Virus record (IMG/VR): IMGVR_UViG_3300030104_005320
Coordinates: 51,904 to 115,903 of that record
From: a virus
Direction: 5' to 3' (one strand)
Length of the DNA: 64,000 bases
Shown here: positions 1 through 64,000 of the stretch, in pieces
Layout of the letters: the number at the start of each line of letters is the position of its first letter
Numbering within the stretch: position 1 is the stretch's first letter
Notes under the pieces: generated by a model
What the model was told of the DNA's origin: nothing
The model's input: the letters and a program-made list of their open reading frames with translations, nothing else
Databases searched by the model: none
Program-made: the position numbers and the translations under genes

Positions 1-108
1 GACTTCATGGCTATCGATAATCTAATTAAAGCTTATTCTTCTACACAAACGGCAACTAATTCAAACGATGAACTAGTCGTTCCTCCTGATAGAATTATGA
101 ATATATAA
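1..108 (+). CDS. 3' end of an upstream hypothetical protein (partial)
   Basis: Frame +1 is open from base 1 to TAA at 106-108, followed by a GGAG RBS for the next gene. Confidence 0.5.
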   Translation, partial: DFMAIDNLIKAYSSTQTATNSNDELVVPPDRIMNI

Positions 109-135
109 GACGCTTTATAAAAACGGAGAGCGGAT

Positions 136-771
136 ATGTTTACGCACAAAAAAATAGCTTGGCAAAGCTGGAATGCGTTGGTTCATCAATCTTTAGCGGA
201 AGAACAAGAAATGCTAAAAGAGCTTGAAGAAGAGATGCAATCAGGGGGCGGCGTCCCTCCAGAGGGAGCTTCTTTTCTTCCGGTTGAATCTTTTCAACAA
301 AGGGTTTTACATACTCCGGTGGGCATTTATCCCATGGATTCTTTGTTTAAACCCTCTGACAGATGGGACTGCTGGATCGGGCACACTAACTTTGACATAA
401 CCCATGCTGTAAAAAATGATCTATCAAAAGTGGCTGGAGTTGAGGCTGTAAGAATTTTAGGAAGATATACATTTTTTATTGGAATTGCAAAGCTTTTCGA
501 CATTAAAGATGTTAGGATGAATATTGAAAAACAATTATGCGTCTATACAGAACGAGAAGTTTTGTCTGACGAACAAACACAAGCGACTGTAGATATGGTC
601 AAAGAACAACTAAAGACTAAAAAATATTGGTCCATATTAGTGGCCCCTACCGGAAAGGTCGATTATGTTGTCTCAGACGATCTAGATAAAGCTTACTTAG
701 ACGGTTTGAATGAACTATTGGAACTTAAACAATTACTAGGCGGAATTATTTTAAGAGGAGATTATGGATAA
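136..771 (+). CDS. hypothetical phage protein
   Basis: 211 aa ORF with GGAG RBS; overlaps the sigma factor start. Confidence 0.75.
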   Translation: MFTHKKIAWQSWNALVHQSLAEEQEMLKELEEEMQSGGGVPPEGASFLPVESFQQRVLHTPVGIYPMDSLFKPSDRWDCWIGHTNFDITHAVKNDLSKVAGVEAVRILGRYTFFIGIAKLFDIKDVRMNIEKQLCVYTEREVLSDEQTQATVDMVKEQLKTKKYWSILVAPTGKVDYVVSDDLDKAYLDGLNELLELKQLLGGIILRGDYG

Positions 772-1228
772 AATTTTTGAAGACCACTGGAATAAAATTG
801 ACATACAAAATATCATGAACAAAGTTGCTGGCAGATATAAAACAGCAATAGATTTTGACGATATAGAGTCCATCAAAATGCAAACATTATGGAAATGTAT
901 TCAAAAGTACGATAAAACTAGAGGATCTAAATTTACGTCTTATCTTTATCAGCAGCTTTCTTTTGCATTTAAGAACAGACTAAAATCTAAAAAAATGGAG
1001 TTTGCTAATTCCGATATAGAAAAACAAGACTTCAATACAGGAAATAAGTATGAGATCATAGATATATTAACCGGCTTAGATCCTGAGCTAAAAGAGGTAA
1101 TAAATCAAAGATTTTATCACAATATGACCATGGTAGAAATCGGACACGCCAATGGGTATAGCAGAGAAACGGCTAGAAGGCGTTTAAAAAAGGCTATAAA
1201 AACATGCAAAAAAAACTGCATTTCTTAA
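764..1228 (+). CDS. phage RNA polymerase sigma factor (sigma70 regions 2 and 4 only)
   Basis: Region 2-like LWKCIQKYDKTRGSKFTSYLY; region 4 HTH MTMVEIGHANGYSRETARRRLKKAI; GAGGAG RBS. Confidence 0.85.
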   Translation: MDKIFEDHWNKIDIQNIMNKVAGRYKTAIDFDDIESIKMQTLWKCIQKYDKTRGSKFTSYLYQQLSFAFKNRLKSKKMEFANSDIEKQDFNTGNKYEIIDILTGLDPELKEVINQRFYHNMTMVEIGHANGYSRETARRRLKKAIKTCKKNCIS

Positions 1229-1236
1229 CGTAAATT

Positions 1237-1245
1237 TGTGTATAT
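1237..1245 (+). promoter_or_regulatory. candidate phage late-promoter motif TGTGTATAT
   Basis: Matches the TGYGTAYAT consensus also seen at 9035-9043 (+) and 56543-56551 (-), each just after a stop codon and ahead of structural-type genes. Confidence 0.5.
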
Positions 1246-1331
1246 CTTATTTAGGAACTGGATCTCTTTTTGGAAAAATTGGAAATATGAAAATTTTACA
1301 TTCTATTAAATTTTAGAAGGAGATTCTAATT

Positions 1332-2003
1332 ATGGCAGTTCCCGGCAACACGGCTGATTACCTGAAGAATACCACCGGTGGTGCGTTTGTTCAAACCAAC
1401 GAAGGTGGTACTATTCTAGGTAACACTTCGACAGGCACAGCTATCACTAAAGCATTAGCTTTAAAAGATAACGCAACAGATTTTCCAAGATCGCCAATTC
1501 CGGTTAATAAGGCCAACGGTCTTATCGGAAATCACAAACCTCTTACTGCGGGCACGTTCGCTTACGAGGCAGAAGGCAATTACACCATCGCCGCTTCAAG
1601 CACTACCATCTCTGGTGTTGCTAGTACAAAGGTGTTGATTACTAGTGCTTCTCCACGAGAAGCTATTCATCGCTTCATGCACTCCTTTGGTGCTAAAACT
1701 GTCACAGCATTTCGTGCTGGCCGCTTTAGCTGGACATCTACCAAGCGTACTGGTGCGGCTCTTGCCGCCAGAATTAACTGGCTCAATATCGCTTCTGGCG
1801 GTATGGACACTGCGTCTGCTCCAGCCGCTCTCAATGAGAACATGTGGGACCCAAGTGCTGGCTCTGTTTCGGCTAACAGCGACGTTGCTGCTAACCCAAC
1901 AAGAGCGGTTCCGGGTTCGCTTGTTATGAAAGTTGACTTTGTTGACTTGGACGAAGCCACTGGTGGTGACTTCTTCGTTTACAAAGCAATTACAGGTATG
2001 TAA
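1332..2003 (+). CDS. putative virion structural protein (Ala/Thr/Ser/Gly-rich)
   Basis: Low-charge, small-residue-rich composition; AAGGAG RBS; own terminator. Confidence 0.6.
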   Translation: MAVPGNTADYLKNTTGGAFVQTNEGGTILGNTSTGTAITKALALKDNATDFPRSPIPVNKANGLIGNHKPLTAGTFAYEAEGNYTIAASSTTISGVASTKVLITSASPREAIHRFMHSFGAKTVTAFRAGRFSWTSTKRTGAALAARINWLNIASGGMDTASAPAALNENMWDPSAGSVSANSDVAANPTRAVPGSLVMKVDFVDLDEATGGDFFVYKAITGM

Positions 2004-2015
2004 ACCTAAAACTCT

Positions 2016-2048
2016 GGGGCCGTTAATTCGGCCCTCTTTTCTATTTTT
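2016..2048 (+). terminator. rho-independent terminator
   Basis: GGGCCG-ttaatt-CGGCCC stem-loop followed by TCTTTTCTATTTTT. Confidence 0.75.
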
Positions 2049-2071
2049 AACATTACATACTGGGTATCAAA

Positions 2072-2392
2072 ATGAACGAAGCTTGGAGTCTAGCAAACGA
2101 TATAGCGGGGGTCATAGGCATGTTTTTAGTTCCCATCACCGGATGGGTTCTGTGGACTATAGTGACTCACGGGAAACAAATAATAGTATTGGAGCAGCGT
2201 GTGAACGATTCTTTAAACCAACGTATGAGATCTATAGAAAAAAGAGTAGCAGGAGTGGAAGAAAAAGTTGACGAGATTAGCGAAAATGTAACGGAGTGCA
2301 AGATCGTTATCAATGACAACAAAGCACTTCATACTCAGATCAACAGCAAGTTCGACACTCTCATAGACAAGATGAATGATATGAATTATTAA
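2072..2392 (+). CDS. membrane-anchored coiled-coil protein (holin-like)
   Basis: N-terminal TM segment (IAGVIGMFLVPITGWVLWTIV) followed by a heptad coiled coil. Confidence 0.55.
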   Translation: MNEAWSLANDIAGVIGMFLVPITGWVLWTIVTHGKQIIVLEQRVNDSLNQRMRSIEKRVAGVEEKVDEISENVTECKIVINDNKALHTQINSKFDTLIDKMNDMNY

Positions 2393-2414
2393 TTATTTTT
2401 TTTATCATTTTTAG

Positions 2415-2455
2415 AAACCGTTTGTGCGTATGTATAAACGGTTTTTTTTGTTTTT
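2415..2455 (+). terminator. rho-independent terminator
   Basis: AAACCGTTT...AAACGGTTT inverted repeat followed by a long T run. Confidence 0.8.
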
Positions 2456-2458
2456 CAG

Positions 2459-2488
2459 TTGGCAAATGCTCGTTGCTAGTAGTATAAT
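2459..2488 (+). promoter_or_regulatory. sigma70-type promoter for the nrdA operon
   Basis: TTGGCA (2459-2464), 18 nt spacer, TATAAT (2483-2488). Confidence 0.65.
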
Positions 2489-2538
2489 AACTTGTAACAA
2501 ACGCCATTCATAATATATCAACACATAAAGAGGACACG

Positions 2539-4767
2539 ATGCAAGTCGCAAAAAGAGACGGAGACAAAGAAGAGTTCTCCGTAGAGAAGATTCATAAAGT
2601 AGTGGAGTGGGCTACAAACGGTATAAATGGAGTGTCCTTTTCAGATATCGAAATGAACGCCAATCTATCTTTATATGATGGCATATCTACTACAGAAATT
2701 CATCAGATACTTATTAAGTCCGCCAACGATCTTATATCAACATCGACTCCCAACTATCAATATGTTGCAGCTAGACTTTTAAATATGCAATTGAGAAAAC
2801 AGGTATGGGGCTGTGGAGACGAGGCTACGCCCTTTGCTTTGTTTCTAGAGAGAAATGTTGATAACGGAATATACGATCCTTCGGTTCTGGAAAAATGGAC
2901 CGCTGAAGATGTTGAAGTGTTTTGCAATTACATTAATCACGAACGGGACGATTTGTTTACATATGCTGGGTTACAGCAGATGATAGATAAATACTTGGTA
3001 AAAAACAGAAGCACTGGCAGGATATATGAAACACCACAATTTGCTTATATGTGTATAGCCATGTGTTTATTCGAAACTACTTCAGAAGTAAAGAACGCAT
3101 ATGACTGCTACTCCACGTTTCAAATCAATCTGCCCACCCCGATTATGGCGGGCGTTAGAACTAACATACGGCAGTTTGCTTCTTGTGTTCTTGTTGATGT
3201 TGATGATAACTTGGATGGTATTTTTAGTAGTATACACGCCGTTGGAAAATACACTGCAAGGCGGGCGGGGATCGGGCTCAACATCGGAAGAATGAGGCCA
3301 ATCAATTCGCCCATCAGAGGCGGCGAGGTTATCCACACTGGCCTCATACCATATCTTAAAAACTTTGAGTCCGCTGTAAAGTCAACAAGCCAAAACGGCT
3401 TACGTGGCGGTTCGGCCACTGTTCATGTTCCTTTCTGGCATTATGAAATTGAAGATATTATGGTTCTCAAAAACAATGCGGGCACAGACGATAATAGAGT
3501 AAGAAAGCTTGACTACTCTATACAGTTTTGTAAGTTGTTTTACGAAAGGCTTGTTGCCAATGAAGACATAACGCTGTTCAGCCCCAACGAAGCCAAGGGT
3601 CTTTATGAAGCCTTTGGAGACAATGAAAAGTTTGAAGAGCTTTATCTTAAATACGAAGAATCTAAAAGTCTTAAGTTTAGAAAAAAGATTTCCGCTAGGA
3701 AGTTGGCCGAGATTTTTGCGAGGGAAAGATTGGAGACGGGACGAATATACTCTATGAACATTGACACCGCAAATGAACACGGATCTTGGGATGTTCCTTG
3801 TTATATGTCTAATTTATGTCAAGAGATCATACATCCAACAGTACCAATTAAATCTATAGACGATCCAAATGGCGAGATTGGAATATGTATTCTTTCTGCT
3901 TTGAATTTGCTAGAATTATCAACCGAGAAAGATATACAAAAAGCATGTCGAATGGCTGTCAGAACTTTAGAGTCTGTTATAGATTATCAAGACTATCCAG
4001 TTATAGCGGGAGAAAACTTTACTAAAAATAGAAGGTCTTTAGGGATTGGTATTACTAATCTAGCTGGCTTCCTAGCTAAAAACAAACTAAAGTACGGAGA
4101 TAAGGAAGCACTTGAATTAGTTCATGAAACGATGGAGCAGATTCAATGGAACCTCCTCAATGCCAGTTGTGATCTAGCAAAAGAAAAGGGTGCATGTGCT
4201 AAGTTCCACGAGACAAAATACGCAAGAGGATTGCTGCCGGTTGACTGGTACAAAAAGACTGTTGATGAATTGGTTAAGCCAAACTACAACATGGACTGGG
4301 AGAGCTTAAGAAAGAGAATAGAAAAATATGGACTAAGACATTCTACTCTGTCGGCAATCATGCCTTGTGAGTCCTCTAGCGTCATTCAGAACAGCACAAA
4401 CGGCATTGAGCCTGTACGTAGCTTGCTTTTATACAAGAAGGCTAAAAACGGAATATTGAAACAATTAGTGCCAAATTATCATATGAGAAAAAAATACTAC
4501 ACTATGGCTTGGGAAATGACCGATAACAAAGGTATGATGGACACAGCCGCTGTAATACAGAAGTTTGTAGACATGAGTATGAGCACTAATTTGTACTACA
4601 ACTATTCGCACCATGAAGATGGCAATGTTCCCTTGAGCACGTTGATTAGAGATCAAATATACGGATATAAATACGGATTGAAAAATTTCTATTACGCCAA
4701 TACTCCAGATGGAGATGGCGATACAGAAAAAGAAATGAATTGTGAATCAGGAGCCTGTGCGATATAA
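2539..4767 (+). CDS. nrdA: ribonucleoside-diphosphate reductase class Ia alpha subunit
   Basis: N-terminal ATP cone (VAKRDG), PTPIMAG, FASCVL, SNLCQEI active site, C-terminal CESGACAI. Confidence 0.97.
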   Translation: MQVAKRDGDKEEFSVEKIHKVVEWATNGINGVSFSDIEMNANLSLYDGISTTEIHQILIKSANDLISTSTPNYQYVAARLLNMQLRKQVWGCGDEATPFALFLERNVDNGIYDPSVLEKWTAEDVEVFCNYINHERDDLFTYAGLQQMIDKYLVKNRSTGRIYETPQFAYMCIAMCLFETTSEVKNAYDCYSTFQINLPTPIMAGVRTNIRQFASCVLVDVDDNLDGIFSSIHAVGKYTARRAGIGLNIGRMRPINSPIRGGEVIHTGLIPYLKNFESAVKSTSQNGLRGGSATVHVPFWHYEIEDIMVLKNNAGTDDNRVRKLDYSIQFCKLFYERLVANEDITLFSPNEAKGLYEAFGDNEKFEELYLKYEESKSLKFRKKISARKLAEIFARERLETGRIYSMNIDTANEHGSWDVPCYMSNLCQEIIHPTVPIKSIDDPNGEIGICILSALNLLELSTEKDIQKACRMAVRTLESVIDYQDYPVIAGENFTKNRRSLGIGITNLAGFLAKNKLKYGDKEALELVHETMEQIQWNLLNASCDLAKEKGACAKFHETKYARGLLPVDWYKKTVDELVKPNYNMDWESLRKRIEKYGLRHSTLSAIMPCESSSVIQNSTNGIEPVRSLLLYKKAKNGILKQLVPNYHMRKKYYTMAWEMTDNKGMMDTAAVIQKFVDMSMSTNLYYNYSHHEDGNVPLSTLIRDQIYGYKYGLKNFYYANTPDGDGDTEKEMNCESGACAI

Positions 4768-6335
4768 TGTGCGGTATAGCAGCATACGTTGGTAAAGATA
4801 ACGCATTTGATTTTATATCTAAAGCGTTGATCAAAATGGAATACCGTGGCTATGACAGCTACGGTATGCTTATAGAGAACGAAGAACATAAAGCTCTTGG
4901 TGCTCCGTCTGAAAGTATGCCAAAATTCATAGAAGGAAATAGAGGAATAGGGCACACACGATGGGCCACTCATGGCGAAGTAAGTATCAAAAACTGCCAC
5001 CCTGTTACTTATCTTGGTTGTCATGTTGTTCATAACGGCACAGTCGCAAATGAAAAGTACCACCGAACTAGACAGAGAGCTGACTATAACACCGAAACAG
5101 ACACAGAAATAATCGCTTGCGAGCTTTATAGAAGTATTAAGCTACATAAGGCAATTGAAAATCTAGATAGTATAGGAAGTTTTGTGGCTATGGTTGATTC
5201 AGTTTCTGGCCTAGCCGTCTATAGAGGGTCTAGTCCTCTTTATTATCAGGATGGAAAAATAGCTAGTGACTTAAGAGCCTTTGAGGGAAAAGTTTGTGTC
5301 ATACCAGAAAATACATTCTGCATGATCGACGACAGGTTTAGCCCTCCTGAATCGTGGGCAACCGTTGAAGTCGAGAAAGAGATCGAAGGCCATATAGAAT
5401 GTCATATGAAACACGAGATTTTATCTCAGTCGTCAATTATGAAAAATTTACAATTAACAAACACTAGAATCTTAGCGGGCAATCCTAGAGTAAAGCTGGT
5501 CGCTTGTGGCAGTAGTTATTATGCTGCTATGATGGCGGCACATTTTATGAACACCCAAGGGGGCTATGATGCAACTGCGGTATATGCCACAGAGTTTGTG
5601 TTCACGGGCCATGAAGGCACTATAATATTTATTAGCCAGAGCGGAGAAACCAAAGACGTTATAGACGCACTAAAATCAGTCTTGGACAGCCCCAAGTCTT
5701 GGAAGTCTTCTATTGATCCGGGCGGTTATGAAAAACTACCAATACATATTTTACAAAACAAAAAAGAATCTACACTGTCACAGTTGTGCGACCATTGCAA
5801 AGTGGTAAACATTGGTGTGGGCTTAGAGGTTGGAGTAGCGGCCACAAAGACATTTACATCTACTGTTCTACAGCTATCATCAATGGCTGGAATGGAAGTG
5901 GATTTGAATAGTGTATCTTCTTCGTTAAATTGGCACGATGAAGAACGGCAAAGTTATCTCGCACAAACCGTGAGCAAATATAAAAATGCTCTTATATTAG
6001 GCTCTGGAGAATTTTATCCTATAGCCTTAGAGGCGGCCCTGAAGCTAAAAGAAGTTGCATACCTGCACGCAGAAGCCATACCAGCAGACGAGATCAAACA
6101 TGGCCCTATTGCTTTGATAGATGAAAATACAATTTCTATTGTTATTGGAGATATTGATGATAGAATTGAAAACAACGTTAAACAAATAGAGTCTCGTGGA
6201 GGTAAAGTCATAAGACTTAACAATGGCCTCTGGGAAACTCTAGTAGAATTGCAATATCTTTCCTGCGATGTAGCGTTGCTTCGTGGGATAAATCCTGACA
6301 GACCAAGAAACTTAGCGAAAACGGTAACAGTATGA
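4767..6335 (+). CDS. glmS: glutamine--fructose-6-phosphate aminotransferase
   Basis: MCGI Ntn cysteine, EYRGYDS, GHTRWATHG, HNG, SQSGET, AATKTF, HGPIALID, PRNLAKTVTV terminus. Confidence 0.95.
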   Translation: MCGIAAYVGKDNAFDFISKALIKMEYRGYDSYGMLIENEEHKALGAPSESMPKFIEGNRGIGHTRWATHGEVSIKNCHPVTYLGCHVVHNGTVANEKYHRTRQRADYNTETDTEIIACELYRSIKLHKAIENLDSIGSFVAMVDSVSGLAVYRGSSPLYYQDGKIASDLRAFEGKVCVIPENTFCMIDDRFSPPESWATVEVEKEIEGHIECHMKHEILSQSSIMKNLQLTNTRILAGNPRVKLVACGSSYYAAMMAAHFMNTQGGYDATAVYATEFVFTGHEGTIIFISQSGETKDVIDALKSVLDSPKSWKSSIDPGGYEKLPIHILQNKKESTLSQLCDHCKVVNIGVGLEVGVAATKTFTSTVLQLSSMAGMEVDLNSVSSSLNWHDEERQSYLAQTVSKYKNALILGSGEFYPIALEAALKLKEVAYLHAEAIPADEIKHGPIALIDENTISIVIGDIDDRIENNVKQIESRGGKVIRLNNGLWETLVELQYLSCDVALLRGINPDRPRNLAKTVTV

Positions 6336-7402
6336 AAACTATTTTTAACACTAAAAATGTAGATCCAATGAGCCAGCCCCTCTTTCTAGGAAAAGATTTG
6401 GGTGTTCAGCGATATGATATTATAAAGTATCCTGTGTTTAAAGGTCTTGATAGTAAGCAAATGATGAACTTTTGGAGACCAGAAGAAATCGAACTCAAGA
6501 AAGACCGAGGCGATTTTAAAGAGATGTCTGACAATGAGAAGTTTATCTTTACATCCAATCTCAAATACCAAACGATGCTTGATAGCGTCATCTGTCGCGG
6601 CGTTCCAACTCTTCTAGAGTACGTAACAAATACAGAACTAGAAGCCTGCATGATGACTTGGCAGTTCTTTGAGAAGATTCACAGCCAGTCTTACTCGTAC
6701 ATTATCCAGAACGTATATGCAGATAGCTCAGAAGTATTCGGAGGGATATACGAAGACAAAGAGATTATGAAAAGGGCAAAGAGTGCCATGGATGATTACA
6801 ATAATCTTATGGGGATGGCTTGCGAGTCAACTAAACTGACAGACCTGAAAAAGCAGATCTATATGACTATTGTAAGCATTAACATATTAGAAGCCGTTAG
6901 ATTTTATGTGTCGTTTATTTGCTCCTTTGCCTTTGCAGAAAACAAAAAGATGGCCGGAAATGCCGACATCATAAAGCTAATCAAAAGAGATGAAGCGTTA
7001 CACCTAGCTAACACTCAAGAGATATTGAAAATATTACACAAAGAAGATAGCGAAGGTTTTGTGAAGGTGGCCCGACAATGCCAAGATGCAGCTTGTGAAA
7101 TGTTTGAAAACGCCGCACACGAAGAGAAGCAGTGGGCATCTTATTTGTTTAAGGATGGTTCTATTCTAGGGCTAAACGAGACAGTCTTACACCAGTACAT
7201 TGACTGGCTTTGCATGTCTAGAAGAAAGGCTATCGGTTTGCCATATGAAAGCGTAGGTAAAAATCCAATCGCTGGCTGGACCGGTCCTTGGATGAGCAGT
7301 GAGTCTGTTCAGGTTGCACCACAAGAGCATGAAATTACTAGCTACAAGATTGGAGCCAGCAGAAACGATTTAGAAGATGTGGACTTTGCAGGACTTTTAT
7401 AG
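6332..7402 (+). CDS. nrdB: ribonucleoside-diphosphate reductase class Ia beta subunit
   Basis: FWRPEE, EKIHSQSY (radical Tyr), EAVRFYVSF, RDEALH, QVAPQE. Confidence 0.97.
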   Translation: MKTIFNTKNVDPMSQPLFLGKDLGVQRYDIIKYPVFKGLDSKQMMNFWRPEEIELKKDRGDFKEMSDNEKFIFTSNLKYQTMLDSVICRGVPTLLEYVTNTELEACMMTWQFFEKIHSQSYSYIIQNVYADSSEVFGGIYEDKEIMKRAKSAMDDYNNLMGMACESTKLTDLKKQIYMTIVSINILEAVRFYVSFICSFAFAENKKMAGNADIIKLIKRDEALHLANTQEILKILHKEDSEGFVKVARQCQDAACEMFENAAHEEKQWASYLFKDGSILGLNETVLHQYIDWLCMSRRKAIGLPYESVGKNPIAGWTGPWMSSESVQVAPQEHEITSYKIGASRNDLEDVDFAGLL

Positions 7403-7414
7403 TGGAGAACCGTT

Positions 7415-7771
7415 ATGGAAATGAAAAGAACTAGCGTAAATCTTTTTACATTCACGGAAAAGGGAAAAGGCAAACTAGAAATGGTGGTTCTTTCAAATAA
7501 AAAAGGATACTATGGAATTATAGAAAACGTGTTTGTTGAGCAAGAGTTCAGAAGGAGAGGCATAGCCGCTAAACTTATTAACGAGGCTAAATGTTTAGCC
7601 GAAACTCTAAAGCTTTATAAAATTGTTTTGACATGCAGTAAGGACTTAATTGAGTTTTACGAAAATTGTGGGTTTGAATGGCAGCAAGACGGTCAAGCAT
7701 ACTGCATGAGATCTGACTTCAAACAAAATATAAATGTTCCAATAAGGAAAACAAATGAAGAACAAAGTTGA
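7415..7771 (+). CDS. GNAT acetyltransferase, glucosamine-6-phosphate N-acetyltransferase (GNA1)-like
   Basis: GIIENVFV..FRRRGIA acetyl-CoA motif; YKIVLTCS..LIEFYENCGF resembles the GNA1 C-terminal motif; glmS nearby. Confidence 0.7.
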   Translation: MEMKRTSVNLFTFTEKGKGKLEMVVLSNKKGYYGIIENVFVEQEFRRRGIAAKLINEAKCLAETLKLYKIVLTCSKDLIEFYENCGFEWQQDGQAYCMRSDFKQNINVPIRKTNEEQS

Positions 7772-8423
7772 ACTGCTAGGATATTACGGATCAGATGAGA
7801 CTATAGCTTGTAGTGCTTGGACTAGCACTAGTCGTGATTTAACAGACGATAAAAAAGCAAGAATCCCCAAACTGATTGATATGCTATGGAGCAACGGCCA
7901 TGAAACACCATTCGAGAAGGGTACTGTTCATTTTCTTGTTGATACTGATATTGCCACTCATATACACCTACTTAAGCATAGAGTTTCTTCGCTTAATGCT
8001 GAATCAGCTAGATATAAAGAATTAAAAGAAGACAAATTTTATCTACCTCTAGACTGGGGGGAAACTAGAGTCGGATCTTCTTCAATACCAAGGCTCGCAA
8101 TAACCGGAGAGCATAGGTGGGTAGATATACTTGCCCAATACACAAACATAGGAAACGAGCTTTATCACAAATGTATTGATGATCTAACTCCGGTAGTTGG
8201 AAGAAAAAGAGCTAAAGAATCTGCAAGATTTTTCAAAACATATAACTCGCAAATTCAGGCTGACGTTATGTTTAACATGAGAAGTTTTGCAAACTTTCAA
8301 AAATTAAGAAATCACAAAGACGCACAGTTAGAAATTAGGGATATAGCTGTTGGGATGTTGGAACTGGTAAAAAACATAGAAGGACAACCATTCAAACATA
8401 CTTTAAAATCTTGGAATTATTAG
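7755..8423 (+). CDS. thyX: flavin-dependent thymidylate synthase
   Basis: GHETPFE, KHR-x-S...ESARY ThyX motif, ESAR, AQLEIR. Confidence 0.92.
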   Translation: MKNKVELLGYYGSDETIACSAWTSTSRDLTDDKKARIPKLIDMLWSNGHETPFEKGTVHFLVDTDIATHIHLLKHRVSSLNAESARYKELKEDKFYLPLDWGETRVGSSSIPRLAITGEHRWVDILAQYTNIGNELYHKCIDDLTPVVGRKRAKESARFFKTYNSQIQADVMFNMRSFANFQKLRNHKDAQLEIRDIAVGMLELVKNIEGQPFKHTLKSWNY

Positions 8424-8425
8424 CC

Positions 8426-8611
8426 ATGAATATAAACATATTAAAACAAAATCTAAGAACACTAAAGAAGGACTCTCAAAAAATACAAGAGCTGACGGGC
8501 AAAGAACCATCTGAAGATGGATATCTTATGCTAGGTATCAAAAATCTAGAACTAATCATAGGGAATATTATATTTAAAGACGCCATAAAGGAGTCTAACC
8601 CCAACAAATAA
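8426..8611 (+). CDS. small hypothetical protein
   Basis: Fills the gap between thyX and the next gene; ATG at 8426 preferred. Confidence 0.5.
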   Translation: MNINILKQNLRTLKKDSQKIQELTGKEPSEDGYLMLGIKNLELIIGNIIFKDAIKESNPNK

Positions 8612-8636
8612 GACTGAAGAAAGGAAACGTGATATT

Positions 8637-9032
8637 ATGACAAACGACCACATAGCTAGAATGAACATGAGAGAAAAATTCATCAAACAAAAAAAATGCG
8701 AAAAATCAAATTGCTGTAGAACCACAACACGAGAAACGCTTCAAACCTACATTAGACTAGTGACTCAGTGGCATAAAGACAGAAATCTTATAGAAGGCAG
8801 CACAGATAAAGACCAAACTCTTAAATTAATGCAAGAACTTGGTGAACTTTCTGACTCCGTGTGTAAAAATAAAGACGTAAAAGACGACATTGGAGACATG
8901 TTGGTTGTTATGATAAATATAGCCGAAAGAAACGGCATTTCTTTAACGGACTGCCTAGAAACAGCTTGGAACGACATCAAGGACAGAAAAGGCAGGATGG
9001 TTGATGGTATTTTCGTCAAAGAAGGCGATTAA
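8637..9032 (+). CDS. MazG-like nucleoside triphosphate pyrophosphohydrolase
   Basis: WHKDRNL, KLMQELGEL, DDIGDMLVV, AWNDIKDRKG..VDGIFVKE. Confidence 0.85.
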   Translation: MTNDHIARMNMREKFIKQKKCEKSNCCRTTTRETLQTYIRLVTQWHKDRNLIEGSTDKDQTLKLMQELGELSDSVCKNKDVKDDIGDMLVVMINIAERNGISLTDCLETAWNDIKDRKGRMVDGIFVKEGD

Positions 9033-9034
9033 AA

Positions 9035-9043
9035 TGTGTACAT
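9035..9043 (+). promoter_or_regulatory. candidate phage late-promoter motif TGTGTACAT
   Basis: Second copy of TGYGTAYAT, immediately after the MazG stop codon. Confidence 0.5.
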
Positions 9044-9080
9044 AATAATGTCCCGATGTATTATTTATCAGGAGATTAAA

Positions 9081-9221
9081 ATGCCTATTCTAAAAGGCCG
9101 AATTGCAAGTTGGGTAAGAGAGCGAAAGCTCGTCAGACGTACCGCTTTAGTTGGTGGTATTGTCGTTGGGATTTACTATATTGGAGTCGCTGCTGGTTGG
9201 TGGCCCAATTTTCTTGCATAA
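9081..9221 (+). CDS. small membrane protein
   Basis: AGGAG RBS before ATG 9081; basic N-terminus and one TM helix (ALVGGIVVGIYYIGVAAGWW). Confidence 0.6.
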   Translation: MPILKGRIASWVRERKLVRRTALVGGIVVGIYYIGVAAGWWPNFLA

Positions 9222-9266
9222 ATCAAAACCAAAAGGGAAAGGACTCCCTTACTTTAAGGACTTTGT

Positions 9267-10538
9267 ATGACCTCGATCTTTTCTGTTCCTAATGATAGAG
9301 TTTTCTACGCCTGTATAGGTGTCTTCTTTAGAGAAAGACAAACCACACAAACCGGAGGAGACAGCAATCTAAGCGGAACTATTTTTTTGGACGGTGTTCA
9401 ATCTGTTGGAATAGATTCTTCATTTCCTAAAACTAGCTATTTAGACATTGGAAGAGCACAAAGAGTCCACTCTTCGTATGATAAACAAGAATTTACTATA
9501 AATATTGAAAGAAATATACCATACGAAACCGGCAGGGCGGACGACGAGAATACTGGCACTTTCTACACTTCTGCCGGAACCAGCTATGAAGCTACCCACA
9601 TACTAAACGATGACAACATAGGATCTGCCGGTTTTGAAAACTCACTAAGAAACTATGACATAGTTTTAGTTTACGCACCAGACAGAATAGATACTTTGGG
9701 CGGAGGAACCTCTGGAAGCGATGTAGACAAGAATAAATTCATGGCAACTATTTATAGATGTTGTCTTCTAACCTCAATGTCATATAATATTGCTGTAAAT
9801 GGCCCAGTAACAGAAACGCTAACATTTACTACAAGAGTTGCCAACCAGATTGATGCAAGCAGTTTAAACTGGTCAACTCTCTCACTACCAGATAATGGTG
9901 CCGCCGTTACTGGTAAAGTTCTTAAAAGAGATCATATAGATACTACAAATTCTGTTTTGCCAACAGAAGTTACTAGAATGTTTAATTTAGGAACATCTGA
10001 CAAGGGGCTGCCGGTTTTAGGTCTCCAGAATATAGAGATAGCCGCTTCAATCAATTACAGCGACATGCTTGACGTGGGACAATGGAGAGGTTCTAACTTG
10101 TCCGGGGGCTCTCTGTCTAAAGCTCTTACTAGTAATCCCGCCAAAACGATAACTGAATCCGCAGGCAGCGATGCCAAACGAGCGGAGGAAAATTTATATC
10201 GTCAAGTAATACTTCCCGTGGAAGTTACGGCTTCTTTTACCGGAGTAGCTAGAACACAATACAGAGCCGGTGGCTATCAAGATTTTGAGTTAGACAACGA
10301 CACATTTAGTGATACAGAAATAGCTATTGCGACATTGGCTCTAGCTGACGGAGGAACAAAAAGAGTGCAATGGAATTTAGGAAAAAAGAACTATTTAACA
10401 GACATTAGTTATACAGGAGGAGACACAGGAGGAGGAAATGTGGAAGCGACATTATCTTTTCAAAATGACAGAAGCGATTTTGTCGTTTTAGAAAACGCAA
10501 GCGTTTTATCAATCGACCCCGGCTCTACAGTTTATTAA
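9267..10538 (+). CDS. putative virion structural protein (tail tube-like)
   Basis: GVQSVGI, LTSMSYNIAVNG..TETLTF and LTDISYTGGDTGGGNVEATLSF beta-strand patterns; S/T/G-rich. Confidence 0.55.
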   Translation: MTSIFSVPNDRVFYACIGVFFRERQTTQTGGDSNLSGTIFLDGVQSVGIDSSFPKTSYLDIGRAQRVHSSYDKQEFTINIERNIPYETGRADDENTGTFYTSAGTSYEATHILNDDNIGSAGFENSLRNYDIVLVYAPDRIDTLGGGTSGSDVDKNKFMATIYRCCLLTSMSYNIAVNGPVTETLTFTTRVANQIDASSLNWSTLSLPDNGAAVTGKVLKRDHIDTTNSVLPTEVTRMFNLGTSDKGLPVLGLQNIEIAASINYSDMLDVGQWRGSNLSGGSLSKALTSNPAKTITESAGSDAKRAEENLYRQVILPVEVTASFTGVARTQYRAGGYQDFELDNDTFSDTEIAIATLALADGGTKRVQWNLGKKNYLTDISYTGGDTGGGNVEATLSFQNDRSDFVVLENASVLSIDPGSTVY

Positions 10539-10547
10539 AGGAATGAA

Positions 10548-11222
10548 ATGGCTAGAAAGCAAAAAAGAACAACTAGCAAAAAATCTCCAATTCGACCTTC
10601 TCGCAAAAAATTAAAACCTAAAACAGAAAACCAAGAAGAATATATCAGATCAATGGTTGAGTCAGATGTTACATTCTGCTCCGGCCCAGCGGGATCTGGT
10701 AAAACGGCAGTAGCTGTTGGACTGGCTTGTGAATACATGCTAGAAAACAAGATAGAAAAAATAATAATCACAAGACCCGTTGTAGAATCTGGTAGAGGTC
10801 TTGGCTTTTTACCCGGAACATTAACTGAAAAAGTGCAACCGTATCTTGTGCCTATAACTGAAGAAATGAAGCTATATTTAGGCAGAGACACATACAACTC
10901 AATGAGGTCAATAAACGCTATTGAAATTTGTCCTCTTGAATATATGAGAGGTAGAAACTTTCATAACTCTTTTATGATATTAGACGAAGCTCAAAACGCG
11001 ACTTTCGAGCAAATAAAAATGTTCTTAACGAGAATAGGGCTTGGATCAAAGGCTGTAATCAACGGAGACCTAGATCAAACAGACCTACGCGGGGAATCTG
11101 GCGGCCTAGACTGCTGTATGTCTAGATTGTCCGGCCTAAGAGGGCTGGCCATATGTGAACTAGACCAGTCTGATATCGTTCGCAACGGAATAATATCTAG
11201 TATTTTAGACAGACTTCGCTAA
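10548..11222 (+). CDS. phoH: PhoH family ATPase
   Basis: GPAGSGKT, IIITRP, LGFLPG, YMRGRNF, ILDEAQN, GDLDQTD. Confidence 0.95.
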   Translation: MARKQKRTTSKKSPIRPSRKKLKPKTENQEEYIRSMVESDVTFCSGPAGSGKTAVAVGLACEYMLENKIEKIIITRPVVESGRGLGFLPGTLTEKVQPYLVPITEEMKLYLGRDTYNSMRSINAIEICPLEYMRGRNFHNSFMILDEAQNATFEQIKMFLTRIGLGSKAVINGDLDQTDLRGESGGLDCCMSRLSGLRGLAICELDQSDIVRNGIISSILDRLR

Positions 11223-11248
11223 ATTTTAGTGCGATAAAAGGTCTTATT

Positions 11249-11257
11249 TGATATAAT
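11249..11257 (+). promoter_or_regulatory. extended -10 promoter (TGnTATAAT) at the start of the long plus-strand gene run
   Basis: TG-A-TATAAT in the intergenic gap after phoH. Confidence 0.6.
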
Positions 11258-11267
11258 AAATACAACT

Positions 11268-11298
11268 ATGGAGCTAGGGGTTTGGTTCTTAGCTCCAT
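11268..11298 (+). other. 13-bp RNA stem-loop in the 5' leader (or phoH terminator)
   Basis: ATGGAGCTAGGGG-tttgg-TTCTTAGCTCCAT, with G-U pairs. Confidence 0.65.
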
Positions 11299-11321
11299 TA
11301 TTTAAATTTGAAAGGAAAACA

Positions 11322-11669
11322 ATGCCTCTTTATGATTTTGAGTGCGAGCCTTGTGCCTATTACACAGAAATAAGACAGTCTATGGAAGGCCCAAGCAGTC
11401 TTGAATGCCCGGTCTGCGGACAAGAAACTTTAAAAAAAGTTTTTATAAACGCTCCTCATTGTTATGTTAGAGGAGAGTCCGCGACAATAGGACAAATAGC
11501 AGACAGAAACACAGAAAAAATGGGCCTATATGAAAAACAAGAAAAGACCGCAAAAGACAAAAATGGAAAAGGCTTAACTACAGAACAAAAAGAAAAAAGA
11601 AAACAGCACCAAAAAATTGTATCTATGACCCCAGAACAAAAGATGAAGTGGATAAGAGAGGGTGATTAA
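11322..11669 (+). CDS. FmdB-family zinc-ribbon protein
   Basis: MPLYDFECEPC...CPVCG; AAGGA RBS before ATG 11322. Confidence 0.8.
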   Translation: MPLYDFECEPCAYYTEIRQSMEGPSSLECPVCGQETLKKVFINAPHCYVRGESATIGQIADRNTEKMGLYEKQEKTAKDKNGKGLTTEQKEKRKQHQKIVSMTPEQKMKWIREGD

Positions 11670-11932
11670 TGGCTAATAGACCTAAAATTATAGACAGGCA
11701 GCACAGCTCTACAAGCGTAGAAAGAAGTAAAAAGCCGCACATAGCGATAGTGACCATGAAAATAGATATTAGAGCGATGGAGTCAGATGGAACGCTAGAC
11801 AACTATGTAATGGGAGAAAAGGAACTCAGAAAATATGGAATGTCCACAAAGGCACAGATAGCAATAAACGGCAAAGATGAAGCCGTATGTATTAAAAAAC
11901 TAAAAGAATTATTGGAGAGATTAAATGGGTAG
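11669..11932 (+). CDS. hypothetical protein
   Basis: TAATG-coupled ORF. Confidence 0.65.
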   Translation: MANRPKIIDRQHSSTSVERSKKPHIAIVTMKIDIRAMESDGTLDNYVMGEKELRKYGMSTKAQIAINGKDEAVCIKKLKELLERLNG

Positions 11933-12278
11933 AGGAGAAAGAGAAGATATTTCAGGTCTTAATTTGCCAGATCCGGAAAAACCTGACATTATTTTTCTTG
12001 GCCTAAAAGGGGAGCAAACAGAAGAAAAAAAAGCTCTAGCGAAATGTGTCACAGTAAACAATGGATATGATAATACTTCAGTACAGTGCTTTATCAGAAT
12101 GGGAAGAGGAGAAATAATCGACCCTTATGAGATAGACTTTGGATATACCAACAAAAAGCTAGCGTCGTTGAAGTTTAAGAAGGTTTCAAAAAAAGCATTT
12201 GATAATTATACAAAATATTTAAAGTGCAAAAACAGATTATATTTTACTAAAGCCAGAAGGCTTGCAATGGAGTATTGA
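11925..12278 (+). CDS. hypothetical protein
   Basis: GGAG RBS, coupled ORF. Confidence 0.7.
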   Translation: MGRGEREDISGLNLPDPEKPDIIFLGLKGEQTEEKKALAKCVTVNNGYDNTSVQCFIRMGRGEIIDPYEIDFGYTNKKLASLKFKKVSKKAFDNYTKYLKCKNRLYFTKARRLAMEY

Positions 12279-12279
12279 T

Positions 12280-12615
12280 ATGAAGAAAACTAAAAAAGGA
12301 CCGCTGTCCAAAAAAGAAAAAGCGTTTATTCAAAAAAATATAAAATTAAACACTATAGATGAACTAGCAGAGTCGATCTCTAGATCTAGCTCTGTTGTAG
12401 AAAAATTTGCAAAAACTTTACCGTCTGCGGTGACTACGAATACAAAAAATGATGACGGACCAACTGCGTCTAATCTCTATGCAAAAAATGAGGAACGAGG
12501 AGTTACTGTAATGACTGAAACGGCTTCGATGGCCGCAGATGAAAGCAAAAGAAAAAGAAAAAGCGGTCAAAGCCCAGAACGATACACTAAATGCATTCAT
12601 AAGATTAAAGAATAA
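12280..12615 (+). CDS. hypothetical protein, possible HTH DNA-binding
   Basis: KKGPLSKKEKAFI...IDELAESISRSSSVVEK. Confidence 0.6.
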   Translation: MKKTKKGPLSKKEKAFIQKNIKLNTIDELAESISRSSSVVEKFAKTLPSAVTTNTKNDDGPTASNLYAKNEERGVTVMTETASMAADESKRKRKSGQSPERYTKCIHKIKE

Positions 12616-13121
12616 TGATTTGTACTAATTTTGATGGATATATGAAAGAGCTATGTCATCGAGATTTGATGATTAGCTGGAAGATAACATTAACAGATAA
12701 CACCATTGTGTATGGCGACTACGATAGGCCAGACCATGAAAACGCTTGGTTTAGACTAAAAGAACACTGTGAACAAAATGACGTTGTTCCAAAAAAAGTT
12801 GAGCTTTACATGTTTGGTGCTGAACATAAAGTTTTTTTTGAAGATGCTGACGGTCTTGACGGGATATGTGTTTTAAGAGGATTGGCTAAAGAGCAGACAA
12901 TGGACGGCGGCCATTCACAATCCTACCAAACTTTGACTGTCTTGCATCTAAATAAATCGTGCGAAGAAATTAACGTTGCCAAATATACTTGGCCAGATAA
13001 TGAATTTGAACAAAAAAGCTCTGTCAGAGGGCTATCTTATCAAAATTTGAAGAATATGATTTTTAAAAATGAATCAAAAAAACTCAAACATCCGAAAGTA
13101 CAAGAGCATCTCAACGGGTAG
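12615..13121 (+). CDS. hypothetical protein
   Basis: TAATG-coupled 168 aa ORF. Confidence 0.7.
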   Translation: MICTNFDGYMKELCHRDLMISWKITLTDNTIVYGDYDRPDHENAWFRLKEHCEQNDVVPKKVELYMFGAEHKVFFEDADGLDGICVLRGLAKEQTMDGGHSQSYQTLTVLHLNKSCEEINVAKYTWPDNEFEQKSSVRGLSYQNLKNMIFKNESKKLKHPKVQEHLNG

Positions 13122-13554
13122 TGATTGCACTGCTTCTCAGTATATTGCAGAACTAGTATGCATGAGACACGCCGAAAAAGAAAACAAAGGCAGTCTTGAA
13201 TACAAATTTTGGAACAACTCTAAAAATGAATACTACACTACACAAGTAAGAGTAGCTTCTAAGCTAATAAAAAAATACGGAGAGGAAGCGGTTCTACATT
13301 ATCTAAAAAGCCCCGGCGGAAAAAATGTTTATTCGCTAGGGTTTTTGCATAGTTCTAAAAAATTTGTTTTAACTTTGAAATTTGTTGAGCAGGGAATAAA
13401 AAAATCAAAGACAATAGTAGACAAAGAAAAGGCAAAGCCTAAAAAAGTAATTGAAGTGCAGAAAGATCTTGAATACAAACCGCGAAAATCCAAAGCACCG
13501 AATTCATTAATGTCAAAATTGAGGAAGCTAGATGGCAAAGAAAAAAACAAATAA
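13069..13554 (+). CDS. hypothetical protein (basic)
   Basis: 161 aa ORF immediately upstream of recA. Confidence 0.7.
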   Translation: MNQKNSNIRKYKSISTGSDCTASQYIAELVCMRHAEKENKGSLEYKFWNNSKNEYYTTQVRVASKLIKKYGEEAVLHYLKSPGGKNVYSLGFLHSSKKFVLTLKFVEQGIKKSKTIVDKEKAKPKKVIEVQKDLEYKPRKSKAPNSLMSKLRKLDGKEKNK

Positions 13555-14620
13555 CTCTAAATCGATTGATCAGCTTTTTGATAAATACTCTGAGCTAATT
13601 CATACAGGCACTGAAATATTAAAACAACGTAGCAATTTCAAAATTATTTCAGTTAGTCCAGCAATAGATCTAGCTTTGGGGGGCGGCATCAGAGAAGGTA
13701 GTTGGCTAACACTCACGGGCGATCCCAAAAGCGGCAAAACCACCACCGCGATGCAAATAGCGGCAAACTGCCAAAAAGAAGGGAGAAAAGTTATATATCT
13801 AGACGTAGAAGGACGACTCAAAGGTATGAACTTTGAAGTGCCCGACCTAAATCCTGACATGATGACCGTCGTGGCACCAGAAAATGAACCTATATCAGCA
13901 GAGTCATTTTTGAAAATAGCCTACGAGATGATGACCCATAAAGACTACGAGGGTGCAGTCCTCATTATAGATTCTATATCTTCTCTCATGCCAGAAAAAG
14001 AATTAGATGGGGATTTTAGTCCCGGTAGAGCCGGTCTACCCAAGATCTTGTCTATCTTTACAAAAAAGATTGGACAATTGCTGCCACGACAGAAAGGGCT
14101 TGTCATAGCTATTACCCACTACATAGCCAATACTGCCGGTTTTGGTAAAGCCAAGCTTTCAGACGGTGGCAATAAAATTCAATATCAAGCAGACACTAGA
14201 ATGGAGATAGCGGGAGGCGGCGAAAAAGTTTCTGCGGTAACACCTTGGACGAACAGTGCAAAGACCGAACGCATCGGCCAAATCGTCAATTGGAAAATCA
14301 TATGCTCGTCTCTTGGGGCACCGGGAGGACAGGTGCAGAGCTATATTCGCTATGGACATGGCATTGACAAGGTTCAGGAACTTCTAATGCTTTCATGCGA
14401 CTTAGGGTTAATCGATCCTCGCGGATCTTGGTTTAGTCTTCCGTTTATGAATATGTGCAAGGATGTAGCGAAAGAAATAAAACCAGAGCTAAATACAGAC
14501 GATGACGATGTTGTTACGGCTGCGTTTAAATTTCAAGGACAAGATAAAGTATACAACTTCTTAAATGACAATCCAAAGCTTATCGGCTTTCTAGAGAAGT
14601 CTATAAAGGAAATGCTGTGA
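13532..14620 (+). CDS. recA: RecA/UvsX-like recombinase
   Basis: SPAIDLALGGGI, Walker A GDPKSGKTT, YLDVE, Walker B LIIDSIS, GGNKIQYQAD. Confidence 0.9.
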   Translation: MAKKKTNNSKSIDQLFDKYSELIHTGTEILKQRSNFKIISVSPAIDLALGGGIREGSWLTLTGDPKSGKTTTAMQIAANCQKEGRKVIYLDVEGRLKGMNFEVPDLNPDMMTVVAPENEPISAESFLKIAYEMMTHKDYEGAVLIIDSISSLMPEKELDGDFSPGRAGLPKILSIFTKKIGQLLPRQKGLVIAITHYIANTAGFGKAKLSDGGNKIQYQADTRMEIAGGGEKVSAVTPWTNSAKTERIGQIVNWKIICSSLGAPGGQVQSYIRYGHGIDKVQELLMLSCDLGLIDPRGSWFSLPFMNMCKDVAKEIKPELNTDDDDVVTAAFKFQGQDKVYNFLNDNPKLIGFLEKSIKEML

Positions 14621-15024
14621 AGATAACTGGATTAGATGGCAGAGAGTACAGTTGGAACCCTTCTGCCAAACAATCTAAAACTAATAACAGATCAAATCTT
14701 CATGTTAAAGCTAGAGATTTGTTGAAACAGGTCTTTCCTTATGATAGAATCTTAGAAGAGGTCACTTTAGTAGGAACGAATAACGGCACAAGAAAGGGAA
14801 CTTTGCGTGCAGATTTTTTTATTCCTAACAGGAACTTGATTATAGAAGTTCATGGAGAGCAGCACTTTAAGTTTAATGGATTTTTCTTCAAGGATAAACT
14901 TTCTTTTTTCAGGGCCAAGGCTAGAGACAGAGACAAAAAACAATGGTGTGCTATTAACGAAATAAACATTATAGAATTTAATTATGACGAGGATATAGAT
15001 GAGTGGCGAACAAAAATTGAATGA
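14617..15024 (+). CDS. Vsr/DUF559-like PD-(D/E)XK endonuclease
   Basis: LRADFFIP..LIIEVHGEQHF...RDRDKKQWC. Confidence 0.75.
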   Translation: MKITGLDGREYSWNPSAKQSKTNNRSNLHVKARDLLKQVFPYDRILEEVTLVGTNNGTRKGTLRADFFIPNRNLIIEVHGEQHFKFNGFFFKDKLSFFRAKARDRDKKQWCAINEINIIEFNYDEDIDEWRTKIE

Positions 15025-15460
15025 GTTTCTTGAGGCTGTAGATAGCTGGATAAACTCAAAGACACTAGCCCAAATAGATCCTCCTGATAATATTAGCAGT
15101 ATTTTAAATTTAAGATCTGAAGATATGAAAAGGCTAAGTAGCCAAGATTGTATATGCTATGCTTACGAACTATATGCTTATGCTGAATATGTCGAAGGAG
15201 AAAAGGTTAAAGAAAATATAATATTAGATTGGGCAGAATCTAGTATTTGGTATATAATATCTACAGCGTTGCCTCAATACGGAGACAAGTACACAAAGTG
15301 GCAAGAAAAATATTATGCGGCAGTAAAAGAAAACCCTCTAGCAAGCGATATATTTAAAATAAAAAATCATGCTGAAGCTAGAGTCAATATTTTAAAAAAT
15401 AGATGCAAAACAATTCATAGCATGGCAGAATTATTGAATAACCTATCCAGAAGGAGATAA
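14999..15460 (+). CDS. hypothetical helical protein (possible recombination mediator)
   Basis: Alpha-helical ORF in the recA neighbourhood; function inferred from position only. Confidence 0.55.
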   Translation: MSGEQKLNEFLEAVDSWINSKTLAQIDPPDNISSILNLRSEDMKRLSSQDCICYAYELYAYAEYVEGEKVKENIILDWAESSIWYIISTALPQYGDKYTKWQEKYYAAVKENPLASDIFKIKNHAEARVNILKNRCKTIHSMAELLNNLSRRR

Positions 15461-15461
15461 A

Positions 15462-15917
15462 ATGTCTAAAGAAGATGTTAAGAATCTTTTGAAAGAGATT
15501 ATAAAAACCCAAGATCCAGATCTAATTAAACTGGCCACAGAGATGCTTATGTCTTCACAAGATGACAAAGGGCCAAAAGCTCCAGAGGCCCAGTATGGAG
15601 ACTCACCTCCTCCTGACGCTACGACATATTCGAGATCGGATGACTCTGAATTTCTTTCTAAAATAAAGAAAGAGAAAACAAATGGAGAAGTGGCGGGTGT
15701 TCCTGTTAATAAAATGCCAAGAGAAAACAAATTCGTAGACCATGGCACAGAACACAAAGACGATCAAAATTCAACTCCTAAAGTAGAACTAACAGAGAGA
15801 AAGCGTCCAGCGTTTAAGAAGATAAAACAAACATGTACAAGATGTGGTGAAACTTTTGAAACTCACCCGCAATTCAAACGAGACTTTTATATTTGTGACC
15901 GATGCCTAAAAAGATAA
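15462..15917 (+). CDS. hypothetical protein with C-terminal zinc finger
   Basis: CTRCG...CDRC. Confidence 0.65.
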   Translation: MSKEDVKNLLKEIIKTQDPDLIKLATEMLMSSQDDKGPKAPEAQYGDSPPPDATTYSRSDDSEFLSKIKKEKTNGEVAGVPVNKMPRENKFVDHGTEHKDDQNSTPKVELTERKRPAFKKIKQTCTRCGETFETHPQFKRDFYICDRCLKR

Positions 15918-17389
15918 AAAGACAATTAGAAGACCTAGCTGCCGAAAGAGCCGTTCTTTCTGCTTTGTGTCAACACGGACTAGACGCATATCTAGAAATA
16001 GATTTTGTTGATTCTTCGCATTTCACGGATGCTATGAATCAGCTCATATTTGAATGTGTATACAGGTCTATTTCAGAAAATACAAAGGTAGAGCTTTCAT
16101 CTATTCTATCTGCCGCAAATGATCTTGGTGTTTCCGACCAAATAAACACTAAAGATGAAATAGGATTTATCAGATCTCTTTTTAACTTTCCTATACACAA
16201 AGAAAATGTAGGCACGCACGCAGCCAAAATAGCCAAATTAAAATTAGCTAGAGACCTGAAAAAGACTTTAAAGATATGTGAAAAAGATCTAGATTCTATC
16301 ACCGGAGACGAGGATGTGATGGATCTTGTTGCTAAGATTGAAGAGCCTTTACTAGAGGCAACAGGAGATGTTTACCAGTCTTCTAGTAAAAAAACAGAGC
16401 TTATTGGAGAAGACATCGATGGCTATGTGGAACATCTTTGCGAGAACGTGTCTGATTTTGCCGGAATCCCAAGTGGTTTTGACAGATTTGATATAGCAAT
16501 TGGCGGTGGCTTAAGAAGAAAATGTGTGGACCTAGTGGCGGCTAGACCAAAGGTGGGTAAGTCCATGTTCGGAGATGCGGTTGCTATGCATGTTTCTGGC
16601 CAACTGGACATACCAGTCTTAATGCTAGATACCGAGATGTCAAAAGAAGACCATCTACATAGAATATTGGCGAATCTATCCGGTGTAGAGATTAACAAAA
16701 TATCAACCGGCAAGTTTTCAGAAAACGCTATAGAGCTAGAAAAAATAAACGAAGCCAAAGAAAAACTTAAAGACATTCCATATCACTATATTAGTATCGC
16801 TGGAGAATCTTTTGAAAACATTCTAAGCCAGATGAGAAAGTGGATATATCAACATGTAGGATTTGACGAAAATGGACAGACTAAAGACTGTCTCATTGTA
16901 TACGATTACTTAAAGCTGATGGGATCTGAAGGTATAAATGCTTCTATGCAAGAGTATCAAGTGCTTGGTTTTCAAATAACTAAACTGCACAACTTTTGTG
17001 TTAAGTACGATGTTCCTTGTTTATCTTTTGTGCAGCTTAACAGGGACGGAATCACAAAAGAATCTACAGATGTTGTTTCGGGTTCTGACAGGCTGATTTG
17101 GCTTTGCACAAGCTTTTCAATTTTTAAACTTAAATCAGAAGAAGAGATAATTACCGATGGTGCGGATCATGGAAATAGAAAATTAGTTCCCGTCGTGGCT
17201 AGGCATGGAGAAGGGCTGGACGATGGCGATTACGTTAGTATGAAAATGTTTGGTAAATATGGGAGAATCGTCGAGGGAAACACCCGAAACGAAATACACA
17301 ACAATGCAAGATCAAGAGAAGAAGGATTTGAAACCGATGAAGACATTGGAACAGAATCAGATATCAGCAATATGCAACGAGATGCTTGA
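15902..17389 (+). CDS. dnaB: replicative DNA helicase
   Basis: AERAVL N-terminus, GIPSGF..FD, AARPKVGKS, DTEMS, VYDYLKLM, QLNR. Confidence 0.93.
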   Translation: MPKKIKRQLEDLAAERAVLSALCQHGLDAYLEIDFVDSSHFTDAMNQLIFECVYRSISENTKVELSSILSAANDLGVSDQINTKDEIGFIRSLFNFPIHKENVGTHAAKIAKLKLARDLKKTLKICEKDLDSITGDEDVMDLVAKIEEPLLEATGDVYQSSSKKTELIGEDIDGYVEHLCENVSDFAGIPSGFDRFDIAIGGGLRRKCVDLVAARPKVGKSMFGDAVAMHVSGQLDIPVLMLDTEMSKEDHLHRILANLSGVEINKISTGKFSENAIELEKINEAKEKLKDIPYHYISIAGESFENILSQMRKWIYQHVGFDENGQTKDCLIVYDYLKLMGSEGINASMQEYQVLGFQITKLHNFCVKYDVPCLSFVQLNRDGITKESTDVVSGSDRLIWLCTSFSIFKLKSEEEIITDGADHGNRKLVPVVARHGEGLDDGDYVSMKMFGKYGRIVEGNTRNEIHNNARSREEGFETDEDIGTESDISNMQRDA

Positions 17390-18371
17390 CAAGCTGCCGT
17401 CTATACTGGCCTACTTTGATATAGATTATGTTGAGTATCCTAATAGATATGCGTTTGCTTGTCCGGTTCACGGTGGAGACAATCCAGAAGCTTGTTGTAT
17501 TTTTACAGACGGGATGACAAATAAAGGAAACTGGTCTTGTTGGACACAGCACTGTGAAGAAGAGTTTGCAAATAACTTATTCGGATTTGTGAGAGGGTGT
17601 CTTTCTCAAAAAAGAGATAAAATCGTTTCCATGAATGAGACTGCTGCGTTTTGTTCTAATTTTTTGAATAAATCTATTGATGATATAGAGTATTCAGAAT
17701 CCAAAAAACCAAAATTAAAAGCGATTGAAGTATTCAATAGAAAACTAGAAAGAAAGCCCGGACAAATAAGCCGAGGCGACATAAGAAACAAAATTCAAAT
17801 ACCAGCAGAATACTATATCAACAGAGGGTATACAAAAGAGGTTTTAGATTTGTTTGATGTAGGAAAATGTTTTTCTAAAAATCAACCAATGTCAGGAAGA
17901 ATTGTGGTTCCTGTATACGATGAAGACTATAACTATGTAGGATGTGTTGGCAGGTCTACACAAGAGTCAATGAAGCCTAAATGGCTGCACAGCAAAGGAT
18001 TTAAAAAATCTGTATTATACGGACTAAACATTGCAAAAAATCACATTTTAGAAACCTCCACCGCGATGCTGGTCGAAGGACAAGGAGATGTGTGGAGAAT
18101 GCATGAAGCCGGAATTAAAAACTGTGTTGGGATTTTTGGTGCTAGTATAAACGAAGATCAATTAATGCTACTAGAGCAGTCAGGAGCGTTAAACTTGGTG
18201 ATATTAACAGATTCTGACGAAGCGGGAAACAAGGCTTACGATCAAATAATTAAAATATGCGGAAGAAGATTTAATTACTATCGCCCCTCTATATCTAAAA
18301 AGGATGTTGGCGACATGACAATAGAACAAATAAAAGAAGAACTTTATCCTCAGTTGAAAGGAATTTTTTAA
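17337..18371 (+). CDS. dnaG: DNA primase (CHC2 zinc finger and TOPRIM)
   Basis: CPVHGGDN..C..C, RIVVPV, LYGL, LVEGQGDV, DSDEAG. Confidence 0.9.
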   Translation: MKTLEQNQISAICNEMLDKLPSILAYFDIDYVEYPNRYAFACPVHGGDNPEACCIFTDGMTNKGNWSCWTQHCEEEFANNLFGFVRGCLSQKRDKIVSMNETAAFCSNFLNKSIDDIEYSESKKPKLKAIEVFNRKLERKPGQISRGDIRNKIQIPAEYYINRGYTKEVLDLFDVGKCFSKNQPMSGRIVVPVYDEDYNYVGCVGRSTQESMKPKWLHSKGFKKSVLYGLNIAKNHILETSTAMLVEGQGDVWRMHEAGIKNCVGIFGASINEDQLMLLEQSGALNLVILTDSDEAGNKAYDQIIKICGRRFNYYRPSISKKDVGDMTIEQIKEELYPQLKGIF

Positions 18372-19249
18372 TGAAGAGCAGAATACTGGCAATTGCCGGA
18401 AATAAACAATCAGGCAAAACAACATGTTCGAACTTTCTCCATGGATATCAATTGAGGTGCCACGCGATAATTGAAAACTTCAAAATTACTGAAGATGGAC
18501 AGTTAATCGTTACCACACATATATTAAATGAAAATGGACAAGAAGAAAAAGCAGACGCGATGCTGGATGTAAACAGGAAAGATCTTTCTTTTGCTGAATG
18601 GGCCATTTATAGTATGTGGCCATTCGTTAAAAGTTATTCGTTTTCGTCTCCTTTGAAAGAGATTGCAACTGGACTTTTCGGCCTAACCGAAGAACAGTGC
18701 CACGGCACAGACAAGCAAAAAAATACCACAACAAATATTAGGTGGGGAGATTTGCCGGGAGCCAACGCGAGTAAAAAAAACAAGAGAAAAAGATTGACGG
18801 CAAGAGAGTTCTTACAGTATTTTGGAACTGACATATGTAGATCTATATACAGCGATGTATGGGCCGAAAGATGCATTAAAGATATTAACAATGAAGATCC
18901 ACTTCTTGCTATAATAGACGACTGTAGATTTCCTAACGAAGCGGAAGCTGTGCAAAAGGCCGGGGGCAAGGTTATACGACTAACTAGATCAGACCACAAA
19001 GACCCACATAGCAGCGAATCGGCCCTAGAGGAATGGGATGATTATGACGCAGTTATCGACAATCAAAATCTAACCATTGCCGAAACAGTTAAAAGGGTAA
19101 TAGGAGTTTTAGATGAGTGGGGATGGCTAGGAAAAGAAATAGCAAAACAAGAAATTAAACAACGCTTGGCAGAACAACTCAGTCAATCAGAACCAGCCCA
19201 AAAACCCGAACTAGTTGGCGGGATTCACACTATCAAGAAAGACGCTTAA
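18371..19249 (+). CDS. deoxynucleoside monophosphate kinase
   Basis: AGNKQSGKTT, SFSSPLKE, TAREFLQYFGTD, IDDCRFPNE, HSSE. Confidence 0.88.
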   Translation: MKSRILAIAGNKQSGKTTCSNFLHGYQLRCHAIIENFKITEDGQLIVTTHILNENGQEEKADAMLDVNRKDLSFAEWAIYSMWPFVKSYSFSSPLKEIATGLFGLTEEQCHGTDKQKNTTTNIRWGDLPGANASKKNKRKRLTAREFLQYFGTDICRSIYSDVWAERCIKDINNEDPLLAIIDDCRFPNEAEAVQKAGGKVIRLTRSDHKDPHSSESALEEWDDYDAVIDNQNLTIAETVKRVIGVLDEWGWLGKEIAKQEIKQRLAEQLSQSEPAQKPELVGGIHTIKKDA

Positions 19250-20271
19250 TGATCGTAACATATATCAGAAGCTCCTCTTACAATAATTATGACTATTGCC
19301 AAATGCAATATTTTATAACGTATGTACTGGGACACAGGTCCACGTCTGGAAAAAAGGCTCAGTTGGGAACCATAGTCCATAAGGTAATGGAGGTATTAGC
19401 GTCATGTAAAAAAAAGCTACAAGACAATCCGGATAAAAAAAGCTTATACATAAAAGATGACGCCATAGGAAAAGTTAATTTTACTCCGCGTAGTCTTTTT
19501 ACAAAAAAGTTTGTTTCAAAAATTTTAGACCGAAGTTACGAATATTACACCGAAAACTGTACCCACAAATATACTGGGGCCGATATAAAATTTTGTAGAC
19601 TTTCTGTAGATACCGCCCTAGAGTACAACGATGGACAGTTTGACCCTAGAAAAAGAGACGTAGTAGACGCAGAGCCGCAGTTTGATATTCCTATTGAAGA
19701 GCCGTGGGCGAAATTCAAATATAAGATGCCAGACGGAGAAACAGTAGAAGGACAGCTAGCCATTAAAGGCACTATCGATCTTGTTACCAAGGTGGCAGAT
19801 GATACGATAGAGGTGATAGATTGGAAAACCGGGAGAAGATTGAACTGGGCAACAGGCGAAGAAAAAACTTATGATAAATTACTTGAAGATCCTCAGTTGT
19901 TGTTGTATAACTACGCTATATCAAAACTATATCCTAACTACGCACAAGCGATCATGTCTATTTATTTTATTAGAGACGGTGGTCCTTTTAGTATGTGCTT
20001 TGATGAATCGGATCAAACTAAATTTCTTAAAATGCTTGAAAAAAGATTCAAACAAATTCAAAGAAATGAATACCCTATGCCGATATCTAGAAATAGAAAG
20101 AGTTTTAAATGTACAAAGCTTTGTCATTTTTACAAAAACAACTGGCCCGGAACTAACACATCAATGTGTCAGCACGTAGAAGAACATTTACAGGCTTTTG
20201 GAGAAGACGGCACAATAGAAAGATGTACCAGACAAGGACACAATATTGGATATTACGAGGCACCCGGATAA
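19249..20271 (+). CDS. Cas4/AddB-like PD-(D/E)XK exonuclease with probable Fe-S cluster
   Basis: N-terminal Cys, GTIVH, GTIDLV, VIDWKTG, QLLLY, C-terminal CTKLC...C. Confidence 0.85.
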   Translation: MIVTYIRSSSYNNYDYCQMQYFITYVLGHRSTSGKKAQLGTIVHKVMEVLASCKKKLQDNPDKKSLYIKDDAIGKVNFTPRSLFTKKFVSKILDRSYEYYTENCTHKYTGADIKFCRLSVDTALEYNDGQFDPRKRDVVDAEPQFDIPIEEPWAKFKYKMPDGETVEGQLAIKGTIDLVTKVADDTIEVIDWKTGRRLNWATGEEKTYDKLLEDPQLLLYNYAISKLYPNYAQAIMSIYFIRDGGPFSMCFDESDQTKFLKMLEKRFKQIQRNEYPMPISRNRKSFKCTKLCHFYKNNWPGTNTSMCQHVEEHLQAFGEDGTIERCTRQGHNIGYYEAPG

Positions 20272-20275
20272 ATAA

Positions 20276-21868
20276 ATGAATAATTTTATACCTTTAAATT
20301 GCAAGACTCACTACAGTTTACAAAAGGGCTTCTGTAGAAACCATTTACTGGCAAAGAAATGCAAAGAATATGGATACTCTGCCTGTGGAATCGCAGATAT
20401 CAGAACGCTTTCAGGGGCCGTTGACTTTCACCAGCAGTGCAAGAAAAATGGTATCAAGCCATTGATAGGATGTGATTTTGATGACTACATATTGTTCGCA
20501 AAAAACAAACAAGGATGGTTTGATTTAATAAAATATGTTTCAGACCAGACGCTAGAAGTTTTGAAATCTGTTGCAAAAAAAGGCAATCTACTATGCGTTT
20601 CTAAGAAGTCGAACGGTTTTAAAAAGCTTTTCAAAAGCAATCATTTTCAATACAACTATGATAAAAACAGCGTTTATTACGTCACTGAGGATGAAGCGGA
20701 TTGTCATAGAATTTTACTTTGCTCTGGCATGAAGACAACAATGAAGAAGGTTGCTAAACTATTAAATCAAAAAGAAGACATTCAAAATAAAGAGTTTTTT
20801 CAAAAGTCCAACTTTTATCTGCCAACCCCAGAAGATATTGGCGATAACGATTATAAGACGCTTAACGAAATAGCAGACATGTGTGAAGACTATGAAGTTG
20901 CAGAGAAGCCAATGCTTCCCACTTTTGATTGTCCTGAAGGGACCGACGAAGACGAGTATTTGACCCAGCTTTGTAGAGTTGGCTGGAAGGAAAGGCTCAT
21001 AGATAGCGGCAAAGTAGATAAAGAAGAAATTAAAAACGAATACGCCGAACGAGTTAAAAGCGAACTTAAAGTTATAATTAAGGCGGAGCTTTCTGGATAT
21101 TTTTTAATCGTTCAAGATATTATTAATTTTGTTAAGAGAAAAGGATGGCTTGCCGGACCCGGAAGAGGATCTGCCGCTGGCTGTCTAGTCTCATATTTGA
21201 TGGGGATTACTGAGGTAGATCCAATTGAATATGGTTTGATTTTCGAAAGATTTTACAATGAGGGAAGAAATACAGAGGATCATGTTTCTCTCCCTGATAT
21301 CGATATGGATGTTCCAGCAGAATACAGAGACGATGTTATAGATTATATTAAAGAAAAATACGGCGAAGAAAATGTGGCACAAATGATTACATTTGGCAGA
21401 CTCCAAGGCAGGGCAGCAGTCAAAGAAGTTTTGAGAATTAATGAGGCCGTGTCTTTTTCTGAAATGAACGCTATAACTGAAAGTATACCGGATGAAGCCA
21501 GAATCTCAGATCAGCTTGAGCTAATGGAAGAAAAATCAATTATTAAATGGACTTTAGAAAATGAGCCTGAGAATCTGAAAAACTGGTGTATAATGCAAGA
21601 CGACGGAAGTTTAAGCGGCCCTCTTGCCAATCTGTTTGAACAAGCTATAAAAATTGAAGGAACAAATAAGTCACAAGGCAAACATCCCGCAGGAGTAATT
21701 ATTTCTAAAAATAGACTCGCAGACGTTTGCCCGATGACTACCGACAAGTCTGGAGATCCAGTGGCATCTTTAGATATGGGAGATTTAGAAACTTTAGGCC
21801 ACGTAAAATTTGACGTTCTTGGAATCGATTTATTATCTAAAATAATGGAGATTGTAAAAAATGACTGA
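20276..21868 (+). CDS. dnaE: DNA polymerase III alpha, N-terminal half (degenerate PHP plus palm/thumb)
   Basis: THYSL, GPGRGSAAGCLVSY, FERF, PDIDMD, HPAGVII, ends shortly after KFDVLG. Confidence 0.93.
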   Translation: MNNFIPLNCKTHYSLQKGFCRNHLLAKKCKEYGYSACGIADIRTLSGAVDFHQQCKKNGIKPLIGCDFDDYILFAKNKQGWFDLIKYVSDQTLEVLKSVAKKGNLLCVSKKSNGFKKLFKSNHFQYNYDKNSVYYVTEDEADCHRILLCSGMKTTMKKVAKLLNQKEDIQNKEFFQKSNFYLPTPEDIGDNDYKTLNEIADMCEDYEVAEKPMLPTFDCPEGTDEDEYLTQLCRVGWKERLIDSGKVDKEEIKNEYAERVKSELKVIIKAELSGYFLIVQDIINFVKRKGWLAGPGRGSAAGCLVSYLMGITEVDPIEYGLIFERFYNEGRNTEDHVSLPDIDMDVPAEYRDDVIDYIKEKYGEENVAQMITFGRLQGRAAVKEVLRINEAVSFSEMNAITESIPDEARISDQLELMEEKSIIKWTLENEPENLKNWCIMQDDGSLSGPLANLFEQAIKIEGTNKSQGKHPAGVIISKNRLADVCPMTTDKSGDPVASLDMGDLETLGHVKFDVLGIDLLSKIMEIVKND

Positions 21869-22094
21869 AGCTAGAAAGCAGGAATATAAATCTGTAGTTT
21901 TTGCTGGGTGCTCAATTGATAGCAATGGTGTGTCTGTTTGCAACTTGCAAAACTATATTAAAAATCCTCTTGGCGTACCAAAGGCAAAATACCAAGTGTG
22001 GTCAGACAGACACAGATGTTATGACTTATTTTACACTCTAGATGACGCTATTGAAAAGTTCATCCAATTGAAAAACAAAACAATCTATAAATAA
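21861..22094 (+). CDS. small hypothetical protein
   Basis: GGAG RBS; 77 aa ORF between the dnaE halves. Confidence 0.6.
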   Translation: MTEARKQEYKSVVFAGCSIDSNGVSVCNLQNYIKNPLGVPKAKYQVWSDRHRCYDLFYTLDDAIEKFIQLKNKTIYK

Positions 22095-22105
22095 AGGAGA
22101 TAGCT

Positions 22106-22789
22106 ATTAATTATCGAGATATCATAGTATTTGACTTCGAGACGACTGGCTCTAACCCCCACGGATGTCAACCCACACAGATAGCCGCCGTGGCACTGCA
22201 TCCGAGAAAACTCACGGTACAACCGGGAGGATATTTTGAAAGCAAGATAAGATGCATAAATAATGACGACAAAGCTGTCGCGGCTGGTTTTGATCCAATT
22301 GAAGAAAAGGCACTTGAAGTCACTGGAAGGACCAGAAAAGATATAGGCACAGGCCCGCTACCGAAAACTGTATGGAAAAAGTTCGCCCAGTTCTGTGATA
22401 AGTTTAACTTTAAAGGCACACAGTGGACCGCACCGGTGGCTGCTGGATATAATATTAATGGCTTTGATATGCCCATCGTAGAACGTATGTGCAAAATGTA
22501 CGGGCCAATTGACGAAAAAAGGGGCAGACAGAAAATCTTTAATCAAATTTTTACAATGGATTTAATGCCACACGTTTATTGCTGGTTTGAGAACAATCAA
22601 GACGTAAAGGGATACAGTATGGACTACCTACGTGATTACTTTGGAATCTCTAAAGAAAACGCTCACGACGCTCTACAGGACGTTAAAGATACAGCTAATA
22701 TACTTATCAAGTTTCTTCTGCTGCAAAGAAATTTATCTAAAAAAATAAGATTTGAAAAGGCTTTTGCTAATGGCGAGTTGTATGTTTGA
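22106..22789 (+). CDS. DEDDh 3'-5' exonuclease (DnaQ/epsilon-like)
   Basis: In-frame upstream extension reads (I/M)NYRDIIVFDFETTG (ExoI); AGYNINGFD (ExoII); HDALQD (ExoIII); AAGGAG at 22094-22099 before ATT 22106. Confidence 0.85.
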   Translation: MNYRDIIVFDFETTGSNPHGCQPTQIAAVALHPRKLTVQPGGYFESKIRCINNDDKAVAAGFDPIEEKALEVTGRTRKDIGTGPLPKTVWKKFAQFCDKFNFKGTQWTAPVAAGYNINGFDMPIVERMCKMYGPIDEKRGRQKIFNQIFTMDLMPHVYCWFENNQDVKGYSMDYLRDYFGISKENAHDALQDVKDTANILIKFLLLQRNLSKKIRFEKAFANGELYV

Positions 22790-24335
22790 TATTAATAATT
22801 TTGAAGATAGCAACGTCTGGGACTTAATTTGCGAAGGAAACACTAAAGGTGTCTTTCAGCTTGAGTCTAGCTTGGGTCGTCACTGGGCCAAGAAAACCAA
22901 GCCAAGAAGCATTAACGAACTAGCCGCTCTTATTTCTCTCATACGTCCGGGCGTTTTAAAGGCCAAGGTAGATGGCAAATCTATGGCTGATCATTATGTT
23001 GATCGCAAAGAAAACAAAGATCCGGTAACTTATCCCCACGATTCTCTAGAACCGATTCTCAGTGAGACTTTTGGCGTTCTTGTTTATCAAGAGCAGTCTA
23101 TGAAGATTGCACAGGTTTTAGCTGGCTTCGATCTAAAAGAAGCAGACGCACTAAGAAAAGCTATCGGTAAAAAGAAAGCAGACTTAATGGAGAAGGTTAA
23201 GACCAAATTCTTGCAGGGCACAAAAAAACAAGGCATCGTGACAGACGATGTAGCTGATGAAATTTTTTCTTGGATTGAAAAGTCTAACAGATATGCTTTC
23301 AATAAATCTCACGCTGTTTCTTACGCTATTGATGCGTTTTGGAGTGCTTATTGTAAAACATACAGACTCAAAAAGTTTTATAATACATATCTAGGTAGAG
23401 CAGATAAGAAGCCAAAGCCAGACATTGAAAAAAAAGAACTGATAATGGATGCTAGGCGTTCAAATATAGATATCCTTCCTCCAAGACTACAGCATCTTTT
23501 TACAGATTTTACTATGGATAATGAAAAAAATGTAATCTATTATGGATTACGCCATGTTAAAAACGTAGGAATCAAAGAATGCGAAAAATTAGAAAAGATT
23601 AAAACATCTACAGATATATCTGGATATAATTGGCTAGACTGTCTAATCAATATTATTTACAAATGCAACCTGAATAAAAGATCGGTTATTTCTCTTATAT
23701 CGGTTGGAGCATTTAATGGCGTTAATAATACTGTTAGTAGAGCGAAAATGCTTTACGAATTTGATAGCTGGAAACAGTTGTCAGCCAGAGAGCAAGAGTA
23801 CATATCAACCATATACAAAGATAAAAAAGACTTAGCAGATTGTATTCGCTTTACTCTTGAGTCTTCAGACATTAAAATTAATAGCCGTAGAAATCCCACT
23901 GTTGTAGATATAAAAAATTCATTAGAGAACCCATTTTATAATCTGGACGATACACCTCACACAATATCCACAGAAGAAGAAAAATATATGAGTTGTTCTT
24001 TGACTTGTAACAAAATCGACGGAATTGATTTAAATATATCAACTTCCGTGTGCAAAGATATATCTAATGAGTCGATAACAGGTAAAGTAAATCTAGCTGC
24101 TCAGATAAATTCTGTCAGAATATATAAAACTAAAAGAGGGAAAAATCCCGGCCAAACTATGGCCTTCTTGTGTGTTGAGGATGGAAGCGGCTCCCTTGAT
24201 TCTGTTACTGTATTTCCAGAGGCTTATGAGGAGAACCGAGATTTACTGATAGAAGGAAATACTGTACTAATAATTGGAGAGATATCTAAAAAAGACAAAA
24301 AATCTATTATTGTCAACAAGGTGTCGCAAATTTGA
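22782..24335 (+). CDS. dnaE: DNA polymerase III alpha, C-terminal half (fingers, HhH, OB fold)
   Basis: GVFQLES, LIRPG, TFGVLVYQEQ, ADALRKAIGKKK, YAFNKSHAVSYA, MAFLCVEDGSG...VFP. Confidence 0.92.
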   Translation: MFDINNFEDSNVWDLICEGNTKGVFQLESSLGRHWAKKTKPRSINELAALISLIRPGVLKAKVDGKSMADHYVDRKENKDPVTYPHDSLEPILSETFGVLVYQEQSMKIAQVLAGFDLKEADALRKAIGKKKADLMEKVKTKFLQGTKKQGIVTDDVADEIFSWIEKSNRYAFNKSHAVSYAIDAFWSAYCKTYRLKKFYNTYLGRADKKPKPDIEKKELIMDARRSNIDILPPRLQHLFTDFTMDNEKNVIYYGLRHVKNVGIKECEKLEKIKTSTDISGYNWLDCLINIIYKCNLNKRSVISLISVGAFNGVNNTVSRAKMLYEFDSWKQLSAREQEYISTIYKDKKDLADCIRFTLESSDIKINSRRNPTVVDIKNSLENPFYNLDDTPHTISTEEEKYMSCSLTCNKIDGIDLNISTSVCKDISNESITGKVNLAAQINSVRIYKTKRGKNPGQTMAFLCVEDGSGSLDSVTVFPEAYEENRDLLIEGNTVLIIGEISKKDKKSIIVNKVSQI

Positions 24336-24634
24336 AAGGTTTAAAGTTGAACAAATGTCATTTTTTAGGGAAGGTAATAGAGCCTCCCCGCCTACACGAT
24401 GAGAACGGAACCTCTGTTGTGAGATTTGTTTTAGAAGTAGAAGAATACAGAAGAGACAAAAGTGGTGAAAAAAAACGCTCTGTGAATTATCTGGACTTTG
24501 AAGCTTGGGATAGTGCCGCGATAGCAATAGAAAGATACGCCTTTGACGGCTGCCTGATGGCCGTTGAATCCATAGCCAGAAGATATGAAGACATTGTTGT
24601 ATTTAGAGTTACAAATTTTAAAATTTTGCACTGA
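24332..24634 (+). CDS. ssb: single-stranded DNA-binding protein (short, no acidic tail)
   Basis: LNKCHFLG, VVRFVLEV, YLDFEAW...A OB-fold pattern. Confidence 0.75.
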   Translation: MKGLKLNKCHFLGKVIEPPRLHDENGTSVVRFVLEVEEYRRDKSGEKKRSVNYLDFEAWDSAAIAIERYAFDGCLMAVESIARRYEDIVVFRVTNFKILH

Positions 24635-24645
24635 TTGGTCTTACG

Positions 24646-26286
24646 ATGAGAAAAAAGAAAGTGCTATTTGTATCTGAGGCTTCGTGGAAAACAACCGGAT
24701 ATTCAGTATACACTAAAGAAGTATTGAGCAGGCTGAACCAAATAGACGAATTAGAAGTGGCTGAATTGTCCTGCTACGGATCTGCTTCCGATCCTGAAAT
24801 AAAAGATATACCTTGGAAAGTTTTTCCAAACAAGCCAGATGGAAACTCAGAAGAGTTTAAGATATACAAAAGTAATCCCAGCAATACATTTGGCGAATGG
24901 ACATTTAATAATGTTTGTCTAAAGTTTCAGCCAGATATTGTTATGGATATTCGTGACTGGTGGATGTTTGAATATCAACAAAGATCTCCGTTTAGAGATT
25001 TTTATCATTGGGCTATAATGCCGACAGTGGATGCGGCACCCCAAAATTCTCAGTGGGTAAACACATTTCAATCTGCTGACGCTGTATTCACTTATTCAGA
25101 ATTTGGTAGAGACGTTTTACAGGGGCAGTGCGATAATCTTAATTTTTGTGGAATAGCACCTCCCGCCGCTAGTAAAAACTTTATTCCATTTCTTAATAAA
25201 TCACAGCACAAGGAAACGATGGGATTAGACCCGGATTCCATAATTATTGGCACCGTGATGCGAAACCAGCGAAGAAAGTTATATCCGGATTTATTTAAAT
25301 CTTTTAGGATGTTGCTAGATGAAACAAAAAATGATAAACTCTTTCTGCATTGCCACAAATACTATCCAGACATTGGCTGGGACACTCCGAGTCTGTTAGA
25401 TGAATTCGGCCTTAACAACAGAGTTCTTTTTTCATACCAATGTAAAGAGTGTAAAAATTTACAGGTAGAATTCTTTCAGGATTCAGTTACCTACTGTAAA
25501 AAATGTAACAAGCTTACACAACAGCTAGTAGGTATAGAAAATCCTATAGACGAAGTAAATCTTAATAAAATATACAATACATTTGACATATATGTTCAAT
25601 ACGCGAATAGTGAAGGCTTTGGAATGCCTCAGTTAGAGGCCGCATATGCTGGACTGCCCGTAATATCTACTTATTATTCAGCCATGGAATCTGTTATAGA
25701 TAACATAGGAGGCATCGGAATTAAGCCTTTAGAGTATTCTAGGGAGGCTGAAACAGGCTGCTATAGGGCGATTCCAGACAATAGAAAGTTTGTAGACGTT
25801 CTTAAAAAGATGATAGACTCAAAACAAACATTACCAAAAATCGGGCAAAAAATAAATAAAACTGCCAGAAATCACTATAGCTGGGACAAAACCGCAGACA
25901 TATGGGCAGAGCATATAAAGTCAGTACCTATGAGAGATCTTAAAGAAACTTGGCTCTCTCCCGCAAACATAAAACAGCCAGCTTCATCTGTGCCGCAAAA
26001 TATTGTAGATTTAGCGGACAAGGTTGATTTTATATTTACAGACATACTACATAAACCAGAGTGGATAGGTGGATACCTATGGACTAAAGTTCTTAAAGAT
26101 TGTACGTTCAAGTATAGAGTACAAAGTTCTAATGAAGACTTTTACTTTAATGAATCTCATATCCAGTCTTACGATCAATTTTTACCCTTTAGCTTTGAGA
26201 AGGCGTGCGAAGAAATGGCAGCCTTCAGAAATCAACTTAATCAATGGGAGATGGCTAGAGTGCAGGCGATAGGGGGAAGTCAGTGA
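24646..26286 (+). CDS. GT4-like (GT-B) glycosyltransferase with zinc-ribbon insertion
   Basis: TGY, VMRNQRRK, EGFGMPQLEAAYAGLPVI; CKEC..CKKC insert. Confidence 0.88.
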   Translation: MRKKKVLFVSEASWKTTGYSVYTKEVLSRLNQIDELEVAELSCYGSASDPEIKDIPWKVFPNKPDGNSEEFKIYKSNPSNTFGEWTFNNVCLKFQPDIVMDIRDWWMFEYQQRSPFRDFYHWAIMPTVDAAPQNSQWVNTFQSADAVFTYSEFGRDVLQGQCDNLNFCGIAPPAASKNFIPFLNKSQHKETMGLDPDSIIIGTVMRNQRRKLYPDLFKSFRMLLDETKNDKLFLHCHKYYPDIGWDTPSLLDEFGLNNRVLFSYQCKECKNLQVEFFQDSVTYCKKCNKLTQQLVGIENPIDEVNLNKIYNTFDIYVQYANSEGFGMPQLEAAYAGLPVISTYYSAMESVIDNIGGIGIKPLEYSREAETGCYRAIPDNRKFVDVLKKMIDSKQTLPKIGQKINKTARNHYSWDKTADIWAEHIKSVPMRDLKETWLSPANIKQPASSVPQNIVDLADKVDFIFTDILHKPEWIGGYLWTKVLKDCTFKYRVQSSNEDFYFNESHIQSYDQFLPFSFEKACEEMAAFRNQLNQWEMARVQAIGGSQ

Positions 26287-27371
26287 AGGTATTATACATA
26301 GGAAATTACAAAGACGGGACAGGATGGGCCAATGCTTGTTGTGGAAACATATTAGCCATGGACGCTGCCGGTATAGAAGTTGTGCCAAGGGCTATAACTT
26401 TTGAAAAGCAAAGCAAGCCATATCCTAAAAGAATTAAAGAACTAGAAATTAAATACTCAAAGAAAAGCGACAACTACGATTGCGATGTTGTCGTACAACA
26501 CACACTACCGCATTTGTATTCTTACAATTCAAGATATAAAAACATTGGATTTTTTGATACTGAATCTTTCGATTTTGCTACAACCGGCTGGCAGCATTAT
26601 GCAAATATGATGGATGAGATCTGGGTTCCTAGTGAGCAAAATTTACAAGCCGCCAAAACCAGCGGTATAACTGTTCCGATAAAAATTATACCACACTCTA
26701 TAGATATGTCTGAGTATGAAAATACAGACGGTGCAAAAATTCAAGAGATGCAAAACAATTTTACTTTTGGGTTTGTTGGAGAGTTTATAGAGAGAAAAAA
26801 CTTGAAGGCATTAATCAAGGCTTTTCATATGGAATTTGACCCTAGAGAGCCTGTCAATCTTTTTATTAAAACTTCTAAATCGTCACTAGAGGATGTTCAA
26901 AAATTTTGTGGCCACATAAGAAGAGGGTTGAAACTTAGAAAAGAATACAAAGAAGAAATAGTAGTAGCCGGAATGCTAGAAAAGGTAGATTATGCTTCTG
27001 TGCTCAGTCAGGTTGATTGTTTTGTTATGCCTAGTCGTGGTGAAGCGTTTTGTATTCCCGCACTTGAAGCAATGGCACTTGGAATTCCCTCAATATACAC
27101 AGAATCAATTGGTATGGATTACTGTGTCGGAGAGGCTGTTCCCGCTAGAGTAGAGCCTTGTTTTGGAGCAATGCAGACTCTTCCAGACCTAGACACGGCA
27201 AGTAGCACATGGGCTGAGATAGATGTTCTGGAGCTATGCAAAGCAATGAGAAAGTGGTACAACAATAAAGATTTAAGTTCCTCAATTAAAGAAGAATGTA
27301 TTGAAACAGCCGCTGAGTATGACCACAAATATATTGGAATTGGCATAAAGGAGATTCTAAATGGCGGCTAG
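26283..27371 (+). CDS. GT4-like glycosyltransferase
   Basis: TGW, DEIWVPS, ERKN, PSRGEAFCIPALEAMALG. Confidence 0.9.
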   Translation: MKVLYIGNYKDGTGWANACCGNILAMDAAGIEVVPRAITFEKQSKPYPKRIKELEIKYSKKSDNYDCDVVVQHTLPHLYSYNSRYKNIGFFDTESFDFATTGWQHYANMMDEIWVPSEQNLQAAKTSGITVPIKIIPHSIDMSEYENTDGAKIQEMQNNFTFGFVGEFIERKNLKALIKAFHMEFDPREPVNLFIKTSKSSLEDVQKFCGHIRRGLKLRKEYKEEIVVAGMLEKVDYASVLSQVDCFVMPSRGEAFCIPALEAMALGIPSIYTESIGMDYCVGEAVPARVEPCFGAMQTLPDLDTASSTWAEIDVLELCKAMRKWYNNKDLSSSIKEECIETAAEYDHKYIGIGIKEILNGG

Positions 27372-28425
27372 TGCCACTGGTAGATCCGTTAGATCTATAA
27401 TGAGAAAAGTCAAAAGAGGGGACAAGCTTAATATATTAACTTTTCCCACGCATGAAAGGTACGAAGAAAACCTATGCAAAACAGGACATAATTTCTACGC
27501 TATAAACTATGGTAAAACGTGGGAGAGGCTATACGCGGATATTCCCGAAAACTACCATATCGTGAATGAAATACCAATAGATGTAGATTTTGATTTAGTT
27601 TTAAGTCACACTAGTTGTGAACGGATCAGGCTTGCAATCAACCTGCTGTCTGAAACAGACGATATAACTAAAATGAATGTTCCCATACTTAGGCATTGCC
27701 ACGTTTTGCCGAATCCCAAAATGCAAATTAGCCCAGAGATGCAGATGCAGCACTACAAAAGTGTTCCGGTGCAAAGGAACTCTTTTATATCTAGCTTCAA
27801 CAGAAAGCAATGGGGCTACGATGATGACGCTTCAATAATTGAACACGGAATGGATACTGATTTTTGGAAGCCCGACGATTCTGTGAAGCGTGAAAATTGG
27901 TGCTTATCTGTGGTTAATGACTGGCCTAATCGTGACTGGTGTTGCGGATTTGGGTTATGGTGTGCGACAGTCGGTCTAAATACTGAATACGAGATACCTA
28001 CAAGGGTTTATGGAAATAGTCCGGGATTTTCAGAAGCCGCCAAGGACACCAACCATCTAAGAGAGATATACCAATCTTCTAGCATCTTCTACAATACATC
28101 AATACATTCCCCCGTACCAACCGTTCTAATGGAGGCTATGGCTTGTGGTTGTGCTATTGTTTCTACCAACAACTGCATGATACCGGAGATAATTGAACAC
28201 GGCAAAAATGGACTACTGTCAAATGATCCTAATGAATTACGGCAGTTTCTTGAAATGCTTTTAAACAATCCAGAACTAGCTAGAAAGCTGGGAGATGAAG
28301 CAAGAAAAACTATTGTAGAAAAGTTTGGACTAGAAAGATTTATTGAAAATTGGAATGATCTTTTATATGACACTGTAGAAAATTATACATACACAACGGA
28401 GAGAGTTGATGAAAGCATATCTTAG
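27361..28425 (+). CDS. GT4-like glycosyltransferase
   Basis: IEHGMDTDFW, PTVLMEAMACGCAIVST, EIIEHGKNGLL. Confidence 0.88.
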   Translation: MAASATGRSVRSIMRKVKRGDKLNILTFPTHERYEENLCKTGHNFYAINYGKTWERLYADIPENYHIVNEIPIDVDFDLVLSHTSCERIRLAINLLSETDDITKMNVPILRHCHVLPNPKMQISPEMQMQHYKSVPVQRNSFISSFNRKQWGYDDDASIIEHGMDTDFWKPDDSVKRENWCLSVVNDWPNRDWCCGFGLWCATVGLNTEYEIPTRVYGNSPGFSEAAKDTNHLREIYQSSSIFYNTSIHSPVPTVLMEAMACGCAIVSTNNCMIPEIIEHGKNGLLSNDPNELRQFLEMLLNNPELARKLGDEARKTIVEKFGLERFIENWNDLLYDTVENYTYTTERVDESIS

Positions 28426-28831
28426 TTTCGTTCGCCCGGAAGACAATGCCTATAATTATTATAGAAACATAGGCAATTTTGCAAACGCAGTAATGGACAG
28501 CGAGGCAAATGAAATAGTCTGTAAAGATTTCCTGTCTTCCTTTTCTTACGATGAAGTGCCCGCTCTTATGGACCTGATTTTAAAGAAAATGAGGATCAAC
28601 TCCGAACTTACCATAGTTGAGCCTGATTTCTACCTTGCTTCAAAACATATATATAGAGGCGATATTCCTGTATCAGAGATTAATTCAAAACTTTTTGACT
28701 CTAATTCGTTAAAATCAATTTTAACCATTTCAGATATTGAATCTCTCATAACTCCATCTTTTCAAGTTGTTTCAAAACACTTAGATGAAAACAGTTGTAG
28801 ATTTGTTATAAAAGTTAGGAGATCTCAATGA
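28409..28831 (+). CDS. degenerate methyltransferase-like protein
   Basis: EIVCKDFLSSF...KKMRINSELTIVEPDF resembles the C-terminal half of a class I MTase but lacks a GxG motif. Confidence 0.4.
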   Translation: MKAYLSFVRPEDNAYNYYRNIGNFANAVMDSEANEIVCKDFLSSFSYDEVPALMDLILKKMRINSELTIVEPDFYLASKHIYRGDIPVSEINSKLFDSNSLKSILTISDIESLITPSFQVVSKHLDENSCRFVIKVRRSQ

Positions 28832-29628
28832 ACAAAGTAACAACAAAGTGTGAAGATTGTGTTTTCTCTAAGACAGAAAACGATAAACAAACCGGTTGCC
28901 AGCTAGGACGAGATGAGAAGTTGGGCGTGTCAGAGACGGCAGACGAGGGATATTTTATTCTAGAAAGATTTTGCAATACTTACCGGCCCGATCAATGGCT
29001 AGAAGATTTAAACTTTGAAGAGTCTATGGACACGAAGAAAACCGTGATGGACGAGATTGTTCCTAGAATTGGATTTTTTATACGTTTAGACACAGGAGAT
29101 GAAACTCCAACCAATAGTGAACTAAATCATACCCTTCAGTCAATATCACAAATAGAACACGGGCCTCCAGCTTTTGTCGCCGTCATCAACGACAAAGTAG
29201 AATTTAATGAACTTATATGGTCTTTATTCTTAAAATATTTCGAAAACTCCACTACAAAATATCACATTGTTCAACTAAAAAACAAACCAGAAACAGATAT
29301 GAAGCATTTGGATGAAGCCTTTTCTCATGCTCAAAACGGATGGCTGTATTCGACAACCAGCGGAGAGTCTGTGCCAAAAGATGTTGTCAGCAAACTACAT
29401 AAAAATATAAACATAGACATGAAACAATTAATGTTGGTTGAGCCATATGATAACTACAACGGCCTCATGTTCCCTACATTTGTTTTTAAATTTTTAAAAG
29501 GGAATAGGTCTAAAATTTTTCAAGACGAGATGATGGATAGCCGTCCATTTTTAGAAAAAATGAAAGCCGCTGAAAAACGAGGAAATACAAAAACTATTTT
29601 TAGCTGGGAGGAATTCAATGCTTCCTAA
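28828..29628 (+). CDS. hypothetical protein (Cys-rich N-terminus, possible degenerate GT-A)
   Basis: CEDCVF..GC..FC; position within the GT cluster. Confidence 0.55.
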   Translation: MNKVTTKCEDCVFSKTENDKQTGCQLGRDEKLGVSETADEGYFILERFCNTYRPDQWLEDLNFEESMDTKKTVMDEIVPRIGFFIRLDTGDETPTNSELNHTLQSISQIEHGPPAFVAVINDKVEFNELIWSLFLKYFENSTTKYHIVQLKNKPETDMKHLDEAFSHAQNGWLYSTTSGESVPKDVVSKLHKNINIDMKQLMLVEPYDNYNGLMFPTFVFKFLKGNRSKIFQDEMMDSRPFLEKMKAAEKRGNTKTIFSWEEFNAS

Positions 29629-30355
29629 AGTAGCTATTATTTGTGCTAATTACAACTATGGAAATTTTGTCATAGACGCAGTAAAGAGTATTGAAAATCA
29701 AACCTATAAAGGTCCAATAAGAATATATGTTGTAGATGACGGATCTTCGGACGACTCTTTGGAAAAACTGACATCATATTCTGAAGAAAAAAACGACAAG
29801 GATAAGTATCACTTTATTAGAATAAAAAACTCTGGAGCAAGTGTCGCAAGGAATACAGCCATAAATGCGGCTTGGCACTGGGCAGATATTTTTGGTATAT
29901 TAGACTCGGACGACGCATATTACCCTGAAAAGATAGAAAAGCTAGTAGCCAAACTTGTCGAACATAAAGAAGTAGGAGTGGCATACGCTGACTACAAAAA
30001 TGTATCTCCTGTTTTTTCTAAAAGAGAATTCAAAACCGCTTATGATAAAATAACCTTACTCCAAAGATGTATTGTTCACAGCAATTCGCTAATTAAAAAA
30101 GAATACTTAGAAAAAGTCAGACTACCAAACGGAGAGTTTTTTGACAGCAAGTTACACGGTCCAGCTAGCGAAGGGTTCATAGGATGCACAGAAGACTATG
30201 ATTTATGGCTTAGACTTTCTAATCATTGCATTATCACGCATGTTCCAGAATGTCTGGCTATAGCCAATCAACACGATAATAACCAGTCTAAAAAAATGAC
30301 TCCTGAAATATTCCAAAAAAACGCCCAAACCATAAGACAAAGAGCGGGTATTTAA
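29618..30355 (+). CDS. GT2 glycosyltransferase
   Basis: ANYNYG, VVDDGSSD, GASVARN, LDSDD, EDYDLWLR. Confidence 0.93.
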   Translation: MLPKVAIICANYNYGNFVIDAVKSIENQTYKGPIRIYVVDDGSSDDSLEKLTSYSEEKNDKDKYHFIRIKNSGASVARNTAINAAWHWADIFGILDSDDAYYPEKIEKLVAKLVEHKEVGVAYADYKNVSPVFSKREFKTAYDKITLLQRCIVHSNSLIKKEYLEKVRLPNGEFFDSKLHGPASEGFIGCTEDYDLWLRLSNHCIITHVPECLAIANQHDNNQSKKMTPEIFQKNAQTIRQRAGI

Positions 30356-31065
30356 TGGCCAGATTTGTAACTAAAATAACAAACAAAAAAACACCGACTT
30401 TTCTAAAGGGAGATCTGGCTGTTGCTATTCTTTCTGCCGGAAGTGGCAGCAGAATCAGATCTTACGAACCGAGAAGCCTACTTAAAATAGGAAACGAATC
30501 TCTAATTGATCATCAAATTAAAACGGTCAATCAATGTTTTGAAGACCCTGAAATAATTAGTGTTATTGGCTGTCACGCAAAAAAAATAATAAAAAAGACA
30601 AAAGGCAAAACACGTATAATAGAAAATCAACTACACGAAACTAGCAACTCTTCAGAGAGTTTGAGGCTAGCATTTAATAGCACGTTGAAAAAAAGTATGC
30701 TTTTCATGCATGGAGATCTTTATTTCAACGAAGGCACACTAAAAACGCTAGACTACAGTAAGTCGTTTATTATAATAGATACCAAAAATCAAATGAAAGA
30801 CAACGAAGTAGGTGTAACAATATCAGAGGGTAGTGCCGCAATAATGTCTTACGGCCTACCAACTAAATGGGCACAGATAGCCTTTTTGACAGGAAGAGAA
30901 TATAAAATATTAAAAAATATTTTTAACAAATATGAAACGCATGATAAAAAGAAATTGTCTTTTGAGATTATAAATATGATTATTAACATGGGTGGCAAGT
31001 TTTCGTGTCACGAACCGGAAAAAATGTCTATAGTCGAAATAGACAGAATAAAGGATATTAAATGA
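30355..31065 (+). CDS. NTP transferase (LicC/MobA-like nucleotidyltransferase)
   Basis: AILSAGSGSRI..PRSLL, NSSESL, MHGDL. Confidence 0.75.
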   Translation: MARFVTKITNKKTPTFLKGDLAVAILSAGSGSRIRSYEPRSLLKIGNESLIDHQIKTVNQCFEDPEIISVIGCHAKKIIKKTKGKTRIIENQLHETSNSSESLRLAFNSTLKKSMLFMHGDLYFNEGTLKTLDYSKSFIIIDTKNQMKDNEVGVTISEGSAAIMSYGLPTKWAQIAFLTGREYKILKNIFNKYETHDKKKLSFEIINMIINMGGKFSCHEPEKMSIVEIDRIKDIK

Positions 31066-32099
31066 AAATACTGATTTCTAGTGATGGCCTACATGCACAC
31101 TTTTACCAAAGGTCAGCTTGGATAAATGCTTTTGAAGCGTGCGGCATACAGACTTATTTTTGGGACTGCAAACAAGTTCCTGCATTCGATGTTTTCGACG
31201 CTTTCGAACCGGATTTGTTTTTAGGACAGTCTTACAACCTAACTCCCGATTTAATAAAGTGTATATACGAAAGACCGCATCTCAAAGTGGGCCTCCGTTC
31301 AGGAGACTGGGGAGATCAAGAAAAAGAAGTAGATAAAACCAAATACAATATACTATATTGCTCTGAACAAGAAAAGCAGATTTTAAAAAAGCTAAAAGAA
31401 GAGACTGGACAGCCAGAGTTTGTTCACATTCATTACAACGATGAAGAAATCCAAAGAACACACAATCATTTTGAAACTATAGGGATTAAGCCAGTGTCGA
31501 TTATGATGTGTGCGGACACGACGATATATAACGATGCGGAGCCACAAGAAGATCTGAGGTGCGACATAGGATTTGTTGGCGGGTATTGGCCATATAAAGG
31601 TCAAGTTATAAATGAATATCTTTTTCCTATGCTTGATTCATTTAAGTACAAGGTTAAAATATTTGGCAACAGTCCTTGGCCAGCAAACCAATACTGCGGA
31701 GTGATCGATGACGACCAATTAAAAGATTTATTTGTATCGGCTAAAATATGTCCAAATTTAAGTGAGCCACATGCACAAAAATTTGGTATTGATGTAAACG
31801 AAAGAATATTTAAAATACTCTGCTCTGGCGGATTCTGTATATCTGATTATGTTAAATCTTATGAGATGTTTGGAGACGGGGTTGTCCTAGCGAAAACTCC
31901 AGAAGATTTTAGAGATAAAATAAAATACTACCTAGAAAACCATAATGAGCGTGTTATTATTAGCAAAAGAGGGCAACAATACGTAAGACAAAACCACACA
32001 GGATTTCACAGAGTTTCTAAGCTTCTAAAATCCTTTGGATATGAAGATCTGTCTAATAACATTATTGAAAAATACAAGGAATTGATTAATGAGAACTAA
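31062..32099 (+). CDS. CgeB-like (Glyco_trans_1_2) glycosyltransferase
   Basis: DIGFVGG, SAKICPN, VNERIFKIL..GGFCISD, HT..HR. Confidence 0.8.
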   Translation: MKILISSDGLHAHFYQRSAWINAFEACGIQTYFWDCKQVPAFDVFDAFEPDLFLGQSYNLTPDLIKCIYERPHLKVGLRSGDWGDQEKEVDKTKYNILYCSEQEKQILKKLKEETGQPEFVHIHYNDEEIQRTHNHFETIGIKPVSIMMCADTTIYNDAEPQEDLRCDIGFVGGYWPYKGQVINEYLFPMLDSFKYKVKIFGNSPWPANQYCGVIDDDQLKDLFVSAKICPNLSEPHAQKFGIDVNERIFKILCSGGFCISDYVKSYEMFGDGVVLAKTPEDFRDKIKYYLENHNERVIISKRGQQYVRQNHTGFHRVSKLLKSFGYEDLSNNIIEKYKELINEN

Positions 32100-33057
32100 A
32101 GTTTTGGTCACTGGTGCTAATGGTTTTTTAGGCAAAGCCGTGTGTAAAAACATTAGAAACGTCAATAAGTATAAAGTGCTGCCCTTGCATGGTAAATCTG
32201 AATGGGATTTGACAAAACAAAAATATGTAGACTATGCCCTTCAACAATATGAACCCGATGTTGTTGTTCATCTGGCCGCTACGGTAGGAGGCATAGGTGC
32301 AAATAAAGAAAATCCCGGCCTATTTATGTATGATAATTTGTGTATGGGTATGAATCTGATAGAATCCTGTAGAAAATATGGCAAGTTAAAAAAGTTTGTC
32401 ATGGTTGGAACCGTATGTGCTTATCCAAAATTTACCCCAGTTCCATTTAAAGAGTCGGATCTTTGGAACGGCTACCCCGAAGAAACTAATGCACCTTATG
32501 GTATTGCTAAAAAGGCTCTTATGGAACTACTGATAGCCTATAAGTCGCAATACAATTTCAATGCTGTTAATTTAATACCAGTAAATATGTATGGACCTAA
32601 CGATAACTTCAATCCAGAAATAAGCCATGTCATACCGGCCTTGATTTTAAAAATAGATAGAGCTATGCATGTGGGCAAAAAAGAAATAGAGCTATGGGGA
32701 ACGGGAGAAGCTAGTAGAGAATTTTTGTATGTTGACGATTGTGCGGAGGCGATTACCAAGTCTATAGAGGCGGAAGTTGATCCAAGCCCCATAAACATAG
32801 GAACAGGAAAAGAAATCAAAATAAAAGATTTAATTACCAGACTTGCAAAACTCATGGGGTATGCAGGGGACATAAAATTTAATTCTGATCTTCCCGATGG
32901 CCAGCCAAGAAGATGTTTAGACACTAAAAAAGCAACTGAAGAACTTGGATTTACTGCAAAGACAAGCCTTCATGAAGGATTAAAAAATACCGTAAGTTGG
33001 TACTACAATAACAAGGAACAGTATAAATTCAATGATTACTTCGATTATATTCAGTAA
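32089..33057 (+). CDS. fcl: GDP-L-fucose synthase
   Basis: TGANGFLG, HLAATVGGIGAN, GTVCAYP, YGIAKK, PVNMYGPNDNF, SHVIPAL, WGTGEASREFLYVDD, PDGQPRR. Confidence 0.93.
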   Translation: MRTKVLVTGANGFLGKAVCKNIRNVNKYKVLPLHGKSEWDLTKQKYVDYALQQYEPDVVVHLAATVGGIGANKENPGLFMYDNLCMGMNLIESCRKYGKLKKFVMVGTVCAYPKFTPVPFKESDLWNGYPEETNAPYGIAKKALMELLIAYKSQYNFNAVNLIPVNMYGPNDNFNPEISHVIPALILKIDRAMHVGKKEIELWGTGEASREFLYVDDCAEAITKSIEAEVDPSPINIGTGKEIKIKDLITRLAKLMGYAGDIKFNSDLPDGQPRRCLDTKKATEELGFTAKTSLHEGLKNTVSWYYNNKEQYKFNDYFDYIQ

Positions 33058-33871
33058 AGATAGACCTCTACAGCTAGATCTATGTTTAAAAAGTCTAAAT
33101 AAAAATTTTCCTGATTCTGAAAACTTAGTCATTTATAATAACTCTTCTGAGTTTGTAGAGTCATATGAAATTCTAAAATCAGAGCATTCTCAGGTTGAAT
33201 ATTGGCCGCAGAGCAATTCTCTTTTTTCAGATATATACTTAGCGGCACAAAGCTCGGATAATGATTATATTTGCTTTTTTACAGACGATGATATCTTTTA
33301 TAAAAAGTGTCTTCCTATAAGACAAGACATATTAGATAATAAAGATGTCATGTGTCTCTCATTAAGGATGGGGGCTAATATTAATCAAAGATCCCATGAA
33401 GGTAATATTTTTCAAGACGTAGCCGCCGAGATGTATCAATTAGACGAAAACACGATATGCTGGAATAAAACTAGAAATGCCTATGGCTCCTATTGGTCGT
33501 ATTCTTTGTCTGTAGACGGTCACATATTTAGGAAGCAAGACATCTTAGATATTTTTGACGAAATGAACTACCTGAACGAGAGATATAGATGGACACAAAC
33601 CCCAAATACAATAGAGTCAATTATGCAAAGATTCTGGACAACTACTCCACCTATGATGGCTTCTTTTCCGCATAGCGTTGTTGTCAATAGTCCAAATAAC
33701 AGGGTGCAAGACAGCCATCTCGCCAATAAATCTGGCGAAGTTTACGACTATACATCAAAAGATCTTTTAGAAAAATACATGCAGGGATCAAGAATAAATA
33801 TTGACAATCTTGACTTTGGTGAAATAAAATGCCCACACACAGAAATTGATATTATCAAAGGATTAGAATGA
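33032..33871 (+). CDS. putative GT-A glycosyltransferase
   Basis: IIFSKDRPLQL, FFTDDDIF, SLRMG, SVDGHIF. Confidence 0.65.
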   Translation: MITSIIFSKDRPLQLDLCLKSLNKNFPDSENLVIYNNSSEFVESYEILKSEHSQVEYWPQSNSLFSDIYLAAQSSDNDYICFFTDDDIFYKKCLPIRQDILDNKDVMCLSLRMGANINQRSHEGNIFQDVAAEMYQLDENTICWNKTRNAYGSYWSYSLSVDGHIFRKQDILDIFDEMNYLNERYRWTQTPNTIESIMQRFWTTTPPMMASFPHSVVVNSPNNRVQDSHLANKSGEVYDYTSKDLLEKYMQGSRINIDNLDFGEIKCPHTEIDIIKGLE

Positions 33872-34488
33872 TATTTAGTATTGCAAAAATAAATAAAGCG
33901 TTTCCAATCACTGGAGCAATTCATGTTGGTGCTTTTGCCGGAGAAGAACTTGGTCACTATAGAAGCTTAGGGCTTACAAACACTGTAATGTTTGAGCCGC
34001 AAAAAAATTTGTATGATCGACTTCTTCCAAAAATGATATTAGATGAAAAAATACACAACGTGGCACTTGGGTCTTCCTGTGGCACTATGGATATGTACAT
34101 ATCTCACAGAGAGGGAGGCATAGAAATGGGATCTGGTGCCTCTAGTTCTTTGTTAAAACCTAAAGTGCATCTCCAAGAACATCCGGAAGTTACATTTCCA
34201 GAAGTACAAAAAGTAGAAGTTAAAACTCTAGACGAATATTATGACGAGAACTATAACTTTTTAAACATAGATGTTCAAGGTTATGAGCTAGAGGTTTTGA
34301 AGGGCGGTGTAAAAACCTTAAACAATATTCAAGCAATGGTGGTAGAGGTTAACAGAGATGAAGTATATGAAGGTTGTCCGCAATTAGAGGACATTACCGA
34401 ATTTCTATCTCCTCTTGGCTTTACAATGGTAGACATAGCATGGCAATCTAAAAGCTGGGGAGACGCTATATATGCAAAAACAAAATAA
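33868..34488 (+). CDS. FkbM-family methyltransferase
   Basis: HVGAFAGEE, FEP, SSSLLKP, LNIDVQGYELEVLKG, WGDA. Confidence 0.9.
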   Translation: MIFSIAKINKAFPITGAIHVGAFAGEELGHYRSLGLTNTVMFEPQKNLYDRLLPKMILDEKIHNVALGSSCGTMDMYISHREGGIEMGSGASSSLLKPKVHLQEHPEVTFPEVQKVEVKTLDEYYDENYNFLNIDVQGYELEVLKGGVKTLNNIQAMVVEVNRDEVYEGCPQLEDITEFLSPLGFTMVDIAWQSKSWGDAIYAKTK

Positions 34489-35230
34489 TATTAGTATTGT
34501 GACTGGAACTCTTAACAGGGTTGAATATCTTGAAGCTCTTGTTGCCAACACCGTAGAGTCGGATAGCAGATTAGAGCTTGTATTGGTTGATGGAGGAAGC
34601 ACAGACGGAACAATTGAGTTTATAGAGAATTTTATAAACCATCCAAGAATTAAACTTATTAAATATGGAAAGCGTAGCCCTTATCCCCATTATATGAATC
34701 TGGGAATACAAAACGCATCGTGTGAATTGGTATGCCAGTGGAATGATGACGTTATTATGACTAGTCTTGGCTGGCAGAAAGTTTTTAACTCCATAGACGA
34801 TGAACACGACGCATATCTATTTAACTGGAAAGAGGGCAACTTTCCAGATACGATTGATGCTCAATGGCTAAAGTGCGACCACATGAGAGACAACGGATGG
34901 ATCATATGCAACAATGCCGACTACACATATCCACAAATGGTCGGAGAGCGAAGAGGCGAAGTTGTCATGAACTACGGCATTTATAAAAAGGACATATTTA
35001 GAAAACATGGCCTATACGATAAAGGCTACCGCTATTACTGTGCAGACGGCGAAATGGCGATGCGTGCATACTATCAAGGCTGTAAATTTAAGTCGTTGAT
35101 CGATGTCAAAGTTTGTGTGCTTCCGGCAGAGAAAAGAGCGATAATGTACAATGAAGATATACAAAGATACAATAAAGATTGTCAAAACTATGTTAACGGA
35201 AAATTTGAAAAGGAATATGAATACCTATGA
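34472..35230 (+). CDS. GT2 glycosyltransferase
   Basis: ISIVTGTLNR, VDGGSTDGT, NLG, WNDD, YCAD. Confidence 0.85.
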   Translation: MQKQNNISIVTGTLNRVEYLEALVANTVESDSRLELVLVDGGSTDGTIEFIENFINHPRIKLIKYGKRSPYPHYMNLGIQNASCELVCQWNDDVIMTSLGWQKVFNSIDDEHDAYLFNWKEGNFPDTIDAQWLKCDHMRDNGWIICNNADYTYPQMVGERRGEVVMNYGIYKKDIFRKHGLYDKGYRYYCADGEMAMRAYYQGCKFKSLIDVKVCVLPAEKRAIMYNEDIQRYNKDCQNYVNGKFEKEYEYL

Positions 35231-35949
35231 GAAAATACATTTCATTTACGCTATATGGAGACAACCCCAAATATGTAGAAGGGATGCACCGAAACATAGA
35301 AATGAAAGATGAATTTTATCCAGATTGGGATATCATTATATTTCACGATGACAGCGTTGCACCGGAAGTTTTAGAAACACTTTCTCAAAATGCAGAACTT
35401 AGAAACATGACAGACTCTGGAATTTTAGCTGCTAGCTGGAGGTTCTGTGTAATAGATGAACCGGATGTGGAAAGGTTTATTGTTAGAGATTCTGATTCTA
35501 GGTTTTCTGCTAGAGAAGCAGCAGCCGTTCAAGAATGGGAACAAGAAGACACTAGGCTGCACATCATGAGAGATCATCCCCATCATGGATATGTTATTCT
35601 TGGAGGAATGTGGGGCGTAAAAGTAGACAGGGAATTCGAAAATGCCAACCTTAGAGATATTCTCCTATATTATCAAGGGGGAGCAGTTGAAGATATGACT
35701 AATAGAGAGCATTGGTCAATGACAGATATGAATTTCTTGAGAGATGCGGTCTATCCTCACTCAGCTCTAGAAGAAGGAAACTCTACGATACATGCGGCTA
35801 CAGATTATATGCACAAAGTTTCTTGGCAAAACGAACCTTGGTCAAAGGATTTTCCAACCCCTAGAAACGCCGATAAAAACTTTGTAGGAGAAATATTTGA
35901 TTTTGTAAATGGAGAAGAAGTTAGAGGGCCGCAATATGCGGAGCTTTAG
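35227..35949 (+). CDS. uncharacterised GT-like protein (ISFxLYG/RDxDS/MRDH family)
   Basis: ISFTLYG, WRF, RDSDSR, MRDHPHH, ILGGMWG; paralogous to the C-terminal domain of 52444-54033. Confidence 0.6.
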   Translation: MRKYISFTLYGDNPKYVEGMHRNIEMKDEFYPDWDIIIFHDDSVAPEVLETLSQNAELRNMTDSGILAASWRFCVIDEPDVERFIVRDSDSRFSAREAAAVQEWEQEDTRLHIMRDHPHHGYVILGGMWGVKVDREFENANLRDILLYYQGGAVEDMTNREHWSMTDMNFLRDAVYPHSALEEGNSTIHAATDYMHKVSWQNEPWSKDFPTPRNADKNFVGEIFDFVNGEEVRGPQYAEL

Positions 35950-36393
35950 ATGAGATTAATAGCACACAGAGGGAACAGATGGGGTGCAGAGACACATCTA
36001 GAAAACACGCCAGAGTATATAGAACAGGCAATAGATCAAGGCTTTGATGCGGAGATTGATATAAGCCTAACAGACTCTGGATTCGTGATCGGTCATGACG
36101 ACAAAAAAGTAGAAGTCGATATTAACTGGATACTGGACAACGCACGATATCTTTGGCTCCACTGCAAAAATCTAAAAGCACTTTTTGGCTTGCGTGGATA
36201 CCCTGATCTTAATTATTTTTGGCATCAAGAAGATGACTTCACGCTAACTAGCCAATCGATAATTTGGACTTATCCAAATAAACCAGTCACCAGTAAAAGC
36301 GTTATAGTTTGCGAAAGTCTCGCAGAATGTCAAAACTATATTTCAAAAAAGGCTTACGGTATTTGTTCGGATTATGTTGGACTTATTAAATGA
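35950..36393 (+). CDS. glycerophosphodiester phosphodiesterase-like protein
   Basis: LIAHRGN, ENT, EID, GHD, WLHCKN, GICSD. Confidence 0.75.
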   Translation: MRLIAHRGNRWGAETHLENTPEYIEQAIDQGFDAEIDISLTDSGFVIGHDDKKVEVDINWILDNARYLWLHCKNLKALFGLRGYPDLNYFWHQEDDFTLTSQSIIWTYPNKPVTSKSVIVCESLAECQNYISKKAYGICSDYVGLIK

Positions 36394-37148
36394 AAATATT
36401 AGTAGTAGGCGATAGTTGTATAGATCAGTATGTATATGGAGAGTGCGAAAGGCTTTGTCCTGAAGGTCCGGTGCCCATCTTAGCAGAACAAGACCGAACG
36501 GAAGCACCGGGGATGGCCGGAAACACACATAGAAATATGTTAGCGTTTTGTCCTGATGCGGAACTGATGTCTAATAATTATTTAGAAATTATAAAGACTA
36601 GATTTGTTGACAGTAAAACAAATCAACTATTGCTCAGAGTAGATATTAACGACACTGCACAAAGAATATCCAAAGAAGATATTGAAGAAATATGCGAACA
36701 GAATTATGATCTACTGGTTGTTTCCGACTACTGTAAAGGATTTTTACAAGATTCAGATCTAATTAAAATTACATGCAATTGCAAGCTCGCCGTTCTTGAC
36801 ACAAAGAGAAAACTGACTACCGAGATGTTGGATGCCTACGACTTTGTTAAAGTTAACGAGATTGAGTACGAAAGAAACAAAGATATCATAGAATCTCTCG
36901 CCGACAATTCAAAAATAATAATAACTTTAGGCGGCAAGGGGGTAAAGTTTATGGACAACATATTTCCTCCTCCGGCTGTTTTGCAAACGTTTGATGTGTC
37001 TGGTGCCGGAGATGTCTTCACCGCCTCCCTTGCTTACAAGCTATGTAGCCAAGAGCCTGTTGATGAATCTATAAGATTTGCACAGGAGTGCTGCAATAAA
37101 GTGATACAAAAGAAAGGGACATGCATTTATGAAAAAGATATGGACTAA
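36390..37148 (+). CDS. HldE domain I-like heptose-7-phosphate kinase (PfkB family)
   Basis: VVGDSCID.YVYG..RLCPEGPVP, IKTR, LLRVD, SDYCKG, DVSGAGD. Confidence 0.85.
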   Translation: MKILVVGDSCIDQYVYGECERLCPEGPVPILAEQDRTEAPGMAGNTHRNMLAFCPDAELMSNNYLEIIKTRFVDSKTNQLLLRVDINDTAQRISKEDIEEICEQNYDLLVVSDYCKGFLQDSDLIKITCNCKLAVLDTKRKLTTEMLDAYDFVKVNEIEYERNKDIIESLADNSKIIITLGGKGVKFMDNIFPPPAVLQTFDVSGAGDVFTASLAYKLCSQEPVDESIRFAQECCNKVIQKKGTCIYEKDMD

Positions 37149-37515
37149 TGGATGTTTTGACATACTGCATGTGGGACATATCGAACTTTTTAAATACGCT
37201 AAATCTCTAGGCGAATATTTAACAGTTGGTATAGATTCAGACAAACGAGTCTCTGAGCTAAAGGGACAAAACAGACCTATAAATGATGAAAATTCCAGAA
37301 AAAAAATGTTATCTAGCATTAGGTGGGTTGATAATGTGGTAGTATTTAGTGATGAAAAAGAACTTTCTGATTCGGTTCAGAAACACGCAGACATAATTGT
37401 AGTAGGCTCAGACTATAAGAACAAAAGAGTAATTGGTTCTGAATGGGCAGATGTTGTGTTTTTTGATAAAATAAAAGGCTACTCAACTACAAAAACTATT
37501 GAAAGAATAAAATGA
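37129..37515 (+). CDS. HldE domain II-like heptose-1-phosphate nucleotidyltransferase
   Basis: TNGCFDILHVGH, VGIDSD..V..LKG..RP, GSDY, GYSTT. Confidence 0.88.
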   Translation: MKKIWTNGCFDILHVGHIELFKYAKSLGEYLTVGIDSDKRVSELKGQNRPINDENSRKKMLSSIRWVDNVVVFSDEKELSDSVQKHADIIVVGSDYKNKRVIGSEWADVVFFDKIKGYSTTKTIERIK

Positions 37516-37874
37516 AGTTTGTTAATAAAGAATGGGGCTATGAAATTTGGATTGAAAACAATAAAGATTATTGTGGTAAACATCTTCATGTGTTACCCAA
37601 AAAATGGTGCTCGATACATTATCATATAAACAAAAAAGAAACCTTTTACATAATAAAGGGCGAACTATTGTTGGAATACGCACCCTTGGACTCCACGCTT
37701 AAAGACGACTGGGAAAAGGTTCGCAAAATCAAAATACTCAAAGAAGGCGAGTCCATGACACTGCCAACAGGAATAGTGCATACTTTTACAAGCAACACAT
37801 CTCGTCCTTGTGACTTCATAGAGGTTTCTACTTTCCACGAGGACTCTGATTCCATAAGGATAGGCAAAAAATGA
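37512..37874 (+). CDS. cupin-domain sugar isomerase-like protein
   Basis: KEWGYE, YCGK, SIHYH..KKETF, H.F, EVST...DSIR. Confidence 0.8.
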   Translation: MKFVNKEWGYEIWIENNKDYCGKHLHVLPKKWCSIHYHINKKETFYIIKGELLLEYAPLDSTLKDDWEKVRKIKILKEGESMTLPTGIVHTFTSNTSRPCDFIEVSTFHEDSDSIRIGKK

Positions 37875-38530
37875 AAGATATTGTTTTTGTCGGTCATTTA
37901 GGGCTTGGCGATCATATAATAACTCAGGGCATTATCAACCTGCTGGCCCCTAAGTACAAAAACATATGGATTCCTGTTAAGCAGCATAACATATCTTCAG
38001 TTGCACATATGTGCAGGGATTTAAAAAACATATCCTATATCCCCTGCTCTACGGATGAAGACTTAGATCATTTAGTGTTTTCTGGAGATTTGAAAGAAAT
38101 ACTTTGCGTCGGCCATAGGAACCCAACATGGCATCAAAGAGACACAGTGAATTTTGATAAATATTTTTATCGGCAAATAAATATAGACTTTAACGAATCT
38201 TACAACTGGATTCCACAAGACGGTTTAGAGTGCGAAAAAATAAACAAACTAATTCCAGATGAGCCATTTTGCTTTGTTCACGACGATGAGTCTAGAAATT
38301 ATAAAATCAATCCAAGCACAAATTTAAAACAGATTAGAAACTCTGTAACTGCGGATACTATATTCGACTATCTTCCGCTGATAAGACAGGCGACAGAAAT
38401 TCACTGCATGGATAGCTGTTTTGCTCTTATGATAGAGAGGGCGGGTATAGATTGTAAAAAATATATGTATTCCAATCTTCGTACTTCTGAGGTTCTTGCA
38501 ACTTATAAAAATGGATGGGAATTTGTTTAA
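37871..38530 (+). CDS. uncharacterised GT-B-like protein (HxGLGD family)
   Basis: HLGLGDHII...ATEIHCMDS; paralogous to 50870-51700 and 51657-52442. Confidence 0.55.
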   Translation: MKDIVFVGHLGLGDHIITQGIINLLAPKYKNIWIPVKQHNISSVAHMCRDLKNISYIPCSTDEDLDHLVFSGDLKEILCVGHRNPTWHQRDTVNFDKYFYRQINIDFNESYNWIPQDGLECEKINKLIPDEPFCFVHDDESRNYKINPSTNLKQIRNSVTADTIFDYLPLIRQATEIHCMDSCFALMIERAGIDCKKYMYSNLRTSEVLATYKNGWEFV

Positions 38531-38990
38531 ATTATTAATATTAGATATTGATGGAGTTATGACCAACGGCACTAAGCTTTATGACACGGAAGGCAACGTT
38601 ACTCACAAGTCCTTCTATGATCATGACTTTACTGCCATCAAAAGATTCATCATGGAGGGAGTAAATGTTTGTTTTTTATCTGGGGACGAAAGGGTCAACC
38701 GACAAATGTCTAAACGTAGAAACATAGACTATTATCACAACCCAAAAGGCCACGATAAAAGCGAATATTTAGAACAGATATGTAAAAACTACGATTGTAC
38801 ACTTCAAGAGACGGCTTTTGTTGGAGATGATATATATGACCTACAGGCCATGAACGAAGTAGCGTATCCGTTCTGTCCTTGTGACGCAACAGAAGATGTG
38901 TCTAATTTTTGTGGCCTAAATGGACATGTCTTGGAATCCAAAGGCGGCGAAGGTGTAGTTAAGGAACTTTATACGTATGTATACCAATAA
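38511..38990 (+). CDS. KdsC-like HAD sugar-phosphate phosphatase
   Basis: LDIDGVMTNG, FLSG, K, FVGDDIYD, SKGGEGVVKE. Confidence 0.85.
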   Translation: MDGNLFKLLILDIDGVMTNGTKLYDTEGNVTHKSFYDHDFTAIKRFIMEGVNVCFLSGDERVNRQMSKRRNIDYYHNPKGHDKSEYLEQICKNYDCTLQETAFVGDDIYDLQAMNEVAYPFCPCDATEDVSNFCGLNGHVLESKGGEGVVKELYTYVYQ

Positions 38991-39693
38991 TAATATAAAC
39001 TTACACTTAATCGGCAAGAAGTATTTAGATACATTGCTATATGTAGATAATCTTAATTTGTCAGAAACCAACGAGACTAAGCAAGTCAGGGAATGCTTGG
39101 GCGGTATTTATAACATAAAAGACTTGGATAGTGTATCCCCAATATATTCTCCCGTAGGAGAAAAAAGAGCGATAGTTATAAGCGAAAAGGAAAAGTCTAG
39201 AAGGACATCGATTGTAAGAGAAGTAAAATCAATCAAAGCAAAAGACAGCTACAATCTATGTAAAAATTTAGTAGTAAATTCTGATTGGACTCATGTGGCA
39301 TATATCGATGATGTAGCACTGCCTCATACTTTGCAGCCAAACAGCGTTGATTTTTGCACCAGCAAAGATAGAAGGCGGTTTTCAAAAAAACTAAATAAAT
39401 GCATACTTGCATTTGACTCTAGAGAAAGAAAGCATCTTTATAATGGCTTAGACCTAGATACAATTATTGTGTTGCATGACGAGCATGGCTGTGAAGCCAT
39501 ATTTAAAAATCTAGTTATATGCAAGTACGAAAACAATCCAGTGAAGAATTTACACGTAAATGGTGCTGGAGATATATTCGCGGCAGTGTTTATTAGAGAG
39601 TATTTAAAATCGAATTTAACAAGTGCCGTAAAATATAGTTGTGAAATAACAACACACATTTTAAAGAAAAGACAAACAAATGAAAAAGTATAA
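38977..39693 (+). CDS. divergent PfkB-family sugar kinase
   Basis: C-terminal anion-hole motif VNGAGDIFAA. Confidence 0.65.
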   Translation: MYTNNNINLHLIGKKYLDTLLYVDNLNLSETNETKQVRECLGGIYNIKDLDSVSPIYSPVGEKRAIVISEKEKSRRTSIVREVKSIKAKDSYNLCKNLVVNSDWTHVAYIDDVALPHTLQPNSVDFCTSKDRRRFSKKLNKCILAFDSRERKHLYNGLDLDTIIVLHDEHGCEAIFKNLVICKYENNPVKNLHVNGAGDIFAAVFIREYLKSNLTSAVKYSCEITTHILKKRQTNEKV

Positions 39694-40840
39694 CCTACTA
39701 ATACCAATGGCCGGAAAGGCCCAGAGATTTGCCGACAAGGGCTATAAGATGCCCAAGCCATTAATAATGGCAAAGAACAAGCACGTCATAGACTGGGCCA
39801 TGGACTCAATCGAAACAAAAGACTGTAATATAATTTTCCAAGTTAGGCTTGACCATATAAATAACTTTTCTATCGACAAGATACTTAAGAAAAAATTCGG
39901 AAATGATATTAGTATTGTGGTAGTTGACCACGACACAGAAGGCTCTGTCTGCACTTGTATGTTGGCTAGAGACCTGATAGATAATGATTTGCCATTAATA
40001 ATCTATACTCCAGATGTATATTTTGGCCCAAAATTCAACCCCAATGATATATCGGAAGAATTAGATGGCTTTCTGTTAACGTTTAAAGCGAACAGCCCCG
40101 CTCATAGTTATGTAGAGCTAAACGAAGAAGGATATGCGATTAAGACCGCTGAGAAGCAGGTTCTTAGTTCCAATGCCGCCGTTGGAGTTTACTACTACAA
40201 GACAGGATCGCTGTTTGTTAAGCACGCAGAAGAAATGATAGCGGCTAATATAAAAACGAAGAACGAATTTTACATTTGTCCCATGTTTAATACTATAATT
40301 AGAGATGGCGGCAAAGTGGGAATAAAAACAGTAGACAAGATGCACGTTCTAGGAACTCCGGGAGAGCTTGAGTTTTTTGTTAGAAATGTTTCTTGGACAT
40401 TTGGAGAGCGTCCTATAGCCTTGTGCGGAGATCATTCTGGATGGGATAAAAAAGAAGCGACAAAATTAATACTTGAAAATATGGGAATTGATTATATCGA
40501 TTTTGGGTGCTACGTACAAAAGGACTCAGACTATCCTGATTTTGTAACACAGGCGGCACAAGCCATACGAGATCAAATATGCGATTTTGGATTAGGCTTT
40601 TGTAGAACGGGACAGGGAGTCAATATGTGTGCAAATCATCACGGCTTAAGGTCTGCACTTGTGTTTAATGATTATACTGCCGAAATGGCGGTACGTCACA
40701 ACTGTGCCAATTTCTTTGGAATGTCCTCAAAGTATATCACCACAGAAGATATTAAGGTTATTATTAACACGATTAGAAGCCATTCATTTGATGGCGGTAG
40801 ACATATGAGTAGGATGTCGGAGGTTCTAAATGATAGTTGA
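39680..40840 (+). CDS. nucleotidyltransferase (BcbE-like) fused to RpiB/LacAB sugar-phosphate isomerase
   Basis: LIPMAGKAQRF..GYKMPKPLI, EFYICP, LGTP; then IALCGDHSG, DYPD, FCRTGQG, AVRHNCAN, FDGGRH. Confidence 0.88.
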   Translation: MKKYNLLIPMAGKAQRFADKGYKMPKPLIMAKNKHVIDWAMDSIETKDCNIIFQVRLDHINNFSIDKILKKKFGNDISIVVVDHDTEGSVCTCMLARDLIDNDLPLIIYTPDVYFGPKFNPNDISEELDGFLLTFKANSPAHSYVELNEEGYAIKTAEKQVLSSNAAVGVYYYKTGSLFVKHAEEMIAANIKTKNEFYICPMFNTIIRDGGKVGIKTVDKMHVLGTPGELEFFVRNVSWTFGERPIALCGDHSGWDKKEATKLILENMGIDYIDFGCYVQKDSDYPDFVTQAAQAIRDQICDFGLGFCRTGQGVNMCANHHGLRSALVFNDYTAEMAVRHNCANFFGMSSKYITTEDIKVIINTIRSHSFDGGRHMSRMSEVLNDS

Positions 40841-41402
40841 TCACGACAGCAAGTTTATATTTGTAGCTGTCGCTAAAACCGCGTCTACATCGATACACAG
40901 AAGCTTTGGATACACTCAAGACCCAGAGCCTAAAATATATCACATGCACTTAAAAGATATAATCAAAACAAATCCAGAAGCAAAGGATTATTTTAAATTT
41001 GGCTTTGTTAGAAATCCATATGATAGACTTGTTAGTGCTTATCATGATTTCAAATATTCCAAACATCACCCATGGGCCTCTGCGATTTATCAATATTCTA
41101 CATTTAAAGATTTTGCATTAAACTTGCATAATAGTCCTTGTAGGGATTTTATTCATTTAAGGCCGCAGTTCGAATATCTGGAACTCAACGGCGAATTGGG
41201 CGTTGATTTCGTTGGAAGGTTTGAACATCTGAACGATGACTTCAGGTTAGTACAGGAACTAATAAATATTGAAGATAGGTCTTTAGGTAGAGATAGATTA
41301 TCTTCTCATGAGGAATATACAACATACTACGACACAGAAACGAAAAATACTGTATATGAACTTTACAGAAAAGACTTTGAGGTATTTGGATATGAGAAAT
41401 AA
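40830..41402 (+). CDS. sulfotransferase (Sulfotransfer_2 family)
   Basis: FIFVAVAKTASTS (5'-PSB), FVRNPYDRLVSAY (3'-PB), H.RPQ, GRFE, Y.KDF..FGY. Confidence 0.88.
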   Translation: MIVDHDSKFIFVAVAKTASTSIHRSFGYTQDPEPKIYHMHLKDIIKTNPEAKDYFKFGFVRNPYDRLVSAYHDFKYSKHHPWASAIYQYSTFKDFALNLHNSPCRDFIHLRPQFEYLELNGELGVDFVGRFEHLNDDFRLVQELINIEDRSLGRDRLSSHEEYTTYYDTETKNTVYELYRKDFEVFGYEK

Positions 41403-42120
41403 ATTACTTCAACAGTGTGAAGCATCATATAAAAGATATGAAAAGAGCGTCAGAGATGTCAGCCCCCGCAATGGGTGTATGTTAAAGGCTGAAAACTTTT
41501 GTTTCTGCTGTATGTGTGAATTGTATTCAGTAGATGTGATTATAGAAACCGGTGTGTTTTTTGGAGCCTCGACAGAAATGTTCGCAAGATATTTTGAAGG
41601 ATCTGAAACCGAAATACATGCTATAGATATATCTTGGCCAGATGGCCTGCAAGAAAAATTACAATCATACAAAAATATTAAAGAAACATATTGTGCAGAT
41701 GGCACACAAAAGATTTTAGAGTTAATAACAAAATTTAAAGATAAAAAAATAGCGGTTTTTATAGACGGGCCAAAAGGCGAACAGCAACTATCTTTGGCTA
41801 AAAAAATAATAAATTCTGTAGAGTTTGTGGCACTTCATGACGTAGGTAGAGAATATTGTATGTATACAGCAGAACCACAAGTCGAAGTAGAAACGCATGA
41901 TAATTTCGTTGAGTGGGACCGGTCTATGTTTATCACAACTGAAGACTGGTTTGCCAATAAGTATTCACACATGAATATTGAACAGCTTAGATGGCTTCAG
42001 AAAAAAGACACGAGATGGGAAAAAAGAAACGATGGATACGACGAAAGTTTGTGGAATCCAATTTTAGATAAGATCACTCCTAACGGCTTTGGTCTTGGCA
42101 TAGCAATGAAAGCAACTTGA
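41392..42120 (+). CDS. putative class I SAM-dependent methyltransferase
   Basis: IIETGVFFGAST, AID, FIDGPK, LHD. Confidence 0.7.
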   Translation: MRNKLLQQCEASYKRYEKSVRDVSPRNGCMLKAENFCFCCMCELYSVDVIIETGVFFGASTEMFARYFEGSETEIHAIDISWPDGLQEKLQSYKNIKETYCADGTQKILELITKFKDKKIAVFIDGPKGEQQLSLAKKIINSVEFVALHDVGREYCMYTAEPQVEVETHDNFVEWDRSMFITTEDWFANKYSHMNIEQLRWLQKKDTRWEKRNDGYDESLWNPILDKITPNGFGLGIAMKAT

Positions 42121-42137
42121 GTTCATTAAGTGGAATC

Positions 42138-42746
42138 ATGATAATTAATCACAACAAAAGATTTATATTTGTGGCTGTAGCAAAAACTGCATGTACATCA
42201 ATACGTAGGAGTCTTGGATATACTAAAGATCCGCTACCCCTTAGATATCACATGAACTTAAAGGACATGATAAACCAAAACCCTGAAACTGAAAACTACT
42301 TTAAATTTGGTTTTGTTAGAAATCCTTACTATAGGCTGGTTAGTGCTTTTTTTAATTTTAGAAATTCAAACACACATGGATCAATACCGCCATATTACGT
42401 GCCTTTCTATGAATACAATAACTTTAGAGATTTTGTATTAGACCTAGATAAAATGGCTGAAAAAATCATACATCTAAAAACCCAATATGATTATTTAGAG
42501 TATAAGGGGGGTGTTGGCGTTGATTTTGTTGGAAGATTTGAGAATCTAAATGAAGATTTTGAAACTGTAAAATCTTTAATTGGTATAGAATCAGAGCCTC
42601 TTGGTATACACAGACAACATGTAAGCGGGCTCAATGGAGTCGCAAGAAAATCTGATAACTATATGGATGAGTATGACGAAGAAACAAAAGAAATAACTTA
42701 CCGGTTTTACAAAAAAGACTTTATGGAGTTTGGTTATGAAAAGTAA
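42138..42746 (+). CDS. sulfotransferase (paralogue of 40830-41402)
   Basis: FIFVAVAKTACTS, FVRNPYYRLVSAF, GVDFVGRFE, YKKDF..FGYEK. Confidence 0.88.
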   Translation: MIINHNKRFIFVAVAKTACTSIRRSLGYTKDPLPLRYHMNLKDMINQNPETENYFKFGFVRNPYYRLVSAFFNFRNSNTHGSIPPYYVPFYEYNNFRDFVLDLDKMAEKIIHLKTQYDYLEYKGGVGVDFVGRFENLNEDFETVKSLIGIESEPLGIHRQHVSGLNGVARKSDNYMDEYDEETKEITYRFYKKDFMEFGYEK

Positions 42747-43539
42747 AGCCTATCAAGACATAATAGACAATTTAACAATATCAATTATTGGCCCGATTCA
42801 CCAGCAGTCGCTAGACAACATAGAAAACTACAAAAAAATATGTAAAAATATTTTAGTTTTTGCTTGGTCTGATATCAATACTGAAACAATTGAAGTATTT
42901 AGAGACAAAATCAGCGACGACGAAAGTGTTACACTTTACACTTACAAATCCCCTCCCTCACAAGATGTTAAGAATTGTATGTTTCAGCATTACAAAACAC
43001 TTCTTCCTCAAGTAAAAGGCATAATGATAGCCGCTACAAAATGTCAAACAAAGTATATGATACGAACCAGAGCCGACGAAAGTTTTAGCGATCTGTCTCC
43101 TATGGTAAAAAAGTTTTCAAACGATACAAACACTATCGTGTCTTCAAATATAGTTTGGAGAACTAATTGGGGCGGACGAAAAAAACATATGGGAGATCAC
43201 ACTTTTATAGGCGACACACAAACAATACTAGATGTTTATAAAGAGTTTTATACTTCAGCTTTTGAAGGTTTTAAGGGTAGTGCGTTAAGTGAAGCGTTTT
43301 ATAATGGCATAGAACATGGCTGTTGTGAAGAACATTTACATGACTACTTTATGAAACACGGAAAAACTCCAATACCGATCAATGTAGAAACTTTGGGTGA
43401 ATATCTGGTGTCTATTGAAGGAAAGAAATATAGCAATAAAACAGGACTTAACAGTAAAGTTATGGAGTGTCCAGATATGCTTGTTGATTGGTTTAGTATG
43501 GACACAAAGATGTGGAGATTCATGTATGAACAAGAATAG
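42736..43539 (+). CDS. WavE-like LPS/glycan synthesis protein
   Basis: ISIIGP, QVKGI...TKYMIRTRADE, HMGDHTFIG. Confidence 0.6.
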   Translation: MKSKAYQDIIDNLTISIIGPIHQQSLDNIENYKKICKNILVFAWSDINTETIEVFRDKISDDESVTLYTYKSPPSQDVKNCMFQHYKTLLPQVKGIMIAATKCQTKYMIRTRADESFSDLSPMVKKFSNDTNTIVSSNIVWRTNWGGRKKHMGDHTFIGDTQTILDVYKEFYTSAFEGFKGSALSEAFYNGIEHGCCEEHLHDYFMKHGKTPIPINVETLGEYLVSIEGKKYSNKTGLNSKVMECPDMLVDWFSMDTKMWRFMYEQE

Positions 43540-44143
43540 TAAAACGGGACTGATACTCTCGCATATATTCGTAAGAGAGAGAGAAGAGCACAAATGGGAT
43601 TGGATTCAAAATTCCATAGATAAACATAGACAGCTTTACGATAACTTTTATATCGTCCTAAGTGGACACGGCATAGAAGTTCCTGAGCATATCAAAGACC
43701 AGTTGGATAGTATCTATTGGGAAGAGCAGATCAGAGAACAGGATATAGGGCAAGGACATCCTCATTTTTGTATCAAAGGTTACGAAGCGTGTCTAGAGGC
43801 AAATTGTCAATACACTTTAAAAACAAGAGGATTTGACTGGCTAGAACATGATGAAGTCTTAAAAAACAACTTAGTGTTTTGCTCTACTAACACAGACTTT
43901 TCTAAAAAACAACTAGGGGATCTTTTGATTTTTGGCGATACTAAAGATATGTTAGATCTTTGGTCATGTGTGCCTTGGGACTACACGCTAATCGACGGTT
44001 TAGAGAATTTATACAAAAACATGAAAAACAAGTGGGGCGAATCATGGCTGCAAGATAATGCCAAGTTTCTAAGCTCTCAACAGATGGGATGGATGACTAT
44101 GAACGATTTCAAGGGCAACGGCCCGAAGTACTGGGGGATTTAA
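43526..44143 (+). CDS. hypothetical glycan-related protein (WavE-like remote)
   Basis: YTLKTRGFD, LGDLLIFGDT echo the WavE-type motifs of its neighbours. Confidence 0.5.
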   Translation: MNKNSKTGLILSHIFVREREEHKWDWIQNSIDKHRQLYDNFYIVLSGHGIEVPEHIKDQLDSIYWEEQIREQDIGQGHPHFCIKGYEACLEANCQYTLKTRGFDWLEHDEVLKNNLVFCSTNTDFSKKQLGDLLIFGDTKDMLDLWSCVPWDYTLIDGLENLYKNMKNKWGESWLQDNAKFLSSQQMGWMTMNDFKGNGPKYWGI

Positions 44144-44144
44144 T

Positions 44145-44966
44145 TTGAATAGTATAGTATACAGAGGAATTCCTCACGAAACATTTTATGACAACCTAAA
44201 GCAAGTCAGAAGTTGGCACTCTGGGGAAATAATTTTATCTACTTGGAAAGATGTGGAAGTGGACAACAACACATCATCTATGATAGATCATATTGTTAGA
44301 TCAGAAGATCCGGGCGAGGATATAGATATTGGCAATCCATCGCTAAGATTTGCCAGCAGACAAGTCGTTGCCGCAAAAGCCGGAGTGGACAAAGCCGCAG
44401 GCGAAAAAGTCTTACTAACCAGAACAGATATAAATTACGCTAGAGCAAAAGAAAACTTGTTCGACAAGGTGCAGATCAACAAAAGCCAGTCTTCTTATAA
44501 AGTGTTTTCAGCCCCTCTTGTGGTGGGAAGCATCATGAGTATAGATCCATCTGTATCTAGAGCTAGATCCGTGTGTGACGATGCTGTTCATGGCTATGCA
44601 AGAACTATGTTCTTTAGAATGTGCGATTGGTTTCAATGTGGATACAAAGCGGATTTAGAAAAGTTTACGGATGTGCAGGAAGAAATAATAGAAGCTAGAC
44701 ATAGCGGGTGTTGCTTAGAACAGTTGTGGTTTATATGTTGCTTTAATAAAAATTCTTTTATGCGTTTTTATCCACATTCTTTAGAAGACCATCAAAACGT
44801 ATTCTGGGGAGTTACCGTTGAAAACTTTAAGATAATAAATAGCCAAGGGCTCAACGCTGGCAAATGGGCTCACAAAACCAATGAAGATATTTACATTAGT
44901 GAAGAAAAATACAACGAAATGCTTAACCAGATAAAGGTGGAAGATGAAAGATTTTTTGTTTTTTAA
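44145..44966 (+). CDS. WavE-like protein
   Basis: SIVYRG, EIILSTW, SEDPG, RQ, LLTRTD, CDWFQCG, EQ. Confidence 0.7.
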   Translation: MNSIVYRGIPHETFYDNLKQVRSWHSGEIILSTWKDVEVDNNTSSMIDHIVRSEDPGEDIDIGNPSLRFASRQVVAAKAGVDKAAGEKVLLTRTDINYARAKENLFDKVQINKSQSSYKVFSAPLVVGSIMSIDPSVSRARSVCDDAVHGYARTMFFRMCDWFQCGYKADLEKFTDVQEEIIEARHSGCCLEQLWFICCFNKNSFMRFYPHSLEDHQNVFWGVTVENFKIINSQGLNAGKWAHKTNEDIYISEEKYNEMLNQIKVEDERFFVF

Positions 44967-45819
44967 TTATTCTTGGGTTCCTAATTCTACCCTATATTTT
45001 AATTCGTTTATAGACGCCGGATATGACTGCGATATCGTAGACGAAATAAGCATAAATCATTGGGAGCCTAAAGATAAGTATAAAGTTGTAGTTGTATACC
45101 TACATTGCGATGGGCCTGTGGCAACAATAAACTATTGGTTAGACAATTATTTTCAAGACTGTTTTCTTATACAGCATGACACCACGGATCATGAGCAAAT
45201 ACAACCATGGACCAATAGAACTCCAGATCTAATTATGCAAAGAGAACTGTTTGACGGAACTCAGAATCCAGACAATATACCTATAGAACCATTTCATTTT
45301 CCCATACCGTCTGTCTATGATGATTCATACGAACAAATTAATGATGTAATGTTTTATGGATGTATGACTAATGAGATACGTAGACCGTTTACCGAAAAGA
45401 TATTGGAGCTATCTCAAGGCTCTCTCAAACATCTAAAGTGGGATATAAAAGTAACCGGCAGCGGCGATAGAACTCCAGAAGAATACAGAAAAGCGATTAA
45501 CCAGTGTAAGATAGGACTACATTACTTTGGCAACTCTAGAGACTCGATTCGAATATGGGAAATAGCAAGCACTAAAGCGGCGATAATTATGCCAAAACTA
45601 AGAATGAAATCTACGTCAGAAGGATACATGCCCTTCACGGAGTACGAAACAATAGAAGATAACTTTTCGGATCTAGAACAAAAAATACTTTACACACTTG
45701 AAAACGATAGGTGGAAAAATCTAGGAGAAGAATCTTTTCAGGCTTTTGAACAGCGACACTCCCCGGACCACTGCTTTAACTATTATCACAACGCCATAAG
45801 AAAGCATATACAAATATGA
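44944..45819 (+). CDS. putative GT-B glycosyltransferase (Glyco_trans_1_2/exostosin-like)
   Basis: DVMFYG...R, EYRKAINQCKIGL..GNSRDSIRIWE. Confidence 0.6.
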   Translation: MKDFLFFNYSWVPNSTLYFNSFIDAGYDCDIVDEISINHWEPKDKYKVVVVYLHCDGPVATINYWLDNYFQDCFLIQHDTTDHEQIQPWTNRTPDLIMQRELFDGTQNPDNIPIEPFHFPIPSVYDDSYEQINDVMFYGCMTNEIRRPFTEKILELSQGSLKHLKWDIKVTGSGDRTPEEYRKAINQCKIGLHYFGNSRDSIRIWEIASTKAAIIMPKLRMKSTSEGYMPFTEYETIEDNFSDLEQKILYTLENDRWKNLGEESFQAFEQRHSPDHCFNYYHNAIRKHIQI

Positions 45820-47195
45820 TAAAATTAATTGCCTTCGATCTAGATGGCGTGCTAGTAGACGCTAGAGATCTTCATTACATGGCATTCAATCTTGCACTAA
45901 GAGATATAGATTCTTCTTATGAAATACCTAGAGAAGAACATCTATCAACTTATGACGGACTTCCTACTAATAAAAAACTAAAGATGTTGACTGAGAGAAA
46001 AGGTCTCGACCCGCAAAAACATGATCTAATCTGGAAAAAGAAACAGTCCAAAACAATAGATATAATCAATAACATGAAGCCAGATCATGATATGATACAA
46101 GTCTTAAAGACTCTAAAATCAAAGGGGTATATCATACATGTGTGTTCGAACTCAGTTAAGAATACGATAAAAATGATGCTGATTAGAAGAGGTCTTATTG
46201 AGTTTGTAGACGAAATATTCTCGAACGAAGACGTTAAAAGCCCAAAGCCAAGTCCAGAAATATACCTTCGTAGCATGGTAGCTGCTGGCGTTTGTCCTAA
46301 AGAGACACTAGTGGTTGAAGACTCTCATATAGGCAGAAAAGCCGCAATTGAGTCTGGTGCATTTTTGTGTCCCGTTAGGAATACCATGGACGTAACGCTT
46401 CGGAATATAGAAGACTCCATATCTGAAGCGGAAAGCAAAACAAAACAAGTAAGACCAAAGTGGCAGGGAGGTAAAATGAATATCTTAATACCAATGGCGG
46501 GGGCGGGATCGAGATTCGAAAAAGCTGGATATACTTTTCCCAAGCCTCTGATTGACGTGGATGGGAAGCCGATGATACAGGCCGTAGTTGATAACTTAAA
46601 TATTGACGCTAAACATATTTTTATTGTGCAAAAATCACATTATGATAGGTATAATCTTAATAATGTATTGTCGTCTATATCTCCTGACTGTGAAATTATA
46701 CAAGTAGATGGAATAACAGAAGGGGCGGCCTGCACAACGCTCTTGGCTAAAGATTTAATTAACAACGACGAACCCCTGCTGATGGCTAACTCAGACCAGT
46801 TTGTGGAATGGGACTCTAATCAATTTATGTATTCTATGATAGGAGACACTATTGACGCTGGAATGGCCACATTTAAATCTACACATCCAAAGTGGAGTTA
46901 TGCAAGACTGGATGCTAAAGGCTTTGTTTGTGAGGTCGCAGAGAAAAATCCGATCAGCGATATAGCGACGGTGGGAATCTACTACTGGTCTAAAGGTAGC
47001 GATTATGTCAAGTACGCCGAACAAATGATAGATAAGGATATAAGGGTCAATAACGAATTTTACGTCTGTCCCGTGTTTAATCAGGCTATAGAAGATGGTA
47101 AAAAAATAAAAACGTTCAATATAGAAAAAATGTGGGGTCTAGGAACCCCTGAAGACTTGAATCATTATTTAAACAACTACAAAGGCCAACAATGA
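45816..47195 (+). CDS. HAD hydrolase (beta-PGM/CbbY-like) fused to BcbE-like nucleotidyltransferase
   Basis: FDLDGVLVD, CSN, KPSP, VEDS..G; then LIPMAGAGSRF..GY.FPKPLI, TEGAA, NSDQ, EFYVCP, GLGTPEDL. Confidence 0.88.
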   Translation: MIKLIAFDLDGVLVDARDLHYMAFNLALRDIDSSYEIPREEHLSTYDGLPTNKKLKMLTERKGLDPQKHDLIWKKKQSKTIDIINNMKPDHDMIQVLKTLKSKGYIIHVCSNSVKNTIKMMLIRRGLIEFVDEIFSNEDVKSPKPSPEIYLRSMVAAGVCPKETLVVEDSHIGRKAAIESGAFLCPVRNTMDVTLRNIEDSISEAESKTKQVRPKWQGGKMNILIPMAGAGSRFEKAGYTFPKPLIDVDGKPMIQAVVDNLNIDAKHIFIVQKSHYDRYNLNNVLSSISPDCEIIQVDGITEGAACTTLLAKDLINNDEPLLMANSDQFVEWDSNQFMYSMIGDTIDAGMATFKSTHPKWSYARLDAKGFVCEVAEKNPISDIATVGIYYWSKGSDYVKYAEQMIDKDIRVNNEFYVCPVFNQAIEDGKKIKTFNIEKMWGLGTPEDLNHYLNNYKGQQ

Positions 47196-47653
47196 AAAAT
47201 ATATCAGCCATAGTGAAAGATCTTTCTGTGTCTCAAAAGTCTTTTTACCTTATTAAAGAGTTTAATAAGTATTTAACAAACACAGATCTATCGGCGTGCG
47301 TATTCTTTGAAAGGCCATCTATACCTCCGGTCCCAACTAATTTTGCGTGTAAAAGCGTTACATATCTATCTAATTACAACGGTATAGCGATAGCCACAAC
47401 AATCAAAGACGCAGAAAAAATACTAAAAATTAGCAGCTCTAGCACAAAATACTTATATTTGTGGGACATGGAATGGCTAGAGCAACCTTTATACTTTAGG
47501 AAAGCCATGGCGATACTTAGAGACCCAAGGCTAAAAATAATAGCCAGAAGCGAATCACAAGCAGAGGCTATAGAAAATTTCTGCAATAAAAGTGTGGTAG
47601 GCATTGTGTCTGATTGGAACGCTGATCAGCTTTTACAAATATTAGGAGATTAA
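47192..47653 (+). CDS. hypothetical protein (possible GT-B N-terminal fragment)
   Basis: KYLYLWDMEW, IIARS; coupled ORF. Confidence 0.55.
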   Translation: MKNISAIVKDLSVSQKSFYLIKEFNKYLTNTDLSACVFFERPSIPPVPTNFACKSVTYLSNYNGIAIATTIKDAEKILKISSSSTKYLYLWDMEWLEQPLYFRKAMAILRDPRLKIIARSESQAEAIENFCNKSVVGIVSDWNADQLLQILGD

Positions 47654-47656
47654 CAA

Positions 47657-48430
47657 ATGAAATCAATAGATGAATCATATGTTATAAAGAGATATACAGA
47701 GGGTAGTAGCACTATTTCAATAGCCAAAGAGCTTGATACATATCCTAAAAAAATAGAAAGAATATTAAAGAAAAATGGAGAACCCTTGAGGAGCCGATCT
47801 GAGTCTCAGTCTTTAGCCATAAAAAACGGCAGGACAAAACATCCGACAAAAGGCACAACAAGAAGTGAAGAAGACAAGATGAAAATTAGCTTAGGAGTTG
47901 AAAAGGCTTGGAAAGAAATGCCAGATGAGCAGAGAAAAAAATTCATAGATTCCGCTAAAGATAGGTGGGATAAAATGAGTCCCGAAAAAAGAAGGGAAAT
48001 GCAAGAGAAGGCAGGGAGAGCTTTAAGGCTAGCTTGTATAGAAGGATCTAAGCAAGAAAAATTTCTAAAGCAAAAACTTCAAGATATTGGCTATGAAGTC
48101 ATAATGCACAAAAAAGGACTAATTGAAGGAAATTTTGAAATAGACTTGCTTTTACCTGAGATCAACACTATAATAGAGGTAGATGGTCCTCAACATTTTC
48201 TGCCATTATTTGGGGAATCCAAGTTAGCTGAAACAATAAAAATGGACAGTATAAAAAACGGAAGACTTATTTCTAAAGGGTTTTGTGTTATAAGGGTTAA
48301 ATATCTATGTAGAAATATGAACAAAAGCGTAGAAAGAAAGTTGTGGAATTTAGTTTCTGAAAAGGTGGGCGACATAAAAGAAGAGTTCCCATCCGAATCT
48401 AAAAGATTTATTGAATTGGAGATTAGCTAA
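47657..48430 (+). CDS. homing-endonuclease-like protein (HTH/NUMOD3-like plus Vsr/DUF559 nuclease)
   Basis: STISIAKEL HTH, KG..RSEEDKMKIS, FEIDLLLP..IIEVDGPQHF..D..KN. Confidence 0.7.
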   Translation: MKSIDESYVIKRYTEGSSTISIAKELDTYPKKIERILKKNGEPLRSRSESQSLAIKNGRTKHPTKGTTRSEEDKMKISLGVEKAWKEMPDEQRKKFIDSAKDRWDKMSPEKRREMQEKAGRALRLACIEGSKQEKFLKQKLQDIGYEVIMHKKGLIEGNFEIDLLLPEINTIIEVDGPQHFLPLFGESKLAETIKMDSIKNGRLISKGFCVIRVKYLCRNMNKSVERKLWNLVSEKVGDIKEEFPSESKRFIELEIS

Positions 48431-49200
48431 TGACAGATGAATTGGACTTGTTTGATGCACAAAGCATCAAGGACGGAATAAAAAAAGAGGAAAACAAAAA
48501 GGAAGAAGAAACAACAATGCCCCCATACGGTTCCCAAGATTGGAACGAATATGTAATGGAGAAGTTTGATAACAAAGAGCTTTTTGATGGAAACCCGACG
48601 TGTGCGGGATTGCGTCGAGTGGCTGAAGATGTGCTAGGTACTATAGTTAGCAGTAGACCTATTCAAGTTTTTCCAGCATCAGACCCCAATGGGCCCGGAA
48701 GAGCCACTGTTGTATTTGAGATCGTTATTGATTGGATGGACTCTGGACAATACAGAACCTTTGGCGACGTGGCAGACGTATGGCATGGAAACACAGACGA
48801 TTTATTCTGTGCCCATCCCGTGGCTACGGCTAGCACTAGGGCAGAGGGTCGTGCTTTAAGAAAGGCTTTAAAGATTAAATGTCTAGCGGCAGAAGAACTA
48901 GCAAAAAAGGATGTTGCTTCTATCGTCAGACAGACAGTACAACAAAAGCCTACGGACGGAGAATGGAAAGAAGAGGACAATATTAGTTCCGCTCAAATCA
49001 ATTTTATTGGTGCCAAATGTGAGCAACTAGACATCAATGTTATGGATTTTATTAATTGTGGATCTGAATCTTATAAGACTATCGGAGAAGTTAGCAAGAA
49101 GACCGCATCTAAGATGTTGGGACTCTTGAATGAATACCAAACTAAAACTAAAGAAATGCCCGAAGATATAAAAGGGTATGAAAGCGATTGGAGAAAATAA
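48430..49200 (+). CDS. putative Rad52-like ssDNA-annealing protein
   Basis: ATVVFEI, ATASTRAEGRALRKAL, C-terminal ISSAQINFI. Confidence 0.55.
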   Translation: MTDELDLFDAQSIKDGIKKEENKKEEETTMPPYGSQDWNEYVMEKFDNKELFDGNPTCAGLRRVAEDVLGTIVSSRPIQVFPASDPNGPGRATVVFEIVIDWMDSGQYRTFGDVADVWHGNTDDLFCAHPVATASTRAEGRALRKALKIKCLAAEELAKKDVASIVRQTVQQKPTDGEWKEEDNISSAQINFIGAKCEQLDINVMDFINCGSESYKTIGEVSKKTASKMLGLLNEYQTKTKEMPEDIKGYESDWRK

Positions 49201-49529
49201 TGAAAGTAAAATATCAATCTGGAAAAATATCTGTAGAATTTGATTGCGACACACAGAAAGAGCTTTTTGCTCAGTTGGCATCTTTTCAAGAAGTATTTTG
49301 CGAAACAAAATGCGGCAAGTGTGGGTCAGAGAATTTAAAATTTGTCGTTCGTCAAGTTGACGGGAACGAATATCATGAAATTAGATGTTTGGACTGCGGT
49401 GCGAAGCTACAGTTTGGCGTAAACAAGAAGGGCGGTGCTCTTTTCCCAAAACGCAAAGATAGTGACGGAAACTGGCTACCAGACAAAGGCTGGACAAAAT
49501 GGAACCCAAAAACTAAGAAAGCGGAGTAA
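49200..49529 (+). CDS. zinc-ribbon protein
   Basis: CGKCGS...CLDCGA. Confidence 0.7.
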   Translation: MKVKYQSGKISVEFDCDTQKELFAQLASFQEVFCETKCGKCGSENLKFVVRQVDGNEYHEIRCLDCGAKLQFGVNKKGGALFPKRKDSDGNWLPDKGWTKWNPKTKKAE

Positions 49530-49804
49530 TGATTAAGCATAAAATTCTGGACGAACTAGGAACGGAAGATCAGTACATCATAGGTATAAGCTATATAAAA
49601 GATGGGAAAATAGAGACAACAATGATGTCTAACGATTTTCCGGTCTTAGATATGCCTACAGTAAGAAATGAATTTTCAGGATTGCTTTTTGAGCTTTATG
49701 ATAAGGAGGCTCCTAAGCCAGAAAACGTTGACATTGTAAACATAAACACCAACTCGTTAGACTCTCGTATCACAGACAAACAAGTTAAAGGCATAATTAA
49801 GTGA
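49529..49804 (+). CDS. hypothetical protein
   Basis: TAATG-coupled ORF. Confidence 0.6.
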   Translation: MIKHKILDELGTEDQYIIGISYIKDGKIETTMMSNDFPVLDMPTVRNEFSGLLFELYDKEAPKPENVDIVNINTNSLDSRITDKQVKGIIK

Positions 49805-50481
49805 AAATTTCATTTTGTATTACTTGTTATTATAGAGATGTGCATCTTTTACAGGATAGGATTGAGGAAATAGCAACGGGACAAACAGTCCTACCGGATG
49901 AGATAGTTGTTATTGCGAGCGGAATGCCGGATGGCTCTATGCGATGTCTAGATCCAAGAATAAAAATTTACACCTTTCCCGAAAGGATGCTTCCGGGCGG
50001 AGCTAGAAACAAAGGCGGTGAACTTTTTTCTGGAGATGTAGTATGTTTTTGCGACGTTGACGATCCAATACATCCACAAAAGTGTGAAATCGTAAAAAAA
50101 ATATTTAGCGAAAATCCAAACGTGGACGCTCTTGTTCACAATTTTAATTTCGACGAGGGAGATTTAGACGAAATATATGACACGAGCAACATCGAAATAG
50201 AGCGTATCTTAGAAGTAGATCCTAGATGGGAGAATGAACAAAAGCACATCTTTGAGCCACACAAAGACATACCTAGAACTTGTGTTATTGCCCCATCTAA
50301 AAAGCCGATACATCACGGACATTTAAGCGGCAGAGCAGAAATGTTTAAGACGTTAAAGTATCGTGAAGATATGTGGCTAGGGGAAGATGGAGATTTTTGT
50401 CAGTCTATAGTGAAGAGTGATTATAATTTATACTATACTCCGCTAATTTTAATAAACTATATAACAACAAAAGACAAATGA
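49801..50481 (+). CDS. GT2-like glycosyltransferase
   Basis: ISFCITCY, QTVLPDEIVV, GGARNKG, FCDVDD, GED. Confidence 0.85.
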   Translation: MKISFCITCYYRDVHLLQDRIEEIATGQTVLPDEIVVIASGMPDGSMRCLDPRIKIYTFPERMLPGGARNKGGELFSGDVVCFCDVDDPIHPQKCEIVKKIFSENPNVDALVHNFNFDEGDLDEIYDTSNIEIERILEVDPRWENEQKHIFEPHKDIPRTCVIAPSKKPIHHGHLSGRAEMFKTLKYREDMWLGEDGDFCQSIVKSDYNLYYTPLILINYITTKDK

Positions 50482-50885
50482 ATGTTGAAGTTTCTAACGG
50501 CGAAATTGCCGACAAAGTTTCTATATTAATGATCAAGGCACAAAAGATACACGATCCCGATAAGATGAAAAACATAGCTGAAGAGCTTGAAGCCTTATCG
50601 GTTGCCTTTGGTCAGATAGTAGGACATCCTTCGGATGTATTCAAAAAAGATGGAATTTGGGAATTGTTTTTTTCTTTGAAAAACATAAACGAAAAACTCT
50701 GGAACATAGAAGACAAGATAAGGGAAAAAGAAAAGAACAAACAGTTTGATGCAGAGTTTATAGAGTTGGCTAGATCGGTATATATGACCAATGATAAAAG
50801 ATCTAAAATAAAAGCAGAGATAAACAAGACTTCACACTCAAGACTATTAGAAGAAAAGTCCTACAGCGACTATCTAAGCCAATAA
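50478..50885 (+). CDS. DUF6165-like protein
   Basis: VSNGEIADKVSIL.IK...INEKLWNIED.IR...FIELARSVY.TNDKR..IK..IN. Confidence 0.75.
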   Translation: MNVEVSNGEIADKVSILMIKAQKIHDPDKMKNIAEELEALSVAFGQIVGHPSDVFKKDGIWELFFSLKNINEKLWNIEDKIREKEKNKQFDAEFIELARSVYMTNDKRSKIKAEINKTSHSRLLEEKSYSDYLSQ

Positions 50886-51700
50886 TTATTTTTTACGCGA
50901 TGATTGCAGTCTTGAGATTTTACTCTAGACCAGCCAGAATCGTAAGAATCATTTAGATAGCCTTCTCCAGTCATAATTAAATCTCTTTCTGCCCAGTAGA
51001 ACTTAGGAACGTCTACTTTACACATTCTGATTAGGTGCATCCAAGATGTATCTACAGTGTGTATTTCAGAAGCGTTTTTGATGACCTTAATCCAGTCAAA
51101 AATAAGGGTATCTTTCCATGGGTAGTTTGCTGGATCTATGACAGGAAGGTCCGTAGGGGGGCTAAAATCGAAGCTGTACTTACGGCTGTCCCTTACTACG
51201 AAAGCGTATTTATTGGGCAGCTTTAGACTTTCAAAAAGATCGTTTTCTTTTTTTATATCTCTTGGTAAAAAGTAGCTTTTATATCTTTCTTCATACGGAA
51301 CCTGTTGGACAGAATAAAAAACTTTAGGCCATATTGTAGATTCTGGTAGATTTAATTTTTTAGCCTGCTCCAGCCATTGACTTTCTTTATTAAAGTAACA
51401 CCTTCTTAGTGGAGGTATATCAACGCCGGGGTTATCCTGCCTAATTTTTTTGTAAGCACTTTCTTGCCTGAGCCTTGCCTGTCTGGTGCTACTGGGGTGC
51501 GGCTTTACAAACGGAATAATTTTATCATTATCCCTATACATAAATTCAATATGCTTTAATCTAGAGTCCCAACAAACTACATAAACCCTGTCATATATCG
51601 ATGCAAAATATCTGATAGAGCCATTCATGACAATAGAATCGCCCAAGCCTGTATTGTTAGCTACTACTATCCATTTTTTCTTTAATGTCTGTCCAGCCAT
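50870..51700 (-). CDS. uncharacterised GT-B-like protein (GLGD family paralogue)
   Basis: NTGLGDSIVMNG, FMYRD, IFDW, ASEIHTVDTSW; start uncertain (51700 or 51715). Confidence 0.6.
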   Translation of the reverse strand: MAGQTLKKKWIVVANNTGLGDSIVMNGSIRYFASIYDRVYVVCWDSRLKHIEFMYRDNDKIIPFVKPHPSSTRQARLRQESAYKKIRQDNPGVDIPPLRRCYFNKESQWLEQAKKLNLPESTIWPKVFYSVQQVPYEERYKSYFLPRDIKKENDLFESLKLPNKYAFVVRDSRKYSFDFSPPTDLPVIDPANYPWKDTLIFDWIKVIKNASEIHTVDTSWMHLIRMCKVDVPKFYWAERDLIMTGEGYLNDSYDSGWSRVKSQDCNHRVKNNYWLR

Positions 51701-52442
51701 TATCATATCCATCATTAAGGTAATTTTCTCCACACGCGGGAACCGGTCTTGCATATCTATGAAAAAATCTAGGATTATCTAGCTTCATAGATTTTATTAA
51801 ATGAAACCAAGAAGTATCAACCGTGTGTATTTCTGTAGCGTTTTCTATAACAGACATCCAATCAAAAACCAAAGTCTTCAAGGGAAATGAGTCAGGGCTA
51901 ACAATCGGAAGTTTAGTGTTAAGATAAATTCTAGATTGTTTCTTAGCTCTTTTGCTCGCTACAAAAGCGTACTCCTTGGGCAATCCAAGACGTTTATACA
52001 GCTCTCTCTCACGATGCGGATCTCTTTTAAAGTAAAAACTTTCATGTCTTTGTTTGTAGTCTACGCCAACAGCTTTGTAAAAAGCTTCACACCAGCAGCT
52101 TTTTTCCACATCTAACCCTATTCTTTCTACCAGATCGGGCCAGTCACGCATGTATGGCCAGAAAAACATCCTTGCATCAAAACCCTCTTTCTCATATCTG
52201 GCTCTAATTTTTCTAATTTTCCTTTGTGCGTGCTTGCCACTGGCGGCATCTGTCTCGGCCACTATATGTATTCTTGGATCGTCTCTATACATATACTTTA
52301 CATGTTCTACTTTTTGCCCATAGGTCACGACATAAACTTGATCATAGGAATTTAACAGATATCTAGCAGCACCATTCATCATAATATGGTCTCCTAGCCC
52401 CGTGTTATGTGCAATAATGCATCTGTCTAAAACTAACTTCAT
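51657..52442 (-). CDS. uncharacterised GT-B-like protein (GLGD family paralogue)
   Basis: HNTGLGDHIMMNG, YMYRD, VFDW, ATEIHTVDTSW. Confidence 0.6.
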   Translation of the reverse strand: MKLVLDRCIIAHNTGLGDHIMMNGAARYLLNSYDQVYVVTYGQKVEHVKYMYRDDPRIHIVAETDAASGKHAQRKIRKIRARYEKEGFDARMFFWPYMRDWPDLVERIGLDVEKSCWCEAFYKAVGVDYKQRHESFYFKRDPHRERELYKRLGLPKEYAFVASKRAKKQSRIYLNTKLPIVSPDSFPLKTLVFDWMSVIENATEIHTVDTSWFHLIKSMKLDNPRFFHRYARPVPACGENYLNDGYDNGWTDIKEKMDSSS

Positions 52443-52443
52443 T

Positions 52444-54033
52444 TCAATAATCCGTATTATGGGAACAAGGAGGATTTACTTGGCCTACGTGTTCATTGTT
52501 TTTTCTAAGAGTTGGAAAATCTAACTGGATTGCACCATCTATTTTTTCATTATTTTTTATACGAGATGTTATTTCAGGATTTCTTTTTTCATAATCTCCA
52601 TATAAGATACCGTTCTCGTGGCCAACATGAGATAAAGACTCGTCCTTGTAAATCGGCCATATGAATTCAGTCAACCATTTTTGGTCAACTCCCTTGCGAT
52701 CCTCCTTGTTAAAGCTGGCTATCATTTCTACTACATTTGGAATACCGCCCTTTATGCCCCACATACCCCCAAGGATTGGTATGTCGTGCCAATAGTGGTC
52801 TCTCATGCAGTGTAAAGATTTTTTAGATTGTAGCCACTCGTTAACAGCATGAACTTCTCTCCATAAGATTACTGAATCAGCGTCCCTAAATATTACAATA
52901 TTTGAGTCTTTAGCGGCATAAAATCGCCAAAACATAGAAAGGTTATTTTCTGGTTCTCCTTTCATATATATTAAATTACAACCCATTTCTTCTAAAGAAT
53001 CGCATACATGCCTTGGAACAGAATCCCCTATGTAAAAACGCCACTCCCAATCTGGATATTTATCCCTGCCATATTTGACGCATCTAACGGCACCGTCTGT
53101 GTATAAGGTATCTGATCCATACAAGCTAAATGATATTATCTTGTTATTGCTTTTGTTGATTTTTTTATTTATTATTGTTGAAAGTGTTGGGAAAAACTGC
53201 AACTCATTTAGAATTTTTTTCTTAGCGGCCTTTATGTATGGCAACCTTCTTTCCCACTCGTTGTTTTTTATCGCAGATTTAATTAAGGACAAAGAGTGCT
53301 GCTTGTCATGAACCGTAATTGGTATATATGCTCTAGGATCTATAAACTCGTACAGATTAGGACAGCCCCAGTAAAAGCATAAACATTCAGACAATATTGC
53401 GTCTACTATCTTTTCTGTGAAATAATTTTTTTCAGCAGTATTTTCAGCAGAGTATGTGTACTTATATGGGAATAAACCTTGATCTTTTGTTCTCCATGGA
53501 AGTGGCCCCATTTCTTTACCGGCTGATGGCCAGTGCTCAGGAATCCAAACATTTGCATGACCCCTTCCCCAGACATCCATTTCTATATTTTCACATATAT
53601 GGCAAAGAAGCTCTAGTCTCTGATTATGTCCGGGCAGCCATCTCTCGCCAGACATTACTGTAGAAAGTTTTTTGGTTTTTTTAAGGCTTACTTTTCCCTG
53701 TGTGAGATCAGAGTAGGTTGGAGATATCCACCACTCAACGGGATTTTTATAATGATAAAATAATATCTTGTCTCTATGTGCCTCGACATTTGAAAAAATG
53801 CCGGGAAATTGAGATATGCTATATTTCGGCTCCATCTGTATAACTATAGTTCTTTTGGGTTCTATGTTTTCTTTATCCCAATCTACCCAATTAATAACCA
53901 CAGAGAAATCTTCGTCCTCATCTACTAGCTGTATATCTTTCCAGCCCCCTTTTTCATCGGCCATTTTTTTAAAGTACCCATTAAGATAAGGCTCCTCCTT
54001 GTAATAATTGCCAACTATTTTTACTCTATACAT
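52444..54033 (-). CDS. GT10 alpha-1,3/4-fucosyltransferase-like domain fused to ISFSLYG/MRDH GT-like domain
   Basis: QMEP, YKYTYSAEN....YFTEKIVDA......YWG (GT10 motif); then ISFSLYG, FWRF, RDADS, MRDHYWH, ILGGMWG. Confidence 0.8.
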   Translation of the reverse strand: MYRVKIVGNYYKEEPYLNGYFKKMADEKGGWKDIQLVDEDEDFSVVINWVDWDKENIEPKRTIVIQMEPKYSISQFPGIFSNVEAHRDKILFYHYKNPVEWWISPTYSDLTQGKVSLKKTKKLSTVMSGERWLPGHNQRLELLCHICENIEMDVWGRGHANVWIPEHWPSAGKEMGPLPWRTKDQGLFPYKYTYSAENTAEKNYFTEKIVDAILSECLCFYWGCPNLYEFIDPRAYIPITVHDKQHSLSLIKSAIKNNEWERRLPYIKAAKKKILNELQFFPTLSTIINKKINKSNNKIISFSLYGSDTLYTDGAVRCVKYGRDKYPDWEWRFYIGDSVPRHVCDSLEEMGCNLIYMKGEPENNLSMFWRFYAAKDSNIVIFRDADSVILWREVHAVNEWLQSKKSLHCMRDHYWHDIPILGGMWGIKGGIPNVVEMIASFNKEDRKGVDQKWLTEFIWPIYKDESLSHVGHENGILYGDYEKRNPEITSRIKNNEKIDGAIQLDFPTLRKNNEHVGQVNPPCSHNTDY

Positions 54034-55428
54034 TTATGTTTTAACCCTATTTATAACATAAGATTTATTTTCAATCCTTTCAACAAGTGTATAGTTTAAA
54101 TTTTTCAGGCCATCAGTACTGAAATCATATCGAGAGTGTAACTTTTCTACATTCAAACTGTGAGATTTTTTTGAAGCTTTATCATGATGCATAGACGCAA
54201 ATCTTCCATCTCTTCTTTTCCATGAGATACCTAATGAATCAATTCTTTTTTTCATGTCGTCATCTTCTGCTCCCCATCCCCAATACTCATTTGAGTAACC
54301 ATTTAAAAGATTAAAATGAAACTTATCAAAAAGTGTGACGCCTCCAAATATACCAGCATACGGAAGCTTATAATTAAATTGAGAACAAAACGCAGAAAGG
54401 TGTGTTGGCGTACACGGAAAAGAGTAGTCACAAGACCTGCCTTCTGGAATCAAATCTATATCATGGAAACAAAAATAACAATTCTTATGTTTGTTTAAAT
54501 CGTAACCTATATTCAAAAGCTTGGCACGATTAAATTCATGGTCGTCGTATTGCTCTATAATTTGTATTTCATATTTGATATCCGGATGATAAAAATTCAT
54601 ATGGTCAGAAATACCAGAAACAAAGGACTCGACTTGATGCTCCCTGTTTCTGTAGGGAACAACTACACACATGTTATTAAACTCTTCAGTAGAAAAGTCT
54701 GAAACAAAATATTTAGACTCTGCTATATCTTGTTTTAAATATTTTATGTCAAAAAAATTATAATGATTCTGAACTTCAGGGTTAACGTGCGTGCCCCACG
54801 TTCCAAGATGAGTAGTCCTGCTAACTTCAGGCTGTAGCCATTTCATTCCATGCCATATTATGTGTGCTCTTATTGCAAAATCCCAACCCTTAGTTTTTAA
54901 ATGGTGGTCTTTCCTGTACCAATTAAATTTTAGCTGATCAAACCATCCTCTTTTGTCAAGTATAAATCCTAGTGCCGACCAGTTATATGTATCGACAACA
55001 AATTCTTGAGACTCTTTTTTAGAGTATTCACTAAAAGAATCATAGTTAAAGAGAGAAATTCCCGCATAACCCTTGTAAGAATCTCTATCTAAAGTCATAT
55101 ACCAATCTGCTATCTTAGTAATGTCTGGAGAAACCACTAGGTCTTCTTCTAGATATATATTAACATCAGAAAGCAGGACTTCATAAACATATGAAAGCAA
55201 CTTAAATGGATGGTTTTTAACTCCTTCTTTTTCTTTGGGCACAATAATCTTGTATTGTAGTCCATCCAATATTTTATTTATTGAAGATATCATATCTTCT
55301 AGCAAAGGAGTAGGCTCAACAGATAGTATTATATCCCAACCGTCAAGATCGTTTTTGACCAGAGAAGAAAGTAAATTCTCTAATAACTTTTTTCTGTTGT
55401 GAACAGTTACAGTTATTGTTTTTTTCAT
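54034..55428 (-). CDS. bifunctional glycosyltransferase: GT13/GnT-I-like domain plus GT7 beta-1,4-galactosyltransferase-like domain
   Basis: N-domain HNR, YLEEDLVVSPD, GWD, PEVSRTTHLG; C-domain VVVPYRNR, FNRAKLLNIG, FHDIDL, FGGV, NGYSNEYWGWGAEDDD. Confidence 0.8.
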   Translation of the reverse strand: MKKTITVTVHNRKKLLENLLSSLVKNDLDGWDIILSVEPTPLLEDMISSINKILDGLQYKIIVPKEKEGVKNHPFKLLSYVYEVLLSDVNIYLEEDLVVSPDITKIADWYMTLDRDSYKGYAGISLFNYDSFSEYSKKESQEFVVDTYNWSALGFILDKRGWFDQLKFNWYRKDHHLKTKGWDFAIRAHIIWHGMKWLQPEVSRTTHLGTWGTHVNPEVQNHYNFFDIKYLKQDIAESKYFVSDFSTEEFNNMCVVVPYRNREHQVESFVSGISDHMNFYHPDIKYEIQIIEQYDDHEFNRAKLLNIGYDLNKHKNCYFCFHDIDLIPEGRSCDYSFPCTPTHLSAFCSQFNYKLPYAGIFGGVTLFDKFHFNLLNGYSNEYWGWGAEDDDMKKRIDSLGISWKRRDGRFASMHHDKASKKSHSLNVEKLHSRYDFSTDGLKNLNYTLVERIENKSYVINRVKT

Positions 55429-55539
55429 CTAAAAAATATCTCAATAGATTGCTGTAGTGATAATAAGCGGAGTCAACCATAATATTATCGACAAAATCAA
55501 CAATCACAACAACAAATTAACAATAATATTGTTAATAAT

Positions 55540-56508
55540 TTACAGATATTCTAATGAAAAATACAGCCCGTAGCTCTCCTTAGATCCTGTAGACAGGGGA
55601 GAAGCAGAAAGAGCTACAGACCATGTATGGTGTGTATCAACCCCAGTTCCTCCATAGTTTAGTTGTTTACTTGAAGAGCCGTCGCCAAACTGATGAGCAG
55701 TAGATCCGAAGAAGGTTTGCTGATTACCAGTAGTTTTTAGATACTGGGTCCATTTAGGCCAGACCATTCCGGTTCCACTAACAACTTGATTGTTTTGCAG
55801 ACCTTTTTGCCCAGAGCCCGGAGAGTCGAGAAGAGGGACGATAATTCCAGTTCCTCCTACTGTATCATAAGATCCAGCAACTCCCGCAGTGGCAAGTCTG
55901 GAATCTCCATTGACAACAGAAGAGTTATCGTATCCATTTGTAAAAGTAACAGCAGAGCTATTAACAAAGGAATTAGTAACTAAAGCGTTTGGCCAAGGCT
56001 CTCCCCACCATAAAGCGTCTCCACTTCCTACGGCATTTGAAGTGACAGATGTAGAACCCTGATTGTTAAATGTGCTGCCATTATGATTGACAATTTCTGC
56101 AACTTTAGTGTTCACGCCACTAGCTGGAAAATTTACATTATTTCTATCAAAAATTCTAAGTTGACAATTTTGAGCTTTAACAGCAGATGTATGGCCAAAT
56201 TCGATACCTAAAGTTCCATGCATGGTCTTAACTCCAGAAAGACCAATATTGGTATCGCTACCGGCAAAAGCACCTCCAAGAGTACATCGACCACTAGGGA
56301 ACACGGAAGTAACGTATTTTAAGTTATTTGTAGCATCAGAATTGGTGCTGCCATCAGAGTTTGCAATCGTTGTTACATCTTGATATGAGCCTATTTGAAC
56401 CGATGCTCCAGCGGTAGCACCATAAAAAGCCAAACCAGAACCCGAAAACGTATCAATAGCAGGCGTGCCGTTAGCCTGTTTTAGTAATTGGAACCTTATT
56501 TCTGCCAT
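55540..56508 (-). CDS. putative virion structural protein (Gly/Ser/Thr-rich)
   Basis: AAGGAG RBS; composition; C-terminal ALSASPLS..K..YGLYFSLEYL. Confidence 0.65.
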   Translation of the reverse strand: MAEIRFQLLKQANGTPAIDTFSGSGLAFYGATAGASVQIGSYQDVTTIANSDGSTNSDATNNLKYVTSVFPSGRCTLGGAFAGSDTNIGLSGVKTMHGTLGIEFGHTSAVKAQNCQLRIFDRNNVNFPASGVNTKVAEIVNHNGSTFNNQGSTSVTSNAVGSGDALWWGEPWPNALVTNSFVNSSAVTFTNGYDNSSVVNGDSRLATAGVAGSYDTVGGTGIIVPLLDSPGSGQKGLQNNQVVSGTGMVWPKWTQYLKTTGNQQTFFGSTAHQFGDGSSSKQLNYGGTGVDTHHTWSVALSASPLSTGSKESYGLYFSLEYL

Positions 56509-56542
56509 CTTTTTTCTCCTTGACGTTGGAATTGTTATATAT

Positions 56543-56551
56543 ATGTACGCA
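56543..56551 (-). promoter_or_regulatory. candidate late-promoter motif TGCGTACAT (minus strand)
   Basis: Third copy of TGYGTAYAT, in the intergenic gap upstream of 55540-56508. Confidence 0.5.
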
Positions 56552-56565
56552 ATTTGCGATAAAAA

Positions 56566-57477
56566 TTAGCAAATACAGCTTGGTAATGAATCGTCTCCAT
56601 CATCCCCGCTTCCTGTTGTTGTATCGTCTGGACATCCAACCCATAAAGGAATCCACTCATAATTAATACGAACACAAACAACAAAAACCAGACCAGCAAC
56701 AGCGGGCTGGGTTAAACTCGGATCTCTATTGTGACAAACTATGGTTTCATCAAGAAGGCAGTTAGAAAGGGTTCCCCCTTCTGTAAAGCCATCTAATCTA
56801 AAAACCTTAAGAATGAAAGTTGTAGGTATGCAGGGGGTCGTGGGTGCCGAGATCGACCCCTCTAAAACCCCGCATAATATCTGAGGTCCACCTTGCCATA
56901 CCTTTCTCTCGTCATCCCATTGTAAATTGACTGGCCCCGTTTTCCACGTAGTTCTGTCTCCCGCTACTCTTTCGTCAAAAGAAAGAGCCTCTTCACCTTC
57001 GGCCCCTATGCTTGGAACGGGTCTGTCTGCTACATCAAATCCAAAACCAGAAAGAATCAGAGGCCCGCGTAAGCTGTTAACTTGAACAGTGCCTACCTCG
57101 CCTCGATCTTTCAGCTTTCTTATATTTAAGTCTCCTTCATCATCGCTCCTAACTGATACCCCATCATTTCCCATCATTTGAAAATCAGTTTCTTTAATCC
57201 AGTTAGAACCGTCATCTCCAAATACTTTAGAGAAATAAGGATTAAGCTCCGCAGCACCCGGACCAACTTGACCAGCACCAAAGCCAAAAGGACCGTCTTC
57301 CGCTTCGCCGCCAGAAGGCTGTTCAAAGCCCGGAGTAGCAGAAGATCCCACCTTTTTTATTTGTATTGGCGAAAATATTTGTTCTTGTGAATTAACACAG
57401 GTTCCGCCCGTGTTAGACGCAAACGTGCTAGCTTGATCTGCTAAAGAACCTTGCGAGCCGGATATGTCGGTGCCCAT
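56566..57477 (-). CDS. putative tail/baseplate protein
   Basis: GGAGG RBS; LRGPLILSGFG, WKTGPVNLQWD; lies in the tail module. Confidence 0.6.
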   Translation of the reverse strand: MGTDISGSQGSLADQASTFASNTGGTCVNSQEQIFSPIQIKKVGSSATPGFEQPSGGEAEDGPFGFGAGQVGPGAAELNPYFSKVFGDDGSNWIKETDFQMMGNDGVSVRSDDEGDLNIRKLKDRGEVGTVQVNSLRGPLILSGFGFDVADRPVPSIGAEGEEALSFDERVAGDRTTWKTGPVNLQWDDERKVWQGGPQILCGVLEGSISAPTTPCIPTTFILKVFRLDGFTEGGTLSNCLLDETIVCHNRDPSLTQPAVAGLVFVVCVRINYEWIPLWVGCPDDTTTGSGDDGDDSLPSCIC

Positions 57478-57498
57478 AATTTTTCCTCCTTTTTATGT

Positions 57499-60171
57499 CT
57501 ATGCGTGACCACCGGGATCTAATCCGGGTTGGCCAGCATTGCCGCCTCCGGACTTTCCTGTGTTATCAATATTAACATCGGCGTTTCCCTTTAAGCTAAA
57601 CGCGATACCGCTTATATCTGTCCTTGAAAATCTAGCCGCCAATGTGGCAAAGTCAGTTTTTTCAAACTTAATCTTCGGAAATGGTCTTTTCTCTATTCTG
57701 TCCCTGTTTCTTTTTGCTTGTGCAAAACTATTCTTGTTGATTCTTGCTATTCTATCTATGTTATACTTAGCAAGCTTACCAAAGTTTGGCGTCCATGTGT
57801 TAAATTTAAAGGTCGTTTTAATTCCGGAAGTATCAACACTGATATCCATATTAGTCACATAAGGCCCAGAAGAAGCAAATCTTTCTCCTATGTTTCCCTG
57901 TGGTGCCCCAACAACCTCTACCATACCGCTTTCCATTGCTGTCATTTTTGCAGTTCCCATCAAAGCCTGCGTGCGTCCTACCTCCTTAAGAGCATTATAA
58001 GAACCAAAGGTTTCTGGGGTCAGCGATTCATCTACAACAACTTCTGCTTTTCCCCGTAGACTCGTGCCTCCAAGCCAAGGCCCATATCTATGTCTTGTAT
58101 TCTCTTCTGGAATTCCAGCAAACTTCGGAGTAGCCACATCAGGAGGAATAGCAAACTGCAAACTTTGTTTTCCTGATGTTATATATTTGTCGGGAGTTAT
58201 ATTTAGATTGAAAAAGTATTTGGCGAGCACAGTCAATCCAAAGTCAGGGGTCGTAATCGCGTCAAAATATTTAACTTGACCACCAGTCTGGAAGTGAACA
58301 TAAAGCAAATTACTTCCTGAAAATTGAAAGAATTGATCTTTGCCCGGACTGCCTTTTGTAGATACAATAGTACCGGCGGCTGGGCCAAGTCCTATTCCAT
58401 AATCAGATCCTAAATTACTGTAATCATATCCAATCCCGGTCGGAAACGCAGACATCGCTTTAGTTTTACCTTCTCCGTCAAAAAACTCCAAATCTCTGCA
58501 CAGCTTAGTCTCGATAAACGCAGAGTCAGATATTTCGTTAGCTTTCCATACTTGAAACTCTCCCGGAGGGGCGTATAGCAATCTACCAATAGGAACACCA
58601 TTTACAAGGTCGGCAAGAAGAGGAACGACAAATTGTTGGCAGTAAAAATTATTGGCAACGCCAGATACTAATGAAAATATCTCATCAGCCTCCTCGTTTT
58701 TGCTTTTTAATGTTGATTTAAAAGCTGTTTGAAGATTGGTATTTATGAAGTCAAAACAATTAGCTGAACCGCTATTTAGCAACTTAAGAAAATCATTAGC
58801 CACGTCAAACTGTGCGGTCCAAGGGCATCGCAATATGTTATTTTCTCCGTTTGGCTCGACACCGGCAATAGTTTCAAATGTTTTGAATATTTCCCAACAC
58901 TCTTTACCGCCTAAAGCCATTCTGATTTCAAGCAGACTAGCGTAGTAATGCGGCGAGTTAAAATTGTTATTTCTTGTGAGCCTAATTGTTCTACTCCAGT
59001 CTGGCTTGTCGGGGCCAGCCCCAAATAAACTGGCACTAGAACCTTGTACATAATATCCGCTTCTAAGATTAGATGTCAACAATCCTCCATTCTCCATTTT
59101 GCCCCAAACAGGATAACATAAAGAAATAGGCACAAACTGATATCTGTCTCTAGTTGCCCCAACTACCATTTTTTGAGTCACATTATCTGCAAACTCTTGG
59201 CCTACGCTATAACTAATAACATTGCCGCTATCTTTTTCAGACGTTATATATTCTTGTATGGCTCCCGGATTTGGAGGAGCGGCTTTAGATACTATCTTTA
59301 TATTTACTTCGGCACTTTCAATCACTCCCCCTCCGTCATCGTACTGGGATTCGTAGTTCGTCTCATCAAAATCTTTATGTCTAACATCGTAGTAATAATC
59401 AAACTGCAAAGCGTCAGCCAGATCAGAAACAAGACCTTCTATAGAGAGCGTTGGGCCTTTCAATCTATAGCACTCCGGTGCCGAGTAAAAATTAGCCATA
59501 CCGTCAAAACCAGCAAATTTTGCCTCTCCCCATACGGAATCAATTATACTTTTAAGATTAGATATATTTAAATCAAAATCAGTTTCTTCAAACTGAATAG
59601 GGCCGCCAAATCCAGTGTCTCCAAACTCAGCCGAAGACGTATCATAATAAGGGGCTGAAGCTAATTTATCAAGTGCGTACAACAACATATTCACTTTGAG
59701 TCCAGCGGTATTAAAGTGCGAGCTACCAAAGAACCCATCCACATCATTTTCAAAAAATCCAAATATATTGTATACATTGGCTATATCGTCGTAATTAACC
59801 AGAGAGCCAGCGGCATTAGTTGTGGGAGTTTCTAGAGGGTGGAACAGATCGCTCATACCGTTAAACTCGCCTACGATAATCTGAACGCCATCCATCAACT
59901 TAGATGGAGACTCTAATATAACATCGTAAGTTCTTCCGCCGCTTACGCTTTCTTGGTAGGTCCATCTTTGAAAGATTCCGCCATAGTAAAAACTACCATA
60001 CTTAAAATAACAAGCACTTCCAACTGCGGGCAAAGTAATATTAACGCCGTTTTCTGGATCTTCTACTATTTTTAACTGCATACTGCCACCTTGGCCACCC
60101 CATCCAACACTGGTGGACAAACTAGAGACATACGCTCCAAACATTTTTACTGGATTTTGTGCTAGTTCCAT
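57499..60171 (-). CDS. large tail tip/baseplate hub-like protein
   Basis: 890 aa; downstream of the tape measure; C-terminal beta-rich GPYVTNMDISVD.SGIKTTFKF. Confidence 0.6.
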   Translation of the reverse strand: MELAQNPVKMFGAYVSSLSTSVGWGGQGGSMQLKIVEDPENGVNITLPAVGSACYFKYGSFYYGGIFQRWTYQESVSGGRTYDVILESPSKLMDGVQIIVGEFNGMSDLFHPLETPTTNAAGSLVNYDDIANVYNIFGFFENDVDGFFGSSHFNTAGLKVNMLLYALDKLASAPYYDTSSAEFGDTGFGGPIQFEETDFDLNISNLKSIIDSVWGEAKFAGFDGMANFYSAPECYRLKGPTLSIEGLVSDLADALQFDYYYDVRHKDFDETNYESQYDDGGGVIESAEVNIKIVSKAAPPNPGAIQEYITSEKDSGNVISYSVGQEFADNVTQKMVVGATRDRYQFVPISLCYPVWGKMENGGLLTSNLRSGYYVQGSSASLFGAGPDKPDWSRTIRLTRNNNFNSPHYYASLLEIRMALGGKECWEIFKTFETIAGVEPNGENNILRCPWTAQFDVANDFLKLLNSGSANCFDFINTNLQTAFKSTLKSKNEEADEIFSLVSGVANNFYCQQFVVPLLADLVNGVPIGRLLYAPPGEFQVWKANEISDSAFIETKLCRDLEFFDGEGKTKAMSAFPTGIGYDYSNLGSDYGIGLGPAAGTIVSTKGSPGKDQFFQFSGSNLLYVHFQTGGQVKYFDAITTPDFGLTVLAKYFFNLNITPDKYITSGKQSLQFAIPPDVATPKFAGIPEENTRHRYGPWLGGTSLRGKAEVVVDESLTPETFGSYNALKEVGRTQALMGTAKMTAMESGMVEVVGAPQGNIGERFASSGPYVTNMDISVDTSGIKTTFKFNTWTPNFGKLAKYNIDRIARINKNSFAQAKRNRDRIEKRPFPKIKFEKTDFATLAARFSRTDISGIAFSLKGNADVNIDNTGKSGGGNAGQPGLDPGGHA

Positions 60172-60172
60172 T

Positions 60173-61630
60173 TTAAATGTATACCCATTCTACTGTGAGA
60201 CTGTATGAACCAGTTTTAGGATTCCAAGTCTCGGTTTTGTTTTGTCTTTTGGCGGTAGTAGATGGCTTGTAAGGATTTACATACTCATCACCGTCTGGCT
60301 TTGTTCCTCTTTTGTCCTTCTTTAGAGTTATCTCATAAGTAACAGATCTAGTTTTCTCATTAGTGGTCGCCATATCCTGTATAACCGGCCCATCAGCTTT
60401 GGCTAAAACAGGAATTATTGCCACTATATTATTTCCGCCGTCTTGATTGTTATCTGTAATCTGTAGAGATTCAGTTAGAGCATCTTCGTTTTCTTTTGTT
60501 TCATTGGTGAAGCTTACACTATAGGAGCAAGTACCGGCAGCCTCATTACGGGTTTCGCTTTCTGATATAGCTTCTGCGTTAAGTGTAACACCAGACTCGC
60601 TATTGCAATAACTTGATGCGGTAGTTTTAACCATTGAAAGAGCATCTTCTGCATTAGCAAATTTTTCACTTGGGCTACTATTCCACATACCCTGAATATT
60701 AACATTCAAAGTCACAGTTGAAAAATCGTCTTCAGAATTATTCTCTATACTTAATTCCGCATCAATCATAAAAGGATCGACAGCCAATACCCATGTTTCT
60801 GTTACGCTGTAAGTTCCCGCTGTTAAATTTTGCGAAATGCTTTTTACATAGTTTCTGGGGTCACGAACGGTGCCACGATTCGTTAAACCATCAACGCTCA
60901 CTTTGGTATCAGTGCTTTGAGTACCATTTGCAGAAGAAGGATCGTAAAGTGCGGGACTTAGACCTGTGCCTTGAACCCTAGAATCTACCCACGCTTTTGC
61001 ATACTTATATCCCATTTTTGTAGAGATGTTTGTGTGTCCCGTGGCCGATATGGTGTGAGTTATAGTTATAGGCGAAACAGGCTGGAGTCCTGCGGCTAAA
61101 TTTTTCTTGTGTTGAACCTGATCTTCGCGTGTGCTCTCCCAAGTTTCTTCTATACTTTGAAGATTTTCACTAGGTGCATCGGCAGAATCTCCGCTAGTTG
61201 TCGTACTTGCGTCATACGCTTCAAATGTAAAGGAATATTCTTGGTATTGATTTCCTCCAGATTCTTCACTTTGCTCAGGAAGTTCAACGCTGACAACTCT
61301 GGCGTCAGTAAATGTTAGCGTGCCCGTTCCTCCGTAAGAAATTATTTCCAGAGTTCCAAGTTGTAGCTCCAGACCAAGAATGGTCTTCATGTGGGTGATA
61401 AGATCGGCTTGTCTAGCCCCGGCACTCGTCATTGATCCGGTAGCCATTACAGTACCGGTGACTGTAATATTAAACTTCTTAGACAACGGAATATTATCAG
61501 CTCTAAATCCCTCTGTGCTTATGCCGTAAGTAGGCATTGGGCCGTTAACGTCACCGTTAGAAGCCTGACCAATAACAAAGGCCGCTTGAACTTCGCCCTT
61601 TTGGTTTTTAGGTATAAAAACAACAGCCAT
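60173..61630 (-). CDS. putative tail protein
   Basis: Thr/Ser-rich, repeated GTYSVTETW/GTCSYSVSF/GSYSLTVEW strands. Confidence 0.6.
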   Translation of the reverse strand: MAVVFIPKNQKGEVQAAFVIGQASNGDVNGPMPTYGISTEGFRADNIPLSKKFNITVTGTVMATGSMTSAGARQADLITHMKTILGLELQLGTLEIISYGGTGTLTFTDARVVSVELPEQSEESGGNQYQEYSFTFEAYDASTTTSGDSADAPSENLQSIEETWESTREDQVQHKKNLAAGLQPVSPITITHTISATGHTNISTKMGYKYAKAWVDSRVQGTGLSPALYDPSSANGTQSTDTKVSVDGLTNRGTVRDPRNYVKSISQNLTAGTYSVTETWVLAVDPFMIDAELSIENNSEDDFSTVTLNVNIQGMWNSSPSEKFANAEDALSMVKTTASSYCNSESGVTLNAEAISESETRNEAAGTCSYSVSFTNETKENEDALTESLQITDNNQDGGNNIVAIIPVLAKADGPVIQDMATTNEKTRSVTYEITLKKDKRGTKPDGDEYVNPYKPSTTAKRQNKTETWNPKTGSYSLTVEWVYI

Positions 61631-61633
61631 AAT

Positions 61634-62776
61634 TTACTCCAAATAGCCTTTAGTATAAAGCGTAATATTGTTAGGTTGCGGATCTTTTGTGTTTCCTATG
61701 TTTAGACTAGCATCGCCCGTTTGACCGAAGACACCCGAATTCATATACAGAGGAATATTGCCACTTACCGCTCTACTGAATATGGCAAGTGTAGTAGTAC
61801 TACCGATATTAAAATCTTGTTTAACGGCAAGGTTCATTGATCCGCTTGACACAGGATTAGATTCTATAAATAAAGTTGAATTTTCATTAACGGCCCCGGC
61901 GTCTGCACCGGAAGAAAATAAAGTCGCCTCTTTGTTTACAGAAGCGAATACGCCAGAAACAAAAACAGTTGCTTGATTTACTCCGCTTCCTATTCGGTCT
62001 GCCTGTAAGTTCAAAGTCGCAGTCGCATTCTTGGGGCTGTACTCAGTTCCAGTAATGCGTAGATTTCCATCTTGCTGATAGCCAGAGGGAAAAGATTGAT
62101 CGTTAATAAATGTCAAAGTAGATGTATAGCTAGGAGGGTCGCTCCAAATACTAGTTTCAGAATCCCATCTAAAATGAATTTTATCATCGGGAGCAAAGTA
62201 TACTCCTGTAAGATCTAAATCTATGTATCCACTTCCGGCTTGACTTCCGGTTACAGCACGCAGTTGCCATTCTTCACCGCCGCTTGTAAATGGTGAGGCG
62301 GGATTGTAGGCAGAAACAGAAGCTCCTGTCTGCCAAGCACCAGACGCCGAACCTACTCTTTTGCTTAGTATATTATTATTTTTATCTCTGTGCTCGGCAC
62401 GAAAGAAAATGTATCCTTCTTCCCCTGCGTTTTTGTAAAAAATGTTTATTTTTTTGGTCTTTACGTCATAACCTCTTCTTGAAGAAGGGCCATAGTTAGT
62501 GACATCATCGCCCGTCGAGGACGAGGTTGGCGACCAATCATCATAAGACCCATCAGTAGAACTTATATATAAACTAGTATCAACATTAGAGGAGTCAGAA
62601 TTAGAATTGATAGTCAGAGGCATTGTCTCTGTTGGCGGCCTAGCCATAAACAATGATATGTCGCCGCTAGATGCCGTTGGCCCCTCAATATACAACGTGC
62701 CACTACCTATGATATCAGGGGCACCTCTGATAACTAGGTTCGTTGTTTTTATGGGGTTTCCTAATATTACTGGCAT
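61634..62776 (-). CDS. repeat-containing Ser/Thr-rich virion protein
   Basis: Imperfect short repeats (TLYIEG, SLFMAR, SLYISS, TVFVSG, TLFSSG, TLFIES, PLYMNS, TLYTKG) around an inserted domain. Confidence 0.6.
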   Translation of the reverse strand: MPVILGNPIKTTNLVIRGAPDIIGSGTLYIEGPTASSGDISLFMARPPTETMPLTINSNSDSSNVDTSLYISSTDGSYDDWSPTSSSTGDDVTNYGPSSRRGYDVKTKKINIFYKNAGEEGYIFFRAEHRDKNNNILSKRVGSASGAWQTGASVSAYNPASPFTSGGEEWQLRAVTGSQAGSGYIDLDLTGVYFAPDDKIHFRWDSETSIWSDPPSYTSTLTFINDQSFPSGYQQDGNLRITGTEYSPKNATATLNLQADRIGSGVNQATVFVSGVFASVNKEATLFSSGADAGAVNENSTLFIESNPVSSGSMNLAVKQDFNIGSTTTLAIFSRAVSGNIPLYMNSGVFGQTGDASLNIGNTKDPQPNNITLYTKGYLE

Positions 62777-62780
62777 CTTA

Positions 62781-64000
62781 TTATCCTGCTTCAAAATCCT
62801 TATTTAATCTTTGATCTAATTCGTTAGCAATTATTTCTGAAATCTTCGGAGTAATCGCGTCTGCAATCATATTCTTGAGATGATCGCCGTTTTGTATGTT
62901 AAAGGCAAGAGTCATGTCACCGCTGAATACATGGTTTAATGTCATCCCCTGCCCAATGGCTGTAGCTAATCCATTCATCGCCGTAGAAACAAGAGAGAAT
63001 TGTGCTACTACATTATCAACGCTTGATTGGAAATTTGCAGAAAAACCTGCAAGAGTTTCTTGAAGTTGTGAAGAATCGATAGTTAAAGCAGCAGATCCGC
63101 CTCCTTCTGCTCCAGAGCTACCATTTGCCCTGTAGGCAACGCCACCAACCAAGCCTCCACGTCTGAATCCTTTTACTTTTCCTCTATTTAGATTTCTCAT
63201 AAATCCAACGCCGTGTTTTTGAACGGCCTCTGGACTCATAACGAACTCTCCGGGGGTGAGCATAGCAGGGACACTATCGTTTCCAGAAACACCGCCCCCC
63301 GTATTCATGTAAACCCCTGTCTGTTTCAACCTATTTATCGCCTCAGCCACTGTTTTACCTAACGTTTTGCCGGTCAATTCTGACTTTTGTGTTGCGACAA
63401 CCTCTTGGTCTGGATCGCCCATGCCTTCAACTGATTGTTGTGCAGCAAAGAATTCTTTCAGATCAGCCGAGCCGGGAGTCAACTTGGCGTCAAGATATGC
63501 CTCGACTGATCGTTCCATTCGCCCAATTTTGCTAACTTCACGCTGTATCAATCCGCCAAAATTTGTACCCGTAGCCTTTTTGATAACCGCCGACGCAAGC
63601 TGCTCGGTCTTGTTTATCGTTCCACCTGTGTAGAAAGGTTCCAATCGGTCAGTTATAAGTGATAATTGCGACTTATAATTCTTGGCACGAGCCCTCGAAT
63701 CATCGTCGGTTCGGCGAGGGTCAAAAGGGGGTGGCTTAAGACCAATACCGCCAGCCGAAGCAGACACGAGAAGGGGAGATTGTGCAATTGCATCTAACGC
63801 ATTAGCCGTTCCTCTACCGGCAACAACTCTATTTAGATTAAATTCACCCTTACTGGACAATAGCCGTATATCTCTAGCGGCTGCCTCGAAGCCGGCATCG
63901 TTGGGAAATTCCGATTTTATAAAACTAGCAAGATTTTTACCCGTACCAAAAGCACGCATGGAATTCCTAACCAACTGTAAATACTGGCTGCCACTCATAT
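62781..64000 (-). CDS. tape measure protein, C-terminal part (runs off the window)
   Basis: GG.VSG.DSVPAMLTPGEFVMSPEAV...G..FM..LN motif common near the C-terminus of tape measure proteins; Ala/Gly-rich helices. Confidence 0.75.
   Translation of the reverse strand, partial: MSGSQYLQLVRNSMRAFGTGKNLASFIKSEFPNDAGFEAAARDIRLLSSKGEFNLNRVVAGRGTANALDAIAQSPLLVSASAGGIGLKPPPFDPRRTDDDSRARAKNYKSQLSLITDRLEPFYTGGTINKTEQLASAVIKKATGTNFGGLIQREVSKIGRMERSVEAYLDAKLTPGSADLKEFFAAQQSVEGMGDPDQEVVATQKSELTGKTLGKTVAEAINRLKQTGVYMNTGGGVSGNDSVPAMLTPGEFVMSPEAVQKHGVGFMRNLNRGKVKGFRRGGLVGGVAYRANGSSGAEGGGSAALTIDSSQLQETLAGFSANFQSSVDNVVAQFSLVSTAMNGLATAIGQGMTLNHVFSGDMTLAFNIQNGDHLKNMIADAITPKISEIIANELDQRLNKDFEAG

Follow-up and report, generated by a model that had tools for sequence, protein, structure and literature searches.

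A compact GlmS and a truncated GNA1-like acetyltransferase encoded among the ribonucleotide reductase and thymidylate synthase genes of a phage

The window analysed here is a 64,000-nucleotide stretch (positions 51,904 to 115,903) of the IMG/VR virus record of a marine phage, IMGVR_UViG_3300030104_005320, which is 116 kb long and 75% complete. Five plus-strand genes follow one another in the order nrdA, glmS-like, nrdB, 118-aa GNAT and thyX, an order proposed in the first-pass annotation and borne out by the open reading frames and by family profiles. The nrdA gene (2539..4767) encodes a class Ia ribonucleotide reductase alpha subunit with an ATP-cone (NF006578, 925 bits, above cut-off), and nrdB (6332..7402) encodes the class Ia beta subunit (NF006576, 379 bits, above cut-off). 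Between them, glmS (4767..6335) was assigned by profile, residues and fold model to a compact glutamine--fructose-6-phosphate aminotransferase (EC 2.6.1.16) of 522 aa. The gene after nrdB (7415..7771) matches PF13508 and PF00583 and encodes a GNA1-family core of 118 aa, the mini-GNAT, and thyX (7755..8423), encoding a flavin-dependent thymidylate synthase, scores above the cut-off of TIGR02170. A megablast comparison of 4767-7771 with GenBank phages returned no matches.

As the earlier reading had it, glmS is coupled on both sides. At TAATG (4765-4769) the nrdA stop codon TAA and the glmS ATG have the A at 4767 in common, with GGAG 13 nt upstream, and at ATGA (6332-6335) the end of glmS is joined to the start of nrdB. 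The nrdB stop codon TAG (7400-7402) is followed by GGAG and then by the ATG at 7415, giving the mini-GNAT gene a Shine-Dalgarno sequence and a start codon of its own; it overlaps thyX by 17 nt. The best sigma-70-like match, TTGGCA-18-TATAAT (2459..2488, plus strand, 11/12), is a candidate promoter recognised by consensus match only. It lies just 3' of a terminator-like hairpin (2413-2446) and is the probable start of an nrdA-to-thyX transcription unit. The earlier proposal that the phage treats GlcNAc as a bulk precursor like dNTPs was overstated, its sole basis being co-transcription, which we infer.

The phage GlmS is 87 residues shorter than that of E. coli (about 609 aa), from which it differs by deletion of the interdomain linker, a helical segment and a hairpin at roughly 545-578, and by insertion of about 13 residues after the SQSGET loop; identity is 28-34%, depending on the aligner. 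Every residue used for catalysis or substrate binding is shared by the two enzymes (2j6h and 1jxa for E. coli), as is the two-domain fold. The phage protein begins with MCGI, with the N-terminal Cys1 nucleophile in place, and keeps the glutaminase residues R73, W74, T76, H77, N98, G99 and D123, S303, S347, Q348, S349 and T352, and the isomerase-domain residues K485, E488 and H504 together with K603 of the C-tail (all in E. coli numbering). The class-II glutaminase residues are aligned and invariant across the phage GlmS family, and the isomerase motifs SQSGETKD, which holds the phosphate loop SQSGET, LKLKEVAYLHAE, KHGP and PRNLAKTVTV were found. An AF2 model (pLDDT 85.8) has the two-domain GlmS fold, and Foldseek placed 2j6h/1jxa at the top (E 5e-37, TMq 0.62-0.69) with human GFAT1 next. 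Because of its deletions and divergence, the protein scores below the curated equivalog cut-offs (292 bits vs 418 for TIGR01135, 300 vs 381 for NF001484); judged from its residues and model, it looks fully functional. Phage glmS genes feature in auxiliary metabolic gene lists, and a tblastn search of GenBank phages with this GlmS gave matches at <=31% identity only, apparently mostly to bacterial-type glmS.

The mini-GNAT matches Pfam Acetyltransf_7/_1, and its modelled beta-beta-beta-alpha-beta-alpha-beta arrangement is that of the GNAT core. A GNA1-like GNAT with a YKIxLxC...FYEnCGF signature had been annotated here. The signature stands, as YKIVLTC...FYENCGF (the motif reads LYKIVLTCSKDLIEFYENCGFE), as does the likeness to GNA1 by profile, motif and gene neighbourhood, but the protein is a truncated core and not a full GNA1. 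Compared with a normal GNA1, about 45-60 residues are missing from its N-terminus, its alignment to homologues of 145-150 aa begins at about residue 60, and the N-terminal beta1-alpha1-alpha2, about one third of the domain, is missing. The model comprises beta2-beta4, alpha3, beta5, alpha4 and beta6 (core pLDDT 85), with the N-terminal helices absent. An upstream N-terminal extension or a mis-called start was ruled out, the gene starting 12 nt after nrdB and the N-terminus being uniform in the family. That family consists of 11 clusters, all of 102-118 aa, with 39 invariant positions, and with a dN/dS of 0.04 against a Tara contig (L081) and 0.20 against L089 the mini-GNAT is under strong purifying selection. 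A contig scan of 185,579 prokaryote species genomes found no member of the family; IMG/VR scans that used the mini-GNAT sequence, a profile of it, or its nearest short relative (P0135) found none either, and a search of the ESM Atlas gave generic short GNAT clusters only. The family occurs only in relatives of this phage. No second GNA1-like gene was found elsewhere in the 116-kb record.

Judged by its sequence, the mini-GNAT is a true GNA1 homologue. When its family profile (A2) was compared with the PDB, the six solved GNA1s, those of T. brucei, yeast, C. elegans, Arabidopsis, human and A. fumigatus, stood at or near the top (E 2.5e-9 to 4e-6), at 33-40 bits, with plant serotonin N-acetyltransferase and uncharacterised GNATs just a few bits lower. 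In an hhalign comparison, the match to glmS-linked archaeal GNA1-like proteins had a probability of 99.8% (E 7.8e-28) and reached both C-termini. GNA1 is an obligate strand-swapped homodimer with its active sites at the interface. In the C. elegans enzyme, the relevant residues are Glu104, Lys136, which binds the 6-phosphate, the family-specific Cys141, and Tyr149 (PMC3413214). These align with E37, K69, C74 and Y82 of the mini-GNAT, all invariant; Y82 also corresponds to the catalytic Tyr of yeast (Y143) and C74 to yeast C135. R46, G49 and A51 of the acetyl-CoA loop (R/Q-x-x-G-x-G/A) are invariant as well. The sugar-binding beta4 pair of yeast, E98/D99, becomes E37/N38, with the Asn invariant in the mini family, and the same E-N pair is found in the glmS-linked archaeal homologues. 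The invariant M98-R99 corresponds to the C-terminal Met/Arg region of GNA1; R99 lies in the last strand, and its register against C. elegans R164 is uncertain, the motif being M-R here and M-x-x-R there.

The gene neighbourhood points to the same kinship. The gene order of the Tara contig is identical to that described here, and a full-length GNA1-like gene lies <=1.7 kb from glmS in 13 of 80 IMG/VR glmS loci, abutting it in 10. One contig with many genes in common with this phage (L017) carries such a pair with a full-length GNA1-like gene. Outside phages, glmS directly adjoins GNA1-like genes in Thaumarchaeota, DPANN, CPR and Vermiphilus (Dependentiae). The term "eukaryote-style", applied to this route at first, is therefore a misnomer: the full-length genes closest to this one are glmS-linked and come from Thaumarchaeota, DPANN, CPR and other phages. 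A direct eukaryotic origin was ruled out, since prokaryotes and viruses supply the nearest relatives. The phylogeny of the GNAT with GNA1, which had been suggested as a check, gave a tree of 85 columns in which the mini clade sits on a long stem within a polytomy.

The pair had also been proposed to feed the phage's glycan island. This link is better supported than before because related viral contigs hold glmS and GNA1-like genes inside islands homologous to that of the window; in two of them (L047/L054) the pair lies directly 5' of homologues of 47192-49529, and some viral pairs are located in glycan islands. On the other side, no AGM1-type (PGM/PMM-type, canonical GlcNAc-phosphate) mutase was found in the 116-kb, 75% complete record, and the mini-GNAT lies away from glmS in several relatives. 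Candidates for the later steps are a 236-aa NTP_transf_3 protein (30355..31065, plus strand), which in NCBIfam and the PDB best matches the uridylyltransferase half of GlmU, at scores far below the family cut-offs, and a protein (45816..47195, plus strand) in which a HAD domain of the beta-phosphoglucomutase family is fused to a sugar-1-phosphate nucleotidylyltransferase. A possible consumer is a glycosyltransferase (54034..55428, minus strand) that combines a GT7 domain with a weakly MGAT2-like N-terminal domain.

The reading towards which we lean, with modest confidence, is that the operon holds a two-step hexosamine module beside the dNTP-synthesis enzymes, feeding UDP-GlcNAc to the glycan island. 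The compact GlmS, with its catalytic residues and fold, would convert fructose-6-P and glutamine to glucosamine-6-P, and the mini-GNAT, probably as a dimer, would use acetyl-CoA to convert GlcN-6-P to GlcNAc-6-P, an acetylation that would pull material through the GlmS step and reserve the product for amino-sugar supply. GlmS and the mini-GNAT would probably together make GlcNAc-6-P for the phage's own sugar-coating genes. Conversion to UDP-GlcNAc for the roughly 30-kb island would fall to host enzymes or to the HAD/nucleotidyltransferase fusion and the GlmU-N-like protein. Against this reading count the missing beta1-alpha1-alpha2, the Asn in place of yeast Asp99, a best fold match other than GNA1 (AcrVA5), the position of the mini-GNAT relative to glmS in relatives, glmS without a GNA1-like gene, the failure to find a PGM/PMM-type mutase in the record, and the polytomy.

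No single structure matches the fold better than the phage protein AcrVA5 (6iuf, roughly 92 aa; Foldseek E 1e-6, 27% identity; VIA Z 13.2, 29% identity). The mini-GNAT might then acetylate proteins, on lysines or at the N-terminus, to serve host takeover or anti-defence, its proximity to glmS and nrdB being incidental and GlmS alone feeding GlcN-6-P to host GlmM/GlmU. Beta1-alpha1-alpha2 usually walls the acceptor site in GNATs, and both proteins are without alpha1-alpha2, an absence that opens that site. Phages commonly encode mini-GNATs of about 100-113 aa, the gene lies among early genes in three relatives (L085/L088/L089) with glmS absent from the available flanks, and GlmS occurs without any GNA1-like gene in some relatives: the contigs with the closest outside GlmS genes (L001, L002, L003) have none within 8 kb, and L001 has glmS and no mini-GNAT. 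However, every GNAT core compared gave a Z of 11-13.5, so the fold match is uninformative on the acceptor; the family profile misses AcrVA5 in the PDB at E <= 0.01 and finds the six GNA1s at 1e-9 to 1e-6; and neither the Cys specific to GNA1 nor the Lys that binds the phosphate varies. We consider this reading quite improbable.

Acetylation of another small amine, an amino acid or diamine whose carboxylate or phosphate would be bound by the invariant Lys/Arg, is unlikely in our judgement. It draws on a 60%-identical mini-GNAT gene that overlaps the stop codon of an ornithine-cyclodeaminase/mu-crystallin gene in L082/L083, an arrangement of translational coupling, and on the GNA1 bit scores, which are barely above those of serotonin N-acetyltransferase and the uncharacterised GNATs; acceptor specificity could also have shifted with loss of the N-terminal third. 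Yet the source record of the window has no ornithine-cyclodeaminase homologue, the motif set is invariant in the entire mini family, glmS-linked copies included, and the closest full-length homologues are glmS-linked. Loss of about one third of the ancestral domain might, finally, suggest a functionless, decaying remnant of a full-length GNA1-like gene. We disfavour this as extremely improbable: at a dN/dS of 0.04 the gene is not a pseudogene, and the invariant positions, uniform length, confidently modelled core and the gene's own translation signals point the same way.

A bolder form of the hexosamine reading, which we hold to be doubtful, is that a GNA1 core of about 100-118 aa without beta1-alpha1-alpha2 is a fully active GlcN-6-P N-acetyltransferase, with UDP-GlcNAc completed by non-orthologous phage parts, either the beta-phosphoglucomutase-type HAD mutase/nucleotidyltransferase fusion or the GlmU-N-like protein. 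If true, the hexosamine pathway would have a third architecture, a viral one, run in time with dNTP synthesis and serving to glycosylate virions or host surfaces. If the mini-GNAT acts on GlcN-6-P, it would define the minimal catalytic unit of GNA1, would mean that phages rewire amino-sugar supply much as engineers do in the glmS-plus-GNA1 design for GlcNAc overproduction, and would give a handle on how phages supply their own glycosylation machinery. The textbook split between "eukaryotic" and "bacterial" step orders is further weakened. The pairing of glmS with a GNA1-type gene recurs in many phage contigs, full-length and truncated and often within large islands of glycan-synthesis genes, and full-text searches of a literature collection turned up no account of a GNA1-type acetyltransferase partnering a phage GlmS. 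What is new here is the phage form of the pair, and the truncated form.

Among known systems, the best sequence-profile matches of the mini-GNAT are eukaryotic GNA1/GNPNAT1 enzymes (EC 2.3.1.4; 1i1d, 4ag7, 3t90, 2huz, 2vez, 3i3g), with which it shares the Glu of beta4, a YK(I/V)xLxC strand carrying both the phosphate-binding Lys and the Cys of the family, the Tyr of FYxxxGF, and a Met/Arg strand at the C-terminus. It differs from them in length (118 aa vs 149-190), in lacking beta1-alpha1-alpha2, in the Asn for yeast Asp99, and in a loop before the last strand that is 2 residues longer. Core identity to the GNA1-like proteins linked to glmS in Thaumarchaeota, DPANN, CPR and Dependentiae is 35-43%; these have the IENV variant of beta4, the MR(I/L)(N/D)L C-terminus and the pairing with glmS in common with the mini-GNAT but, unlike it, are cellular and full-length, at about 145-150 aa. 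AcrVA5, an anti-CRISPR GNAT that acetylates a Cas12a lysine, resembles the mini-GNAT in size and truncated architecture, with no detectable sequence match at profile level. Other phage contigs (L017, L047, L054 and the L022-L048 group) pair the same two activities with a full-length GNAT of about 140-150 aa that abuts glmS; their glmS is only 31-33% identical to that of this phage, which suggests that the full-length cassette was acquired separately. The Mimivirus pathway comprises L619 (GFAT), R689 (UAP) and L316, whose GlcN-6-P acetyltransferase activity has been validated biochemically and which is reported to share 50% identity with a homologue from Nitrosopumilus (PMC9614988). It resembles the present system in its viral GlmS/GFAT, GNA1-type enzyme and short prokaryote-like uridylyltransferase, and likewise has no GlcNAc-phosphate mutase (PMC9614988). 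In Mimivirus, however, a giant virus that infects amoebae, the genes are dispersed and L316 is full-length at 148 aa, whereas in this phage the genes are interleaved with nrdAB and thyX and the acetyltransferase is truncated.

The five-gene layout proposed in the first-pass annotation matches the ORFs and the family searches, which identify a class Ia NrdA (2539-4767), a GlmS-like protein of 522 aa (4767-6335), NrdB (6332-7402), a GNAT of 118 aa (7415-7771) and ThyX (7755-8423). The couplings described on both sides of glmS, a TAATG overlap at 4765-4769 and an ATGA overlap at 6332-6335, were both read in the sequence, and a Shine-Dalgarno-like GGAG precedes glmS and also the GNAT. By consensus matches only, the top promoter-like site of the 2-11.5 kb region lies at 2459-2488, directly 3' of a terminator-like hairpin, and no strong terminator was seen between this site and the end of thyX. 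Because the first strong terminator comes only after thyX, it is plausible that nrdA to thyX form a single transcription unit. Further downstream, a 423-aa ORF (9267-10538) between MazG (8637-9032) and PhoH (10548-11222) has no Pfam or NCBIfam match. The window makes up the final 64 kb of its source, a 115.9-kb IMG/VR virus record with a CheckV completeness of 75%.

The GNAT, referred to here as the mini-GNAT, belongs to a family of 11 clusters at 90% identity (three representatives at 50%, with E < 1e-30), all of whose members are 102-118 aa long with 39 invariant positions. Compared with the copy on L081, a Tara contig with the same gene order, its dN/dS is 0.04. The AF2 model (pLDDT 85) has the order beta-beta-beta-alpha-beta-alpha-beta, that is, a predicted GNAT core without beta1-alpha1-alpha2. 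Fold searches place the phage anti-CRISPR GNAT AcrVA5 first, yet all GNAT cores score alike and the fold is therefore not discriminating. By sequence, the nearest solved proteins are GlcN-6-P N-acetyltransferases (GNA1s), with E ~1e-6 in a single-sequence search. The family profile matches GNA1 of T. brucei, yeast, C. elegans, Arabidopsis, human and A. fumigatus in the PDB at E 2.5e-9 to 4e-6, with a few non-GNA1 GNATs interleaved and a margin of a few bits. Residues were mapped from the C. elegans GNA1 structure paper (PMC3413214). Glu104 and Asp105, which bind sugar hydroxyls, correspond to E37 and N38, Lys136, which binds the 6-phosphate, to K69, the family-specific Cys141 to C74, and Tyr149, which stabilises the thiolate leaving group, to Y82; all five, including the Asn, are invariant in the mini family. 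On the C-terminal strand, the active-site Met161 and the 6-phosphate-binding Arg164 map to the invariant M98-R99, in an uncertain register.

The GlmS scores 292-300 bits, below the NCBIfam GlmS cut-offs of 381-418, and its identity to E. coli GlmS ranges from 28 to 34% between aligners. When aligned to the E. coli protein and PDB structures, it keeps all residues known as important, namely Cys1, the glutamine pocket (R73, W74, T76, H77, N98, G99, D123), the SQSGET phosphate loop, K485, E488 and H504, and the C-tail including K603. Relative to the E. coli protein, 87 residues are missing, lost from the linker between the domains, from a helical segment and from a hairpin around E. coli 545-578. 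Peculiar to the compact family (about 18 clusters from metagenomes, 505-532 aa long and 63-97% identical, with identity of at most 46% beyond them) is a stretch of about 13 extra residues that follows the SQSGET loop (residues ~312-325, window 5700-5740), modelled at low confidence (pLDDT < 50 at residues 317-321). The AF2 model as a whole (pLDDT 85.8) has E. coli GlmS and human GFAT1 as its closest matches (E 5e-37).

A full-length GNA1-like gene lies within 1.7 kb of glmS in 13 of the 80 IMG/VR glmS loci, directly abutting it in 10. Nearby genes differ between groups of these loci: a T4-type terminase, a sigma factor and a GDP-mannose dehydratase in one, and KdsA-like, FkbM, cupin and GT8-like genes in another. 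Neither a PGM/PMM-type mutase nor an NTP_transferase was found in five of the glmS plus GNA1-like records, two of which are at least 94% complete; the viral module often ends at GlcNAc-6-P. Every ORF of the window's record was compared with the loci. The related contig L017 (44-77% aa identity across many genes) carries a full-length GNA1-like and glmS cassette at another site. There (L017:1608-3610) the GNA1-like gene abuts a 531-aa glmS, between homologues of 8414-8947 and 6857-7705 of the full record (G000), where that record has a 276-aa ORF. On L047 and L054 such a pair lies immediately upstream of genes homologous to window 47192-49529, a stretch within the glycan island, and on L057 glmS is flanked by homologues of the island cupin and GDP-fucose synthase. 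L001 has the order nrdA-glmS-nrdB-mazG-phoH, with neither GNAT nor thyX, and in the relatives L082, L083, L085, L088 and L089 the mini-GNAT is among early genes. From this comparison, pairing of both activities recurs among phages, and adjacency of mini-GNAT and glmS is not constant across the phage group.

The genes at 24.6-55.4 kb do encode glycan functions, as had been claimed: glycosyltransferases (GT4, GT2, GT10 and GT7, one with an MGAT2-like domain), an FkbM methyltransferase, a GDP-fucose synthase, a split HldE and a KdsC-like phosphatase. Two Sulfotransfer_2 genes (40830-41402 and 42117-42746) suggest a sulfated glycan. A 236-aa protein best matches the uridylyltransferase half of GlmU, and the single ORF at 45816-47195 is a fusion of two parts, a sugar-1-phosphate nucleotidylyltransferase and a HAD domain of the beta-phosphoglucomutase family (TIGR02009, 88 bits; E 2e-16 against L. 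lactis beta-PGM). In PHROGs, its nucleotidyltransferase half matches one family (phrog_3980) and its HAD half others (phrog_29467 and phrog_8468); the fusion may be a mutase-plus-activation enzyme. Judged by homology, these two proteins are candidates for the absent later steps. In a further 386-aa protein (39680-40840), an N-terminal half weakly resembling RmlA-like nucleotidyltransferases is fused to an RpiB/LacAB sugar-phosphate isomerase domain.

The most likely reading, held with slightly more confidence than doubt, is that GlmS and a truncated GNA1 form a phage module supplying GlcNAc-6-P to glycan synthesis. The main doubt is that the truncated enzyme may instead acetylate a protein or another amine. 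On L082 (888-2224), and also on L083, a 60%-identical mini-GNAT overlaps the stop of an ornithine-cyclodeaminase/mu-crystallin gene (PF02423, E 6.5e-64), a coupling that argues for caution on the acceptor.

Phage-borne GlmS as such is not new, since PHROGs already holds such families and viral AMG lists include glmS. Among 1.8 billion representatives searched, nearly all next-best matches of the mini-GNAT have GNA1 motifs, and 32 of 148 do not exceed 120 aa. Tandem GNA1-like domains occur in many 250-440-aa proteins (P0134, P0136-P0141), for example in the choanoflagellate Codosiga, and such a repeat could be a one-chain mimic of the GNA1 dimer. A prokaryote genome scan found the closest full-length group in Nanoarchaeota, Woesearchaeota, Iainarchaeota, Thaumarchaeota, Patescibacteria and Vermiphilus; hhalign aligns mini residues 19-104 with its residues 60-145, the C-terminal end (probability 99.8%, E 7.8e-28). 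In nine cellular loci (L096, L101, L104, L106, L107, L108, L111, L113, L118) no more than about 200 nt separate glmS from the GNA1-like gene. Mimivirus, from which the mutase step is absent, has in L316 a validated GlcN-6-P acetyltransferase, to which a Nitrosopumilus homologue is 50% identical, as reported in the review PMC9614988.

Follow-up and report, generated by a model that had tools for sequence, protein, structure and literature searches.

A phage-encoded glycan biosynthesis island between the replication and tail genes of an uncultured marine phage

The island described here is almost certainly a genuine phage-encoded glycan factory, and its glycan would, with a rough probability of 45%, be made in the cytoplasm on the phage's own virion proteins. 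The window is the 64,000-nucleotide stretch at positions 51,904 to 115,903 of IMG/VR record IMGVR_UViG_3300030104_005320, a contig which is about 75% complete. In the ORF map, positions 24646-55428 hold about 45 genes with almost no gaps (Table 1), flanked upstream by a split DnaE and an SSB-like gene and downstream by tail genes including the tape measure. The plus strand carries the ORFs from 24646 to 50885 and the minus strand those from 55428 to 50870, nearly all abutting or overlapping. The strands meet convergently at 50870-50885 with a 16-bp overlap. Promoter and terminator scans gave signal at or below chance.

Because a conserved module (47192-49529) splits the island, it consists of two glycan blocks and not one. 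This backbone module is found in every relative examined, minimal ones included, its Atlas clusters contain viruses only, and it probably has no glycan role. The last gene of the tail operon (55540-56508) has homologues in 20 of the 24 relatives searched, again with Atlas clusters of viruses only. Its product is without Pfam or PHROG match and may be a component of the distal tail or of a fibre. On the tail-gene strand, the last conserved tail gene is followed directly, at the 3' end, by four GT genes.

Table 1. Features of the island and its surroundings (window positions; single numbers are gene starts)
Position	Strand	Feature	Evidence
4767-6335	+	GlmS, outside island	NCBIfam glmS 292-300 bits
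7415-7771	+	Small GNAT, outside island	Pfam GNAT
24646-26286	+	First island gene, 546-aa GT4-type GT-B glycosyltransferase	Pfam Glycos_transf_1
26283-27371, 27361-28425	+	Two GT4 glycosyltransferases, conserved core	Pfam; homologues in 60-68 of 77 further loci
28406-29628	+	141-aa protein and 266-aa protein with Cys-rich N-terminus, conserved core	30-54% identity in relatives; no Pfam or PHROG match
29618-30355	+	GT2	Pfam
30355-31065	+	NTP_transf_3 sugar-phosphate nucleotidyltransferase	Pfam; NCBIfam GlmU/Arch_glmU-like N-terminal domain
31062-32099	+	CgeB-like GT (Glyco_trans_1_2)	Pfam E 2e-20
32089-33057	+	GDP-L-fucose synthase-like SDR (Fcl/GMER-like)	Pfam Epimerase E 3e-57
33032-33871	+	GT2	Pfam
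33868-34488	+	FkbM methyltransferase	Pfam
34472-35230	+	GT2, ends block common to most relatives	Pfam; synteny
35227-35949	+	Paralogue of C-terminal half of GT10 protein	BLASTP 38% identity, E 2e-20
35950-36393	+	phrog_34507 match	PHROG
36390-37515	+	Split HldE-like pair, separate genes: kinase (rfaE domain I-like) and nucleotidyltransferase (rfaE domain II-like)	Pfam PfkB, CTP_transf_like
37512 (block 37512-39693)	+	Cupin, PMI-like	Pfam/NCBIfam
37871	+	GT9-like paralogue	Paralogy
38496	+	KdsC/KDN-9-P phosphatase-like HAD	Pfam/NCBIfam
38977	+	Second PfkB-like protein, weak	Pfam/NCBIfam
39680-40840	+	Sugar-1-P nucleotidyltransferase and RpiB/LacAB sugar-phosphate isomerase fusion	Pfam LacAB_rpiB E 5e-31
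40830-41402, 42117-42746	+	Two Sulfotransfer_2 sulfotransferases	Pfam E 3e-23, 1e-23
41308, 42730, 43397 (block 40830-44143)	+	Three ORFs without family, between and after the sulfotransferases	No Pfam or PHROG match, no homologue in fetched relatives
44145-44966	+	WavE-like protein	Pfam 28.7 bits, above gathering score
44944-45819	+	CgeB-like GT (Glyco_trans_1_2)	Pfam 29.1 bits, above gathering score
45816-47195	+	Beta-phosphoglucomutase-like HAD and sugar-1-P nucleotidyltransferase fusion	Pfam HAD_2 E 2e-26, NTP_transferase E 2e-9; NCBIfam
47192-49529	+	Conserved module of four genes; DUF559/HNH-endonuclease-like protein at 47657-48430	Pfam, PHROG
49529 (block 49529-50885)	+	91-aa protein without family	ORF
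49801-50481	+	GT2	Pfam
50478-50885	+	DUF6165 protein, end of plus-strand run	Pfam
50870-51754, 51657-52442	-	Pair of GT-B paralogues, nearest to GT9 heptosyltransferases	Paralogy, AF2, Foldseek
52444-54033	-	GT10 fucosyltransferase-like domain and C-terminal domain without assigned function	Pfam 26.6 bits, above gathering score
54034-55428	-	Two-domain GT: weak MGAT2-like GT-A N-terminal half and animal-type GT7 (beta4Gal/GalNAc-transferase-like)	Pfam Glyco_transf_7C E 1e-22, 7N E 2e-16
55540-56508	-	322-aa protein, last tail-operon gene, right-hand limit of variable interval	

Uncultured marine phages with genomes of about 150-160 kb form the large group to which this phage belongs. A tape-measure gene marks them as tailed, and they have a DnaE replicase and a tmRNA of the alphaproteobacterial type. 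No cultured phage has a TerL or DnaE more than about 35% identical to those encoded here, and the backbone is not T4-like. Gene order in the first 11 kb or so of the island is kept in about 100 related IMG/VR loci (27 + 77) at 40-77% identity, similar to that of the replication genes. A core of soluble GTs right behind dnaE-ssb is shared across the lineage. The stretch separating it from the tail operon is a hot spot which gains and loses sugar cassettes. The interval from the first GT gene to the conserved tail-operon gene ranges from 8.3 to 31 kb among relatives, and these carry other cassettes (DegT, formyltransferase, UDP-glucose dehydrogenase, GT47, GT32, and PIG-L). In the present phage it has expanded to about 31 kb, the largest version among those seen.

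Sixteen GT domains are supported, 13 by Pfam matches at or above the gathering score and three, the GT9-like paralogues, by predicted fold. The sequence-only reading had counted 18-20 GT-like genes or domains; about three beyond the 16 are unverified candidates. The first island gene is a hallmark of the lineage, with 3346 representative homologues and at least 567 IMG/VR (viral) stretches. It encodes a Cys4 ribbon (C266/C269/C284/C287) and a helical extension at the C-terminus. The top PDB match of its AF2 model (pLDDT 94.6) is B736L of chlorovirus NY-2A (3oy2, E 6e-21, TMt 0.80), and the small-molecule GT4s MshA, BshA, sucrose-phosphate synthase, and GlgM are among its close structural relatives.

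Both of the uncharacterised paralogous families noticed earlier are real. One, made up of 35227 and the C-terminal half of the GT10 protein, carries no functional assignment. The other (37871, 50870(-), and 51657(-), the last two 38% identical by BLASTP) is predicted to have a GT-B fold nearest to GT9 heptosyltransferases (AF2 pLDDT 90.8), with WaaF, a GT9 structure, WaaC, and TibC as best Foldseek matches. Its VIA Z is 11.5-12.0, only 1-2 Z away from other GT-B families, and these fold matches fail to tell the protein heptosyltransferase TibC from the LPS enzymes WaaC/WaaF. Among PDB structures, the GT10 protein matches H. pylori FucT (E 3e-7) and the GT7 protein beta4GalT1 (E 5e-32); the N-terminal half of the latter scores 23 bits as MGAT2-like, below the cut-off of 27.

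Several sugar-activating enzymes accompany the GTs. The Fcl-like SDR has GDPFucSynFcl as its top NCBIfam match (288 bits, under the 500-bit equivalog cut-off), and its partner Gmd is found at 4522-5643(-) of the contig. Next to Gmd, near terL, lie a third sulfotransferase and a gene of the fatty-acid hydroxylase family. The split HldE-like pair reaches 118 and 116 NCBIfam bits, each under the equivalog cut-off. GlmS and the GNAT are satellite supply genes (4767-7771) interleaved with nrdB. The 39680-40840 fusion, for which no close cellular relative was found, has an N-terminus that is a paralogue of the NTP-transferase half in the 45816-47195 fusion; the latter fusion has a 69% identical homologue in the relative G025. 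The two sulfotransferases are 53% identical to each other.

Most of this inventory had been recognised before: the GDP-fucose synthase, the split HldE-like kinase and nucleotidyltransferase, three more NTP transferases, the KdsC-like HAD, the cupin, PfkB, and two sulfotransferases all have family matches, with the Fcl-like enzyme below its equivalog cut-off and the second PfkB weak. A GDPD-like gene was not found, and of the 2-3 methyltransferases proposed only FkbM is confirmed. The system had also been called near-autonomous. This is true of Gmd/Fcl-like, GlmS/GNAT, and heptose-type activation, which the phage encodes, but an APS kinase for PAPS was searched for and not found, and hexose phosphates must be supplied by the host.

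The GTs had been described as apparently soluble, and the island encodes no multi-TM protein; its sole membrane-type signal is one borderline hydrophobic segment at 43397-44143. ORFs with more than four hydrophobic segments are absent from the contig, and those with more than two from a complete 158.5-kb DTR relative. The absence of an exporter, a polymerase, and a polyprenol-phosphate initiating transferase now extends to that complete genome: the contig, 553 kb of relatives' loci, and the complete relative have no initiating transferase (PF00953 and PF02397, positive controls included), flippase, polymerase, or other polytopic membrane protein. Bacterial O-antigen and capsule loci of the Wzx/Wzy- or ABC-dependent kind share the activation and transfer families and the cassette-like diversity. 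What sets them apart is an apparatus for initiation (a phosphoglycosyl transferase), export (a flippase or ABC exporter), polymerisation (a polymerase), and chain-length regulation, no part of which is found here.

Judging from the enzyme families, the phage would make a GDP-fucose-type 6-deoxyhexose by Gmd and the Fcl-like enzyme, a heptose-type NDP-sugar by the split HldE-like pair and the HAD phosphatase, a hexosamine by GlmS and GNAT, and further NDP-sugars by the three nucleotidyltransferases. At least 16 cytoplasmic GTs would build a branched hetero-glycan, which may then be O-methylated and sulfated. Capsid, tail, or fibre proteins may be the acceptor, glycosylated in the cytoplasm before lysis. 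An earlier proposal had the phage building glycans on its own proteins or DNA; the glycan system is real, the protein acceptor tentative, and DNA unlikely. GT7, GT10, and Sulfotransfer_2 families are best known from glycoprotein and proteoglycan synthesis and are counted for virion proteins. Weighing against them, LPS-core and O-antigen synthesis classically relies on heptose activation and on GT2, GT4, GT9-like, and WavE-like enzymes. The four GT genes behind the last conserved tail gene, on its strand, support a virion acceptor, as do the Gmd and Fcl pair, which matches the chlorovirus GMD/GMER pair (PMC4691112), and the chlorovirus GT as best match of the first island gene.

It is somewhat less probable that the island remodels the host envelope. 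On the cytoplasmic side of the membrane, the phage GTs would then extend or replace the host's undecaprenyl-linked intermediates for O-antigen, capsule, or LPS core, and export would be left to the initiating transferase, flippase, and ligase of the host. The altered surface would block superinfection or stop progeny loss on debris. Soluble or peripheral GT2/GT4/GT9-type enzymes also act on undecaprenyl- or lipid-linked acceptors at the inner membrane face, so the host carrier, flippase, and ligase could serve GTs without TM segments. LPS-type families are present (HldE-like, KdsC-like, WavE, GT9-like, GT2, and GT4), and the alpha-type tmRNA suggests a Gram-negative host. T4-like cyanophages carry LPS gene clusters which are hypervariable, like the pelagimyophage host-recognition cluster. 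Hypervariable cassettes beside tail genes mirror host O-antigen diversity, and for the similar gene sets of pelagimyophages and cyanomyophages the published reading favours host O-chain modification (PMC7029224). The pelagimyophage cluster resembles this island in its large non-syntenic GT/rfaE-type blocks beside tail-fibre genes in uncultured marine phages, with a putative function in each (PMC7029224). The conserved glycan core of 7-12 genes behind the replisome is, in contrast, not reported for pelagimyophages or cyanophages, and the DnaE-replicase backbone is not T4-like. Across hundreds of contigs the core shows the conservation of an essential phage module, unlike an accessory moron; GtrA/B/C-like proteins, Wzx, Wzy, WaaL, and an initiating transferase are absent from about 100 loci and the complete genome; and the route would require host flippases and ligases that tolerate a wide variety of foreign glycans. 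The position of the four GT genes after the tail genes and the low identity (22-31%) of the GT9-like family to its cellular homologues also argue against host remodelling.

In an improbable alternative, the enzymes would make some other product that stays in the cytoplasm or is released: a glycolipid, a small molecule carrying sugars, or a free oligo- or polysaccharide, which would leave the cell at lysis or serve as a metabolic sink. The small-molecule GT4s close to the first island GT and the two genes beside Gmd would fit, but the benefit to the phage is not obvious, and strain-variable cassettes point to a surface under diversifying selection.

Still more improbable is DNA hypermodification, in which the GTs would put sugars on modified bases to evade restriction. 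The island is contiguous with the replication genes, starting directly behind dnaE-ssb, a dNMP kinase is encoded, and there is a precedent in phage GT clusters that add mono- to trisaccharides, heptose included, to 5hmC (bioRxiv 10.1101/2023.12.21.572611). However, neither a ThyA-type hydroxymethylase nor a C5-methyltransferase is found in the three genomes G000, G001, and G002, where controls worked; only ThyX is present. A Tet/JBP search gave no match, and its positive control was silent too. At least 16 GTs with sulfo- and methyltransferases are far beyond any known sugar modification of DNA. It is very unlikely that the island is an assembly chimera or an intact bacterial LPS/capsule locus captured recently. 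No evidence for either was found, G+C is uniform between the island (0.35-0.39) and the replication genes (0.36-0.40), and flanks, core, the 45816 homologue, the 47192-49529 module, and 55540 are in the same order as in relatives. The identical GT7 protein occurs on 24 contigs, the GT9-like protein occurs on 5 of up to 132 kb, and cellular homologues are distant, with no close relatives found.

Glycosylation of virion proteins has parallels elsewhere. Giant viruses (capsid glycans of chloroviruses PBCV-1/NY-2A, fibril clusters of Mimivirus) likewise encode nucleotide-sugar pathways including GMD and GMER/Fcl, and many soluble GTs and methyltransferases in strain-variable clusters without an ER/Golgi or export step (PMC4691112, PMC9614988). 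Here, in contrast, we infer the particle glycan from the genes of a tailed phage whose bacterial host is probably an alphaproteobacterium; GT families overlap partly, and sulfotransferases and heptose-type activation are additional. To our knowledge, glycosylation of phage virions has been demonstrated only for mycobacteriophages. According to the account of Freeman et al. 2023 cited in PMC12619734, their phage-encoded GTs glycosylate capsid and tail-tube proteins in the cytoplasm, with few GTs and host sugar nucleotides. This lineage differs in its GTs (at least 16), its own sugar activation, sulfation, methylation, and a 4-fold range of locus size between relatives. In the Bacillus spore crust (CgeB, Sps proteins), soluble GTs decorate a particle assembled in another cell's cytoplasm without a flippase. 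The analogy is functional only, the sole common element being the CgeB-like domain (PF13524). A core module kept in a lytic-type backbone suggests a function which the phage needs for its own use, and the outcome would be a sugar coat specific to the strain, to which these three systems offer parallels.

The glycan island is real and ancestral in this phage lineage. G+C content is even from the replication genes through the island, and 27 IMG/VR loci that share DnaE-C at 60-74% identity keep one gene order: SSB, the 546-aa glycosyltransferase (GT) that opens the island, GT4, GT4, a 141-aa protein, a 266-aa protein, GT2, a nucleotidyltransferase, CgeB-like, Fcl-like, GT2, and FkbM, with identities of 40-77%. 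At least 567 viral stretches match a profile of the first GT, which has the same neighbourhood in 77 newly fetched loci (of 80 kept). It is neither a chimeric assembly nor a captured bacterial locus, judging by the even G+C, the synteny in relatives, the distance of the cellular homologues of the GT9-like family, and the occurrence of an identical GT7 protein in 24 contigs on record.

Positions of the features discussed (window coordinates unless a contig or locus is named)
Feature	Position	Strand	Details
GlmS and GNAT	4767-7771		satellite, outside the island
Split DnaE	20276-24335		pieces of 530 aa and 527 aa, exonuclease-subunit-like gene between
Island, first part	24646 to 50885	+	ORFs overlap or abut, few gaps
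Island, second part	55428 down to 50870	-	ORFs overlap or abut, few gaps
Fcl-like enzyme	32089-33057		partner of Gmd
Cassette block	35.2-47.2 kb		heptose-type activation, sulfotransferases, WavE-like, CgeB-like, nucleotidyltransferase fusions
GT9-like paralogue	37871	+	
Four-gene module	47192-49529		includes a DUF559/HNH-endonuclease-like protein
Cassette block	49.5-55.4 kb		GT2, DUF6165, two GT9-like genes, GT10, MGAT2-like/GT7
GT2	49801-50481		
GT9-like paralogues	50870; 51657	-	
GT7 protein	54034-55428	-	
Palindrome	55517-55535		perfect 9-1-9, TTAACAATAATATTGTTAA; in the 111 bp that separate the GT7 gene from the last tail gene
Proteins of virus-only clusters	48430-49200; 55540-56508		ESM Atlas: hypothetical clusters, nothing else
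Proteins with no PHROGs or Pfam match	28406; 28828; 35227; 41308; 42730; 43397; 47192; 48430		
terL-side sugar cluster	source contig 2798-8926 (L038)	-	ClpP, ERCC4 nuclease, Gmd, methyltransferase, fatty-acid-hydroxylase-family protein, third Sulfotransfer_2, sigma-70 region-2 protein
Gmd	source contig 4522-5643		PF16363, E 6e-110
Third Sulfotransfer_2 and methyltransferase	adjoining Gmd		satellite
Permuted tmRNA	source contig 39620-39947 (L039 19620-19947)		RF01849 73 bits, RF04321 89 bits
Additional GT4	source contig 47762-48805		satellite
DnaE region of G012 (complete relative)	100871-105557		ORFs of 894, 295 and 373 aa
GT2 within dnaE split of relatives	L020 8674-9318; L027 7221-7877; L007 7991-8641; L001 5328-5972		flanked by DnaE-N gene and exonuclease-like gene

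The source contig is 115.9 kb long, the window being its final 64 kb, and has an estimated completeness of ~75% (CheckV). Relatives with complete or nearly complete genomes measure 145-159 kb, and one of them has direct terminal repeats. On the 5' side of the island are nrdA, glmS, nrdB, GNAT, thyX, phoH, a UvsX-like recombinase, and a DnaB-like helicase, together with primase, dNMP kinase, exonuclease, the split DnaE, and an SSB-like gene. The tail genes lie on the 3' side on the minus strand, the last being a tape-measure protein truncated at the contig end; PHROGs and Pfam give nothing for the tail proteins. The remainder of the contig carries terL, clpP, RIIA, three tRNAs, and a permuted alphaproteobacterial-type tmRNA. 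This tmRNA, which encodes the tag peptide AEPCLALAA and matches the alphaproteobacterial model, is the sole host clue found. A split DnaE (PHROG 405) serves as replicase, and the backbone, in which UvsX-like and RIIA-like genes are present, is not T4-like (Tevenvirinae-type). Note that the DnaE split differs among relatives. In protein searches DnaE and TerL are at most ~35% identical to those of any cultured phage, and the first GT matches cultured phages only distantly, also at no more than ~35% identity. A 24-kb query had no Megablast nucleotide match among 50,697 phage records, and literature searches found no description of this lineage.

Thirteen GT domains in the island reach the Pfam gathering score; the families are GT4 (three), GT2 (four), CgeB-like (two), WavE-like, GT10, and GT7 (one each). 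Counting predicted folds as well, the total is 16 GT domains, none with a transmembrane segment in the hydropathy scan. Among solved structures, the first GT is closest to the GDP-mannose-binding enzyme B736L of chlorovirus NY-2A (TMt 0.80, E 6e-21). A representative library holds 3346 homologues of this GT, of which 547 reach E <= 1e-30. Many are doubled or tripled in tandem (~870-1330 aa; P0123, P0125, P0128, P0246, and others), some of the doubled forms being ~900 aa long, so other viruses have duplicated and fused the Cys4-ribbon GT4 module. For the GT10 domain the match is Helicobacter FucT (E 3e-7), and for the GT7 domain it is animal beta-1,4-galactosyltransferase 1 (E 5e-32). The N-terminal half of the GT7 protein has an MGAT2-like match below the Pfam threshold, and the fusion used as a query among viral contigs returned no related loci. 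Hundreds of ~478-aa marine-metagenome homologues join GT7 to a Laminin_G_3/ConA-like lectin domain (P0026-P0120); some carry a Toxin_R_bind_N or sialidase-lectin domain, and some are on 55-79-kb contigs. These may be a phage GT-lectin family in their own right. Within the dnaE split of several relatives sits a GT2 at 36-39% identity to that of the second cassette block, which shows that GT genes move around the backbone.

Two uncharacterised paralogous families had been noted from the sequence alone, and both are real. The first, with three members, has no match in Pfam or in a PDB profile search, and only its predicted fold is informative: a GT-B fold (pLDDT 90.8) whose best structural matches are the heptosyltransferases WaaF, WaaC, and TibC. 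These come top at Foldseek E 6e-5 to 1e-3 and VIA Z 11.5-12.0, and the family is assigned to GT9, tentatively because other GT-B families (GT1 enzymes, UDP-GlcNAc 2-epimerases) come within 1-2 Z. Its cellular homologues are only 22-31% identical and scattered across many phyla. An identical GT9-like protein is encoded by a 132-kb contig. The second family consists of the protein at 35227 and the C-terminal half of the GT10 protein, and has no function assigned.

Sugar activation is represented by a GDP-L-fucose synthase-like SDR, a KdsC/KDN-9-P phosphatase-like HAD, a cupin, NTP_transf_3, and a split HldE-like pair in which the rfaE domain I-like and rfaE domain II-like parts are separate ORFs. 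There are also two nucleotidyltransferase fusions, NTP-transferase-RpiB and beta-PGM-like HAD-NTP-transferase; the former, used as a query among genome contigs, gave no related loci. Tailoring genes are an FkbM methyltransferase and two Sulfotransfer_2 genes, 53% identical to each other. A search for APS kinase returned just a sub-threshold P-loop match, inside the UvsX-like recombinase gene. The activation and tailoring genes listed in the sequence-only reading were thus largely recovered, except for a GDPD-like gene and second and third methyltransferases. Other sugar genes lie outside the island, some in a second small cluster beside terL. Judged by their sequences, Gmd and the Fcl-like enzyme would together complete the route from GDP-mannose to GDP-fucose.

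The locus varies greatly in length. From the first GT to the conserved 322-aa last gene of the tail operon it spans 8.3-31 kb in the 20 relatives measured, and ~15, 24, and 31 kb in a further three, estimated from locus coordinates; the window interval, 30.9 kb, lies at the upper end of this span. The smallest versions have about seven glycan genes, then a homologue of the four-gene module, then the converging tail gene. Since this module is found in every relative examined, it is probably backbone and not related to the glycan. In the present phage, extra cassettes have been added on both sides of it. In relatives the same slots hold DegT aminotransferases, formyltransferases, dehydratases, UDP-glucose dehydrogenase, GT47, GT32, PIG-L, and GNAT, and G025, a relative of equal length, has only the landmarks in common with the window. 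The cassettes of another relative, G002 (L035/L036), also include an aldehyde dehydrogenase, a class-I aldolase, a class-III aminotransferase, and an ornithine cyclodeaminase-like gene, which may be part of an unusual route to amino or acidic sugars. The palindrome at 55517-55535 might serve as an operator or as a weak terminator. As a shared operator it was dropped, being single-copy in the window and absent from the first 20 kb of the contig (L038). Scans for promoters and terminators between 44 and 58 kb gave no more than expected by chance.

Membrane machinery was sought with a simple Kyte-Doolittle hydropathy scan, not a trained predictor. No island protein exceeds one borderline hydrophobic segment, and the contig maximum is four, in one 141-aa ORF. 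Nothing exceeds four segments in 553 kb of relatives' loci, three in 1598 further ORFs, or two in the complete 158.5-kb G012. Six-frame HMM searches of the source contig (G000), G001, and G002 found no initiating transferase of the WecA/MraY type (PF00953) or WbaP/PglC type (PF02397); among 14 positive-control genomes the two were found in 12 and 9, respectively. These negatives imply that the lineage is without a lipid-carrier initiation, flipping, polymerisation, or ligation step. A small protein of G002 with three transmembrane segments was considered as a GtrA-like flippase and dropped, as it has no Pfam match and no counterpart in other relatives.

Virion proteins are the favoured acceptor of the glycan, with a probability of about 0.45. 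This reading draws on the conservation of the core, which resembles that of an essential phage module, on the absence of membrane machinery, and on the position of the last four GT genes, which are on the tail-gene strand directly past the last conserved tail gene. Moreover, the chlorovirus pattern recurs here: Gmd with Fcl, a large set of soluble GTs, and a methyltransferase. The spore crust of Bacillus is decorated from within the mother cell, and the CgeB-like GT of the island recalls this. Put more fully, and held more tentatively still, the proposal is that a widespread, uncultured marine tailed-phage lineage builds a giant-virus-like, strain-variable particle coat that is fucosylated, heptosylated, methylated, and sulfated. 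All of its enzymes would be cytoplasmic and phage-encoded, including animal-type GT7, GT10, and carbohydrate sulfotransferase families, and the locus would be an 8 to 31 kb diversity hot spot like bacterial O-antigen loci but on a virus.

Glycosylation of the host envelope through host carriers is rather unlikely as the function of the island. The HldE-, KdsC-, WavE-, and GT9-type families are LPS tools, and soluble enzymes are compatible with lipid-linked acceptors. In pelagimyophages, similar gene sets have been interpreted as modifying the O-chain of the host (PMC7029224). Other soluble or lipid products are improbable. Least probable of these is phage DNA: the place of the island behind the replisome and the dNMP kinase would fit, but ThyA-type hydroxymethylase (PF00303) and C5-methyltransferase (PF00145) had no match in G000, G001, and G002 (67-88% complete; controls matched in 10 and 9 of 14 genomes), the Tet/JBP family PF12851 matched no control so that its silence is uninformative, and the enzymes are far more numerous than known DNA glycans, which reach trisaccharides (10.1101/2023.12.21.572611), would suggest.

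Among known systems, the autonomous glycosylation of giant viruses, in which the glycan is covalently attached to capsid or fibril proteins, would be a working resemblance. Nucleotide-sugar synthesis is virus-encoded in both (Gmd and Fcl-like here, GMD and GMER there), and both have multiple soluble GTs, here predicted to act with no host secretory or export pathway. Virion glycosylation in mycobacteriophages would be another. The LPS/host-recognition cluster of marine myophages is similar in placement, a GT-rich hypervariable block adjoining tail or fibre genes, but has a T4-like backbone. Bacterial O-antigen and capsule loci (Wzx/Wzy or ABC) likewise cluster nucleotide-sugar enzymes with GTs, whereas their defining initiating transferase and polytopic flippase, polymerase, ligase, or ABC permease are not found here. 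GtrABC/Oac-type seroconversion, defined by a membrane GtrA flippase, a GtrB bactoprenol glucosyltransferase, and a polytopic serotype-specific GtrC, or by an Oac acyltransferase, does not fit either, as the hydropathy scan shows no polytopic proteins. Phage DNA-sugar clusters (T-even gt; MT/5mYOX-GT) make a hydroxymethyl-pyrimidine acceptor with a ThyA-type dCMP/dUMP hydroxymethylase, or with a C5-methyltransferase and a TET/5mYOX enzyme; the three genomes searched had no match to the hydroxymethylase or the C5-methyltransferase. What sets the lineage apart is a non-T4 backbone whose replisome is followed by a conserved core, together with a hot spot expandable four-fold; the present member adds animal-type GT7, GT10, sulfotransferases, and heptose-type activation.

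Whichever acceptor is used, the island is a catalogue of soluble non-membrane enzymes (GT7, GT10, GT9-like, and sulfotransferases) and of unusual fusions that join a nucleotidyltransferase to RpiB or to a beta-PGM-like HAD. If the host envelope is the target, a lytic-type phage rewrites the cell surface while encoding no membrane machinery itself. If instead the particle carries the glycan, giant-virus-scale virion glycosylation would be a normal trait of an abundant group of uncultured ocean phages, at least 567 IMG/VR stretches being found for the first GT alone. A coat of this kind would matter for the stickiness and decay of particles, for the recognition of hosts, and for escape from defence or grazing. 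With its swappable cassettes, the conserved core would be a viral counterpart of O-antigen diversity.

What the first reader, a model, noticed from the sequence alone, without database searches (positions are those of the whole stretch)
52444..55428. Adjacent GT13-like/GT7 fusion and GT10 genes: potential LacNAc/Lewis-type glycan assembly line
Seen: one ORF joins an N-terminal GT-A domain (YLEEDLVVSPD, GWD, PEVSRTTHLG) to a GT7 domain (PYRNR, FNRAKLLNIG, FHDIDL, WGWGAEDDD); the next ORF has the GT10 motif. Known: the first motif set resembles GT13 GlcNAc-transferases (MGAT1/POMGnT1), GT7 enzymes are beta-1,4-Gal/GalNAc transferases, and GT10 enzymes are alpha-1,3/4-fucosyltransferases. In animals these activities in sequence give Gal-beta1,4(Fuc-alpha1,3)GlcNAc. 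Inference: with fcl (GDP-Fuc), glmS/GNA1 (GlcNAc) and sulfotransferases in the same window, the phage could make a eukaryote-like, possibly sulfated, Lewis-x or LacdiNAc-type epitope. Donor specificity cannot be read from motifs alone.
Basis: partly seen in the sequence, partly recalled or inferred. Interest (0 to 1): 0.85.

Follow-up and report, generated by a model that had tools for sequence, protein, structure and literature searches.

The report
Phage four-domain fucosyl-LacdiNAc-type glycosyltransferase pair
Two abutting genes of an uncultured marine phage carry four sugar-adding enzyme domains of mostly animal-type families, and they probably build a fucose-bearing GalNAc/Gal-GlcNAc cap on a larger phage-made glycan.

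Summary
On the minus strand, ORF 54034-55428 (464 aa) fuses a GT13/GT16-like GlcNAc-transferase-type domain to a clear GT7 domain. ORF 52444-54033 (529 aa) starts with a GT10 fucosyltransferase-type domain.

The N-terminal domain does not group with generic GT2. Its family profile hits POMGnT1 at E 1.6e-22, GnT-II at 7.7e-13 and GnT-I at 2.3e-12.

The GT7 donor-determining position (bovine Tyr289) is Ile360. That is the invertebrate beta4-GalNAc-transferase state, so LacdiNAc is more likely than LacNAc.

Sequential action is inferred, with independent support:
- The gene pair stays together in related marine contigs.
- Each neighbouring domain pair (GT13-like/GT7, GT7/GT10, GT10/GTAx) is found fused in both orders elsewhere.
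- The phage encodes Gmd, Fcl and GlmS.

No membrane anchor, flippase or polymerase was found on the contig, so assembly is probably cytoplasmic. The acceptor and target (virion protein or host envelope) are unknown.

Neither GT7 nor GT10 was found in 50,697 GenBank phage records. Unchecked scan notes describe similar GT7/GT10 islands in other phage genomes. I rate it a new variant of virus-encoded multi-domain glycosyltransferases.

The parts
54034..55428 (-). P0002, 464 aa: GT13/GT16-like domain fused to a GT7 domain. No membrane anchor.
   Evidence: Three full-length homologues at 54-62% identity keep the fusion. No hydrophobic segment was found.
54694..55428 (-). N-terminal GT-A domain (residues 1-245), GT13/GT16-like. 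It carries an NR motif (R12), the E94-E95-D96 DXD-type motif, W182-D183 and P200..R204..H207.G209.
   Evidence: Exhaustive phmmer found 406 representatives, mostly stand-alone proteins of about 230-250 aa. The profile matches POMGnT1 at E 1.6e-22, GnT-II at 7.7e-13 and GnT-I at 2.3e-12. Pfam MGAT2 matches 34 of 60 members and GNT-I 16 of 60. In the model, GnT-I gives Z 16.6 and POMGnT1 Z 15.7.
54037..54693 (-). GT7 domain (residues 246-464). It has D323-I-D325, Ile360 at the Tyr289 donor determinant (codon 54349-54351), W385, E388-D389 and H415.
   Evidence: Pfam GT7N and GT7C. Beta4GalT1 chains match at E 5e-32, with a residue-level alignment. Foldseek gives E 1e-20 and VIA gives Z 26.7. Ile360 is invariant in the fusion clade.
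52444..54033 (-). P0001, 529 aa: GT10-type GT-B domain fused to an unnamed GT-A-like domain (GTAx). It starts at the base after the P0002 stop codon.
   Evidence: The full-length homologue P0122 is 66% identical and comes from a Tara 0.1-0.22 um fraction.
53158..54033 (-). GT10 domain (residues 1-292). Q-M-E68-P holds the candidate catalytic base. It also has S128..R139, E197-N198 and T206-E207-K208.
   Evidence: PF00852 scores above its cut-off. H. pylori FucT aligns over FEN...TEK. The top Foldseek hits are H. pylori FucT (E 2e-9), FUT11, FucT13 and FUT9. These residues are invariant in alignment A7.
52447..53142 (-). GTAx domain (residues about 298-529). Motifs are ISFSLYG, WRF, RDADS (DXD-like) and MRDH..H...LGGMWG. 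The family is viral, about 216 aa, and has no Pfam model.
   Evidence: 238 stand-alone homologues were found, aligned in A6. No Pfam family matched. The only PDB profile hit is the PBCV-1 A64R N-domain at E 0.074. Atlas neighbours are Uroviricota clusters.
51657..52442 (-). P0510, 261 aa, one of a pair of paralogues downstream in the same operon. Possibly a GT-B/GT9-like transferase, not established.
   Evidence: 38% identical to P0511. It is syntenic with the GT pair in L018 and L019. The Atlas gives only a lead to a GT9 cluster, score 0.92. PF01075 finds nothing on the contig.
50870..51754 (-). P0511, 294 aa as listed (the true start is probably further in). Paralogue of P0510.
55540..56508 (-). 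P0512, 322 aa, a Ser/Thr/Gly/Asn-rich protein directly upstream. It is the last gene of the tail-like block and a possible glycosylation substrate. That role is speculative.
   Evidence: Homologues at 71% identity lie next to the GT pair in L018 and L019, on the opposite strand there. It has no Pfam, PHROG or PDB match.
32089..33057 (+). GDP-L-fucose synthase (Fcl)-like gene, which supplies the donor for the GT10 domain.
   Evidence: NF047922 at 288 bits, E 7e-86, below the equivalog cut-off. Its partner Gmd lies outside the window at G000:C1:4558-5640.
40830..42746 (+). Two Sulfotransfer_2 genes (40830-41402 and 42117-42746), which might sulfate the glycan.
   Evidence: PF03567 at E 3e-23 and 1e-23. 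No PDB match.

Best explanation
The two translationally coupled genes encode a soluble, four-domain glycan-extension module. Proposed order of action (inferred, no step assayed):
1. The GT13/GT16-like domain transfers beta-GlcNAc from UDP-GlcNAc to a manno-configured or similar sugar. That sugar would be laid down by the other glycosyltransferases of the phage's 25-30 kb glycan island.
2. The fused GT7 domain adds beta1,4-GalNAc to that GlcNAc. It may also accept Gal, because Ile-type GT7 enzymes have relaxed donor use.
3. The GT10 domain adds alpha-linked fucose, using GDP-fucose made by the phage's own Gmd and Fcl.
4. The unnamed GTAx domain adds one further sugar.
The expected product is a fucosylated LacdiNAc- or LacNAc-type cap. 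It is assembled in the host cytoplasm, most likely on a phage structural protein and possibly on a host envelope precursor.

Shown here: domain identities, intact catalytic motifs, conserved adjacency, repeated fusions, and encoded donor pathways. Inferred: donors, linkages, order of action, acceptor and target.
For: Catalytic motifs are intact:
- GT7 has DxD, WGWG-EDDD and the His ligand.
- GT10 has the QMEP glutamate, R139, N198 and E207-K208.
- The GT13-like domain has NR, EED and WD.

Donor preference: Ile360 aligns with bovine Tyr289. It is invariant in the fusion clade. PMC7943597 states that Ile/Leu at this position sets GalNAc preference and that Ile-to-Tyr converts the enzyme to a GalT.

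Coupling:
- There is a zero-base gap between the two genes.
- The same pair in the same order sits 1 nt and 72 nt apart in L018 and L019. The pair lies on one contig in L020 and L021.
- Fusions seen elsewhere: GT13like-GT7 x4, GT7-GT13like x4, GT7-GT10 x1, GT10-GT7 x2, GT10-GTAx x2 and GTAx-GT10 x1.
- The GT7 domain of the GT7-GT10 fusion P0008 is sister to the phage clade, support 99/94.
- Many GT10 relatives are fused to GT25, a beta4-GalT family.

Donor supply on the contig: Fcl-like, GlmS and split HldE, and Gmd.

Cytoplasmic assembly: neither protein has a hydrophobic anchor, and the 116-kb contig holds no large polytopic membrane protein.

Precedents: chlorovirus multi-domain glycosyltransferases that glycosylate the capsid protein (PMC9614988), and mycobacteriophage virion glycosylation as cited in PMC12619734.
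Against: - No enzyme activity, product or acceptor is known for any protein of these clades.
- Family-level specificities do not always carry over. GT7 also includes enzymes acting on xylose, glucosylceramide and GlcA.
- The GT13-like domain falls below the Pfam GNT-I and MGAT2 cut-offs on its own, and its structural Z-scores are only slightly above those of GT2 synthases.
- No UDP-GlcNAc/Glc 4-epimerase is on the contig, so UDP-GalNAc or UDP-Gal must come from the host.
- Only 9 of 96 GT10 loci have a GT7 nearby, so the coupling is specific to some lineages.
- In L018 and L019 the block runs with the glycan island, not the tail genes. Its place in the 'late tail operon' here is therefore not conserved and says little about the target.
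- The contig is about 75% complete, so a flippase or priming transferase could be missing.
Confidence: 0.55

Rival explanations
1. The GT13-like/GT7 fusion is a bifunctional polymerase. It would work like chondroitin or heparosan polymerases, LARGE1 or CHSY. Its two GT-A domains would alternate to build a repeating GlcNAc-Gal(NAc) backbone (poly-LacNAc, keratan-like or GAG-like), which GT10, GTAx and the island's sulfotransferases then decorate.
For: The full-length model matches two-domain polymerases: K4CP at E 7.5e-12, plus LARGE1 and CHSY3-CHPF. Two sulfotransferase genes are in the island. Fusions occur in both domain orders. An unchecked scan note reads a GT2-GT7 fusion elsewhere as a dual-domain polymerase.
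Against: The polymerase matches are only two stacked GT-A folds, with rmsd of 16-25 A. No export machinery for a polymer (ABC transporter, Wzx/Wzy or synthase-type membrane domain) is on the contig. The tight coupling to a capping fucosyltransferase fits a terminal motif better.
Confidence: 0.13
2. The four domains do not act in sequence. Each adds an unrelated branch or residue to a complex heteroglycan built by the roughly 20 transferases of the island. The animal-family specificities (GlcNAc, then beta4-Gal/GalNAc, then alpha3-Fuc) do not carry over to these distant viral clades.
For: Identity to characterised enzymes is low: about 30% for GT7, 14-19% for GT10 and 17-19% for GT13. Most GT10 loci lack a GT7 neighbour. 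GT10 domains are also fused to GT2, GT4, GT11 and GT25. In L020 and L021, two unrelated ORFs separate the pair.
Against: Independent fusions of the same three domain pairs in both orders are hard to explain without functional coupling. The pair is kept as a unit while its flanks are rearranged. The catalytic and part of the acceptor-side GT7 motifs are conserved.
Confidence: 0.2
3. The chemistry is as in the best explanation, but the target is the host cell surface (LPS core, capsule or S-layer glycan) and not the virion. The change could block superinfection or alter grazing or recognition.
For: Phage glycosyltransferases that change host serotype are established (cited in PMC12619734). An ADP-heptose pathway (split HldE) is encoded, and heptose is an LPS-core sugar. 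In relatives the block is transcribed with the metabolic island, not with the structural genes.
Against: No priming phosphoglycosyl transferase, flippase, ligase or other polytopic membrane protein is on the 116-kb contig. The island always lies next to the tail-like block and next to a conserved Ser/Thr/Gly/Asn-rich structural-looking protein. A lytic-looking phage with a large replication module gains little from seroconversion.
Confidence: 0.25
4. The transferases hypermodify phage DNA by glycosylating hydroxymethylated bases.
For: Virus-encoded transferases can put multi-sugar glycans on DNA (Pyle et al. 2024, cited in PMC12619734).
Against: GT7, GT10 and GT13 enzymes all act on sugar acceptors. 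An island with about 20 transferases, sulfotransferases and methyltransferases is far larger than any known DNA-glycosylation system. No hydroxymethylase was identified here.
Confidence: 0.03

Closest known systems
Animal GT7 beta1,4-N-acetylgalactosaminyltransferases (Drosophila beta4GalNAcTA, C. elegans BRE-4, Bombyx BmGalNAcT) and beta4GalT1
   Same: The GT7 fold and motifs match: DxD, FNRAKLLN, WGWG-EDDD. Identity to beta4GalT1 is 30%, with E 5e-32 and Z 26.7. Ile sits at the Tyr289/Ile289 donor determinant, as in the invertebrate GalNAc-transferases.
   Different: It has no signal anchor or stem. It is fused to a second GT-A domain. It branches outside the animal clade. Part of the N-acetyl pocket differs: K429-L430 aligns where bovine has R359-F360. 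Its activity is untested.
GT13 (GnT-I, POMGnT1) and GT16 (GnT-II) beta1,2-GlcNAc-transferases
   Same: The family profile aligns over the whole catalytic domain, at E 1.6e-22, 2.3e-12 and 7.7e-13. The NRP, EDD/EED, WD and P-E-x-SR-x-H-x-G motifs are shared. The best structural matches are GnT-I (Z 16.6) and POMGnT1 (Z 15.7).
   Different: The domain has about 240 aa and lacks the C-terminal domain of GnT-I and the stem and lectin domains of POMGnT1. On its own it falls below Pfam's curated cut-offs. It belongs to a distinct, mostly viral/metagenomic family of stand-alone proteins. Acceptor and donor are untested.
GT10 alpha1,3/4-fucosyltransferases (H. pylori FucT, FUT9, plant FUT11/FucT13)
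   Same: It passes the Pfam GT10 cut-off. The FEN...TEK donor motif and the Arg motif are conserved. GT10 structures are the top Foldseek hits.
   Different: Identity is only 14-19%. It is fused to an extra GT-A-like domain. It belongs to a large environmental clade that is common in giant-virus MAGs and often fused to GT25, GT7 or GT11.
Chlorovirus PBCV-1 multi-domain glycosyltransferases A064R and A111/114R
   Same: These are virus-encoded, soluble proteins with several transferase domains. Each builds consecutive parts of one glycan in the cytoplasm, on a structural protein (PMC9614988). GTAx has a weak profile hit to the A64R N-domain, E 0.074.
   Different: The host is a eukaryotic alga and the domain families differ. 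In PBCV-1 the substrate, the major capsid protein, is known. Here it is not.
H. pylori Lewis-antigen pathway (GT25 beta4-GalT plus GT10 FutA/FutB)
   Same: A prokaryote-side route to fucosylated LacNAc that combines a beta4-hexosyltransferase with a GT10 enzyme. This comparison rests on established knowledge. GT10-GT25 fusions among relatives echo it.
   Different: H. pylori uses GT25, not GT7, and builds on lipid-linked O-antigen with flippase and ligase. None of that machinery was found on this contig.

Membership tests
CAZy GT7 / Pfam Glyco_transf_7N+7C | Significant match to both GT7 profile halves | tested here: met
   PF13733 at E 2.2e-16 and PF02709 at E 1.2e-22, both far above their cut-offs.
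CAZy GT7 / Pfam Glyco_transf_7N+7C | DxD metal site, WGWG-EDDD acceptor/base loop and GT-A fold superposable on beta4GalT | tested here: met
   D323-I-D325 and W385...E388-D389 align to bovine D252-V-D254 and W314...E317-D318. Foldseek gives E 1e-20 at rmsd 2.1-2.3. VIA gives Z 26.7.
CAZy GT7 / Pfam Glyco_transf_7N+7C | Beta1,4 transfer of Gal/GalNAc to terminal GlcNAc | not testable with these tools
   This needs an enzyme assay. Sequence gives only the donor-determinant residue, Ile360.
CAZy GT10 / Pfam Glyco_transf_10 | Match to the GT10 C-terminal profile above the curated cut-off | tested here: met
   26.6 bits against a cut-off of 23.9.
CAZy GT10 / Pfam Glyco_transf_10 | GDP-fucose-binding residues (Arg motif, Asn, Glu-Lys of the TEK motif) and an N-domain catalytic Glu | tested here: met
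   E197-N198 and T206-E207-K208 align with FEN...TEK of H. pylori FucT. E68, R139, N198, E207 and K208 are invariant in A7. Assigning E68 as the base is inference.
CAZy GT10 / Pfam Glyco_transf_10 | GT-B fold closest to solved GT10 enzymes | tested here: met
   The top Foldseek hits are all GT10, E 2e-9 to 6e-7. In VIA, FUT9 (Z 14.9) is tied with generic GT-B folds.
CAZy GT13 (GnT-I/POMGnT1) or GT16 (GnT-II) | Match to Pfam GNT-I or MGAT2 above the curated cut-off | tested here: not met
   MGAT2 scores 23.2 bits for the whole protein and 26.5 bits for the domain alone, against a cut-off of 27. There is no GNT-I hit for this protein. Among 60 family members, 34 hit MGAT2 and 16 hit GNT-I at E<=0.01.
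CAZy GT13 (GnT-I/POMGnT1) or GT16 (GnT-II) | Homology over the whole catalytic domain, with the EDD metal motif and the WD catalytic-base region | tested here: met
   The profile A2 matches POMGnT1 at E 1.6e-22 (positions 5-222), GnT-I at 2.3e-12 and GnT-II at 7.7e-13. EED96, W182-D183 and PE.SR..H.G are aligned.
CAZy GT13 (GnT-I/POMGnT1) or GT16 (GnT-II) | UDP-GlcNAc:alpha-mannoside beta1,2-GlcNAc transfer | not testable with these tools
   This needs an enzyme assay.
CAZy GT9 (heptosyltransferases), for the downstream paralogues P0510 and P0511 | Match to Pfam Glyco_transf_9 | tested here: not met
   PF01075 finds nothing on the contig at E<=1. There is only an Atlas lead, score 0.92, to a cluster in which 57% of members carry PF01075.
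Bifunctional two-GT-A glycan polymerases (K4CP, PmHS2, LARGE1, CHSY) | Two GT-A domains whose products are each other's acceptors, giving a repeating polymer | tested here: inconclusive
   Two GT-A domains are present. The structural matches to polymerases have E 1e-8 to 1e-12 but rmsd of 16-25 A. Processivity cannot be tested here.

The most novel reading that the evidence does not exclude
A tailed marine phage makes an animal-type terminal epitope, fucosylated and possibly 4-O-sulfated LacdiNAc on GlcNAc-beta-Man/heptose, and puts it on its own virion proteins. Everything happens in the bacterial cytoplasm. The phage uses soluble relatives of the Golgi enzyme families GT13/16, GT7 and GT10 plus Sulfotransfer_2 enzymes, and supplies its own GDP-fucose. 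This would be a third, independent virus-encoded protein-glycosylation system, after those of chloroviruses/mimiviruses and mycobacteriophages. It would also give a source of soluble, bacterially expressible LacdiNAc and Lewis-type synthases.
Probability: 0.2. Interest if true: 0.85.

Novelty: new variant of a known kind. Interest (0 to 1): 0.62.

Why it matters
GT7, GT10 and GT13/16 are best known as Golgi families that build the antennae of animal glycans. This work makes three points.
- A tailed phage carries all three families as soluble, anchor-free, fused and tightly coupled domains. It also has its own GDP-fucose route.
- The same domain pairs are fused repeatedly in environmental viruses.
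- Neither GT7 nor GT10 was detectable in 50,697 deposited phage genomes, so cultured phages have not shown this.

If the predicted chemistry holds, it extends virus-encoded glycosylation to complex fucosylated HexNAc caps in bacterial viruses. It would raise the question of what such glycans do in the sea, for example shielding virions, adhesion to mucus or particles, or avoiding grazers. It could also provide easily expressed enzymes for chemoenzymatic synthesis of LacdiNAc, LDNF or Lewis-type glycans. The unnamed GTAx family and the GT13-like stand-alone family (406 representatives) have no Pfam family match above the curated cut-offs in this copy and could be described as new transferase families.

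Tried and rejected
The 86-kb contig that appears to hold both P0004 and P0123 could not be fetched. Their co-occurrence there, and on contigs of 21,957 and 3,949 bp, is inferred only from equal contig lengths.
- **Two IMG/VR scans** with the fusion protein and its alignment found nothing.
- **Megablast** of the region against GenBank phages found nothing.
- **PHROGs** gave no hit for either protein or for most neighbours.
- **GTAx** has no Pfam family. Its only PDB profile hit is marginal, E 0.074. The whole-protein fold searches were filled by the GT10 domain, so the GTAx fold was not really tested.
- **The N-domain of P0002** could not be folded alone. Residues 196-243 of the model, which include the PEVSRTTHLG motif, have pLDDT below 50.
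- **GT9 assignment** for P0510 and P0511 is not supported by Pfam or PDB.
- **Sulfotransferase and P0512** sequence searches of the PDB gave nothing.
- **No GalE-type epimerase** was found on the contig.
- **Promoter and terminator scans** around the genes were at chance level.
- **Recent capture from animals** is rejected. The fusion clade lies outside the animal clade, which has 100/96 support.
- **The 'late tail operon' argument for virion glycosylation** is rejected as evidence, because the orientation is not conserved in L018 and L019.
- **Literature searches** found no paper describing GT7, GT10 or GT13 enzymes in phages.

Full report
**Setting**

The window is the last 64 kb of a 115.9-kb IMG/VR virus contig that CheckV rates about 75% complete. 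The plus strand carries these genes:
- nucleotide metabolism genes, including RNR
- GlmS
- a dNMP kinase and a split DnaE
- from about 24.6 to 50.9 kb, a dense glycan island

The island contains several GT4 and GT2 genes, an Fcl-like epimerase/reductase, an FkbM methyltransferase and a split HldE (heptose-7-P kinase plus adenylyltransferase). It also has nucleotidyltransferases, HAD phosphatases, an RpiB fusion, two Sulfotransfer_2 genes, a WavE-like gene and DUF6165.

From 50.9 kb to the contig end the genes run on the minus strand. The last ORF has weak tape-measure PHROG hits, so this block looks like tail genes. The genes between it and the finding have no family match.

**Observation**

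Both ORFs are real, on the minus strand, and abut with no spacer: P0002 at 54034-55428 and P0001 at 52444-54033. All quoted motifs are in P0002.

For P0002, Pfam gives Glyco_transf_7N at E 2.2e-16 and 7C at E 1.2e-22 over residues 250-415. It also gives a sub-threshold MGAT2 hit over residues 71-230. For P0001, Glyco_transf_10 scores above its cut-off over residues 120-250.

**GT7 domain**

- It aligns with bovine and human beta4GalT1 at E 5e-32.
- The AlphaFold model has mean pLDDT 86.
- The model superposes on beta4GalT1 at Foldseek E 1e-20 with rmsd about 2.2 A. It superposes on beta4GalT7 at Z 26.7.
- The DxD motif (D323-I-D325) and the WGWG-EDDD loop are conserved.

In the residue alignment, the bovine segment PYVQ-Y289-FGG lies over PYAG-I360-FGG. 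The Ile is invariant in the three full-length homologues.

Among the hits fetched, most metagenomic GT7 domains have Tyr at this position (89 of the 126 aligned domains with a residue there). The named invertebrate beta4-GalNAc-transferases have Leu or Ile. PMC7943597 states that this Ile/Leu is the key donor determinant of GT7 and that Ile289Tyr converts the Drosophila enzyme to a galactosyltransferase. It also states that the Ile-type silkworm enzyme has relaxed donor use.

So the sequence favours GalNAc transfer (LacdiNAc) without excluding Gal.

A maximum-likelihood tree of 71 GT7 domains was built from hits with at least 150 aligned residues. It places the fusion clade together with P0008 (support 99/94). 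That group lies outside the animal clade (support 100/96). This argues against a recent capture from animals.

**N-terminal domain**

An exhaustive phmmer search of 1.84 billion representatives found 406 relatives. Most are stand-alone proteins of 230-250 aa.

A profile of 60 of them gave these PDB matches:

| Chain | Family | E-value | Extent |
|---|---|---|---|
| POMGnT1 | GT13 | 1.6e-22 | whole catalytic domain |
| GnT-II | GT16 | 7.7e-13 | two stretches of the catalytic domain |
| GnT-I | GT13 | 2.3e-12 | most of the catalytic domain |
| GT2 chains | GT2 | 1e-4 or worse | first 60 residues or so only |

Scanned one by one, 34 of 60 members hit Pfam MGAT2 and 16 hit GNT-I. In the model, the best structural matches for residues 1-222 are GnT-I (Z 16.6, rmsd 2.6, 180 residues) and POMGnT1 (Z 15.7). 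These are only slightly ahead of GT2 hyaluronan synthases.

The NR, E-E-D96, W182-D183 and P-E-x-S-R-x-x-H-x-G motifs align with the corresponding GnT motifs. It is still a separate family, and on its own it falls just under Pfam's curated thresholds.

**GT10 domain and the fourth domain**

P0001 residues 1-292 carry the GT10 donor motif. E197-N198 and T206-E207-K208 align to FEN...TEK of H. pylori FucT. These residues, together with E68 and R139, are invariant in close relatives.

The model has pLDDT 87. Its best Foldseek hits are H. pylori FucT (E 2e-9), Arabidopsis FUT11, mango FucT13 and human FUT9.

Residues about 298-529 ("GTAx") belong to a family of stand-alone proteins of about 216 aa, with 238 short homologues found. 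The family has conserved ISFSLWG, RDxDS and MRDHxxH...LGGMWG motifs and no Pfam model. Its only PDB profile hit is marginal, to the N-domain of chlorovirus A64R at E 0.074.

Atlas neighbours of GTAx are Uroviricota clusters and TPR-fused proteobacterial proteins. Among GenBank phages, it occurs in Synechococcus phage S-SRM01 and an Acinetobacter phage. I read it as a DxD-type GT-A transferase of unknown specificity. That is an inference.

**Do the domains work together?**

Three lines of evidence bear on this.

1. *Gene arrangement.* There is no spacer between the two genes, and there is a 1-nt gap to the next gene.

2. *Synteny.* In L018 (Tara contig CEOU01017774.1) and L019, the GT13like-GT7 ORF is followed 1 nt and 72 nt later by a GT10-GTAx ORF.
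   - The flanks are arranged differently there. The P0510/P0511-like paralogues lie upstream, and the P0512-like gene lies on the opposite strand.
   - L018 also holds an extra stand-alone GT13-like gene upstream of the fusion ORF.
   - In L020 and L021 the fusion and a GT10-only gene lie on one contig, separated by two unknown ORFs.
   - In L023, GT10 and GTAx are separate overlapping genes.

3. *Domain fusions.* A census of all fetched proteins found these:

| Fusion | Count |
|---|---|
| GT13like-GT7 | 4 |
| GT7-GT13like | 4 |
| GT7-GT10 | 1 |
| GT10-GT7 | 2 |
| GT10-GTAx | 2 |
| GTAx-GT10 | 1 |

The GT7 domain of the GT7-GT10 fusion P0008 is the sister of the phage clade. Its GT10 domain is 56% identical to that of P0001.

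Many other GT10 relatives are fused to GT25, a beta4-galactosyltransferase family, and one is fused to GT11.

These fusions link the domains in the chain GT13like-GT7-GT10-GTAx. That matches the order expected from the acceptor rules of the characterised families: GT7 acts on terminal beta-GlcNAc, and GT10 acts on the GlcNAc of LacNAc or LacdiNAc. Those rules are established knowledge and were not tested here.

The coupling is lineage-specific. Of 96 GT10 loci, 9 have a GT7 nearby, 7 have GTAx and 4 have the GT13-like domain.

**Donors and compartment**

The contig encodes these donor-pathway genes:
- an Fcl-like enzyme (NF047922 at 288 bits)
- Gmd, outside the window (TIGR01472, two stretches covering positions 1-341)
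- GlmS and the split HldE

No GalE-type 4-epimerase was found, so UDP-GalNAc or UDP-Gal would come from the host.

Neither protein has a hydrophobic anchor. The whole contig has no large polytopic membrane protein. There is therefore no sign of a priming transferase, flippase, polymerase or ligase. The caveat is that about a quarter of the genome is missing.

This points to cytoplasmic assembly on a soluble acceptor. That is how chlorovirus multi-domain transferases work (PMC9614988) and how glycosylated mycobacteriophage virions arise (cited in PMC12619734).

The Ser/Thr/Gly/Asn-rich protein P0512 is next to the pair in all three genomes and is 71% conserved. It is a candidate substrate, but the adjacency may only reflect conserved genome order.

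**Verdict**

A GlcNAc, then beta4-GalNAc/Gal, then alpha-Fuc extension module is the best reading (about 0.55). LacdiNAc is favoured over LacNAc. Acceptor, linkage and target are open.

The rivals are a bifunctional polymerase, non-sequential action, a host-envelope target and DNA modification.

Neither GT7 nor GT10 was found in 50,697 GenBank phage records. IMG/VR relatives of the GT10 domain are mostly giant-virus MAGs. Unchecked notes of this scan report similar GT7/GT10/GT11 islands in other phage genomes, so the theme recurs on other DNA.

I rate it a new variant of a known kind, virus-encoded multi-domain glycosyltransferases, of solid but not exceptional interest until an activity is measured.

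Noticed in passing
window 52447-53142 (-), and proteins P0391-P0509: GTAx is a sizeable, mostly viral family of proteins of about 216 aa. It has ISFSLWG, RDxDS and MRDHxxH..ILGGMWG motifs and no Pfam model. JGI sometimes labels members 'protein O-GlcNAc transferase'. TPR-fused forms occur in Pseudomonadota. It is a candidate new glycosyltransferase family.
   Followed up: partly
window 50870-52442 (-): Two paralogous genes, P0510 and P0511 (38% identity), lie downstream of the GT pair and are syntenic with it in L018 and L019. Their motifs NTGLGD and HTVDTSW.HL recall GT9 heptosyltransferases, and the phage encodes a split HldE. However, the Pfam GT9 model finds nothing.
   Followed up: partly
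window 55540-56508 (-): A 322-aa Ser/Thr/Gly/Asn-rich protein has no Pfam, PHROG or PDB match. It is 71% conserved and always lies beside the GT pair in related contigs, although on the other strand there. It could be the glycosylated structural protein.
   Followed up: partly
G000:C1:4558-5640 (-), outside the window: A GDP-mannose 4,6-dehydratase (Gmd) gene sits about 80 kb away from fcl on the same contig. The phage therefore encodes the whole GDP-mannose to GDP-fucose route, but it is split between two genome regions.
   Followed up: partly
proteins P0028-P0121 (hits): A very abundant marine (Tara) family of about 478 aa joins a Tyr-type GT7 domain to a Laminin_G_3-like domain. Other GT7 domains occur as tandem repeats or fused to GT2. 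GT7 is clearly widespread outside animals in environmental sequence.
   Followed up: no
L002 8001-9454; L068 6001-7451: A giant-virus MAG contig (L002) and a metagenome contig (L068) carry GT10 followed 30 bp later by GT7. This is the same pairing as in the phage, at 32-37% identity.
   Followed up: partly
L018 3829-4560: The closest relative has an extra stand-alone GT13-like gene directly upstream of the GT13like-GT7 fusion. It is about 32% identical to the fused domain, which suggests duplication within the module.
   Followed up: no
window 40830-42746 (+): Two Sulfotransfer_2 genes lie in the island. From my own knowledge, not checked here, this Pfam family includes the animal GalNAc-4-O-sulfotransferases that act on LacdiNAc. 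That would fit the predicted GalNAc-type GT7.
   Followed up: no
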